Origin: Auanema rhodensis
Lineage: Eukaryota; Animalia; Nematoda
Length of the DNA stretch: 64,000 nucleotides
Reading direction: 5' to 3'
NCBI GenBank assembly: GCA_964057225.1
Contig: OZ059895.1
Span: 8,928,001 to 8,992,000 of the forward strand
Positions 1 through 64,000 of this stretch are shown in pieces. A program made the position numbers and the translations under genes. A model generated the notes under the pieces. The model was not told the DNA's origin, searched no databases, and saw nothing but the letters and a program-made list of their open reading frames with translations. The stretch's first letter is position 1. Every line of letters begins with the position of its first letter.

Positions 1-3000
1 ACCAGAAGAAGAACAACCCGTTGATATCGTTGAGAAGACAAAGAGCCTCGGAGACAAGATCACCGGTTTATTCAAGAAGGGACCAGCTCATCTGGATTAT
101 CCAACTTCTGAAACATACGATGGACCATTGACTTCCACTGAACGTGCTTCTGAAATTGAAGGAGATGCTCTAACTCATCATGTTGCTGTCTACCACAGTG
201 GACGATCTGACGATCAACCAACTACATCTCAACCTCAGAAACCAGAAGAAGAACAACCCGTTGATATCGTTGAGAAGTCAAAGAGCCTCGGAGACAAGAT
301 CACCGGCTTATTCAAGAAGGGACCAGCTCATCTGGATTATCCAACTTCTGAAACATACGATGGACCATTGACTTCCACTGGACGTGCTTCTGAAATTGAA
401 GGAGATGCTCTAACTCATCATGTTGCTGTCTACCACAGTGGACGATCTGACGATCAACCAACTACATCTCAACCTCAGAAACCAGAAGAAGAACAACCCG
501 TTGATATCGTTGAGAAGTCAAAGAGCCTCGGAGACAAGATCACCGGCTTATTCAAGAAGGGACCAGCTCATCTGGATTATCCAACTTCTGAAACATACGA
601 TGGACCATTGTCTTCTACCGGACGTGCTTCTGAAATTGAAAGAGATGCTCTAACTCATCATGTTGCTGTCTACCACAGTGGACGATCTGACGATCAACCA
701 ACTACATCTCAACCTCAGAAACCAGAAGAAGAACAACCCGTTGATATCGTTGAGAAGACAAAGAGCCTCGGAGACAAGATCACCGGCTTATTCAAGAAGG
801 GACCAGCTCATCTGGATTATCCAACTTCTGAAACATACGATGGACCATTGGCTTCCACTGGACGTGCTTCTGAAATTGAAGGAGATGGTCTAACTCATCA
901 TGTTGCTGTCTACCACAGTGGACGATCTGACGATCAACCAACTACATCTCAACCTCAGAAACCAGAAGAAGAACAACCCGTTGATATCGTTGAGAAGACA
1001 AAGAGCCTCGGAGACAAGATCACCGGTTTATTCAAGAAGGGACCAGCTCATCTGGATTATCCAACTTCTGAAACATACGATGGACCATTGACTACTACCG
1101 GACGTGCTTCTGAAATTGAAGGAGATGCTCTAACTCATCATGTTGCTGTCTACCACAGTGGACGATCTGACGATCAACCAACTACATCTCAACCTCAGAA
1201 ACCAGAAGAAGAACAACCCGTTGATATCGTTGAGAAGACAAAGAGCCTCGGAGACAAGATCACCGGTTTATTCAAGAAGGGACCAGCTCATCTGGATTAT
1301 CCAACTTCTGAAACATACGATGGACCATTGGCTTCCACTGGACGTGCTTCTGAAATTGAAGGAGATGCTCTAACTCATCATGTTGCTGTCTACCACAGTG
1401 GACGATCTGACGATCAACCAACTACATCTCAACCTCAGAAACCAGAAGAAGAACAACCCGTTGATATCGTTGAGAAGACAAAGAGCCTCGGAGACAAGAT
1501 CACCGGCTTATTCAAGAAGGGACCAGCTCATCTGGATTATCCAACTTCTGAAACATACGATGGACCATTGACTACTACCGGACGTGCTTCTGAAATTGAA
1601 GGAGATGCTTTAACTCATCATGTTGCTGTCTACCACAGTGGACGATCTGACGATCAACCAACTACATCTCAACCTCAGAAACCAGAAGAAGAACAACCCG
1701 TTGATATCGTTGAGAAGACAAAGAGCCTCGGTGACAAGATCACCGGCTTATTCAAGAAGGGACCAGCTCATCTGGATTATCCAACTTCTGAAACATACGA
1801 TGGACCATTGGCTTCTACTGGACGTGCTTCTGAAATTGAAGGAGATGCTCTAACTCATCATGTTGCTGTCTACCACAGTGGACGATCTGACGATCAACCA
1901 ACTACATCTCAACCTCAGAAACCAGAAGAAGAACAACCCGTTGATATCGTTGAGAAGACAAAGAGCCTTGGAGACAAGATCACCGGCTTATTCAAGAAGG
2001 GACCAGCTCATCTGGATTATCCAACTTCTGAAACATACGATGGACCATTGGCTTCCACTGGACGTGCTTCTGAAATTGAAGGAGATGCTCTTACTCATCA
2101 TGTTGCTGTCTACCACAGTGGACGATCTGACGATCAACCAACTACATCTCAACCTCAGAAACCAGAAGAAGAACAACCCGTTGATATCGTTGAGAAGACA
2201 AAGAGCCTCGGAGACAAGATCACCGGCTTATTCAAGAAGGGACCAGCTCATCTGGATTATCCAACTTCTGAAACATACGATGGACCATTGACTACTACCG
2301 GACGTGCTTCTGAAATTGAAGGAGATGCTTTAACTCATCATGTTGCTGTCTACCACAGTGGACGATCTGACGATCAACCAACTACATCTCAACCTCAGAA
2401 ACCAGAAGAAGAACAACCCGTTGATATCGTTGAGAAGACAAAGAGCCTCGGTGACAAGATCACCGGCTTATTCAAGAAGGGACCAGCTCATCTGGATTAT
2501 CCAACTTCTGAAACATACGATGGACCATTGGCTTCTACTGGACGTGCTTCTGAAATTGAAGGAGATGCTCTAACTCATCATGTTGCTGTCTACCACAGTG
2601 GACGATCTGACGATCAACCAACTACATCTCAACCTCAGAAACCAGAAGAAGAACAACCCGTTGATATCGTTGAGAAGACAAAGAGCCTTGGAGACAAGAT
2701 CACCGGCTTATTCAAGAAGGGACCAGCTCATCTGGATTATCCAACTTCTGAAACATACGATGGACCATTGGCTTCCACTGGACGTGCTTCTGAAATTGAA
2801 GGAGATGCTCTAACTCATCATGTTGCTGTCTACCACAGTGGACGATCTGACGATCAACCAACTACATCTCAACCTCAGAAACCAGAAGAAGAACAACCCG
2901 TTGATATCGTTGAGAAGACAAAGAGCCTTGGAGACAAGATCACCGGCTTATTCAAGAAGGGACCAGCTCATCTGGATTACCCAACTTCTGAAACATACGA

Positions 3001-6000
3001 TGGACCATTGGCTTCTACTGGACGTGCTTCTGAAATTGAAGGAGATGCTCTAATTCATCATGTTGCTGTCTACCACAGTGGACGATCTGACCATCAACCA
3101 ACTACATCTCAACCTCAGAAACCAGAAGAAGAACAACCCGTTGATATCGTTGAGAAGACAAAGAGCCTCGGAGACAAGATCACCGGCTTATTCAAGAAGG
3201 GACCAGCTCATCTGGATTATCCAACTTCTGAAACATACGATGGACCATTGACTACTACCGGACGTGCTTCTGAAATTGAAGGAGATGCTTTAACTCATCA
3301 TGTTGCTGTCTACCACAGTGGACGATCTGACGATCAACCAACTACATCTCAACCTCAGAAACCAGAAGAAGAACAACCCGTTGATATCGTTGAGAAGACA
3401 AAGAGTCTTGGAGACAAGATGACCGGCTTATTCAAGAAGGGACCAGCTCATCTGGATTATCCAACTTCTGAAATTTACGATGGACCATTGACTACTACCG
3501 GACGTGCTTCTGAAATTGAAGGAGATGCTCTAACTCATCATGTTGCTGTCTACCACAGTGGACGATCTGACGATCAACCAACTACATCTCAACCTCAGAA
3601 ACCAGAAGAAGAACAACCCGTTGATATCGTTGAGAAGACAAAGAGCCTTGGAGACAAGATCACCGGCTTATTCAAGAAGGGACCAGCTCATCTGGATTAT
3701 CCAACTTCTGAAACATACGATGGACCATTGGCTTCTACCGGACGTGCTTCTGAAATTGAAGGAGATGCTCTAACTCATCATGTTGCTGTCTACCACAGTG
3801 GACGATCTGACGATCAACCAACTACATCTCAACCTCAGAAACCAGAAGAAGAAGAACCCGTTGATATCGTTGAGAAGACAAAGAGCCTTGGAGACAAGAT
3901 CACCGGCTTATTCAAGAAGGGACCAGCTCATCTGGATTATCCAACTTCTGAAACATACGATGGACCATTGACTACTACCGGACGTGCTTCTGAAATTGAA
4001 GGAGATGCTCTAACTCATCATGTTGCTGTCTACCACAGTGGACGATCTGACGATCAACCAACTACATCTCAACCTCAGAAACCAGAAGAAGAACAACCCG
4101 TTGATATCGTTGAGAAGACAAAGAGCCTTGGAGACAAGATCACCGGCTTATTCAAGAAGGGACCAGCTCATCTGGATTATCCAACTTCTGAAACATACGA
4201 TGGACCATTGACTACTACCGGACGTGCTTCTGAAATTGAAGGAGATGCTCTAACTCATCATGTTGCTGTCTACCACAGTGGACGATCTGACGATCAACCA
4301 ACTACATCTCAACCTCAGAAACCAGAAGAAGAACAACCCGTTGATATCGTTGAGAAGACAAAGAGCCTTGGAGACAAGATCACCGGCTTATTCAAGAAGG
4401 GACCAGCTCATCTGGATTATCCAACTTCTGAAACATACGATGGACCATTGGCTTCCACTGGACGTGCTTCTGAAATTGAAGGAGATGCTCTAACTCATCA
4501 TGTTGCTGTCTACCACAGTGGACGATCTGACGATCAACCAACTACATCTCAACCTCAGAAACCAGAAGAAGAACAACCCGTTGATATCGTTGAGAAGACA
4601 AAGAGCCTCGGAGACAAGATCACCGGCTTATTCAAGAAGGGACCAGCTCATCTGGATTACCCAACTTCTGAAACATACGATGGACCATTGGCTTCTACTG
4701 GACGTGCTTCTGAAATTGAAGGAGATGCTCTAACTCATCATGTTGCTGTCTACCACAGTGGACGATCTGACGATCAACCAACTACATCTGAACCTCAGAA
4801 ACCAGAAGAAGAACAACCCGTTGATATCGTTGAGAAGACAAAGAGCCTCGGAGACAAGATCACCGGCTTATTCAAGAAGGGACCAGCTCATCTGGATTAC
4901 CCAACTTCTGAAACATACGATGGACCATTGGCTTCTACTGGACGTGCTTCTGAAATTGAAGGAGATGCTCTAACTCATCATGTTGCTGTCTACCACAGTG
5001 GACGATCTGACGATCAACCAACTACATCTCAACCTCAGAAACCAGAAGAAGAACAACCCGTTGATATCGTTGAGAAGACAAAGAGCCTTGGAGACAAGAT
5101 GACCGGCTTATTCAAGAAGGGACCAGCTCATCTGGATTATCCAACTTCTGAAATTTACGATGGACCATTGACTACTACCGGACGTGCTTCTGAAATTGAA
5201 GGAGATGCTCTAACTCATCATGTTGCTGTCTACCACAGTGGACGATCTGACGATCAACCAACTACATCTGAACCTCAGAAACCAGAAAAAGAACAACCCG
5301 TTGATATCGTTGAGAAGACAAAGAGCCTTGGAGACAAGATCACCGGCTTATTCAAGAAGGGACCAGCTCATCTGGATTATCCAACTTCTGAAATTTACGA
5401 TGGACCATTGACTACTACCGGACGTGCTTCTGAAATTGAAGGAGATGCTCTAACTCATCATGTTGCTGTCTACCACAGTGGACGATCTGACGATCAATCG
5501 ACTACATCTCAACCTCAGAAACCAGAAGAAGAACAACCCGTTGATATCGTTGAGAAGACAAAGAGCCTTGGAGACAAGATCACCGGCTTATTCAAGAAGG
5601 GACCAGCTCATCTGGATTATCCAACTTCTGAAACATACGATGGACCATTGGCTTCTACCGGACGTGCTTCTGAAATTGAAGGAGATGCTCTAACTCATCA
5701 TGTTGCTGTCTACCACAGTGGACGATCTGACGATCAACCAACTACATCTCAACCTCAGAAACCAGAAGAAGAACAACCCGTTGATATCGTTGAGAAGACA
5801 AAGAGCCTTGGAGACAAGATCACCGGCTTATTCAAGAAGGGACCAGCTCATCTGGATTATCCAACTTCTGAAACATACGATGGACCATTGACTACTACCG
5901 GACGTGCTTCTGAAATTGAAGGAGATGCTCTAACTCATCATGTTGCTGTCTACCACAGTGGACGATCTGACAATCAACCAACTACATCTCAACCTCAGAA

Positions 6001-9000
6001 ACCAGAAGAAGAACAACCCGTTGATATCGTTGAGAAGACAAAGAGCCTCGGAGACAAGATCACCGGCTTATTCAAGAAGGGACCAGCTCATCTGGACTAT
6101 CCAACTTCTGAAACATACGATGGACCATTGGCTTCCACTGGACGTGCTTCTGAAATTGAAGGAGACGCTCTTACTCATCATGTTGCTGTCTATCACAGTG
6201 GACGATCTGACGATCAACCAACTACATCTCAACCTCAGAAACCAGAAGAAGAACAACCCGTTGATATCGTTGAGAAGACAAAGAGCCTCGGAGACAAGAT
6301 CACCGGCTTATTCAAGAAGGGACCAGCTCATCTGGACTATCCAACTTCTGAAACATACGATGGACCATTGGCTTCCACTGGACGTGCTTCTGAAATTGAA
6401 GGAGACGCTCTTACTCATCATGTTGCTGTCTATCACAGTGGACGATCTGACGATCAACCAACTACATCTCAACCTCAGAAACCAGAAGAAGAACAACCCG
6501 TTGATATCGTTGAGAAGACAAAGAGCCTTGGAGACAAGATCACCGGCTTATTCAAGAAGGGACCAGCTCATCTGGATTATCCAACTTCTGAAACATACGA
6601 TGGACCATTGGCTTCTACCGGACGTGCTTCTGAAATTGAAGGAGATGCTCTAACTCATCATGTTGCTGTCTACCACAGTGGACGATCTGACGATCAACCA
6701 ACTACATCTCAACCTCAGAAACCAGAAGAAGAACAACCCGTTGATATCGTTGAGAAGACAAAGAGCCTTGGAGACAAGATCACCGGCTTATTCAAGAAGG
6801 GACCAGCTCATCTGGATTATCCAACTTCTGAAACATACGATGGACCATTGACTACTACCGGACGTGCTTCTGAAATTGAAGGAGATGCTCTAACTCATCA
6901 TGTTGCTGTCTACCACAGTGGACGATCTGACGATCAACCAACTACATCTCAACCTCAGAAACCAGAAGAAGAACAACCCGTTGATATCGTTGAGAAGACA
7001 AAGAGCCTCGGAGACAAGATCACCGGCTTATTCAAGAAGGGACCAGCTCATCTGGACTATCCAACTTCTGAAACATACGATGGACCATTGGCTTCTACTG
7101 GACGTGCTTCTGAAATTGAAGGAGATGCTCTAACTCATCATGTTGCTGTCTACCACAGTGGACGATCTGACGATCAACCAACTACATCTCAACCTCAGAA
7201 ACCAGAAGAAGAACAACCCGTTGATATCATTGAGAAGACAAAGAGCCTTGGAGACAAGATCACCGGCTTATTCAAGAAGGGACCAGCTCATCTGGATTAT
7301 CCAACTTCTGAAACATACGATGGACCATTGACTACTACCGGACGTGCTTCTGAAATTGAAGGAGATGCTCTAACTCATCATGTTGCTGTCTACCACAGTG
7401 GACGATCTGACGATCAACCAACTACATCTCAACCTCAGAAACCAGAAGAAGAACAACCCGTTGATATCGTTGAGAAGACAAAGAGCCTCGGAGACAAGAT
7501 CACCGGCTTATTCAAGAAGGGACCAGCTCATCTGGACTATCCAACTTCTGAAACATACGATGGACCATTGGCTTCTACTGGACGTGCTTCTGAAATTGAA
7601 GGAGATGCTCTAACTCATCATGTTGCTGTCTACCACAGTGGACGATCTGACGATCAACCAACTACATCTCAACCTCAGAAACCAGAAGAAGAACAACCCG
7701 TTGATATCGTTGAGAAGACAAAGAGCCTTGGAGACAAGATCACCGGCTTATTCAAGAAGGGACCAGCTCATCTGGATTATCCAACTTCTGAAACATACGA
7801 TGGACCATTGGCTTCCACTGGACGTGCTTCTGAAATTGAAGGAGATGCTCTAACTCATCATGTTGCTGTCTACCACAGTGGACGATCTGACGATCAACCA
7901 ACTACATCTCAACCTCAGAAACCAGAAGAAGAACAACCCGTTGATATCGTTGAGAAGACAAAGAGCCTCGGAGACAAGATCACCGGCTTGTTCAAGAAGG
8001 GACCAGCTCATCTGGATTATCCAACTTCTGAAACATACGATGGACCATTGTCTTCCACTGGACGTGCTTCTGAAATTGAAGGAGATGCTCTAACTCATCA
8101 TGTTGCTGTCTACCACAGTGGACGATCTGACGATCAACCAACTACATCTCAACCTCAGAAACCAGAAGAAGAACAACCCGTTGATATCGTTGAGAAGACA
8201 AAGAGCCTCGGAGACAAGATCACCGGCTTGTTCAAGAAGGGACCAGCTCATCTGGATTATCCAACTTCTGAAACATACGATGGACCATTGTCTTCCACTG
8301 GACGTGCTTCTGAAATTGAAGGAGATGCTCTAACTCATCATGTTGCTGTCTACCACAGTGGACGATCTGACGATCAACCAACTACATCTCAACCTCAGAA
8401 ACCAGAAGAAGAACAACCCGTTGATATTGTTGAGAAGACAAAGAGCCTCGGAGACAAGATCACCGGCTTATTCAAGAAGGGACCAGCTCATCTGGATTAT
8501 CCAACTTCTGAAACATACGATGGACCATTGACTACTACCGGACGTGCTTCTGAAATTGAAGGAGATGCTCTAACTCATCATGTTGCTGTCTACCACAGTG
8601 GACGATCTGACGATCAACCAACTACATCTCAACCTCAGAAACCAGAAGAAGAACAACCCGTTGATATCGTTGAGAAGACAAAGAGCCTTGGAGACAAGAT
8701 CACCGGCTTATTCAAGAAGGGACCAGCTCATCTGGATTATCCAACTTCTGAAACATACGATGGACCATTGGCTTCCACTGGACGTGCTTCTGAAATTGAA
8801 GGAGATGCTCTAACTCATCATGTTGCTGTCTACCACAGTGGACGATCTGACGATCAACCAACTACATCTCAACCTCAGAAACCAGAAGAAGAACAACCCG
8901 TTGATATCGTTGAGAAGACAAAGAGCCTTGGAGACAAGATCACCGGCTTATTCAAGAAGGGACCAGCTCATCTGGATTATCCAACTTCTGAAACATACGA

Positions 9001-12000
9001 TGGACCATTGGCTTCCACTGGACGTGCTTCTGAAATTGAAGGAGATGCTCTAACTCATCATGTTGCTGTCTACCACAGTGGACGATCTGACGATCAACCA
9101 ACTACATCTCAACCTCAGAAACCAGAAGAAGAACAACCCGTTGATATCGTTGAGAAGACAAAGAGCCTTGGAGACAAGATCACCGGCTTATTCAAGAAGG
9201 GACCAGCTCATCTGGATTATCCAACTTCTGAAACATACGATGGACCATTGGCTTCCACTGGACGTGCTTCTGAAATTGAAGGAGATGCTCTAACTCATCA
9301 TGTTGCTGTCTACCACAGTGGACGATCTGACGATCAACCAACTACATCTCAACCTCAGAAACCAGAAGAAGAACAACCCGTTGATATCGTTGAGAAGACA
9401 AAGAGCCTTGGAGACAAGATCACCGGCTTATTCAAGAAGGGACCAGCTCATCTGGATTATCCAACTTCTGAAACATACGATGGACCATTGACTACTACCG
9501 GACGTGCTTCTGAAATTGAAGGAGATGCTCTAACTCATCATGTTGCTGTCTACCACAGTGGACGATCTGACGATCAATCAACTACATCTCAACCTCAGAA
9601 ACCAGAAGAAGAACAACCCGTTGATATCGTTGAGAAGACAAAGAGCCTCGGAGACAAGATCACCGGCTTATTCAAGAAGGGACCAGCTCATCTGGATTAT
9701 CCAACTTCTGAAACATACGATGGACCATTGACTACTACCGGACGTGCTTCTGAAATTGAAGGAGATGCTCTAACTCATCATGTTGCTGTCTACCACAGTG
9801 GACGATCTGACGATCAATCAACTACATCTCAACCTCAGAAACCAGAAGAAGAACAACCCGTTGATATCGTTGAGAAGACAAAGAGCCTTGGAGACAAGAT
9901 CACCGGCTTATTCAAGAAGGGACCAGCTCATCTGGATTATCCAACTTCTGAAACATACGATGGACCATTGGCTTCCACTGGACGTGCTTCTGAAATTGAA
10001 GGAGATGCTCTAACTCATCATGTTGCTGTCTACCACAGTGGACGATCTGACGATCAATCAACTACATCTCAACCTCAGAAACCAGAAGAAGAACAACCCG
10101 TTGATATCGTTGAGAAGACAAAGAGCCTCGGAGACAAGATCACCGGCTTGTTCAAGAAGGGACCAGCTCATCTGGATTATCCAACTTCTGAAACATACGA
10201 TGGACCATTGACTACTACCGGACGTGCTTCTGAAATTGAAGGAGATGCTCTAACTCATCATGTTGCTGTCTACCACAGTGGACGATCTGACGATCAATCA
10301 ACTACATCTCAACCTCAGAAACCAGAAGAAGAACAACCCGTTGATATCGTTGAGAAGACAAAGAGCCTCGGAGACAAGATCACCGGCTTGTTCAAGAAGG
10401 GACCAGCTCATCTGGATTATCCAACTTCTGAAAGATACGATGGACCATTGTCTTCCACTGGACGTGCTTCTGAAATTGAAGGAGATGCTCTAACTCATCA
10501 TGTTGCTGTCTACCACAGTGGACGATCTGACGATCAACCAACTACATCTCAACCTCAGAAACCAGAAGAAGAACAACCCGTTGATATCGTTGAGAAGACA
10601 AAGAGCCTCGGAGACAAGATCACCGGCTTATTCAAGAAGGGACCAGCTCATCTGGATTATCCAACTTCTGAAACATACGATGGACCATTGACTACTACCG
10701 GACGTGCTTCTGAAATTGAAGGAGATGCTCTAACTCATCATGTTGCTGTCTACCACAGTGGACGATCTGACGATCAATCAACTACATCTCAACCTCAGAA
10801 ACCAGAAGAAGAACAACCCGTTGATATCGTTGAGAAGACAAAGAGCCTCGGAGACAAGATCACCGGCTTGTTCAAGAAGGGACCAGCTCATCTGGATTAT
10901 CCAACTTCTGAAAGATACGATGGACCATTGTCTTCCACTGGACGTGCTTCTGAAATTGAAGGAGATGCTCTAACTCATCATGTTGCTGTCTACCACAGTG
11001 GACGATCTGACGATCAACCAACTACATCTCAACCTCAGAAACCAGAAGAAGAACAACCCGTTGATATCGTTGAGAAGACAAAGAGCCTCGGAGACAAGAT
11101 CACCGGCTTATTCAAGAAGGGACCAGCTCATCTGGATTATCCAACTTCTGAAACATACGATGGACCATTGACTACTACCGGACGTGCTTCTGAAATTGAA
11201 GGAGATGCTCTAACTCATCATGTTGCTGTCTACCACAGTGGACGATCTGACGATCAACCAACTACATCTCAACCTCAGAAACCAGAAGAAGAACAACCCG
11301 TTGATATCGTTGAGAAGACAAAGAGCCTCGGAGACAAGATCACCGGCTTATTCAAGAAGGGACCAGCTCATCTGGATTATCCAACTTCTGAAACATACGA
11401 TGGACCATTGACTACTACCGGACGTGCTTCTGAAATTGAAGGAGATGCTCTAACTCATCATGTTGCTGTCTACCACAGTGGACGATCTGACGATCAACCA
11501 ACTACATCTCAACCTCAGAAACCAGAAGAAGAACAACCCGTTGATATCGTTGAGAAGACAAAGAGCCTTGGAGACAAGATCACCGGCTTATTCAAGAAGG
11601 GACCAGCTCATCTGGATTATCCAACTTCTGAAACATACGATGGACCATTGACTACTACCGGACGTGCTTCTGAAATTGAAGGAGATGCTCTAACTCATCA
11701 TGTTGCTGTCTACCACAGTGGACGATCTGACGATCAACCAACTACATCTCAACCTCAGAAACCAGAAGAAGAACAACCCGTTGATATCGTTGAGAAGACA
11801 AAGAGCCTCGGAGACAAGATCACCGGCTTGTTCAAGAAGGGACCAGCTCATCTGGATTATCCAACTTCTGAAACATACGATGGACCATTGTCTTCCACTG
11901 GACGTGCTTCTGAAATTGAAGGAGATGCTCTAACTCATCATGTTGCTGTCTACCACAGTGGACGATCTGACGATCAACCAACTACATCTCAACCTCAGAA

Positions 12001-15000
12001 ACCAGAAGAAGAACAACCCGTTGATATCGTTGAGAAGACAAAGAGCCTCGGAGACAAGATCACCGGCTTATTCAAGAAGGGACCAGCTCATCTGGATTAT
12101 CCAACTTCTGAAACATACGATGGACCATTGACTACTACCGGACGTGCTTCTGAAATTGAAGGAGATGCTCTAACTCATCATGTTGCTGTCTACCACAGTG
12201 GACGATCTGACGATCAACCAACTACATCTCAACCTCAGAAACCAGAAGAAGAACAACCCGTTGATATCGTTGAGAAGACAAAGAGCCTTGGAGACAAGAT
12301 CACCGGCTTATTCAAGAAGGGACCAGCTCATCTGGATTATCCAACTTCTGAAACATACGATGGACCATTGACTACTACCGGACGTGCTTCTGAAATTGAA
12401 GGAGATGCTCTAACTCATCATGTTGCTGTCTACCACAGTGGACGATCTGACGATCAATCAACTACATCTCAACCTCAGAAACCAGAAGAAGAACAACCCG
12501 TTGATATCGTTGAGAAGACAAAGAGCCTCGGAGACAAGATCACCGGCTTATTCAAGAAGGGACCAGCTCATCTGGATTATCCAACTTCTGAAACATACGA
12601 TGGACCATTGACTACTACCGGACGTGCTTCTGAAATTGAAGGAGATGCTCTAACTCATCATGTTGCTGTCTACCACAGTGGACGATCTGACGATCAATCA
12701 ACTACATCTCAACCTCAGAAACCAGAAGAAGAACAACCCGTTGATATCGTTGAGAAGACAAAGAGCCTTGGAGACAAGATCACCGGCTTATTCAAGAAGG
12801 GACCAGCTCATCTGGATTATCCAACTTCTGAAACATACGATGGACCATTGGCTTCCACTGGACGTGCTTCTGAAATTGAAGGAGATGCTCTAACTCATCA
12901 TGTTGCTGTCTACCACAGTGGACGATCTGACGATCAATCAACTACATCTCAACCTCAGAAACCAGAAGAAGAACAACCCGTTGATATCGTTGAGAAGACA
13001 AAGAGCCTCGGAGACAAGATCACCGGCTTGTTCAAGAAGGGACCAGCTCATCTGGATTATCCAACTTCTGAAACATACGATGGACCATTGACTACTACCG
13101 GACGTGCTTCTGAAATTGAAGGAGATGCTCTAACTCATCATGTTGCTGTCTACCACAGTGGACGATCTGACGATCAATCAACTACATCTCAACCTCAGAA
13201 ACCAGAAGAAGAACAACCCGTTGATATCGTTGAGAAGACAAAGAGCCTCGGAGACAAGATCACCGGCTTGTTCAAGAAGGGACCAGCTCATCTGGATTAT
13301 CCAACTTCTGAAAGATACGATGGACCATTGTCTTCCACTGGACGTGCTTCTGAAATTGAAGGAGATGCTCTAACTCATCATGTTGCTGTCTACCACAGTG
13401 GACGATCTGACGATCAACCAACTACATCTCAACCTCAGAAACCAGAAGAAGAACAACCCGTTGATATCGTTGAGAAGACAAAGAGCCTCGGAGACAAGAT
13501 CACCGGCTTATTCAAGAAGGGACCAGCTCATCTGGATTATCCAACTTCTGAAACATACGATGGACCATTGACTACTACCGGACGTGCTTCTGAAATTGAA
13601 GGAGATGCTCTAACTCATCATGTTGCTGTCTACCACAGTGGACGATCTGACGATCAATCAACTACATCTCAACCTCAGAAACCAGAAGAAGAACAACCCG
13701 TTGATATCGTTGAGAAGACAAAGAGCCTCGGAGACAAGATCACCGGCTTGTTCAAGAAGGGACCAGCTCATCTGGATTATCCAACTTCTGAAAGATACGA
13801 TGGACCATTGTCTTCCACTGGACGTGCTTCTGAAATTGAAGGAGATGCTCTAACTCATCATGTTGCTGTCTACCACAGTGGACGATCTGACGATCAACCA
13901 ACTACATCTCAACCTCAGAAACCAGAAGAAGAACAACCCGTTGATATCGTTGAGAAGACAAAGAGCCTCGGAGACAAGATCACCGGCTTATTCAAGAAGG
14001 GACCAGCTCATCTGGATTATCCAACTTCTGAAACATACGATGGACCATTGACTACTACCGGACGTGCTTCTGAAATTGAAGGAGATGCTCTAACTCATCA
14101 TGTTGCTGTCTACCACAGTGGACGATCTGACGATCAACCAACTACATCTCAACCTCAGAAACCAGAAGAAGAACAACCCGTTGATATCGTTGAGAAGACA
14201 AAGAGCCTCGGAGACAAGATCACCGGCTTATTCAAGAAGGGACCAGCTCATCTGGATTATCCAACTTCTGAAACATACGATGGACCATTGACTACTACCG
14301 GACGTGCTTCTGAAATTGAAGGAGATGCTCTAACTCATCATGTTGCTGTCTACCACAGTGGACGATCTGACGATCAACCAACTACATCTCAACCTCAGAA
14401 ACCAGAAGAAGAACAACCCGTTGATATCGTTGAGAAGACAAAGAGCCTTGGAGACAAGATCACCGGCTTATTCAAGAAGGGACCAGCTCATCTGGATTAT
14501 CCAACTTCTGAAACATACGATGGACCATTGACTACTACCGGACGTGCTTCTGAAATTGAAGGAGATGCTCTAACTCATCATGTTGCTGTCTACCACAGTG
14601 GACGATCTGACGATCAACCAACTACATCTCAACCTCAGAAACCAGAAGAAGAACAACCCGTTGATATCGTTGAGAAGACAAAGAGCCTCGGAGACAAGAT
14701 CACCGGCTTGTTCAAGAAGGGACCAGCTCATCTGGATTATCCAACTTCTGAAACATACGATGGACCATTGTCTTCCACTGGACGTGCTTCTGAAATTGAA
14801 GGAGATGCTCTAACTCATCATGTTGCTGTCTACCACAGTGGACGATCTGACGATCAACCAACTACATCTCAACCTCAGAAACCAGAAGAAGAACAACCCG
14901 TTGATATCGTTGAGAAGACAAAGAGCCTCGGAGACAAGATCACCGGCTTATTCAAGAAGGGACCAGCTCATCTGGATTATCCAACTTCTGAAACATACGA

Positions 15001-18000
15001 TGGACCATTGACTACTACCGGACGTGCTTCTGAAATTGAAGGAGATGCTCTAACTCATCATGTTGCTGTCTACCACAGTGGACGATCTGACGATCAACCA
15101 ACTACATCTCAACCTCAGAAACCAGAAGAAGAACAACCCGTTGATATCGTTGAGAAGACAAAGAGCCTCGGAGACAAGATCACCGGCTTATTCAAGAAGG
15201 GACCAGCTCATCTGGATTATCCAACTTTTGAAACATACGATGGACCATTGACTACTACCGGACGTGCTTCTGAAATTGAAGGAGATGCTCTAACTCATCA
15301 TGTTGCTGTCTACCACAGTGGACGATCTGACGATCAACCAACTACATCTCAACCTCAGAAACCAGAAGAAGAACAACCCGTTGATATCGTTGAGAAGACA
15401 AAGAGCCTCGGAGACAAGATCACCGGCTTGTTCAAGAAGGGACCAGCTCATCTGGATTATCCAACTTCTGAAACATACGATGGACCATTGTCTTCCACTG
15501 GACGTGCTTCTGAAATTGAAGGAGATGCTCTAACTCATCATGTTGCTGTCTACCACAGTGGACGATCTGACGATCAACCAACTACATCTCAACCTCAGAA
15601 ACCAGAAGAAGAACAACCCGTTGATATCGTTGAGAAGACAAAGAGCCTCGGAGACAAGATCACCGGCTTGTTCAAGAAGGGACCAGCTCATCTGGATTAT
15701 CCAACTTCTGAAACATACGATGGACCATTGTCTTCCACTGGACGTGCTTCTGAAATTGAAGGAGATGCTCTAACTCATCATGTTGCTGTCTACCACAGTG
15801 GACGATCTGACGATCAACCAACTACATCTCAACCTCAGAAACCAGAAGAAGAACAACCCGTTGATATCGTTGAGAAGACAAAGAGCCTCGGAGACAAGAT
15901 CACCGGCTTGTTCAAGAAGGGACCAGCTCATCTGGATTATCCAACTTCTGAAACATACGATGGACCATTGTCTTCCACTGGACGTGCTTCTGAAATTGAA
16001 GGAGATGCTCTAACTCATCATGTTGCTGTCTACCACAGTGGACGATCTGACGATCAACCAACTACATCTCAACCTCAGAAACCAGAAGAAGAACAACCCG
16101 TTGATATCGTTGAGAAGACAAAGAGCCTTGGAGACAAGATCACCGGCTTATTCAAGAAGGGACCAGCTCATCTGGATTATCCAACTTCTGAAACATACGA
16201 TGGACCATTGACTACTACCGGACGTGCTTCTGAAATTGAAGGAGATGCTCTAACTCATCATGTTGCTGTCTACCACAGTGGACGATCTGACGATCAATCA
16301 ACTACATCTCAACCTCAGAAACCAGAAGAAGAACAACCCGTTGATATCGTTGAGAAGACAAAGAGCCTCGGAGACAAGATCACCGGCTTATTCAAGAAGG
16401 GACCAGCTCATCTGGATTATCCAACTTCTGAAACATACGATGGACCATTGACTACTACCGGACGTGCTTCTGAAATTGAAGGAGATGCTCTAACTCATCA
16501 TGTTGCTGTCTACCACAGTGGACGATCTGACGATCAATCAACTACATCTCAACCTCAGAAACCAGAAGAAGAACAACCCGTTGATATCGTTGAGAAGACA
16601 AAGAGCCTCGGAGACAAGATCACCGGCTTATTCAAGAAGGGACCAGCTCATCTGGATTATCCAACTTCTGAAACATACGATGGACCATTGACTACTACCG
16701 GACGTGCTTCTGAAATTGAAGGAGATGCTCTAACTCATCATGTTGCTGTCTACCACAGTGGACGATCTGACGATCAACCAACTACATCTCAACCTCAGAA
16801 ACCAGAAGAAGAACAACCCGTTGATATCGTTGAGAAGACAAAGAGCCTTGGAGACAAGATCACCGGCTTATTCAAGAAGGGACCAGCTCATCTGGATTAT
16901 CCAACTTCTGAAACATACGATGGACCATTGACTACTACCGGACGTGCTTCTGAAATTGAAGGAGATGCTCTAACTCATCATGTTGCTGTCTACCACAGTG
17001 GACGATCTGACGATCAACCAACTACATCTCAACCTCAGAAACCAGAAGAAGAACAACCCGTTGATATCGTTGAGAAGACAAAGAGCCTTGGAGACAAGAT
17101 CACCGGCTTATTCAAGAAGGGACCAGCTCATCTGGATTATCCAACTTCTGAAACATACGATGGACCATTGACTACTACCGGACGTGCTTCTGAAATTGAA
17201 GGAGATGCTCTAACTCATCATGTTGCTGTCTACCACAGTGGACGATCTGACGATCAACCAACTACATCTCAACCTCAGAAACCAGAAGAAGAACAACCCG
17301 TTGATATCGTTGAGAAGACAAAGAGCCTCGGAGACAAGATCACCGGCTTATTCAAGAAGGGACCAGCTCATCTGGATTATCCAACTTCTGAAACATACGA
17401 TGGACCATTGACTACTACCGGACGTGCTTCTGAAATTGAAGGAGATGCTCTAACTCATCATGTTGCTGTCTACCACAGTGGACGATCTGACGATCAACCA
17501 ACTACATCTCAACCTCAGAAACCAGAAGAAGAACAACCCGTTGATATCGTTGAGAAGACAAAGAGCCTTGGAGACAAGATCACCGGCTTATTCAAGAAGG
17601 GACCAGCTCATCTGGATTATCCAACTTCTGAAACATACGATGGACCATTGACTACTACCGGACGTGCTTCTGAAATTGAAGGAGATGCTCTAACTCATCA
17701 TGTTGCTGTCTACCACAGTGGACGATCTGACGATCAACCAACTACATCTCAACCTCAGAAACCAGAAGAAGAACAACCCGTTGATATCGTTGAGAAGACA
17801 AAGAGCCTTGGAGACAAGATCACCGGCTTATTCAAGAAGGGACCAGCTCATCTGGATTATCCAACTTCTGAAACATACGATGGACCATTGACTACTACCG
17901 GACGTGCTTCTGAAATTGAAGGAGATGCTCTAACTCATCATGTTGCTGTCTACCACAGTGGACGATCTGACGATCAACCAACTACATCTCAACCTCAGAA

Positions 18001-21000
18001 ACCAGAAGAAGAACAACCCGTTGATATCGTTGAGAAGACAAAGAGCCTCGGAGACAAGATCACCGGCTTATTCAAGAAGGGACCAGCTCATCTGGATTAT
18101 CCAACTTCTGAAACATACGATGGACCATTGACTACTACCGGACGTGCTTCTGAAATTGAAGGAGATGCTCTAACTCATCATGTTGCTGTCTACCACAGTG
18201 GACGATCTGACGATCAACCAACTACATCTCAACCTCAGAAACCAGAAGAAGAACAACCCGTTGATATCGTTGAGAAGACAAAGAGCCTTGGAGACAAGAT
18301 CACCGGCTTATTCAAGAAGGGACCAGCTCATCTGGATTATCCAACTTCTGAAACATACGATGGACCATTGACTACTACCGGACGTGCTTCTGAAATTGAA
18401 GGAGATGCTCTAACTCATCATGTTGCTGTCTACCACAGTGGACGATCTGACGATCAACCAACTACATCTCAACCTCAGAAACCAGAAGAAGAACAACCCG
18501 TTGATATCGTTGAGAAGACAAAGAGCCTCGGAGACAAGATCACCGGCTTGTTCAAGAAGGGACCAGCTCATCTGGATTATCCAACTTCTGAAACATACGA
18601 TGGACCATTGGCTTCCACTGGACGTGCTTCTGAAATTGAAGGAGATGCTCTAACTCATCATGTTGCTGTCTACCACAGTGGACGATCTGACGATCAACCA
18701 ACTACATCTCAACCTCAGAAACCAGAAGTAGAACAACCCGTTGATATCGTTGAGAAGACAAAGAGCCTTGGAGACAAGATCACCGGCTTATTCAAGAAGG
18801 GACCAGCTCATCTGGATTATCCAACTTCTGAAATTTACGATGGACCATTGACTACTACCGGACGTGCTTCTGAAATTGAAGGAGATGCTCTAACTCATCA
18901 TGTTGCTGTCTACCACACTGGACGATCTGACGATCAACCAACTACATCTCAACCTCAGAAACCAGAAGAAGAACAACCCGTTGATATCGTTGAGAAGACA
19001 AAGAGCCTTGGAGACAAGATCACCGGCTTATTCAAGAAGGGACCAGCTCATCTGGATTATCCAACTTCTGAAATTTACGATGGACCATTGACTACTACCG
19101 GACGTGCTTCTGAAATTGAAGGAGATGCTCTAACTCATCATGTTGCTGTCTACCACAGTGGACGATCTGACGATCAACCAACTACATCTCAACCTCAGAA
19201 ACCAGAAGAAGAACAACCCGTTGATATCGTTGAGAAGACAAAGAGCCTTGGAGACAAGATCACCGGCTTATTCAAGAAGGGACCAGCTCATCTGGATTAT
19301 CCAACTTCTGAAATTTACGATGGACCATTGTCTTCCACTGGACGTGCTTCTGAAATTGAAGGAGATGCTCTAACTCATCATGTTGCTGTCTACCACAGTG
19401 GACGATCTGACGATCAACCAACTACATCTCAACCTCAGAAACCAGAAGAAGAACAACCCGTTGATATCGTTGAGAAGACAAAGAGCCTCGGAGACAAGAT
19501 CACCGGCTTATTCAAGAAGGGACCAGCTCATCTGGATTATCCAACTTCTGAAACATACGATGGACCATTGACTACTACCGGACGTGCTTCTGAAATTGAA
19601 GGAGATGCTCTAACTCATCATGTTGCTGTCTACCACAGTGGACGATCTGACGATCAACCAACTACATCTCAACCTCAGAAACCAGAAGAAGAACAACCCG
19701 TTGATATCGTTGAGAAGACAAAGAGCCTTGGAGACAAGATCACCGGCTTATTCAAGAAGGGACCAGCTCATCTGGATTATCCAACTTCTGAAACATACGA
19801 TGGACCATTGACTACTACCGGACGTGCTTCTGAAATTGAAGGAGATGCTCTAACTCATCATGTTGCTGTCTACCACAGTGGACGATCTGACGATCAACCA
19901 ACTACATCTCAACCTCAGAAACCAGAAGAAGAACAACCCGTTGATATCGTTGAGAAGACAAAGAGCCTTGGAGACAAGATCACCGGCTTATTCAAGAAGG
20001 GACCAGCTCATCTGGATTATCCAACTTCTGAAACATACGATGGACCATTGACTACTACCGGACGTGCTTCTGAAATTGAAGGAGATGCTCTAACTCATCA
20101 TGTTGCTGTCTACCACAGTGGACGATCTGACGATCAACCAACTACATCTCAACCTCAGAAACCAGAAGAAGAACAACCCGTTGATATCGTTGAGAAGACA
20201 AAGAGCCTCGGAGACAAGATCACCGGCTTATTCAAGAAGGGACCAGCTCATCTGGATTATCCAACTTCTGAAACATACGATGGACCATTGACTACTACCG
20301 GACGTGCTTCTGAAATTGAAGGAGATGCTCTAACTCATCATGTTGCTGTCTACCACAGTGGACGATCTGACGATCAACCAACTACATCTCAACCTCAGAA
20401 ACCAGAAGAAGAACAACCCGTTGATATCGTTGAGAAGACAAAGAGCCTTGGAGACAAGATCACCGGCTTATTCAAGAAGGGACCAGCTCATCTGGATTAT
20501 CCAACTTCTGAAACATACGATGGACCATTGACTACTACCGGACGTGCTTCTGAAATTGAAGGAGATGCTCTAACTCATCATGTTGCTGTCTACCACAGTG
20601 GACGATCTGACGATCAACCAACTACATCTCAACCTCAGAAACCAGAAGAAGAACAACCCGTTGATATCGTTGAGAAGACAAAGAGCCTCGGAGACAAGAT
20701 CACCGGCTTGTTCAAGAAGGGACCAGCTCATCTGGATTATCCAACTTCTGAAACATACGATGGACCATTGGCTTCCACTGGACGTGCTTCTGAAATTGAA
20801 GGAGATGCTCTAACTCATCATGTTGCTGTCTACCACAGTGGACGATCTGACGATCAACCAACTACATCTCAACCTCAGAAACCAGAAGAAGAACAACCCG
20901 TTGATATCGTTGAGAAGACAAAGAGCCTTGGAGACAAGATCACCGGCTTATTCAAGAAGGGACCAGCTCATCTGGATTATCCAACTTCTGAAACATACGA

Positions 21001-24000
21001 TGGACCATTGACTACTACCGGACGTGCTTCTGAAATTGAAGGAGATGCTCTAACTCATCATGTTGCTGTCTACCACAGTGGACGATCTGACGATCAACCA
21101 ACTACATCTCAACCTCAGAAACCAGAAGAAGAACAACCCGTTGATATCGTTGAGAAGACAAAGAGCCTTGGAGACAAGATCACCGGCTTATTCAAGAAGG
21201 GACCAGCTCATCTGGATTATCCAACTTCTGAAACATACGATGGACCATGGACTACTACCGGACGTGCTTCTGAAATTGAAGGAGATGCTCTAACTCATCA
21301 TGTTGCTGTCTACCACAGTGGACGATCTGACGATCAACCAACTACATCTCAACCTCAGAAACCAGAAGAAGAACAACCCGTTGATATCGTTGAGAAGACA
21401 AAGAGCCTCGGAGACAAGATCACCGGCTTGTTCAAGAAGGGACCAGCTCATCTGGATTATCCAACTTCTGAAACATACGATGGACCATTGACTACTACCG
21501 GACGTGCTTCTGAAATTGAAGGAGATGCTCTAACTCATCATGTTGCTGTCTACCACACTGGACGATCTGACGATCAACCAACTACATCTCAACCTCAGAA
21601 ACCAGAAGAAGAACAACCCGTTGATATCGTTGAGAAGACAAAGAGCCTTGGAGACAAGATCACCGGCTTATTCAAGAAGGGACCAGCTCATCTGGATTAT
21701 CCAACTTCTGAAATTTACGATGGACCATTGACTACTACCGGACGTGCTTCTGAAATTGAAGGAGATGCTCTAACTCATCATGTTGCTGTCTACCACACTG
21801 GACGATCTGACGATCAACCAACTACATCTCAACCTCAGAAACCAGAAGAAGAACAACCCGTTGATATCGTTGAGAAGACAAAGAGCCTCGGAGACAAGAT
21901 CACCGGCTTGTTCAAGAAGGGACCAGCTCATCTGGATTATCCAACTTCTGAAACATACGATGGACCATTGGCTTCCACTGGACGTGCTTCTGAAATTGAA
22001 GGAGATGCTCTAACTCATCATGTTGCTGTCTACCACACTGGACGATCTGACGATCAACCAACTACATCTCAACCTCAGAAACCAGAAGTAGAACAACCCG
22101 TTGATATCGTTGAGAAGACAAAGAGCCTTGGAGACAAGATCACCGGCTTATTCAAGAAGGGACCAGCTCATCTGGATTATCCAACTTCTGAAATTTACGA
22201 TGGACCATTGACTACTACCGGACGTGCTTCTGAAATTGAAGGAGATGCTCTAACTCATCATGTTGCTGTCTACCACACTGGACGATCTGACGATCAACCA
22301 ACTACATCTCAACCTCAGAAACCAGAAGAAGAACAACCCGTTGATATCGTTGAGAAGACAAAGAGCCTTGGAGACAAGATCACCGGCTTATTCAAGAAGG
22401 GACCAGCTCATCTGGATTATCCAACTTCTGAAATTTACGATGGACCATTGACTACTACCGGACGTGCTTCTGAAATTGAAGGAGATGCTCTAACTCATCA
22501 TGTTGCTGTCTACCACAGTGGACGATCTGACGATCAACCAACTACATCTCAACCTCAGAAACCAGAAGAAGAACAACCCGTTGATATCGTTGAGAAGACA
22601 AAGAGCCTTGGAGACAAGATCACCGGCTTATTCAAGAAGGGACCAGCTCATCTGGATTATCCAACTTCTGAAATTTACGATGGACCATTGTCTTCCACTG
22701 GACGTGCTTCTGAAATTGAAGGAGATGCTCTAACTCATCATGTTGCTGTCTACCACAGTGGACGATCTGACGATCAACCAACTACATCTCAACCTCAGAA
22801 ACCAGAAGAAGAACAACCCGTTGATATCGTTGAGAAGACAAAGAGCCTCGGAGACAAGATCACCGGCTTATTCAAGAAGGGACCAGCTCATCTGGATTAT
22901 CCAACTTCTGAAACATACGATGGACCATTGACTACTACCGGACGTGCTTCTGAAATTGAAGGAGATGCTCTAACTCATCATGTTGCTGTCTACCACAGTG
23001 GACGATCTGACGATCAACCAACTACATCTCAACCTCAGAAACCAGAAGAAGAACAACCCGTTGATATCGTTGAGAAGACAAAGAGCCTTGGAGACAAGAT
23101 CACCGGCTTATTCAAGAAGGGACCAGCTCATCTGGATTATCCAACTTCTGAAACATACGATGGACCATTGACTACTACCGGACGTGCTTCTGAAATTGAA
23201 GGAGATGCTCTAACTCATCATGTTGCTGTCTACCACAGTGGACGATCTGACGATCAACCAACTACATCTCAACCTCAGAAACCAGAAGAAGAACAACCCG
23301 TTGATATCGTTGAGAAGACAAAGAGCCTTGGAGACAAGATCACCGGCTTATTCAAGAAGGGACCAGCTCATCTGGATTATCCAACTTCTGAAACATACGA
23401 TGGACCATTGACTACTACCGGACGTGCTTCTGAAATTGAAGGAGATGCTCTAACTCATCATGTTGCTGTCTACCACAGTGGACGATCTGACGATCAACCA
23501 ACTACATCTCAACCTCAGAAACCAGAAGAAGAACAACCCGTTGATATCGTTGAGAAGACAAAGAGCCTCGGAGACAAGATCACCGGCTTATTCAAGAAGG
23601 GACCAGCTCATCTGGATTATCCAACTTCTGAAACATACGATGGACCATTGACTACTACCGGACGTGCTTCTGAAATTGAAGGAGATGCTCTAACTCATCA
23701 TGTTGCTGTCTACCACAGTGGACGATCTGACGATCAACCAACTACATCTCAACCTCAGAAACCAGAAGAAGAACAACCCGTTGATATCGTTGAGAAGACA
23801 AAGAGCCTTGGAGACAAGATCACCGGCTTATTCAAGAAGGGACCAGCTCATCTGGATTATCCAACTTCTGAAACATACGATGGACCATTGACTACTACCG
23901 GACGTGCTTCTGAAATTGAAGGAGATGCTCTAACTCATCATGTTGCTGTCTACCACAGTGGACGATCTGACGATCAACCAACTACATCTCAACCTCAGAA

Positions 24001-27000
24001 ACCAGAAGAAGAACAACCCGTTGATATCGTTGAGAAGACAAAGAGCCTCGGAGACAAGATCACCGGCTTGTTCAAGAAGGGACCAGCTCATCTGGATTAT
24101 CCAACTTCTGAAACATACGATGGACCATTGGCTTCCACTGGACGTGCTTCTGAGATTGAAGGAGATGCTCTAACTCATCATGTTGCTGTCTACCACACTG
24201 GACGATCTGACGATCAACCAACTACATCTCAACCTCAGAAACCAGAAGTAGAACAACCCGTTGATATCGTTGAGAAGACAAAGAGCCTCGGAGACAAGAT
24301 CACCGGCTTGTTCAAGAAGGGACCAGCTCATCTGGATTATCCAACTTCTGAAACATACGATGGACCATTGTCTTCCACTGGACGTGCTTCTGAAATTGAA
24401 GGAGATGCTCTAACTCATCATGTTGCTGTCTACCACAGTGGACGATCTGACGATCAACCAACTACATCTCAACCTCAGAAACCAGAAGAAGAACAACCCG
24501 TTGATATCGTTGAGAAGACAAAGAGCCTTGGAGACAAGATCACCGGCTTATTCAAGAAGGGACCAGCTCATCTGGATTATCCAACTTCTGAAACATACGA
24601 TGGACCATTGGCTTCCACTGGACGTGCTTCTGAAATTGAAGGAGATGCTCTAACTCATCATGTTGCTGTCTACCACAGTGGACGATCTGACGATCAACCA
24701 ACTACATCTCAACCTCAGAAACCAGAAGAAGAACAACCCGTTGATATCGTTGAGAAGACAAAGAGCCTCGGAGAAAAGATCACCGGCTTGTTCAAGAAGG
24801 GACCAGCTCATCTGGATTATCCAACTTCTGAAATTTACGATGGACCATTGACTACTACCGGTCGTGCTTCTGAAATTGAAGGAGATGCTCTAACTCATCA
24901 TGTTGCTGTCTACCACAGTGGACGATCTGACGATCAACCAACTACATCTCAACCTCAGAAACCAGAAGAAGAACAACCCGTTGATATCGTTGAGAAGACA
25001 AAGAGCCTTGGAGACAAGATCACCGGCTTATTCAAGAAGGGACCAGCTCATCTGGATTATCCAACTTCTGAAACATACGATGGACCATTGACTACTACCG
25101 GACGTGCTTCTGAAATTGAAGGAGATGCTCTAACTCATCATGTTGCTGTCTACCACAGTGGACGATCTGACGATCAACCAACTACATCTCAACCTCAGAA
25201 ACCAGAAGAAGAACAACCCGTTGATATCGTTGAGAAGACAAAGAGCCTTGGAGACAAGATCACCGGCTTATTCAAGAAGGGACCAGCTCATCTGGATTAT
25301 CCAACTTCTGAAACATACGATGGACCATTGACTACTACCGGACGTGTTTCTGAAATTGAAGGAGATGCTCTAACTCATCATGTTGCTGTCTACCACAGTG
25401 GACGATCTGACGATCAACCAACTACATCTCAACCTCAGAAACCAGAAGAAGAACAACCCGTTGATATCGTTGAGAAGACAAAGAGCCTTGGAGACAAGAT
25501 CACCGGCTTGTTCAAGAAGGGACCAGCTCATCTGGATTATCCAACTTCTGAAACATACGATGGACCATTGGCTTCCACTGGACGTGCTTCTGAAATTGAA
25601 GGAGATGCTCTAACTCATCATGTTGCTGTCTACCACAGTGGACGATCTGACAATCAACCAACTACATCTCAACCTCAGAAACCAGAAGAAGAACAACCCG
25701 TTGATATCGTTGAGAAGACAAAGAGCCTCGGAGACAAGATCACCGGCTTATTCAAGAAGGGACCAGCTCATCTGGATTATCCAACTTCTGAAACATACGA
25801 TGGACCATTGACTACTACCGGACGGGCTTCTGAAATTGAAGGAGATGCTCTAACTCATCATGTTGCTGTCTACCACAGTGGACGATCTGACGATCAACCA
25901 ACTACATCTCAACCTCAGAAACCAGAAGAAGAACAACCCGTTGATATCGTTGAGAAGACAAAGAGCCTTGGAGACAAGATCACCGGCTTATTCAAGAAGG
26001 GACCAGCTCATCTGGACTATCCAACTTCTGAAATTTACGATGGACCATTGACTACTACCGGACGTGCTTCTGAAATTGAAGGAGATGCTCTAACTCATCA
26101 TGTTGCTGTCTACCACAGTGGACGATCTGACGATCAACCAACTACATCTCAACCTCAGAAACCAGAAGAAGAACAACCCGTTGATATCGTTGAGAAGACA
26201 AAGAGCCTTGGAGACAAGATCACCGGCTTATTCAAGAAGGGACCAGCTCATCTGGACTATCCAACTTCTGAAATTTACGATGGACCATTGACTACTACCG
26301 GACGTGCTTCTGAAATTGAAGGAGATGCTCTAACTCATCATGTTGCTGTCTACCACAGTGGACGATCTGACGATCAACCAACTACATCTCAACCTCAGAA
26401 ACCAGAAGAAGAACAACCCGTTCATATCGTTGAGAAGACAAAGAGCCTTGGAGACAAGATCACCGGCTTGTTCAAGAAGGGACCAGCTCATCTGGATTAT
26501 CCAACTTCTGAAACATACGATGGACCATTGGCTTCCACTGGACGTGCTTCTGAAATTGAAGGAGATGCTCTAACTCATCATGTTGCTGTCTACCACAGTG
26601 GACGATCTGACGATCAACCAACTACATCTCAACCTCAGAAACCAGAAGAAGAACAACCCGTTGATATCGTTGAGAAGACAAAGAGCCTCGGAGACAAGAT
26701 CACCGGCTTGTTCAAGAAGGGACCAGCTCATCTGGATTATCCAACTTCTGAAACATACGATGGACCATTGGCTTCCACTGGACGTGCTTCTGAAATTGAA
26801 GGAGATGCTCTAACTCATCATGTTGCTGTCTACCACAGTGGACGATCTGACGATCAACCAACTACATCTCAACCTCAGAAACCAGAAGAAGAACAACCCG
26901 TTGATATCGTTGAGAAGACAAAGAGCCTCGGAGACAAGATCACCGGCTTGTTCAAGAAGGGACCAGCTCATCTGGATTATCCAACTTCTGAAACATACGA

Positions 27001-30000
27001 TGGACCATTGGCTTCCACTGGACGTGCTTCTGAAATTGAAGGAGATGCTCTAACTCATCATGTTGCTGTCTACCACAGTGGACGATCTGACGATCAACCA
27101 ACTACATCTCAACCTCAGAAACCAGAAGAAGAACAACCCGTTGATATCGTTGAGAAGACAAAGAGCCTCGGAGACAAGATCACCGGCTTATTCAAGAAGG
27201 GACCAGCTCATCTGGATTATCCAACTTCTGAAACATACGATGGACCATTGACTACTACCGGACGGGCTTCTGAAATTGAAGGAGATCCTCTAACTCATCA
27301 TGTTGCTGTCTACCACAGTGGACGATCTGACGATCAACCAACTACATCTCAACCTCAGAAACCAGAAGAAGAACAACCCGTTGATATCGTTGAGAAGACA
27401 AAGAGCCTTGGAGACAAGATCACCGGCTTATTCAAGAAGGGACCAGCTCATCTGGATTATCCAACTTCTGAAACATACGATGGACCATTGACTACTACCG
27501 GACGGGCTTCTGAAATTGAAGGAGATCCTCTAACTCATCATGTTGCTGTCTACCACAGTGGACGATCTGACGATCAACCAACTACATCTCAACCTCAGAA
27601 ACCAGAAGAAGAACAACCCGTTGATATCGTTGAGAAGACAAAGAGCCTTGGAGACAAGATCACCGGCTTGTTCAAGAAGGGACCAGCTCATCTGGATTAT
27701 CCAACTTCTGAAACATACGATGGACCATTGACTACTACCGGACGTGCTTTTGAAATTGAAGGAGATGCTCTAACTCATCATGTTGCTGTCTACCACAGTG
27801 GACGATCTGACGATCAACCAACTACATCTCAACCTCAGAAACCAGAAGAAGAACAACCCGTTGATATCGTTGAGAAGACAAAGAGCCTCGGAGACAAGAT
27901 CACCGGCTTGTTCAAGAAGGGACCAGCTCATCTGGATTATCCAACTTCTGAAACATACGATGGACCATTGGCTTCCACTGGACGTGCTTCTGAAATTGAA
28001 GGAGATGCTCTAACTCATCATGTTGCTGTCTACCACAGTGGACGATCTGACGATCAACCAACTACATCTCAACCTCAGAAACCAGAAGAAGAACAACCCG
28101 TTGATATCGTTGAGAAGACAAAGAGCCTCGGAGACAAGATCACCGGCTTGTTCAAGAAGGGACCAGCTCATCTGGATTATCCAACTTCTGAAACATACGA
28201 TGGACCATTGACTACTACCGGACGGGCTTCTGAAATTGAAGGAGATGCTCTAACTCATCATGTTGCTGTCTACCACAGTGGACGATCTGACGATCAACCA
28301 ACTACATCTCAACCTCAGAAACCAGAAGAAGAACAACCCGTTGATATCGTTGAGAAGACAAAGAGCCTTGGAGACAAGATCACCGGCTTATTCAAGAAGG
28401 GACCAGCTCATCTGGACTATCCAACTTCTGAAATTTACGATGGACCATTGACTACTACCGGACGTGCTTCTGAAATTGAAGGAGATGCTCTAACTCATCA
28501 TGTTGCTGTCTACCACAGTGGACGATCTGACGATCAACCAACTACATCTCAACCTCAGAAACCAGAAGAAGAACAACCCGTTGATATCGTTGAGAAGACA
28601 AAGAGCCTTGGAGACAAGATCACCGGCTTATTCAAGAAGGGACCAGCTCATCTGGATTATCCAACTTCTGAAACATACGATGGACCATTGACTACTACCG
28701 GACGGGCTTCTGAAATTGAAGGAGATGCTCTAACTCATCATGTTGCTGTCTACCACAGTGGACGATCTGACGATCAACCAACTACATCTCAACCTCAGAA
28801 ACCAGAAGAAGAACAACCCGTTCATATCGTTGAGAAGACAAAGAGCCTTGGAGACAAGATCACCGGCTTGTTCAAGAAGGGACCAGCTCATCTGGATTAT
28901 CCAACTTCTGAAACATACGATGGACCATTGGCTTCCACTGGACGTGCTTCTGAAATTGAAGGAGATGCTCTAACTCATCATGTTGCTGTCTACCACAGTG
29001 GACGATCTGACGATCAACCAACTACATCTCAACCTCAGAAACCAGAAGAAGAACAACCCGTTGATATCGTTGAGAAGACAAAGAGCCTCGGAGACAAGAT
29101 CACCGGCTTGTTCAAGAAGGGACCAGCTCATCTGGATTATCCAACTTCTGAAACATACGATGGACCATTGGCTTCCACTGGACGTGCTTCTGAAATTGAA
29201 GGAGATGCTCTAACTCATCATGTTGCTGTCTACCACAGTGGACGATCTGACGATCAACCAACTACATCTCAACCTCAGAAACCAGAAGAAGAACAACCCG
29301 TTGATATCGTTGAGAAGACAAAGAGCCTCGGAGACAAGATCACCGGCTTGTTCAAGAAGGGACCAGCTCATCTGGATTATCCAACTTCTGAAACATACGA
29401 TGGACCATTGGCTTCCACTGGACGTGCTTCTGAAATTGAAGGAGATGCTCTAACTCATCATGTTGCTGTCTACCACAGTGGACGATCTGACGATCAACCA
29501 ACTACATCTCAACCTCAGAAACCAGAAGAAGAACAACCCGTTGATATCGTTGAGAAGACAAAGAGCCTCGGAGACAAGATCACCGGCTTATTCAAGAAGG
29601 GACCAGCTCATCTGGATTATCCAACTTCTGAAACATACGATGGACCATTGACTACTACCGGACGGGCTTCTGAAATTGAAGGAGATGCTCTAACTCATCA
29701 TGTTGCTGTCTACCACAGTGGACGATCTGACGATCAACCAACTACATCTCAACCTCAGAAACCAGAAGAAGAACAACCCGTTGATATCGTTGAGAAGACA
29801 AAGAGCCTTGGAGACAAGATCACCGGCTTATTCAAGAAGGGACCAGCTCATCTGGACTATCCAACTTCTGAAATTTACGATGGACCATTGACTACTACCG
29901 GACGTGCTTTTGAAATTGAAGGAGATGCTCTAACTCATCATGTTGCTGTCTACCACAGTGGACGATCTGACGATCAACCAACTACATCTCAACCTCAGAA

Positions 30001-33000
30001 ACCAGAAGAAGAACAACCCGTTGATATCGTTGAGAAGACAAAGAGCCTCGGAGACAAGATCACCGGCTTGTTCAAGAAGGGACCAGCTCATCTGGATTAT
30101 CCAACTTCTGAAACATACGATGGACCATTGGCTTCCACTGGACGTGCTTCTGAAATTGAAGGAGATGCTCTAACTCATCATGTTGCTGTCTACCACAGTG
30201 GACGATCTGACGATCAACCAACTACATCTCAACCTCAGAAACCAGAAGAAGAACAACCCGTTGATATCGTTGAGAAGACAAAGAGCCTCGGAGACAAGAT
30301 CACCGGCTTGTTCAAGAAGGGACCAGCTCATCTGGATTATCCAACTTCTGAAACATACGATGGACCATTGACTACTACCGGACGGGCTTCTGAAATTGAA
30401 GGAGATGCTCTAACTCATCATGTTGCTGTCTACCACAGTGGACGATCTGACGATCAACCAACTACATCTCAACCTCAGAAACCAGAAGAAGAACAACCCG
30501 TTGATATCGTTGAGAAGACAAAGAGCCTTGGAGACAAGATCACCGGCTTATTCAAGAAGGGACCAGCTTATCTGGACTATCCAACTTCTGAAATTTACGA
30601 TGGACCATTGACTACTACCGGACGTGCTTCTGAAATTGAAGGAGATGCTCTAACTCATCATGTTGCTGTCTACCACAGTGGACGATCTGACGATCAACCA
30701 ACTACATCTCAACCTCAGAAACCAGAAGAAGAACAACCCGTTGATATCGTTGAGAAGACAAAGAGCCTTGGAGACAAGATCACCGGCTTATTCAAGAAGG
30801 GACCAGCTCATCTGGATTATCCAACTTCTGAAACATACGATGGACCATTGACTACTACCGGACGGGCTTCTGAAATTGAAGGAGATGCTCTAACTCATCA
30901 TGTTGCTGTCTACCACAGTGGACGATCTGACGATCAACCAACTACATCTCAACCTCAGAAACCAGAAGAAGAACAACCCGTTGATATCGTTGAGAAGACA
31001 AAGAGCCTCGGAGACAAGATCACCGGCTTGTTCAAGAAGGGACCAGCTCATCTGGATTATCCAACTTCTGAAATTTACGATGGACCATTGACTACTACCG
31101 GACGTGCTTCTGAAATTGAAGGAGATGCTCTAACTCATCATGTTGCTGTCTACCACAGTGGACGATCTGACGATCAACCAACTACATCTCAACCTCAGAA
31201 ACCAGAAGAAGAACAACCCGTTGATATCGTTGAGAAGACAAAGAGCCTCGGAGACAAGATCACCGGCTTGTTCAAGAAGGGACCAGCTCATCTGGATTAT
31301 CCAACTTCTGAAACATACGATGGACCATTGGCTTCCACTGGACGTGCTTCTGAAATTGAAGGAGATGCTCTAACTCATCATGTTGCTGTCTACCACAGTG
31401 GACGATCTGACGATCAACCAACTACATCTCAACCTCAGAAACCAGAAGAAGAACAACCCGTTGATATCGTTGAGAAGACAAAGAGCCTCGGAGACAAGAT
31501 CACCGGCTTGTTCAAGAAGGGACCAGCTCATCTGGATTATCCAACTTCTGAAACATACGATGGACCATTGACTACTACCGGACGTGCTTCTGAAATTGAA
31601 GGAGATGCTCTAACTCATCATGTTGCTGTCTACCACAGTGGACGATCTGACGATCAACCAACTACATCTCAACCTCAGAAACCAGAAGAAGAACAACCCG
31701 TTGATATCGTTGAGAAGACAAAGAGCCTCGGAGACAAGATCACCGGCTTATTCAAGAAGGGACCAGCTCATCTGGATTATCCAACTTCTGAAACATACGA
31801 TGGACCATTGACTACTACCGGACGTGCTTCTGAAATTGAAGGAGATGCTCTAACTCATCATGTTGCTGTCTACCACAGTGGACGATCTGACGATCAACCA
31901 ACTACATCTCAACCTCAGAAACCAGAAGAAGAACAACCCGTTGATATCGTTGAGAAGACAAAGAGCCTCGGAGACAAGATCACCGGCTTGTTCAAGAAGG
32001 GACCAGCTCATCTGGATTATCCAACTTCTGAAACATACGATGGACCATTGACTACTACCGGACGTGCTTCTGAAATTGAAGGAGATGCTCTAACTCATCA
32101 TGTTGCTGTCTACCACAGTGGACGATCTGACGATCAACGAACTACATCTCAACCTCAGAAACCAGAAGAAGAACAACCCGTTGATATCGTTGAGAAGACA
32201 AAGAGCCTCGGAGACAAGATCACCGGCTTATTCAAGAAGGGACCAGCTCATCTGGATTATCCAACTTCTGAAACATACGATGGACCATTGACTACTACCG
32301 GACGTGCTTCTGAAATTGAAGGAGATGCTCTAACTCATCATGTTGCTGTCTACCACAGTGGACGATCTGACGATCAACCAACTACATCTCAACCTCAGAA
32401 ACCAGAAGAAGAACAACCCGTTGATATCGTTGAGAAGACAAAGAGCCTCGGAGACAAGATCACCGGCTTATTCAAGAAGGGACCAGCTCATCTGGATTAT
32501 CCAACTTCTGAAACATACGATGGACCATTGGCTTCCACTGGACGTGCTTCTGAAATTGAAGGAGATGCTCTAACTCATCGTGTTGCTGTCTACCACAGTG
32601 GACGATCTGACGATCAACCAACTACATCTCAACCTCAGAAACCAGAAGAAGAACAACCCGTTGATATCGTTGAGAAGACAAAGAGCCTTGGAGACAAGAT
32701 CACCGGCTTATTCAAGAAAGGACCAGCTCATCTGGATTATCCAACTTCTGAAACATACGATGGACCATTGGCTTCTACTGGACGTGCTTCTGAAATTGAA
32801 GGAGATGCTCTAACTCATCGTGTTGCTGTCTACCACAGTGGACGATCTGACGATCAACCAACTACATCTCAACCTCAGAAACCAGAAGAAGAACAACCCG
32901 TTGATATCGTTGAGAAGACAAAGAGCCTCGGAGACAAGATCACCGGCTTATTCAAGAAGGGACCAGCTCATCTGGATTATCCAACTTCTGAAACATACGA

Positions 33001-36000
33001 TGGACCATTGGCTTCCACTGGACGTGCTTCTGAAATTGAAGGATATGCTCTAACTCATCGTGTTGCTGTCTACCACAGTGGACGATCTGACGATCAACCA
33101 ACTACATCTCAACCTCAGAAACCAGAAGAAGAACAACCCGTTGATATCGTTGAGAAGACAAAGAGCCTTGGAGATAAGATCACCGGCTTATTCAAGAAGG
33201 GACCAGCTCATCTGGATTATCCAACTTCTGAAATTTACGATGGACCATTGACTACTACCGGACGTGCTTCTGAAATTGAAGGAGATGCTCTTACTCATCA
33301 TGTTGCTGTCTACCACAGTGGACGATCTGACGATCAACCAACTACATCTCAACCTCAGAAACCAGAAGAAGAACAACCCGTTCATATCGTTGAGAAGACA
33401 AAGAGCCTTGGAGACAAGATCACCGGAATTTTCAAGAAGGGACCAGCTCATCTGGATTATCCAACTTCTGAAACATACGATGGACCATTGACTACTACCG
33501 GACGTGCTTCTGAAATTGAAGGAGATGCTCTCACTCATCATGTTGCTGTCTACCACAGTGGACGATCTGACGATCAACCAACTACATCTCAACCTCAGAA
33601 ACCAGAAGAAGAGCAGCATGTTGATATCGTGGAGAAGACAAAGAGGCTCGGAGACAAGATCACTGGCGTTTTCAAGAAGGGACCAGCTCATGTGGATTAT
33701 CCAACTTCTGACGTCTACGATGGACCATTGGCTTCTACTGGACGTGCTTCTGAAATTGAAGGAGATGCTCTTACTCATCATGTTGCTGTCTACCACAGTG
33801 GACGATCTGACGATCAACCAACTACATCTCAACCTCAGAAACCAGAAGAAGAACAACCCGTTGATATCGTTGAGAAGACAAAGAGCCTCGGAGACAAGAT
33901 CACCGGCTTATTCAAGAAGGGACCAGCTCATCTGAATTATCCAACTTCTGAAACATACGATGGACCATTGACTACTACCGGACGTGCTTCTGAAATTGAA
34001 GGAGATGCTCTCACTCATCATGTTGCTGTCTACCACAGTGGACGATCTGACGATCAACCAACTACATCTCAACCTCAGAAACCAGAAGAAGAGCAGCATG
34101 TTGATATCGTGGAGAAGACAAAGAGGCTCGGAGACAAGATCACTGGCGTTTTCAAGAAGGGACCAGCTCATGTGGATTATCCAACTTCTGACGTCTACGA
34201 TGGACCATTGGCTTCTACTGGACGTGCTTCTGAAATTGAAGGAGATGCTCTTACTCATCATGTTGCTGTCTACCACAGTGGACGATCTGACGATCAACCA
34301 ACTACATCTCAACCTCAGAAACCAGAAGAAGAACAACCCGTTGATATCGTTGAGAAGACAAAGAGCCTCGGAGACAAGATCACCGGCTTATTCAAGAAGG
34401 GACCAGCTCATCTGAATTATCCAACTTCTGAAACATACGATGGACCATTGACTACTACCGGACGTGCTTCTGAAATTGAAGGAGATGCTCTCACTCATCA
34501 TGTTGCTGTCTACCACAGTGGACGATCTGACGATCAACCAACTACATCTCAACCTCAGAAACCAGAAGAAGAGCAGCATGTTGATATCGTGGAGAAGACA
34601 AAGAGGCTCGGAGACAAGATCACTGGCGTTTTCAAGAAGGGACCAGCTCATCTGAATTATCCAACTTCTGAAACATACGATGGACCATTGACTACTACCG
34701 GACGTGCTTCTGAAATTGAAGGAGATGCTCTATCTCATCATGTTGCTGTCTACCACAGTGGACGATCTGACGATCAACCAACTACATCTCAACCTCAGAA
34801 ACCAGAAGAAGAACAACCCGTTGATATCGTTGAGAAGACAAAGAGCCTCGGAGACAAGATCACCGGCTTGTTCAAGAAGGGACCAGCTCATCTGGATTAT
34901 CCAACTTCTGAAACATACGATGGACCATTGACTACTACCGGACGTGCTTCTGAAATTGAAGGAGATGCTCTCACTCATCATGTTGCTGTCTACCACAGTG
35001 GACGATCTGACGATCAACCAACTACATCTCAACCTCAGAAACCAGAAGAAGAGCAGCATGTTGATATCGTTGAGAAGACAAAGAGCCTCGGAGACAAGAT
35101 CACCGGCTTATTCAAGAAGGGACCAGCTCATCTGAATTATCCAACTTCTGAAACATACGATGGACCATTGACTACTACCGGACGTGCTTCTGAAATTGAA
35201 GGAGATGCTCTATCTCATCATGTTGCTGTCTACCACAGTGGACGATCTGACGATCAACCAACTACATCTCAACCTCAGAAACCAGAAGAAGAACAACCCG
35301 TTGATATCGTTGAGAAGACAAAGAGCCTCGGAGACAAGATCACCGGCTTGTTCAAGAAGGGACCAGCTCATCTGGATTATCCAACTTCTGAAACATACGA
35401 TGGACCATTGACTACTACCGGACGTGCTTCTGAAATTGAAGGAGATGCTCTCACTCATCATGTTGCTGTCTACCACAGTGGACGATCTGACGATCAACCA
35501 ACTACATCTCAACCTCAGAAACCAGAAGAAGAGCAGCATGTTGATATCGTGGAGAAGACAAAGAGGCTCGGAGACAAGATCACTGGCGTTTTCAAGAAGG
35601 GACCAGCTCATCTGGATTATCCAACTTCTGAAACATACGATGGACCATTGACTACTACCGGACGTGCTTCTGAAATTGAAGGAGATGCTCTAACTCATCA
35701 TCTTGCTGTCTACCACAGTGGACGATCTGACGATCAACCAACTACATCTCAACCTCAGAAACCAGAAGAAGAACAACCCGTTGATATCGTTGAGAAGACA
35801 AAGAGCCTTGGAGACAAGATCACCGGCTTATTCAAGAAGGGACCAGCTCATCTGGATTATCCAACTTCTGAAATTTACGATGGACCATTGACTACTACCG
35901 GACGTGCTTCTGAAATTGAAGGAGATGCTCTATCTCATCATGTTGCTGTCTACCACAGTGGACGATCTGACGATCAACCAACTACATCTCAACCTCAGAA

Positions 36001-39000
36001 ACCAGAAGAAGAACAACCCGTTCATATCGTTGAGAAGACAAAGAGCCTCGGAGACAAGATTACCGGCTTATTCAAGAAGGGACCAGCTCATCTGGATTAT
36101 CCAACTTCTGAAACATACGATGGACCATTGACTACTACCGGACGTGCTTCTGAAATTGAAGGAGATGCTCTCACTCATCATGTTGCTGTCTACCACAGTG
36201 GACGATCTGACGATCAACCAACTACATCTCAACCTCAGAAACCAGAAGAAGAGCAGCATGTTGATATCGTGGAGAAGACAAGGAGGCTCGGAGACAAGAT
36301 CACTGGCGTTTTCAAGAAGGGACCAGCTCATGTGGATTATCCAACTTCTGACGTCTACGATGGACCATTGGCTTCTACTGGACGTGCTTCTGAAATTGAA
36401 GGAGATGCTCTCACTCATCATGTTGCTGTCTACCACAGTGGACGATCTGACGATCAACCAACTACATCTCAACCTCAGAAACCAGAAGAAGAGCAGCATG
36501 TTGAAATCGTGGAGAAGACAAAGAGCCTCGGAGACAAGATGACCGGCGTTTTCAAGAAGGGACCAGCTCATGTGGATTATCCAACTTCTGACGTCTACGA
36601 TGGACCATTGGCTTCTACTGGACGTGCTTCTGAAATTGAAGGAGATGCTCTTACTCATCATGTTGCTGTCTACCACAGTGGACGATCTGACGATCAACCA
36701 ACTACATCTCAACCTCAGAAACCAGAAGAAGAACAACCCGTTGATATCGTTGAGAAGACAAAGAGCCTTGGAGACAAGATCACCGGCTTATTCAAGAAGG
36801 GACCAGCTCATGTGGATTATCCAACTTCTGACGTCTACGATGGACCATTGGCTTCTACTGGACGTGCTTCTGAAATTGAAGGAGATGCTCTTACTCATCA
36901 TGTTGCTGTCTACCACAGTGGACGATCTGACGATCAACCAACTACATCTCAACCTCAGAAACCAGAAGAAGAACAACCCGTTCATATCGTTGAGAAGACA
37001 AAGAGCCTCGGAGACAAGATCACCGGCTTATTCAAGAAGGGACCAGCTCATCTGGATTATCCAACTTCTGACGTCTACGATGGACCATTGGCTTCTACTG
37101 GACGTGCTTCTGAAATTGAAGGAGATGCTCTATCTCATCATGTTGCTGTCTACCACAGTGGACGATCTGACGATCAACCAACTACATCTCAACCTCAGAA
37201 ACCAGAAGAAGAACAACCCGTTCATATCGTTGAGAAGACAAAGAGGCTCGGAGACAAGATCACTGGCGTTTTCAAGAAGGGACCAGCTCATGTGGATTAT
37301 CCAACTTCTGACGTATACGATGGACCATTGGCTTCTACCGGACGTGCTTCTGAAATTGAAGGAGATGCTCTATCTCATCATGTTGCTGTCTACCACAGTG
37401 GACGATCTGACGATCAACCAACTACATCTCAACCTCAGAAACCAGAAGAAGAACAACCCGTTCATATCGTTGAGAAGACAAAGAGCCTTGGAGACAAGAT
37501 CACTGGCGTTTTCAAGAAGGGACCAGCTCATGTGGATTATCCAACTTCTGACGTATACGATGGACCATTGGCTTCTACCGGACGTGCTTCTGAAATTGAA
37601 GGAGATGCTCTATCTCATCATGTTGCTGTCTACCACAGTGGACGATCTGACGATCAACCAACTACATCTCAACCTCAGAAACCAGAAGAAGAACAACCCG
37701 TTCATATCGTTGAGAAGACAAAGAGGCTCGGAGACAAGATCACTGGCGTTTTCAAGAAGGGACCAGCTCATCTGGAATATCCAACTTATGAAACATACGA
37801 TGGACCATTGACTACTACCGGACGTGCTTCTGAAATTGAAGGAGATGCTCTCACTCATCATGTTGCTGTCTACCACAGTGGACGATCTGACGATCAACCA
37901 ACTACATCTCAACCTCAGAAACCAGAAGAAGAGCAGCATGTTGATATCGTGGAGAAGACAAAGAGGCTCGGAGACAAGATCACTGGCGTTTTCAAGAAGG
38001 GACCAGCTCATGTGGATTATCCAACTTCTGACGTCTACGATGGACCATTGGCTTCTACTGGACGTGCTTCTGAAATTGAAGGAGATGCTCTTACTCATCA
38101 TGTTGCTGTCTACCACAGTGGACGATCTGACGATCAACCAACTACATCTCAACCTCAGAAGTCAGAGGTAGAACATCATAACGACATCATTGAAAAAGCT
38201 AAAAACCTCGGAGACAAGATCACCGGAATTTTCAAGAAGGGACCAGCTCATCTGGATTATCCAACTTCTGAAACATACGATGGACCATTGACTACTACCG
38301 GACGTGCTTCTGAAATTGAAGGAGATGCTCTTGCTCATCATGTTGCTGTCTACCACAGTGGACGATCTGACGATCAACCAACTACATCTCAACCTCAGAA
38401 ACCAGAAGAAGAGCAGCATGTTGATATCGTGGAGAAGACAAGGAGCCTCGGAGACAAGATCACTGGCGTTTTCAAGAAGGGACCAGCTCATGTGGATTAT
38501 CCAACTTCTGACGTCTACGATGGACCATTGGCTTCTACTGGACATGCTTCTGAAATTGAAGGAGATGCTCTTACTCATCATGTTGCTGTCTACCACAGTG
38601 GACGATCTGACGATAAACCAACTACATCTCAACCTCAGAAGTCAGAGGTAGAACATCATAACGACATCATTGAAAAAGCTAAAAACCTCGGAGACAAGAT
38701 CACCGGAATTTTCAAAAAGGGACCAGCTCATCTGGATTATCCAACTTCGGAAACATACGATGGACCATTGGCTTCCACTGCACGTGCTTCTGAAATTGAA
38801 GGAGATGCTCTTACTCATCATGTTGCTGTCTACCACAGTGGACGATCTGACGATCAACCAGCTACATCTCAACCTCAGAAACCAGAAGAAGAACAACCCG
38901 TTGACATCGTTGAAAAGGCAAAGAGCCTCGGAGACAAGATCACCGGCTTATTCAAGAAGGGACCCGCTCATCTGGATTATCCAACTTCTGACGTCTACGA

Positions 39001-42000
39001 TGGACCATTGGCTTCCACTGCACGTGCTTCTGAAATTGAAGGAGATGCTCTAACTCATCATGTTGCTGTCTACCACAGTGGACGATCTGACGATCAACCA
39101 ACTACATCTCAACCTCAGAAACCAGAAGAAGAACAACCCGTTGACATCGTTGAGAAGGCAAAGAGCCTCGGAGACAAGATCACCGGAATTCTCAAGAAGG
39201 GACCAGCTCATCTGGACTATCCAACTTCTGAAACATACGATGGACCATTGACTTCTACCGGACGTGCTTCTGATATTGAAGAAGATGCTCTTACTCATCA
39301 TGTTGCTGTGTACCACAGTGGACGATCTGACGATCAACCAACTACATCTCAACCTCAGAAGTCAGAGGTAGAACATCATAACGACATCATTGAAAAAGCT
39401 AAAAACCTCGGAGACAAGATCACCGGAGTTTTCAAGAAGGGACCAGCTCATGTGGATTATCCAACTTCTGACGTCTACGATGGACCATTGGCTTCTACTG
39501 GACGTGCTTCTGAAATTGAAGGAGATGCTCTTACTCATCATGTTGCTGTCTACCACAGTGGACGATCTGACGATCAACCAACTACATCTCAACCTCAGAA
39601 GTCAGAGGTAGAACATCATAACGACATCATTGAAAAAGCTAAAAACCTCGGAGACAAGATCACCGGAGTTTTCAAGAAGGGACCAGCTCATGTGGATTAT
39701 CCAACTTCTGACGTATACGATGGACCATTGGCTTCTACTGGACGTGCTTCTGAAATTGAAGGAGATGCTCTCACTCATCATGTTGCTGTCTACCACAGTG
39801 GACGGTCTGAGGACCATCCAACTACATCTCAACCTCAGAAGTCAAAGGAAGAACATCATAACGACATCATTGAAAAAGATAAAAACCTCGGAGACAAGAT
39901 CACCGGCTTATTCAAGAAGGGACCAGCTCATGTGGATTATCCAACTTCTGACGTATACGATGGACCACTGGCTTCTACTGGACGTGCTTCTGAAATTGAA
40001 GGAGATGCTCTCACTCATCATGTTGCTGTCTACCACAGTGGACGATCTGACGATCAACCAACTACATCTCAACCTCAGAAGTCAAAGGAAGAACATCATA
40101 ACGACATCATTGAAAAAGATAAAAACCTCGGAGACAAGATCACCGGCTTATTCAAGAAGGGACCAGCTCATGTGGATTATCCAACTTCTGACGTATACGA
40201 TGGACCACTGGCTTCTACTGGACGTGCTTCTGAAATTGAAGGAGATGCTCTCACTCATCATGTTGCTGTCTACCACAGTGGACGATCTGACGATCAACCA
40301 ACTACATCTCAACCTCAGAAGTCAAAGGAAGAACATCATAACGACATCATTGAAAAAGATAAAAACCTCGGAGACAAGATCACCGGCTTATTCAAGAAGG
40401 GACCAGCTCATGTGGATTATCCAACTTCTGACGTCTACGATGGACCATTGGCTTCTACTGGACGTGCTTCTGAAATTGAAGGAGATGCTCTTACTCATCA
40501 TGTTGCTGTCTACCACAGTGGACGATCTGACGATCAACCAACTACATCTCAACCTCAGAAGTCAGAGGTAGAACATCATAACGACATCATTGAAAAAGCT
40601 AAAAACCTCGGAGACAAGATCACCGGAGTTTTCAAGAAGGGACCAGCTCATGTGGATTATCCAACTTCTGACGTATACGATGGACCATTGGCTTCTACTG
40701 GACGTGCTTCTGAAATTGAAGGAGATACTCTTGCTCATCATGTTGCTGTCTACCACAGTGGACGATCTGACGATCAACCAACAACATCTCAACCTGAGAA
40801 ACCAGAAGAAGAACAACCTGTTGATATCGTTGAGAAGACAAAGAGCCTCGGAGACAAGATCACCGGAGTTTTTAAGAAGGGACCAGCTCATGTGGATTAT
40901 CCAACTTCTGACGTATACGATGGACCATTGTCTTCTACCGGACGTGCTTCTGAAATTGAAGGAGATGCTCTCACTCATCATGTTGCTGTCTACCACAGTG
41001 GACGATCTGACGATCAACCAACTACATCTCAACCTCAGAAGTCAGAGGTAGAACATCATAACGACATCATCGAAAAAGCTAAAAACCTCGGAGACAAGAT
41101 CACAGGCTTATTCAAGAAGGGACCAGCTCATGTGGATTATCCAACTTCTGACGTCTACGATGGACCATTGGCTTCTACTGGACGTGCTTCTGAAATTGAA
41201 GGAGATGCTCTTGCTCATCATGTTGCTGTCTACCACAGTGGACGATCTGACGATCAACCAACTACATCTCAACCTCAGAAGTCAGAGGTAGAACATCATA
41301 ACGACATCATTGAAAAAGCTAAAAACCTCGGAGACAAGATCACCGGAGTTTTCAAGAAGGGACCAGCTCATGTGGATTATCCAACTTCTGACGTATACGA
41401 TGGACCATTGACTTCTACTGGACGTTCTTCTGAAATTGAAGGAGATGCTCTTGCTCATCATGTTGCTGTCTACCACAGTGGACGATCTGACGATCAACCA
41501 ACAACATCTCAACCTGAGAAACCAGAAGAAGAACAACCTGTTGATATCGTCGAGAAGACAAAGAGCCTCGGAGACAAGATCACCGGAGTTTTCAAGAAGG
41601 GACCAGCTCATGTGGATTATCCAACTTCTGACGTATACGATGGACCATTGTCTTCTACCGGACGTGCTTCTGAAATTGAAGGAGATGCTCTCACTCATCA
41701 TGTTGCTGTCTACCACAGTGGACGATCTGACGATCAACCAACTACATCTCAACCTCAGAAGTCAGAGGTAGAACATCATAACGACATCATTGAAAAAGCT
41801 AAAAACCTCGGAAACAAGATCACCGGAGTTTTCAAGAAGGGACCAGCTCATGTGGATTATCCAACTTCTGACGTATACGATGGACCATTGTCTTCTACCG
41901 GACGTGCTTCTGAAATTGAAGGAGATGCTCTCACTCATCATGTTGCTGTCTACCACAGTGGACGATCTGACGATCAACCAACAACATCTCAACCTGAGAA

Positions 42001-43920
42001 ACCAGAAGAAGAACAACCTGTTGATATCGTTGAGAAGACAAAGAGCCTCGGAGACAAGATCACCGGAGTTTTCAAGAAGGGACCAGCTCATCTGGATTAT
42101 CCAACTTCTGACGTATACGATGGACCATTGACTTCTACTGGACGTTCTTCTGAAATTGAAGGAGATGCTCTTGCTCATCATGTTGCTGTCTACCACAGTG
42201 GACGATCTGACGATCAAGCAACTACATGTCAACCTGTGAAACCAGAAGAAGAACAACCTGTTGATATCGTTGAGAAGACAAAGAGCCTCGGAGACAAGAT
42301 CACCGGCTTATTCAAGAAGGGACCAGCTCATCTGGACTATCCAACTTCTGTCGTATACGATGGACCATTGGCTACTACTGGACGTTCTTCTGAAATTGAA
42401 GGAGATGCTCTTGCTCATCATGTTGCTGTCTACCACAGTGGACGATCTGAGGACCATCCAACTACATCTCAACCTGAGAAACCAGAAGAAGAACAACCTG
42501 TTGATATCGTTGAGAAGACAAAGAGCCTCGGAGACAAGATCACCGGCTTATTCAAGAAGGGACCAGCTCATCTGGACTATCCAACTTCTGACGTATACGA
42601 TGGACCATTGGCTACTACTGGACGTTCTTCTGAAATTGAAGGAGATGCTCTAACTCATCATGTTGCTTTCTACCACAGTGGACGATCTGAGGACCATCCA
42701 ACTACATCTCAACCTGAGAAACCAGAAGAAGAACAACCTGTTGATATCGTTGAGAAGACAAAGAGCCTCGGAGACAAGATCACCGGCTTATTCAAGAAGG
42801 GACCAGCTCATCTGGACTATCCAACTTCTGACGTATACGATGGACCACTGGCTTCTACTGGACGTGCTTCTGAAATTGAAGGAGATGCTCTTACTCATCA
42901 TGTTGCTGTCTACCACAGTGGACGATCTGAGGACCATCCAATTACATCTCAACCTGAGAAACCAGAAGAAGAACAACCTGTTGATATCGTTGAGAAGACA
43001 AAGAGCCTCGGAGACAAGATCACCGGCTTATTCAAGAAGGGACCAGCTCATCTGGACTATCCAACTTCTGACGTATACGATGGACCACTGGCTTCTACTG
43101 GACGTGCTTCTGAAATTGAAGGAGATGCTCTAACTCATCATGTTGCTGTCTACCACAGTGGACGATCTGAGGACCATCCAACTACATCTCAACCTGAGAA
43201 ACCAGAAGAAGAACAACCTGTTGATATCGTTGAGAAGACAAAGAGCCTCGGAGACAAGATCACCGGCTTATTGAAGAAGGGACCAGCTCATGTGGATTAT
43301 CCAACTTCTGACGTATACGATGGACCATTGGCTTCTACTGGACGTGCTTCTGAAATTGAAGGAGATGCTCTTACTCATCATGTTGCTGTCTACCACAGTG
43401 GACGATCTGAGGACCATTCAACTACATCTCAACCTGAGAAACCAGAAGAAGAACAACCTGTTGATATCGTTGAGAAGACAAAGAGCCTCGGAGACAAGAT
43501 CACCGGCTTATTGAAGAAGGGACCAGCTCATCTGGATTATCCAACTTCTGACGTATACGATGGACCATTGGCTTCCACTGCACGTGCTTCTGAAATTGAA
43601 GGAGATGCTCTAACTCATCATGTTGCTGTCTACCACAGTGGACGATCTGACGATCAACCAACTACATCTCAACCTCAGAAACCAGAAGAAGAACAACCCG
43701 TTGACATCGTTGAGAAGGCAAAGAGCCTCGGAGACAAGATCACCGGAATTCTCAAGAAGGGACCAGCTCATCTGGACTATCCAACTTCTGAAACATACGA
43801 TGGACCATTGACTTCTACCGGACGTGCTTCTGATATTGAAGGAGATGCTCTTACTCATCATGTTGCTGTCTACCACAGTGGACAATCTGACGATCAACCA
43901 ACTACATCTCAATCTCAAAA
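1..43920 (+). repeat. Coding tandem array, 240-bp unit, about 183 copies in the window, continuing upstream
   Basis: The 60-nt display lines recur every 4 lines with no phase slip. Consensus unit: PEEEQPVDIVEKTKSLGDKITGLFKKGPAHLDYPTSETYDGPL(T/A/S)(T/S)TGRASEIEGDALTHHVAVYHSGRSDDQPTTSQPQK. Confidence 0.99.
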
Positions 43921-45091: not shown

Positions 45092-45260
45092 ATTATTTAA
45101 ATATTCAATTTCTCATTCGATGCCTTTCCAGTATTGTAAATAGTAGTGCTTATATTTCATTAGAGACGATTAGAGAAGGTATTTTTTTCCGGGTGCCACC
45201 ATTTTAAAATGTGCGGTATGAATTTCTATTATTGATCTTATGTTATGAATAATTCTTATA

Positions 45261-45266
45261 AATAAA
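45261..45266 (+). terminator. Candidate polyadenylation signal of the giant gene
   Basis: AATAAA about 170 nt after the stop codon, followed by a T-rich tract. Confidence 0.55.
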
Positions 45267-45613
45267 TATTATTCTTATCTTGTTTTTTTCTTGAGTTTTG
45301 ATATCTTTTGTAATTCTCTTCACAATAACACTTTTCTTCACTATCATAATTTAAATCAATATTATTCAAGTTTAGAACATATCGTTCATCAAAACAGAGC
45401 TAGTCTTGTTTTTTCATGTTTTCCATCCTGGAAACTCTGTTGCTCACAAACCTCTCACGACTCACTATGAACTTTCATTGCATTATGAAAATTTCTTATT
45501 TTTTATACAAAGAACGATAAAAGTGTGGGAGGAGAATTTTATTCAGTAATAGGTAATGAACAACAACTTAACTCAACAACGTAACAAAACAACAATGGAA
45601 ATACAACAATGTC

Positions 45614-46179
45614 TCAGTTCACCACTATTTTACCAACGCTTTCAGCTACTTCATCATACAGTTCCTGATAATCAGAATGAGGACGAATATACAATAATAT
45701 TGCTGGCCGTCTATGGCCTGCAGCAAGTCCCAGGTGTTCTCTTGAAGGTGTATATACGTATGGAATATCGTGTTCTTCGCACACTCCAGCCAAGTGCGAA
45801 TAAACATCAATAGGTGTGACATTACCTAAAAACAATGAAGAATCACGTTAAAGTTACTCAACAGCACATACCGGCTAAAATCAGCATGCCTTTCTCCTGT
45901 TTCCTAATTGCTTTTTGTACGTCTCTCAATCCCTGGCGCAAATGATGAGATTCTCCAGAAGCTTTCTTGATTAATTTATAAACCTTCTTGGCCAACTTTC
46001 TATTAGCCAATGGTTGAGAAATAGGATTCACCTATCGCAAAAACATTAAAATTAAGAAATCTTATTTTTTATACCAATGCGCATAATTGTTCGTACTCGT
46101 CCTTATCAGTTGAAGGACCATCCGCGGCTTCTGAAACAGAGATGTCAGCAGCAGATTCATCTAAAGACCTTTTTCCCAT
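45614..46179 (-). CDS. NHP2: H/ACA snoRNP subunit NHP2 (L7Ae family), 3 exons
   Basis: Spliced translation MGKRSLDESAADISVSE...DKDEYEQLCAL|VNPISQPLANRKLAKKVYKLIKKAS...GMLILA|GNVTPIDVYSHLAGVCEEHDIPYVYTPSREHLGLAAGHRRP... matches NHP2. Short GT-AG introns, and ttatag directly before the ATG. Confidence 0.93.
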
Positions 46180-46406
46180 CTATAATGTTATAATTACTGA
46201 ATTATACAAACAATTGAAATTGATAACAGGTAAAACATTGGAGTAAACCAATTATAACAGAATATTCGAAACTTTAAAACGATAAAATCACATTAACAAT
46301 ATAACAATAACCATATAGGATCAACTTGGTAACAAATAAAAATTCAACAACTTGAACAATGAAAAACAAGGATATATACTCATTTTTAATTTCATAAAGA
46401 CCTGAT

Positions 46407-49400
46407 TTATTCGCTATCTGAAAACTTTATCGAATTCACTTGCATGGAGATAGGACCTCCTCCATAACTTCCCTAAAAACAAGAGATTTCAATTTTAAGT
46501 ATACTCAGAACTTACCTTTTTCTTCTTGGTTTTCTCATGCCTGAACCCTTTTCCTTGTACTTTGCTGAGAGATTCAAAAGCCCTCACACCCCACTTATCA
46601 TGTGACTAAAACAATAACTGAAGAATACTAAACCAAATAAAAAAACTCACTCCATCAAATGAATTATCTCTAAATTTCTGGGGTACATCATCAATTCCAA
46701 GAGTTACTCTTCTGAACGGTTCATTTGCTCGACGCTTAAAAAAACCAAAGAATGATATAATATGAAAAAAAGATACTTGTCGTTCTTGAGATTTAGTAAG
46801 ATCTTTATTCTTGATGTTTTCTTTGCTGGACTCTGATGCGGAAGAAGGAAAATCAGCTCCTTTGTCCTAAATCAAATTCATTTTCAATGAATTATGCTAT
46901 TAGCTATACTTTTGATTTGTGATTTTCAGAGTCAGATTCCGAACTGGACTCAGACTCCTTTTGAACAGGAGCAGATTTCACTGGAGTCTTCACGGGTGCC
47001 TGAAATATATGCTTTGTAAGAAACGAATAAGGAGCCCAACCTTTGGTTTCTCATCTTCCGAATCAGAGTCGGAGCTAGAGGAAGCAGCTTTCTTCTGGAC
47101 TGGAGTAGCCTTCGCAGGAGTCTTTACTGGAGCCTAAAACATATACTTTGCAATATACCAATCAGATTCGCAAACCTTTGGTTTCTCATCATCGGAATCA
47201 GAGTCGGAGCTTGAGGAAGCAGCTTTCTTTTGGACGGGAGTAGCTTTAACTGGAGTCTTGACTGGTGCTTTCTTGGCCTTGTCATCTGAGTCAGAGTCAG
47301 AATCAGAACTGGAAGCAGCCTTCTTCTGAACTGGGGTGGCCTTTACTGGAGTCTTGACTGGTGCTTTCTTGGCCTTATTATCATCCGAATCGGAATCAGA
47401 ATCAGAACTGGAAGCAGCCTTCTTCTGAACCGGAGTGGCCTTTACTGGAGTCTTGACTTGAGCCTAAAATATATACTTTGTAATATAAAAAACAGAAGTA
47501 CAAACCTTTGGTTTCTCATCTTCGGAATCAGAGTCGGAGCTTGAGGAAGCAGCTTTCTTTTGGACAGGAGTAGCCTTCACTGGAGTCTTTACTGGTGCCT
47601 TCTTGGTTTTTTCCTCATCTGAGTCGGAGTCCGAGCTGGAAGCAGCCTTCTTCTGCACTGGAGTAGCCTTTACTGGAGTCTTGACTGGCGCCTAAAACAT
47701 TTAATTCGTAAGATACGAATCAGAAGTACAAACCTTTGGTTTCTCATCTTCGGAATCAGAGTCGGAGCTTGAGGAAGCAGCTTTCTTTTGGACGGGAGTA
47801 GCCTTAACTGGAGTCTTGACTGGTGCTTTCTTGGCCTTGTCATCTGAGTCAGAGTCAGAATCTGAGCTAGAAGCGGCCTTCTTCTGCACTGGAGTAGCCT
47901 TCACAGGAGTCTTGATTGGGGCTTTCTTGGCCTTATCATCATCCGAATCGGAATCAGAATCTGAACTAGAAGCAGCCTTCTTTTGGACGGGAGTGGCCTT
48001 TACTGGAGTCTTGACTGGTGCTTTCTTGGCCTTATCATCATCCGAATCGGAATCAGAATCAGAACTGGAAGCAGCCTTCTTCTGAACAGGAGTGCTCTTT
48101 ACAGGAGGCTTCACTGGTGCCTTCTTGACCTTATCATCGTCGGAATCAGAGTCAGAATCTGAGCTAGAAGCAGCCTTCTTCTGGACGGGAGTAGCCTTCA
48201 CAGGAGTTTTGACTGGCGCCTAAAACATTCAATTCGCAAGATACGAATCAGAATCACGAACCTTTGTTTTCTCATCTTCGGAATCAGAGTCGGAGCTTGA
48301 GGAAGCAGCTTTCTTTTGGACAGGAGTAGCCTTCACAGGAGTCTTGACTGGGGCCTAAAACATTCAATGAACATGAAACGAATCAGAAGTACAAACCTTT
48401 GGTTTCTCATCTTCGGAATCAGAGTCGGAGCTTGAGGAAGCAGCTTTCTTCTGAACTGGTGTGGCCTTAACTGGAGTCTTGACCGGTGCTTTCTTGGCCT
48501 TGTCATCTGAGTCAGAGTCAGAATCCGAGCTAGAAGCAGCCTTCTTTTGAACTGGAGTGGCCTTTACTGGAGTCTTGACTGGTGCTTTCTTGGCCTTATC
48601 ATCATCCGAATCGGAATCAGAATCTGAGCTAGAAGCAGCCTTCTTTTGAACTGGAGTGGCCTTTACTGGAGTCTTGACTGGTGCTTTCTTGGTCTTATCA
48701 TCATCAGAATCGGAATCAGAATCAGAACTGGAAGCAGCCTTTTTTTGTGTGGGAGTGGCTTTTACTGGAGGCTTCACTGGCGCCTTCTTAGCCTTATCAT
48801 CCGAGTCGGAGTCAGAATCTGAGCTAGAAGCAGCCTTTTTCTGGACGGGAGTGGCCTTTACTGGAGTCTTTATTGGTGCCTTCTTGGCCTTATCATCTGA
48901 GTCAGAGTCAGAGTCTGAGCTAGAAGCAGCCTTCTTCTGGACTGGAGCAGCCTTCACAGGAGCCTTGACTGGTGCCTAAAACATTAACATTGTAAGATAA
49001 GAAAATTAACCACAAACTTTTGGTTTCTCATCATCCGAATCGGAGTCAGAGTCTGAGCTAGAAGCAGCCTTCTTTTGTGTGGGAGTGGCTTTTACTGGAG
49101 GCTTCACTGGCGCCTTCTTGGCCTTATCATCTGAGTCAGAGTCAGAATCTGAGCTAGAAGCAGCCTTCTTCTGCACTGGAGTAGCCTTCACAGGAGTCTT
49201 GACTGGTGCTTTCTTGGCCTTATCATCATCCGAGTCAGAGTCGGAACTGGAGGAAGCAGCCTTCTTCTGTACAGGAGTAGCCTTCACAGGAGTCTTGACT
49301 GGTGCCTTCTTAGCCTTATCATCATCTGAGTCAGAGTCGGAACTAGAGGAAGCAGCCTTTTTCTGTACAGGAGTAGCCTTCACAGGAGTCTTGACTGGCG

Positions 49401-50453
49401 CCTAAAACATTTAATTAGCATGATACGAATCAGAAGTACAAACCTTTGGTTTCTCGTCTTCGGAGTCAGAGTCGGAGCTTGAGGAAGCAGCTTTCTTCTG
49501 AACTGGAGTGGCCTTTACTGGAGTCTTGACCGGTGCTTTCTTGGCCTTGTCATCTGAGTCAGAGTCAGAATCTGAGCTAGAAGCAGCCTTCTTTTGCACT
49601 GGAGTGGCCTTTACTGGAGTCTTAACTGGTGCTTTCTTGGCCTTATCATCATCCGAATCGGAATCAGAATCAGAACTGGAAGCAGCCTTCTTCTGAACTG
49701 GGGTGGCCTTTACTGGAGTCTTGACTTGAGCCTAAAATATATACTTTGTAATATAAAGAACAGAAGTCCAAACCTTTGGTTTCTCATCATCGGAATCGGA
49801 ATCAGAATCTGAGCTAGAAGCAGCCTTCTTTTGTGTGGGAGTGGCTTTTACTGGAGTCTTAAAAGGAGATTTCTTAGTATTATTATTATCATCATCAGAC
49901 TCAGTGTCAGAGCCTTCTTTACTGGCAACGACCAAACATTGTCGATGTAAACGAACATCCTACATATTAAAACCGTTCTTACCTTAGATGCTTTAGATAT
50001 TGGCTTTTTATTGTCGGTTGATGAATCTGAAGACTCCGAAGATGAACGAGCCTTTCTTTTTAAAGCATTAACTGGAGCTTTGGTAACAACCTAAATACAA
50101 AAATTAATATGAAATGGAAGAAAAGACCATGCTTTTTCATTTTCATCATCTGAGCTATCTGAACAACTTTTACTAGGCATAAACTTTTTTGGTGCTGGAG
50201 AGTTTGCGTCTGACTTAACAGACCGCTTACGGGAACTATTATATACTTCAACGCATGATTTGAAAACAGGTATTTCTTCAGATTTGTCAATCTGAAAAGA
50301 TGAAATGAAAAATTCATTAATAGTATATATCATTACGAAAGCTTTAATCTCCTTTATTTTTGCTCCACTAAATAAATCTTTTAGCAATCTAGGATTTCTT
50401 TTGAATACTTCAGTATAAAGAATGGCATCTCCATATAAATCGTTGCCAGCCAT
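46407..50453 (-). CDS. dao-5: Nucleolar phosphoprotein Nopp140/SRP40 orthologue, multi-exon
   Basis: N-terminus MAGNDLYGDAILY...YNSSRKR resembles DAO-5. Alternating basic K/A/P/V and acidic serine (SSSDSDSDSDD) repeats. C-terminal SRP40_C-type motif PFRRV...KGFRHEKTKKKKGSYGGGPISMQVNSIKFSDSE*. Confidence 0.92.
46925..49860 (-). repeat. Nopp140 basic/acidic repeats (about 30-32 aa) interleaved with nine paralogous ~42-nt introns
   Basis: KAPVKTPVKATPVQKKAASSSDSDSDSDDDKAK units. Similar introns occur at each EKPK/EKTK|APV/AQV junction. Confidence 0.9.
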
Positions 50454-52224
50454 TTAGCAACCCTAAAGAAGCTTTTATAATTATTATTTAAATAATTAAG
50501 AACAAAAAAAAAACAGCATAAGGTCAAATATATTTAAATAAACCGAACTACGAAACACCACTCCTATTACTGTATCAATCGTGGCGGAACTAATATAACA
50601 AAAATGTTGCTAACCCAATGATATTTTCAAATTATAAATTCAAATAACGTTTATTAAATGGGAAAATACAATGCAATTGTGATTAAATATTTTCTTTTTA
50701 GGCTAAATAGTTTGAATAGAGATATATTTTTAATCCCAATATAAATATCATCACTTAGAAATTTGACCGTTATGAAAAGTTCTGAACAGAAAAAATAAAT
50801 ACCATATTAAACAAGAATAATAATGTTTGATTTTCGAACTATTGTGACTAGCTTTCATGTAGAATGCTTATCTTGTTCGATTAGACAGAATTAAGAGCTT
50901 TATAAGAATTTTATCATTTGTTTTAACTCAGTCCTGTGTTTTAAAACATCTAAAATTTGAACAAATAGCTTAAAATGTCTTGAAATTAATTATGTATTTC
51001 AAAACATACTTTATAAAGACGGATGGAGATTACGTAAATGTTTTGTGTGTGAGAATGTTTTTCATGTTGTCAGTTTCTGATTCAATTATTTGGTAAGATA
51101 ACTGTTGAAATCATTATCAATCATATTATTATCAAATGAGTTTTATGTGCTTTTGTGTAAAAGTTGTTGCACTTTATGCCTCATATCCACATTGTAACCG
51201 AAGAACAGATTACAAATATGGTAAAGACAATAACTCATAATGTATACATTTTTCCTGAGAACATGATCACAATTGATAACATTTTTTCAATTACGAAATA
51301 GAAAATTAACGTGCTGTATCGTGTAATTAACTGCTATCAATGCAGAAGAAGACTTTGCCCACATTAGATTTTGTTAATGAAATACACTCGTAATATAAAA
51401 GGGTGTTTAGGTTTCTTTAACTGATTCTTATCTTTGACTTTTTCTTACCTGAAGAATTATGTTCATTACAACTTCTGTTAATCCCATAAGGTGGTAAGTC
51501 TCATAAGTAAATTCTTATCAAAATCTCACGTGGAGACAAATTGACGTAATAGAAACTTTCCATTTCTTATCACTAACTTGGGTAGAAAGTTTACATAGCT
51601 TAGCTTTAATTTTCTTGGAACGTTTCCCTTGCTCTTATTGTGATAGATGGTGATTCATAGCATACGAATTCTCATTTTCATTTATGTAATCTAGTTAATT
51701 CCTTGACTCATCTCCATTTGATGATTAGTATTTGTATTTCTTGTCAACCATGTACATATATTACTGTTATCATTAAAATAGCTGAGTGATATCTCTGCCA
51801 AAATACTATTCATACAATATATGGTAAGATAATTATGAATATATGTGTATATATTTCAAATTTGAAGTCATTTTGTATGGAATTTGACGACATGCTTTTT
51901 TGAAATTTTATAAAGAATTCTATCATATGGAGGCGGTTTTGGACCTTGATAAGAGGAAATTGCCTATTCTTAGACGTCATTTTACAGTTCGAGTAGAACT
52001 GATATTCTGGGTGTGTATAGGTCAGAACCGGATCCACCATTTCAATGTTTCTTCTTTTGTTTTTTTTTTAATATTTTTAATAGCATTCTTTCGTGATATC
52101 TGTACCGACTCTGGTATATTGAAAATAAATTTTTAATACATGTAATATTTCGTAATGAACCTGTTGCTTCTCATCGAGTTCGAGCTCTTGATAATATTTT
52201 TTCGTTAAATTTCTTCCTTTCAGA

Positions 52225-52640
52225 ATGAAAAATATCCTTCTGTATATTCTCATTCTTTTCTCGTTGTTATCTTTTATAATGGCAGATTGCGGTTGCGGAG
52301 CCAAATGTATTAAATACTCTGATGCCAACCATTGTACTCGTTGTTGCACGGGAACTCTTAAACGTTCACTTTCTGAGCAGAAGGTATATTACTCAAAGTT
52401 GAAAAAAACTCTTGTAAGTATTATTCATTTCAGAGTAATTCTTACACAAGGGGCCATCGTTTTCTATTGCCGCCAGTTGGCACTTCACCCTACCGTATCC
52501 CAATGTGGCTTCAAGATAACACAGAACGTATGAATAAGAAAAACAAACGTGAAGACGCATCCGTCGAAAGAATTCTGAATGAGCTAAATGAGATAATCGA
52601 AGCTATTGATGAGACGAGAAGAAGAATAGAGAGTTTTTGA
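52225..52640 (+). CDS. Secreted Cys-rich peptide precursor (neuropeptide-like), 2 exons, intron 52384-52433
   Basis: tttcag immediately before the ATG. Signal peptide MKNILLYILILFSLLSFIMA, then DCGCGAKCIKYSDANHCTRCCTGTL followed by a KR site. A second basic site (KKNKR) lies in exon 2, and TGA is at 52638-52640. Confidence 0.8.
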
Positions 52641-53140
52641 CATCTTTCCCAATTATATGAAATATCAGTTGCAACAAATTGTTTTATTTTTCTATTCTAG
52701 TTTCTACCTCAATTTATGTATTATCATTATTATAATCTCATAGCACATTAGCTTAGAAACTAGGTAACCAATTATATCCTGAGGATCTCTTGCTTTTCCA
52801 CATTGTGTTGCTTAGACTCTTAATTTGTAACCAACATTTGGTACGTTGTTCCGATCACCCCTTTCGAAATATCCACATATTTTACAATATTGACATCAAG
52901 CATAATACTGAACATTTAATATCAGAATATTTACAGAATAAACCTATAACTATTATTATTAAAACCTTGCTACAAACATTTTAAAACTTGAATTCACTCG
53001 TAATGCCTTTGGCACAGTTAGAAGCTCAACAACAGCATACAATTAATTAATGATACAACTGAGATTCCAGAAAGTATTAAACAAGAAGGAATGGATACAA
53101 TTAAGAGAATATGATAATTTAGATTTTTTCTTTATGATAT

Positions 53141-55057
53141 TTATTCAACGATTATATCGGATGAATGTGCTTGCCGACCTTTGAAAACAGAAACTGATAT
53201 GTAGGCAACATAACGTGAAAATATGGGAATAAATGTTAAAGGTAAGAGTTTTCCATTTAGAATTGTCCCAACAGCCTAAAAACAAGCAACATAAATTATT
53301 GCTATATCCACTAATCGTACTATGAACATTCCATATGTCAATGCTACTATGAAACTTGTAACGTTGTTCAAGAAATATTTACAAGTGGTAATAGTAGATA
53401 GTTCTACACGTCCATCATCGTGAAGGAACATACCAATCAGAACAAAGCCATAAAACGATTTCACAAAAATGTTTGTTATCTTAATAAGAAATAAAAATGA
53501 GGAAAACTAAAACTGCTGACTTCAAGAATCATCATTATAGAATATAGAGGATGAATTATTCCTGTCGCTAACAAGCAAACAAAAACACCAGATCCAGCAG
53601 CTCCGAAACATGCTAACATTATAAGTCCAAGTTTCTTGAATACATTACGCGAAACCTGATCTCGTTCTAGGGTCAGAAGCTGAAACAAAAGTTTAATAAC
53701 ATCTATTACTATTAATTTTCATAGATTTCTAACGCCATTAGCACAGTGTACTATTTAAAAAAAAAAGATCGGTGAAAGTACTATCCAGATATTGTTCTTG
53801 ATTAATGCCAAATATGCACATATAAAAATTTCTAAAATGTTAGAGAAAACAAAATTTCCGGATAAGGCTTCGTGGCCAAAGAAAACAGGAAAAAATTTGC
53901 GATTGACGTATTTCGAGTATACTTAATAATTTATCAAGATCGTTAAATCTAAGACAGCCATATGAGCAAAGAAATTAGTACTTGGTTATTTCCTTGATAA
54001 AATATCAAAACTTACCCATTCAAACCTTCGAAGAACGAAACTTGTTATGGAACCAATAGACCATAATAATGAATACCAAATCGCAAAAATAGTAGAATCA
54101 GCTAATCTTCGTTGAACCGCTTGCACCAACAAATTAGCTGAATATCTATAATAATTATAAGTCGAACAAATAGATCAAATTCGAATGTTACAATTTTTCC
54201 CTTTGAATAGAAGTCTGACTTCTTACAACTACAAACGACACTACCAAAAATCTTGCTAAAACATACCGCCTATAAAGAAATAAAGAATTAAGGAATCATG
54301 TCTTAGGACTGTAATCTTTAAAACATTCATTATCATAAATAATAAGATTACAGAACCCTTACATCATCAATTCCCACGCACTTTTAAAAAGAAAAAATAT
54401 TTTACTACTAACAGTAAAAAGAATTACTAACATCTATACATAGAAACATACCTGAGGGAAATTTGCCAAGCTTCTTTTTCAATATTTTGGAACTCTTCAT
54501 TAGGTCGAGCCCTAAGATTAGGCTCTAATATCGATAAAAACACCAATATATTGACAACAGCTAGGCAGCACGTAGTGAACTATATTACCAATATATCTTA
54601 AGATATGCTAGAAAAAAACAAACCCAAAACTTTTCGGAAAGTATTATCTCTTCGTATAAATGTATAATCGATAATTGAGATCGCAAGAATTCTTCTACAC
54701 CGTCCAAAGAGCTAAGTACATGAAATGTTTCATTTTCTTAGCACACTGACAAACCCCAATCGGCCCAATTCTTTCAATTTATCCAGAAAAAAATACGATA
54801 AGCCTCCACCTCCCTCAACTTTGTTTTACACATAAATATAAGCAACTACCCATTATGATACCTAACAATCCCTCATAGTCATATCCATCTAACTGAGGTT
54901 GCAGCCGGAACGGACACATATCAGAAGAAGCAACAGCAGCATGGAAAGTATTCGGCTCAACTTTATGCAGTGGAAACTCGAGATCATACAACCTAACTAC
55001 ACCCCATATAATGAGAACAGTTGCTATCAAGAAGGCATCCACGACAACGTGGTACAT
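53141..55057 (-). CDS. Multi-pass membrane protein, possibly a gp78/Hrd1-like transmembrane domain without a RING; multi-exon
   Basis: Hydrophobic exons joined by GT-AG introns: MYHVVVDAFLIATVLIIWG...IFAIWYSLLWSIGSITSFVLRRFEW|LLTLERDQ...HPLYSIMMILE|...SSDIIVE*. Some internal splice sites are uncertain. Confidence 0.7.
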
Positions 55058-55184
55058 AATCTACCAATGCAATTGAGAGTAAGAAATTGTATTCTCAAAC
55101 TATTGAACGGATAACCCGTATAAATGTCAAACAGACGAAAACGATAACAAGATTTATTTATAACAATAATTCCCGTCACCATAC

Positions 55185-55955
55185 TTAACGCTTTCCACCA
55201 ACATTAGGTCTGGCAGTCTTGACGGGCTTGGGGGCCTTTGAAGCTTGCTTGGGAGCAGCAGCCTTCTTCTCCTGAAATGTCATAGTGTGAAAAAATGGTT
55301 TAGTTATCCTAAGAAACAGTCGACAAAAAACTTGTCAATAGCTCAAGGAACAATCCCTGCTTTAACACAAAAATGATAATCTAGCGCACTTTCGACACTC
55401 AAAGTAGCAAATAATACTATTTTAAGCTCTAATACTGCGCAAAAAAGAAAAGAGAAAACATAGGATAATTACCTTGTTGGCAGCCTGCTTGGCAACGCGA
55501 GCAGCCTTGTTGGCATCCTTAGCGGCCTTAGCAGCTTGATCTCTCTGCTGCTTTCTGAACTCAGAGGTCTGGTTTCTCTTAGCAAGGAGGGCCTCAAGGG
55601 AGAGTCCAGCAATAGCTCTGGTAGCAACCTGGACAGTCTTCTTGACCTTCTTCTTTTGATGTTGTTCTTGTCCATGAGTGCCCTTTAAAATAAAAAAAAA
55701 TATATAGCTTTTATTAAAAATAACCAACCTTCTTATGCTTAATTCTGTAGAGTACAGTCCAGCGGATGTCACGTGGACTACGCTTCAGCTTAGTGGCGCG
55801 GACGCATTTGTTATTCAAGAAGATTTGAACCTTTAATGAAAGAGTTAATTGCAAATAAAAAATTATATAAACACCTTGCCATCAGGACGGACAACTCTCT
55901 TTCCGTGACCAGGGTAGATCTTGTATCCGGAGTAGACACAAGTTTCCAACTTCAT
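55185..55955 (-). CDS. rpl-24: 60S ribosomal protein eL24, 4 exons
   Basis: [27 protein letters not shown]|VQIFLN...[17 protein letters not shown]|GTHGQEQ...[17 protein letters not shown]...|EKKAAAPK...PNVGGKR*. Confidence 0.97.
55275..55442 (-). ncRNA. Probable intronic box H/ACA snoRNA in the last intron of rpl-24
   Basis: The intron is about 200 nt against about 45 nt for the other rpl-24 introns. Hairpin 1 is closed by GCGCA/TGCGC and followed by an H box AGATTA (55382-55377). Hairpin 2 has TGTG/CACA and TGACAA/TTGTCG arms and is followed by ACA-TTT (55280-55275). Confidence 0.65.
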
Positions 55956-56868
55956 GGCTGTTGGATCCCGAGTTCTTCAAAATAATTTTTTTAAAAATTT
56001 AAAAAGCATGTTAACTATTCGAATTTAAACGGAAATGTGTAACATAATTTCAACATGAAACAAAAGGAGAATAAGTTATGTTTATACTTATTAATAACTA
56101 GACGTAACCAATAAGGTAGACTAGTACAATATTAAAAATAAAAAATGAAGAAGAAAATACTTAAAATATTTCAGAAAATATTTAGGATTGTTGAGGGAAT
56201 TTGTGGGGAAATTTTTCTAAAGCATGTAAGTATAGAGGGCTGCCAACAGCCTAAAAATTTACAGTCATGGTTTTCGTTGCAGGACCCGTACAGCTAATTT
56301 TATAACTTATCATAATTTTACTTATAATTCTTCAAATTAACATATTTCGAATACCTAATTTAATCACAAAAATTGTAATTATTTGTTGAAATTAAAATTT
56401 CAGTAAAAATCATTGTATTATATGCTAATCACAATTTATATAATTTTTATGCTGCACATATGTAACTTCTCAGAAATTTTTAGTCAAATGTATTTCAGAT
56501 ATCTTTAAAATTACTTGTAATTCAACAAAGTCCAAAAAATTTCTCAATATCTGATGATATATCCATAATTTATGTTCTCATTATACAAAGTATACTGGGC
56601 TGCCTCGCAGTTGGTTAGGTACGGTAGCTACGATTACGGAGGCAATATTGTAAATCGGGGCTATTTCCAAGGGAATCCTAAATTCCTTTTTTATGTTTTT
56701 TCTTCTATATGATTTACTTTGTTGTTGTAGAATGGTATATAAAATTAAGGACATACATTACTTAAGAATACGTTTATTAGTTTTGATTATCACTGTTTGG
56801 TTACTAGATTAAGACATTGTTACTCACAATTAAATTATGTTTTTTTTTTTTTAGAACTTGAGGTTATC
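55956..56868. promoter_or_regulatory. Divergent (bidirectional) promoter region shared by rpl-24 and rps-10
   Basis: Head-to-head ribosomal protein genes 0.9 kb apart. GGGCTGCC occurs twice (about 56237 and 56597), and TTTAGG/CCTAAA and TACGGTA motifs are present. Confidence 0.65.
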
Positions 56869-57424
56869 ATGCTGATCCCTCAGAAGAACAGGAAAGCTAT
56901 CTATGAGTACCTCTTCAATGAGGGAGTCTGTGTCGCCAAGAAAGACTACAACTTGAAGAAGCATCCAAACATTGATGGAGTTACCAACCTTGAGGTCATC
57001 AAGTCTCTCAAGGTAAGATCTTTTTTTTTTAATTTTCTTTTTTAAATTTAAATTATTTTTATTTCTTGTAGAGTTTGGCTTCTCGTGAGCTCGTCAAGGA
57101 GCAGTTCGCCTGGCGCCATTATTACTGGTACCTCACCGACGAAGGAATCAACTACTTGAGAGAGCAGTTGAACCTCCCAGCCGAGATCGTTCCAGCCACC
57201 ATCAAGACTAAGCCAAGAGAGGTTCGCCCAGGAAGCGAGCGTCAACCTCGTGGTCAAGGTATATTTTTTCTTTATTTAATATTGTTAGTTATTTTGTTAC
57301 AGCTCCAGGAAAGGAAGGAGACAGAGATGCCTACAGAGCTGCCGACAAAGTCACCGATGCCGGACCAGGAGCTGCTGGTGTCTACCGTGGAGGATACGGA
57401 AGAGGAGCCCCTCCAGCACAATAA
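56869..57424 (+). CDS. rps-10: 40S ribosomal protein eS10, 3 exons
   Basis: [26 protein letters not shown]...|[45 protein letters not shown]...|[12 protein letters not shown]...[12 protein letters not shown] poly-T-ag acceptor lies upstream. Confidence 0.97.
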
Positions 57425-57550
57425 ACGTTGTTATTGTTTCAATAAATTGTTCCAAGATTTTTTAAACGTAATTATACAGTGGTAATTTCCAATTAATATT
57501 TAAAACATGGGGTGCAAAGCAATTAACGATATTTGACATGTAGTAGGCTG

Positions 57551-59573
57551 ATGGCCCCAAAGTATCGGAAGGTAGCAGCTCAGGCTAATGTAAATACTGT
57601 CCCAACAGAGTTGCCAAAATCGTATGTTCGAAGTTGAACATGTCCAAATGAATATTACATTATAGAGTTCAACATGAACAATCAGGAGTTAGTGTTTCAG
57701 TTCATCCTATGTGGCCATCATATATGCAGTTTAACCAAGGAGAATTATTTTTTGAGTGCACTCTGTTTTTATATTCAGTTTTGGCTTTATTCCTTCAATA
57801 CCTAAATATATATAAAACATTATGGTGGCTACCCAAGTCATACTGGCATTATTCAATGGTTAAAATTTTTGCTATTCTTAATGATTGTAAATATTTTTTT
57901 TTTTCAATTTAGAAGTTTCATCTTATCAACCCATATTTTCTATCATGTGTAGGGTTACTGTTGGGATGGAGAGTAACAAAGTGCTTTTGGAAAACGGTAC
58001 TTTCCAGAATCTAATAGAAAAAGAATAATATATTATAGATTACTGATACTGTTTCTAGCATTGCTATAAGTAAGTCTCCTTTCCAGCAGTCAGTGTGGAC
58101 TATTGTTGAATATGCCTTTATTAAAACTCCTCTGATGACTTTAATCATCACAAGTTTCCTTTTTAGGTATAAGAAATGTGCTTTTACCATTCCCGTTTAA
58201 TGCAATTATTTCAGTTTCTCACGTGTCTGTCAAGATTATCCTTATAGTTCTGTTGTTTGGATTTTTTGTCCGTATGTTATTCGTATAATATGATGCATAA
58301 GTTATTTTTTTAAGATGCTTTGCTTATATGTTTATGTTTCAATCAGCTATCGAGCTAAGAGTTTATAGAATATGTTCTTCTGTAGTTGATTGGTTTGGTG
58401 GCCGCGGTGACTTTGCTAAGGTTTATAAAAAAATTATAATAACTAATTATTAATATACTCTAAGGTATTGGAGAAGTTCACCGAGCCTCATCCTGATGAA
58501 ATTAATATAAATGCTGTTTTACATATGTGTAGTACAAATCCAGGTTTTTTTTGGTTTGTTGTGTTCTTAAGATATTTAACTGGATTAGAAAGTGTACGCC
58601 AAGAAGTAAAGTTTCTTCTACAAGACTTATACTTACGTTTGGGTCGAAGTGCTTTTGCCGGATTTTCTACAGCATTTTTGTCGATTGCTTTACCTTGCTT
58701 ATTTGTTCCTGTAAGTTTCATTGTATAATGTAGTATTTATTTTTGTTGTTACAGTTCAAAACATCGACAGGATTTCCTTTGAAAGTTCTCATCGATGAAG
58801 CTTGGGAGTATGAACTTGGCCTTGTTGTAGGATTAACAGCATTTTCCTTGTATGCTACTTATTTGTTGCCTCTGAATTATCTAGATTTACTTCACAGGTA
58901 ATCAGTTTATTATTATTTTTTGGTTATTTAGTTTTTGAAGAAGTGCTATTCATCTTGGGATGTGGGAACAAATAGACGGCCCAAAAGTAGGGCATACAGG
59001 AACAGCAAAGTATATATTGTTTTTACATATTTTTTTCAAATCATATATCATAGCTGGGCTCCTTCTCCGTGGGTTGGCACAGTGTTGTATAATGAGGGAG
59101 ATACTGTGCAACGAAAAGATGGCAAATGTTTCCGAGCTTTGTCTTCATATTCTTTGAAAACAGTAGCTGCTGATCCTTCCAGACAGGATCATATGTGGTT
59201 TTTCGTAAGTATTATATGTAGAACTGTAAATTAAGAAAAATTACATATTGTTCCAGTTAGCATGTACTAGACCCTGCACTCTCATCAATCTTATGTGTGT
59301 GTTCGAGGGTTGTCTCATAATAGTACAGTTTTGGATGTTGATCCTTACCACGGATTGGCAACATATAGTAACATTAGTTTTATTAATGTTTGCGAATTAT
59401 CTGCTTCTTGCCAAATTGTTTAAAGATAAGGTATTTTGAAAATAATTCATCAAATCGATTTCAAAAATTATATTCAGGTAATACTCGCTAGAATCTATGA
59501 GCCTTCACCAGAGGATTTGATATTAATAAAAGAGCTAGCTGATGTTAATACTCGGCCTCAACCATCAGCATAA
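57551..59573 (+). CDS. tmem-39: TMEM39 family ER membrane protein, multi-exon
   Basis: VHPMWPSYMQFNQGELFFECTLFLYSVLALFLQYLNIYKTLWWLPKSYWHYSM|KFHLINPYFLSCVGLLLGWRVTKCFW closely matches nematode TMEM-39 as recalled. The late exons read ...LLMFANYLLLAKLFKDK|VILARIYEP...PSA*. Confidence 0.92.
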
Positions 59574-59877
59574 ACTTAAATCTCAAAACCATCTTGCCTT
59601 TTCTAGGTTTTTCTGTGGTATGACATGAAGATGTTCATATATCATAATATCAATTTGTATAATGGTAACGGTTATTATTTTTTCACTTATGTATATAATT
59701 GTAAAAACACTGAATAATTTTATCTGTGATATGATCAAGGGGAAGAATATTTTAATGAATTATTGTTATAAAAATGAATAGAATTTTGGTGTAATTAACA
59801 CTTTCTTTATTTTAATTTACATTGCACTCATCCAATAGATATATAAATATGTATATATATATTCGTATATAGTAAGT

Positions 59878-60519
59878 ATGGAGACTCAGTCTTTCCCAAT
59901 CTCCAATCTTATTGCACATCCAGTTAGAGTTGACTTGCATCCAGGAAGTTCAGGATGTTCATATCTTGTCGGAAATTTATATACAGTAGACCCAGTCACA
60001 CAGGATGTTGTCATTCTAGTATTTCAAGATTCACGTAAGTATAGAATTGTTACTTACTTTTATTATTAAAGTTTTGAAGGCCCATCTAAAATGCATTGGA
60101 TTCCAAACACTTCCATTAAATCAGTGACTCGTGTAGAAAATAATGTTGCTGAATGTGTACCGTTTTCCAAAGACATTGAGGATATGATGAGCAACTTATT
60201 CCGACAAGCTTTAGTTAAAAACTGTGATACAGGAAAAAGGTTTTTTTTTGAATGTAAGAAGAAGTTTAATTTACAACTTATTTAGAAAACAAGATATGAT
60301 TGCTTGGTTGAAAAGAAACCATGTAGAGGTATGATGTTTTTTTAATTTTTTTTTCATTCACGTATTTAGGTTAAATCTCAAGGAGAAGCTCTTATCATTT
60401 TCGGATGTGTACGAGTTGAGGCACCGTTTCAGCCAGATGATTGTTATTGTGATAATCCAATTGTGCTTAAAAGAGTACGGGCAATGATAGAGAAATGCCC
60501 AAAACCTGAAGCTTGTTGA
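59878..60519 (+). CDS. GEMIN6: Gemin6 (SMN complex, Sm-like fold plus C-terminal domain), 4 exons
   Basis: GNLYTVDPVTQDVVIL...RKQDMIAWLKRNHVE|VKSQGEALIIFGCVRVEAPFQPDDCYCDNPIVLKRVRAMI parallels the Gemin6 motifs TDPVS, WLEKNHI and IDPPY..C...N.IIL.RV. Confidence 0.8.
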
Positions 60520-61678
60520 TTTATTTAATTATATTGTTAATTGAATACGGGTTTAAAGTTCTTTTATCACTGCTAGTTATAACAAATAAACATTGTGAGA
60601 TATAAATTTGTAATAATTTAAGACATTAAAAAGGGGAATAGGGAATTATTTAGGAAGAAAGTGATGAGTTTCTTTCTAATAGAAGGCGATATAAGGGCTT
60701 CATTCAGAACACTATTCATCATCTGTTAGTCATATTCTTCCATTTGAATGCTGAGGCAACAATATTTACTGAAGAGCTGATTCAGCTCTTTCAACTCGTC
60801 CAAACTATGGCCGTGCCCTCATCATAGTTTCTTATCAGCTCTAACGGCCTTTCTAAAACCGAATAGGTCCTATCAATGCTTATTGATTATATTTCATACA
60901 GATGTCTTATTTATATATTTATATCTTTAATTAAATTATAACATATCTATATGTATTAGGTGAAAAGGAGATATTTCAAGAAAAAAATATATTTGTAATT
61001 TCCTGTTATCTGTCATAAGGTTAGAAGATGTAATCAAATTGGTTATCAGAAAGCTTAGTACGTGTGAGTGGGTGGTAAAACATGAACTTAATGTCCAAAT
61101 ATGCTTTTTTGAACAATGTACAGAATTTTTTTTACTTTTCAATATAATAGAGGCGTTATACTTCCTCTTCGTCTTTGTTGATAACTTGATATATTCATAT
61201 ACGTGTCAGCATGCTTTTATAAGTGTTAAATGTCTTATAGATATTTGTTCGTTATCACTTGCTCAATCAGCTCTTTACTGTTTTTCTTTACAACTATATT
61301 GATCCATAAATAAGCTAATTATTAAGTTTTACTTCAATCTGAGCATTTCAAGTTTTAATAGAATCATACAATGCAATCATATGCAATTTCACCATTCGTT
61401 ATACATTTATTTTGAATGATTTTATCTTTATTATATTATCTGTTTATCAATTTATTCAATAATTTAGCTATATTTCTTAATACTTTCACACAATTGATGA
61501 ATTTCCTATTGCCAGATTATAGAATCACCTTTCGAGCGTTATGTTGAATCTAAAATATTGTGAATCTATAAAAAACTATAAAAATTCAATAACGATCATT
61601 CTTTACTGAATTATACTCTTTATCATATACTAATAAATAAGATCGTAAATATTAAACTTTAAGGTAGGTATTAACTTA

Positions 61679-64000
61679 ATGAAGTGGTGGTACCAGACAA
61701 TATACTTATTGGTGTTATTGCTTAACCTTTGCCAAGCAGAAGTCGAACATGGAGGATTTCTAACAGCTCCTTCATCTTATATATCACTTACATCAGAAAA
61801 CTGGAGAGTAAATGGTATAAATCTTATAAAAATAAATTTTAAATAATTTTATGAATACCTAGATGATGTTAAGAGAATAGTCACGGCTTTACGTATAACA
61901 CCAACTAGCCTTTCCGGGCAAATCATGACTTTACGAGCAGTATCTGAGGATACACAAGTTAAAATGGAGGTGAATTTACGTTTGTAACAAAGAACAAACA
62001 TTGAAACTATTGAAATCATAGTTAAACAACATGAAACATTATTTCAGATCAATGTTATAGCTGACAATGGTAACCTTAAAGTACTTGTGCTTGGGGAACA
62101 TGGTCAAAAGATTGCGGAAACATTAAATACTTTGCAATTAAGTATATTTATATATTTCTTATGAAATTTTGACATTGAATATTCCAGAGGAGTTTGAAGA
62201 ACAAAATTTGGCTCTGACGGTTGATCTGGAGACTAAAACTCTTCAATTCCGGTTACATCGTAATGTTGAAGTTGAGACTGAGTTATTAGAAGATATTTTC
62301 TGGGCTGATAGTACGATTCATGTCATACTAGGAGGATCAAGTACAGAAATCTTAGTTTGACAAAGGATTAATAGAATAATGTTATAGATAGTTCGATATT
62401 AGGATGCGTATCTCTAATAACTGTTCAAATAGGTGATGGAGATGCTTACTCTCATGTCACTCGTCTTGATTCACAAGGTATTGATCTTTGCGAAGGAGAT
62501 CAAGTTTGTTCTAAAAGGAATTGCGGCAAGGTTTGTGAATTAAGAAAATTGCGCAGACAAACTTATCTCTTTCAGGGCAATTGTCTTCAAAAAGAAGTTG
62601 CAGTGTGTGATTGCTATGGTACTGGCTACTCTGGTCCAAGTTGTGAAACAGGTGAATTTCAAAATCAACTGACTTTTCCGATTTTCTTATTAATTCAGAA
62701 GCACCAACAATTGAACTAAATAATTCTGGTGAAGATGCAGAAACATATATTTTATATAAACCATATACTAAAATACAAACAAATAGAATTGCATTACAAT
62801 TCAAGGTATTTTCAAACTTTTTCTTTTCTTCTTTTTATGTTTTTCTTTTATAGTTTAAAGGATCAAACGAAGGTTTATTAGTTTATGGCTGGTTATCCAA
62901 TGAAGAAGATTTGAGAATGTATGTTGTTGGCAATTTAGGAACTGTACAGATATCACCAAATATAACTTTAAAGTTTACATTGCAGCCTGAGCGCATGTTC
63001 GTTTTAAAAATTTGAATATTTAAAAACAAATTGTATTTTCAGATTTCACAAAGTTGAATTATTATTCAAAAGTGATACTTTACAACTAACAGTAGATGAT
63101 TCAGTACAAGAGGTTAATATTAATATAAATTTATAATTAAAAAACAAATATAATAATTCAGACTAAACTTGATTATCCATTAATTTTTAATAATTTAACA
63201 TTTGGCGCTGGACCATCTATGAATGGAGTATCAGATGTTGGATTAACTGGATGTTTAAAAGAAGTCTATGTTGATCATTATGATATACTTCGTTTAACAT
63301 ATGATCAAGATGAAAGAGTATATTTTTTCTGTTTATGTTTGTTTTAAAATAAAAATTTTCAGATCAAAACAACAAAAACTCCAAGAGAATGTTCACTTGA
63401 TAGTTATAATGGTGATTCTCTCTTAATAGAAGGTATATCATTGATGACACCTGAAGATGTAGGAGTTGCTAAATCACTTCAATATTCAGAAGAAGATGAA
63501 GATGATGAAGAAGAAGCAGAAGTAAGTATTATGATTTCACTATTTCAATATCATATCATTTTATTTTCAGACTGAAACAACGGGTATATATTCATTTGAA
63601 TTAATTTTAAAATCATTTTGATTTGATTTTTAGGAAAAGAAGTAATGATTTTACAATGTGAAAATATACATAAAAGTTTATGCCAAAATAAAGCTGATTG
63701 TCAAGTTGTTGATGGAAATGTCACATGTTTATGCCAATCGGGTTATACTGGATCATTTTGTCAATTTGGTTTGTATTTAATTAGTTTTTTCTTATTTTTT
63801 ATTTTATAAATTATAGTTCTTTTACCAAAAAGTTGTGCTGAAGCTAAACATTTCTTCCATTTACGTGACGGACCTACAAAATTGGATGTTGATGGTTCTT
63901 CGAAATTAAGATACTCAGTTGCAGTTTGTAATAATGGAATGTAATTTTCTAATTTTAATTTTATTTATTATATAATCAATTAATTATAGAACAACAATAC
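61679..64000 (+). CDS. Neurexin/Caspr-like cell-surface protein (nlr-1/itx-1/bam-2 class), 3'-truncated, many exons
   Basis: Signal peptide MKWWYQTIYLLVLLLNLCQA. LamG-like segments (GCVS, FHKVELLF..LTVDD, FG..GLTGCLKEV), EGF motifs (CDCYGTGYSGPSCE, CQNKADC...CLCQSGYTGSFCQ) and a Caspr-type SCAE...GPTKLDVDGS segment. Confidence 0.8.

What the first reader, a model, noticed from the sequence alone, without database searches (positions are those of the whole stretch)
2..45091. Giant repeat protein (at least 15,000 aa) with a C-terminal lipid-anchor signal: candidate membrane-tethered periodic scaffold
Seen: about 183 near-identical 80-aa units in one open frame, a consensus lacking Cys, Trp, Met and Asn, no transmembrane segment, and a unique tail ending in a polybasic stretch plus CaaX. 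I do not recognise the unit as an Ig, FnIII, spectrin, ankyrin or collagen domain. Known: giant exons of homogenised repeats occur in cortical or tethering proteins such as AHNAK and ANC-1. Inference: a cytoplasmic, largely disordered, multivalent scaffold or elastic tether fixed to a membrane by its C-terminus, with length set by copy number. It may be an extreme expansion of an uncharacterised nematode family. C. elegans W05F2.4 comes to mind as a candidate, but that is unverified recall.
Basis: partly seen in the sequence, partly recalled or inferred. Interest (0 to 1): 0.9.

Follow-up and report, generated by a model that had tools for sequence, protein, structure and literature searches.

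The report
Giant lipid-anchored repeat protein gene
This is a real, transcribed nematode gene whose single exon encodes at least 15,029 amino acids (183 near-identical 80-residue units). It is a four-fold expanded version of the uncharacterised C. elegans gene ZC247.1, and every relative examined ends in the same lipid-attachment signal.

Summary
Nt 2-43921 hold 183 in-register 240-nt units with no stop and no indel. A unique 389-codon tail follows and ends in a polybasic stretch plus CTML.

The frame looks selected, not accidental. Of 127 distinct variants, 50 are synonymous, 77 are non-synonymous and none is a stop (about 5 stops expected). RNA contigs from four runs cover the last unit, the tail and about 150 nt of 3' UTR without an intron, then drop to zero.

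The gene is not an orphan and it is not W05F2.4. It is the orthologue of C. elegans ZC247.1 (4,389 aa). ZC247.1 has the same design: one 11-kb exon holding 46.6 units of 231 bp.

The family spans nematode clades III-V. Members share a conserved N-terminal domain, 15-90 units, and a conserved tail about 240 aa long. All 30 family C-termini recovered keep a Cys at position -4 (CTML, CAML, CVML, CNML or CNVI).

The same unit also fills the long isoforms of FRM-1 (protein 4.1). Pfam, PDB and the ESM Atlas give no match for the unit or the tail. AlphaFold2 predicts disorder, apart from a weak amphipathic helix in each unit and a confident basic C-terminal helix.

Best reading: a cytoplasmic, disordered, multivalent protein held on a membrane by geranylgeranylation. 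That function is inferred, not shown. It is an extreme new member of a catalogued but unstudied family.

The parts
2..33601 (+). Units 1-140 of the 80-aa (240-nt) repeat. This is the highly homogenised core of the array, 97-100% identical to the consensus. The frame is open at the window edge, so the exon continues upstream.
   Evidence: Internal segmental duplications give exact self-matches of 3,029 nt at a shift of 12 units and 2,115 nt at a shift of 14 units.
33602..43921 (+). Units 141-183, the older and more diverged 3' flank of the array (86-99% to the consensus). Two unit subtypes are mixed here, one with the PEEEQPVDIVEKTK start and one with the SEVEHHNDIIEKAK start, and LDYPTSETY alternates with VDYPTSDVY.
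   Evidence: RNA contigs overhang at 43752 with letters of the ITGVF unit variant, which occurs only in this part of the array. So at least this part is in RNA.
43922..45088 (+). Unique basic C-terminal tail of 389 aa (pI 9.7, net charge +16). Its last 240 aa or so form the conserved C-terminal domain of the ZC247.1 family.
   Evidence: It is 55% identical to Auanema sp. JU1783, 41-48% to strongylids and 34% to C. elegans ZC247.1. AlphaFold2 mean pLDDT is 49. Pfam has no match.
44423..44458 (+). The WTT..E.....Y motif (tail residues W168-Y179). W, T, T, E and Y are invariant in all 24 aligned tails. A similar W.VTRR..TE motif sits in the N-terminal domain of orthologues.
45029..45070 (+). Polybasic stretch (tail residues 370-383, nine Arg in 14 residues) inside the predicted C-terminal helix 365-388 (pLDDT 80-87).
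45077..45088 (+). The CaaX box CTML. The Cys sits at position -4 and the stop codon follows at 45089-45091.
   Evidence: The Cys is invariant in 24 of 24 aligned tails. In 29 of 29 proteins that carry the polybasic motif, the protein ends exactly six residues after it as xxCaaX: CTML 21, CAML 3, CVML 2, CNVI 2, CNML 1. P0005 makes 30.
45092..45245 (+). 3' UTR. RNA contigs end at 45178-45245 and depth is zero from 45276 to 45493.
   Evidence: A TATGAA hexamer at about 45227 may be the poly(A) signal. That is read from the sequence and is tentative.

Best explanation
Shown: this is the 3' part of one giant protein-coding exon of the Auanema-like orthologue of C. elegans ZC247.1. ZC247.1 belongs to a nematode-wide, uncharacterised family. 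Members have a conserved N-terminal domain of about 200 aa with no signal peptide, an array of acidic units of about 75-80 aa that are homogenised within each species, and a basic C-terminal domain that always ends in a polybasic stretch, two residues and then C-a-a-[L/I]. In this genome the array has grown to at least 183 units in the window. Inferred: the total is about 200 units, for a protein of roughly 16,500 aa and 1.8 MDa. The protein is made in the cytoplasm and stays largely disordered. GGTase-I geranylgeranylates the invariant Cys (X = Leu). The prenyl group and the adjacent Arg-rich helix then hold the C-terminus on the inner face of a membrane, as in polybasic-CaaX GTPases. The array presents about 200 copies of three conserved short motifs: an amphipathic KITGLFKK helix, DYP.SE.Y.GPL, and PL..HV.VYHSGRSD. 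It would act as a multivalent binding platform or as a long flexible tether between the membrane and whatever binds the N-terminal domain. The array is maintained by unequal exchange or gene conversion under selection for an intact frame.
For: Coding: there are no stops or indels in 43.9 kb, synonymous changes are in excess, and third-position changes predominate. Transcription: in four runs, contigs skip the GT..AG introns of the two neighbouring genes, so the runs are RNA. One contig covers 43854-45245 colinearly with no differences, and depth is zero in the intergenic gap. Family: an exhaustive phmmer search found 135 cluster representatives, and every one that was looked up is a nematode. 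The tail finds ZC247.1 at E = 1e-39. ZC247.1 has the same layout: one open stretch of 3,744 codons holding 46.6 units of 231 bp at 96% matches. The convergent NHP2 + Nopp140 neighbour is also found in Dictyocaulus and Oesophagostomum. Lipid anchor: the Cys at -4 is invariant across clades III, IV and V, and the stop codon position is fixed. X is always L or I. A polybasic helix predicted with pLDDT 80-87 lies next to it. Cytoplasmic: orthologue N-termini are hydrophilic and there is no transmembrane segment. Disorder: AlphaFold2 gives pLDDT 48-49 for three units and for the tail. Pfam, PDB and the Atlas give no match. Membrane context: the same unit fills the long isoforms of FRM-1 (protein 4.1), a FERM-domain membrane linker. 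In C. elegans the protein is detected by proteomics (PMC5104976). [quoted passage not shown]
Against: No prenylation has been measured in any species. No binding partner or localisation is known. The N-terminus of this gene lies outside the window. The RNA evidence covers only the last units and the tail, comes from short-read contigs of a single study, and does not give the strand. Translation of the full array is not shown in this species. Copy number is 15-16 in C. briggsae and C. brenneri, 48 in C. elegans, 82 in Strongyloides and about 200 here, which argues against a tight length requirement. lin-11(n389) removes part of ZC247.1, with a breakpoint between its exons 10 and 11 (PMC9253893), so loss of that part is not reported as lethal.
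Confidence: 0.6

Rival explanations
1. Same gene and same family, but the conserved C-terminus is not a lipid anchor. The Arg-rich helix would act as an RNA-binding, nuclear or nucleolar targeting peptide. Alternatively the last three residues would be a PDZ ligand.
For: The stretch has nine Arg in 14 residues and is predicted as a helix. That resembles arginine-rich motifs and basic targeting signals (general knowledge). T-M-L fits the class I PDZ pattern [S/T]-x-hydrophobic.
Against: Position -2 is T, A, V or N across the family, so the PDZ class I pattern is not conserved. The Cys at -4 and the exact protein end are invariant in 30 of 30. That pattern is what a CaaX box predicts. A protein of 0.5-1.8 MDa is unlikely to enter the nucleus.
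Confidence: 0.15
2. The protein is real, but the extreme copy number here has no function of its own. It would be a tolerated runaway expansion by unequal crossing-over in a permissive disordered region, in a genome that is prone to tandem-repeat growth.
For: Copy number varies more than ten-fold between species. The core units are 97-100% identical, and exact duplications of 12 and 14 units point to very recent growth. The Auanema rhodense germline genome is reported to be dominated by multi-megabase tandem-repeat blocks (bioRxiv 10.64898/2026.08.27.747507).
Against: The frame and every unit stay intact with no stops or indels, and non-synonymous variants are depleted. So the units themselves are under selection. 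That does not show that their number is.
Confidence: 0.3
3. The array length is an assembly artefact, or only short isoforms (a few units plus the tail) are ever made.
For: RNA contigs break inside the array, so continuity over 44 kb is not shown by RNA. In the short-read assembly of Auanema sp. JU1783 the gene is shattered into contigs of 561 and 2,447 nt.
Against: The longest exact self-match is 3.0 kb, far below the length of modern long reads. The array has 102 distinct unit sequences and an ordered divergence gradient. Neither is what collapse or inflation produces. The reference-quality C. elegans genome shows the same single-exon design.
Confidence: 0.07
4. It is a non-coding satellite that happens to be open, or it encodes a secreted mucin-like protein.
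For: By eye it looks like a satellite. The composition is rich in Thr, Ser, Pro and acidic residues.
Against: The unit is conserved at the protein level across three nematode clades. The variants carry a coding signature and there is RNA. Full-length orthologues have no signal peptide, and a CaaX box acts only in the cytosol.
Confidence: 0.02

Closest known systems
C. elegans ZC247.1 (NP_492698.3, 4,389 aa, chromosome I beside lin-11) and its orthologues, all labelled hypothetical or uncharacterised
   Same: The unit core motif, the C-terminal domain, and an ending of the same form (C. elegans has RRARQRVRNICTML). The design is also the same: one giant exon of homogenised units, 46.6 x 231 bp at 96% in C. 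elegans.
   Different: This gene has about four times more units (at least 183, against 48). The unit is 80 aa, not 77. The unit consensus is only 45% identical, which is typical of concerted evolution. The downstream neighbours differ from C. elegans but match the strongylids.
Long isoforms of FRM-1 / protein 4.1 (C. elegans ZK270.2, 4,530-4,648 aa)
   Same: They carry 33 copies of the same unit core, [DG]YP.SE.Y.GPLD.T.R...PL..H..VYHSG.S. They are also giant, membrane-attached and repeat-filled. The 10 x 609-bp tandem repeats in frm-1 are noted in PMC4039745.
   Different: FRM-1 has an N-terminal FERM/FA module and a 4.1 C-terminal domain. The window's tail has neither the 4.1 CTD nor any other Pfam domain, and it ends in CaaX. 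The spacing of FRM-1 units is 98/105 aa. This is a different gene.
Polybasic-CaaX membrane anchors of small GTPases (K-Ras4B, Rac1, RhoA type)
   Same: A Cys four residues from the end, X = Leu as in GGTase-I substrates, and a basic cluster immediately upstream. This comparison rests on general knowledge of the family.
   Different: The cargo is a disordered protein of 0.5-1.8 MDa, not a 21-kDa GTPase. Modification has not been shown.
AHNAK and ANC-1/nesprin
   Same: Giant proteins with long arrays of homogenised repeats, partly in giant exons, that act at membranes or the cell cortex.
   Different: No sequence or domain relationship was found. There is no KASH transmembrane tail and no calponin-homology or spectrin domain. 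They are analogies only.

Membership tests
ZC247.1 family (nematode giant repeat protein) | Array of units of about 75-80 aa with the core KITGLFKK ... DYP.SE.Y.GPL ... PL..HV.VYHSGRSD | tested here: met
   phmmer with E down to 0 against family members. A unit HMM finds 48 units in ZC247.1, 82 in S. stercoralis and at least 62 in Mesorhabditis. Alignment A2 gives the invariant and near-invariant columns.
ZC247.1 family (nematode giant repeat protein) | Conserved C-terminal domain (WTT..E.....Y, VHHPIYPP, FTVGTPF, LPMIE.GA.ECRR, polybasic stretch + CaaX) | tested here: met
   Alignment A1 of 24 tails. E = 1e-39 to ZC247.1 and 2.7e-54 to Ostertagia.
ZC247.1 family (nematode giant repeat protein) | Conserved N-terminal domain (P.W.VTRR..TE, TVTTTERVQI, TTTIITTTTTTY) without a signal peptide | not testable with these tools
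   The N-terminus lies upstream of the window. The domain is defined from 13 orthologues.
ZC247.1 family (nematode giant repeat protein) | Shared gene neighbourhood with orthologues | tested here: met
   A convergent Ribosomal_L7Ae (NHP2) + SRP40_C (Nopp140) gene lies downstream in Dictyocaulus and Oesophagostomum, as in the window. This is not so in C. elegans.
CaaX-prenylated proteins (GGTase-I substrates) | Cys at position -4, hydrophobic a2, and X = Leu (or Ile, Phe) | tested here: met
   CTML here. The Cys is invariant, a2 is M or V, and X is L or I in 30 of 30 family C-termini.
CaaX-prenylated proteins (GGTase-I substrates) | C-terminus exposed to the cytosol (no signal peptide, no transmembrane segment) | tested here: inconclusive
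   There is no transmembrane segment in 15,029 residues, and orthologue N-termini are hydrophilic. This gene's own N-terminus was not seen.
CaaX-prenylated proteins (GGTase-I substrates) | Covalent isoprenoid on the Cys | not testable with these tools
   This needs metabolic labelling or mass spectrometry.
Protein 4.1 / FRM-1 | 4.1 C-terminal domain (PF05902) at the C-terminus, with FERM at the N-terminus | tested here: not met
   C. elegans FRM-1 has FERM_N/M/C, FA and 4_1_CTD. The window's tail has no Pfam match and aligns with the ZC247.1 tails instead. A FERM domain at the unseen N-terminus cannot be excluded directly, but no orthologue with this tail has one.
Non-coding satellite DNA | No constraint on the reading frame | tested here: not met
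   0 stops, 0 indels, synonymous excess, third-position bias, plus protein-level conservation across clades.

The most novel reading that the evidence does not exclude
A single disordered unit of about 78 aa is a nematode-specific membrane-cortex module. It is used by two giant proteins that reach the membrane in different ways: FERM-anchored protein 4.1/FRM-1 and geranylgeranyl-anchored ZC247.1. Its arrays act as multivalent brushes or tethers whose valency evolves quickly (15 to about 200 copies). On this reading the Auanema protein, at roughly 1.8 MDa, would be by far the largest lipid-anchored protein known. It would also be a natural experiment on how far such an array can be stretched.
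Probability: 0.3. Interest if true: 0.75.

Novelty: new member of a known kind. Interest (0 to 1): 0.55.

Why it matters
At 15,029 or more codons in one exon, this is among the largest genes in any nematode. From memory, it is in the size class of C. elegans TTN-1. It draws attention to a conserved, expressed family (ZC247.1) that no paper found in the full-text library characterises, although the family occurs in free-living nematodes and in animal- and plant-parasitic ones (filariae, hookworms, Strongyloides, Bursaphelenchus). Three features found here were not mentioned in any paper found in the library searches. First, the CaaX ending is invariant. Second, conserved domains sit at both ends of the protein. 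Third, the repeat unit is shared with protein 4.1/FRM-1. Together they turn an uncharacterised repeat-rich protein into a testable hypothesis in C. elegans: a prenyl-anchored multivalent cortical scaffold. The locus is also a clean case of concerted evolution of a coding array. Units are 97-100% identical within the species and 45-68% identical between species, under frame-preserving selection.

Tried and rejected
1. The only paper that mentions it calls it a chromosome I gene with no known domains. The tail search instead finds ZC247.1. I could not fetch the W05F2.4 sequence, so distant paralogy is not excluded.

2. Pfam on four units, on the tail, and on ZC247.1 and its C. briggsae orthologue gives nothing real. 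The listed hits (DBF4_BRCT, HTH_psq, PqqA and others) have no stretch that passes on its own. They are repeat-summed noise.

3. The ESM Atlas feature search on the units, the tail and an orthologue's N-terminal domain was blank.

4. Foldseek of the tail model against the PDB gives no match better than E = 3.7. Profile searches against PDB sequences give nothing better than E = 0.014 for the units and nothing for the tail.

5. Introns in the tail. A few GTAAG and TTCAG strings occur, but the RNA contigs are colinear with the genome.

6. The conserved Y-x-G-P in each unit as a phospho-Tyr (Crk-type YxxP) site. Mesorhabditis and Aphelenchoides have Phe at that position. An aromatic structural or binding role is therefore more likely, and I do not propose it.

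7. Database names given to family members: '63 kDa sperm flagellar membrane protein', 'LPXTG cell wall anchor', 'Nesprin-1'. These look like automatic labels driven by low complexity, and no matching domain was found.

8. Rfam and tRNA scans of nt 43900-64000 found nothing.

9. A literature search for CTML together with geranylgeranyl found no paper.

Full report

Yes. Tandem Repeats Finder reports one array at nt 1-43934 with period 240, 183.1 copies, 97% matches and 0% indels. Cutting the sequence from nt 2 gives 183 units in perfect register. Frame 2 has no stop, while the other five frames have 259-1494. The frame is open at the window edge and closes with a TAG at 45089-45091. That makes 15,029 codons in the window, about 1.63 MDa, pI 5.1.

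The consensus unit lacks Cys, Trp, Met and Asn. The highest 19-residue hydropathy mean is 0.27, so there is no transmembrane segment. The last 389 residues are unique and basic (pI 9.7, +16). They end with nine Arg in 14 residues, then N-Y and CTML.

I could not read that DNA.

**2. Is the open frame more than an accident of homogenisation?**

Yes. There are 127 distinct variants against the consensus: 50 synonymous, 77 non-synonymous and none a stop.
- Random substitution of the consensus would give 24-29% synonymous changes and about 4% stops, or about 5 stops.
- Codon positions 1/2/3 carry 40/27/60 variants.
- The same variants read in the two wrong frames create 7 stops each.
- No unit has gained or lost a base.

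The first 140 units are 97-100% identical to the consensus. The last 43 diverge to 86-95% and mix two subtypes.

Exact self-matches of 3,029 nt (shift of 12 units) and 2,115 nt (shift of 14 units) record recent multi-unit duplications. They are much shorter than long sequencing reads. With 102 distinct unit sequences as well, I see no sign of assembly inflation.

**3. Is it transcribed?**

Their contigs skip six introns of 42-46 nt with CT..AC ends in the two downstream minus-strand genes, so the runs are RNA.

In all four runs one contig covers 43854 or 43904 through 45178-45245. It differs from the genome at no position in three runs and at one position in the fourth. It has no joint. Depth is then zero from 45276 to 45493.

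So the last unit, the whole tail, the stop and about 150 nt of 3' UTR lie on one unspliced RNA. Contigs that overhang at 43752 carry the ITGVF unit variant, which occurs only in the diverged 3' part of the array. That part is therefore in RNA too. The central array cannot be assessed from contigs, and contigs do not give the strand.

**4. What is it?**

An exhaustive phmmer search with the last three units plus the tail found 135 cluster representatives, 55 of them below 1e-30. Some proteins reach 7,691 aa with up to 57 matched stretches. Every named hit I looked up is a nematode. Two gene families carry the unit.

*Family A.*
- It has a conserved N-terminal domain with no signal peptide, then the unit array, then a conserved C-terminal domain.
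- Members come from clade V (Auanema sp. JU1783, Mesorhabditis, Pristionchus, Diploscapter, strongylids, Caenorhabditis), clade IV (Strongyloides, Bursaphelenchus, Aphelenchoides, Ditylenchus) and clade III (Loa, Litomosoides, Anisakis).
- The C. elegans member is ZC247.1 (NP_492698.3, 4,389 aa), not W05F2.4.
- In the C. elegans reference genome, ZC247.1 holds one open stretch of 3,744 codons with 46.6 units of 231 bp at 96% matches. That is the same design at a quarter of the size.
- Orthology is further supported by the neighbourhood. In Dictyocaulus and Oesophagostomum the gene is followed by a convergent NHP2 (Ribosomal_L7Ae) plus Nopp140 (SRP40_C) gene, as in the window.

*Family B.*
- These are the long isoforms of FRM-1 (protein 4.1), with a FERM/FA module at the N-terminus, a 4.1 CTD at the C-terminus and 33 units at 98/105-aa spacing.
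- The window's tail has no 4.1 CTD, so this gene is not frm-1.

**5. Concerted evolution and copy number**

Units are very alike within a protein. Adjacent units are 94% identical in C. elegans, 97% in Mesorhabditis and 94% in Bursaphelenchus, though only 43-50% in Strongyloides.

Unit consensuses differ strongly between species. The window's consensus is 68% identical to JU1783, 59% to Ostertagia, 52% to Loa and 45% to C. elegans.

Unit counts are 15-16 in C. briggsae and C. brenneri, 48 in C. elegans, 82 in S. stercoralis, at least 62 in Mesorhabditis and at least 183 here. In the short-read assembly of JU1783 the gene is shattered into contigs of 561 and 2,447 nt.

**6. Anatomy relevant to mechanism**

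Across 34 three-unit segments the conserved columns form three short blocks: L..KITGLFKK, then AH.DYP.SE.Y.GPL..T.R, then PL..HV.VYHSGRSD.

AlphaFold2 with that alignment gives mean pLDDT 48. The only recurrent element is a weak helix over unit residues 8-22, which is also the stretch with the highest hydrophobic moment.

The tail model has mean pLDDT 49. It shows a small hairpin (residues 312-324), a short helix (338-346) and a confident C-terminal helix (365-388, pLDDT 80-87) that carries the polybasic stretch.

In the alignment of 24 tails the invariant residues are W168, T169, T170, E173, Y179 and C386, the CaaX Cys. In 29 of 29 proteins with the polybasic motif the chain ends exactly six residues later as xxCaaX: CTML 21, CAML 3, CVML 2, CNVI 2, CNML 1. 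P0005 makes 30.

Position -2 varies (T, A, V or N), which argues against a PDZ ligand. X is always Leu or Ile. By the established rules for CaaX prenyltransferases that points to GGTase-I (general knowledge, not tested here).

**7. How it most likely works**

Shown:
- a transcribed coding exon;
- orthology to ZC247.1;
- predicted disorder;
- an acidic array joined to a basic tail;
- an invariant CaaX next to a basic helix;
- no transmembrane segment, and no signal peptide in orthologues;
- the same unit in a FERM-domain membrane linker.

Inferred:
- The protein is cytosolic and is geranylgeranylated at the C-terminus.
- The lipid and the basic helix hold it on the inner face of a membrane.
- The array offers tens to hundreds of copies of three conserved short motifs, acting as a multivalent platform or long flexible tether.
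- The conserved N-terminal domain probably binds a second structure.

What is known for C. elegans fits an intracellular protein of several tissues. [quoted passage not shown] The lin-11(n389) deletion also affects ZC247.1, with a breakpoint between its exons 10 and 11 (PMC9253893). The protein is seen by mass spectrometry (PMC5104976).

The ten-fold range of copy number argues against a precise ruler. Whether the extreme number here is adaptive or a tolerated runaway expansion is open. The latter is plausible in a genus whose germline genome is reported to be dominated by tandem repeats (bioRxiv 10.64898/2026.08.27.747507).

**8. Novelty and verdict**

The gene family is catalogued in databases but uncharacterised. 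Five open-access papers mention ZC247.1, and none studies it. The Auanema rhodense genome preprint does not mention a 240-bp repeat or ZC247.

This locus is therefore a new and extreme member of a known kind. Three points seem worth passing on:
- the invariant CaaX on a protein of 0.5-1.8 MDa;
- the conserved domains at both ends;
- the sharing of the unit with protein 4.1.

Noticed in passing
window 45523-46172 (-) and 46273 to about 50000 (-): An NHP2-like (L7Ae) gene and a Nopp140/dao-5-like gene lie next to each other on the minus strand, convergent with the giant gene. Both are partners of the H/ACA snoRNP. The same pair follows the orthologue in Dictyocaulus and Oesophagostomum. In Dictyocaulus the annotators fused the two into one 1,441-aa product (SRP40_C + Ribosomal_L7Ae).
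   Followed up: partly
window 46900-49830 (-): The Nopp140-like gene is itself a tandem array, with 96-99-bp units and higher-order periods of 228-426 bp. The units encode acidic Ser/Asp blocks and basic KKAPVKTPVKATPVQKKAA blocks. RNA contigs confirm four evenly spaced introns of 42-45 nt at the 3' end (46471-46909). Similar CT..AC-bounded short gaps appear to recur through the array, so the introns may be part of the repeating unit.
   Followed up: partly
window 55422-55772 (-) and 56860-57485 (+): Ribosomal protein genes resembling rpl-24 and rps-10 lie downstream, so the giant gene sits among housekeeping genes. ORFs at about 62.5-63.8 kb encode Cys-rich, EGF-like pieces.
   Followed up: no
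related proteins P0031, P0013, P0108, P0027 (FRM-1 / protein 4.1 long isoforms): The same unit core fills the giant isoforms of FRM-1 in Caenorhabditis and Bursaphelenchus (28-64 units). The helix block KITGLFKK is weak or missing in several of them. The C. elegans frm-1 array is the '10 tandem repeats of 609 bases' mentioned in PMC4039745.
   Followed up: partly
alignments A1 (tails) and A3 (N-terminal domains of orthologues): The two conserved domains that flank the array carry look-alike Thr-rich motifs: N-terminal P.W.VTRRQRTE and TVTTTERVQI, and C-terminal H.WTTV.ERTEVSY. They may be duplicates of one binding motif placed at both ends of the array.
   Followed up: no
P0006, P0151, P0003, P0032 (database names): Family members carry misleading automatic names: '63 kDa sperm flagellar membrane protein', 'LPXTG cell wall anchor domain-containing protein', 'Nesprin-1'. 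One 2026 paper lists ZC247.1 among autophagy-associated genes without giving a source (PMC13196573).
   Followed up: no
L004 and L005 (Auanema sp. JU1783, GCA_943334845.2): In the closest sequenced relative the orthologue survives only as contigs of 561 and 2,447 nt. Its array is collapsed, so the copy number there is unknown. Short-read nematode assemblies probably under-report this family's size in general.
   Followed up: partly
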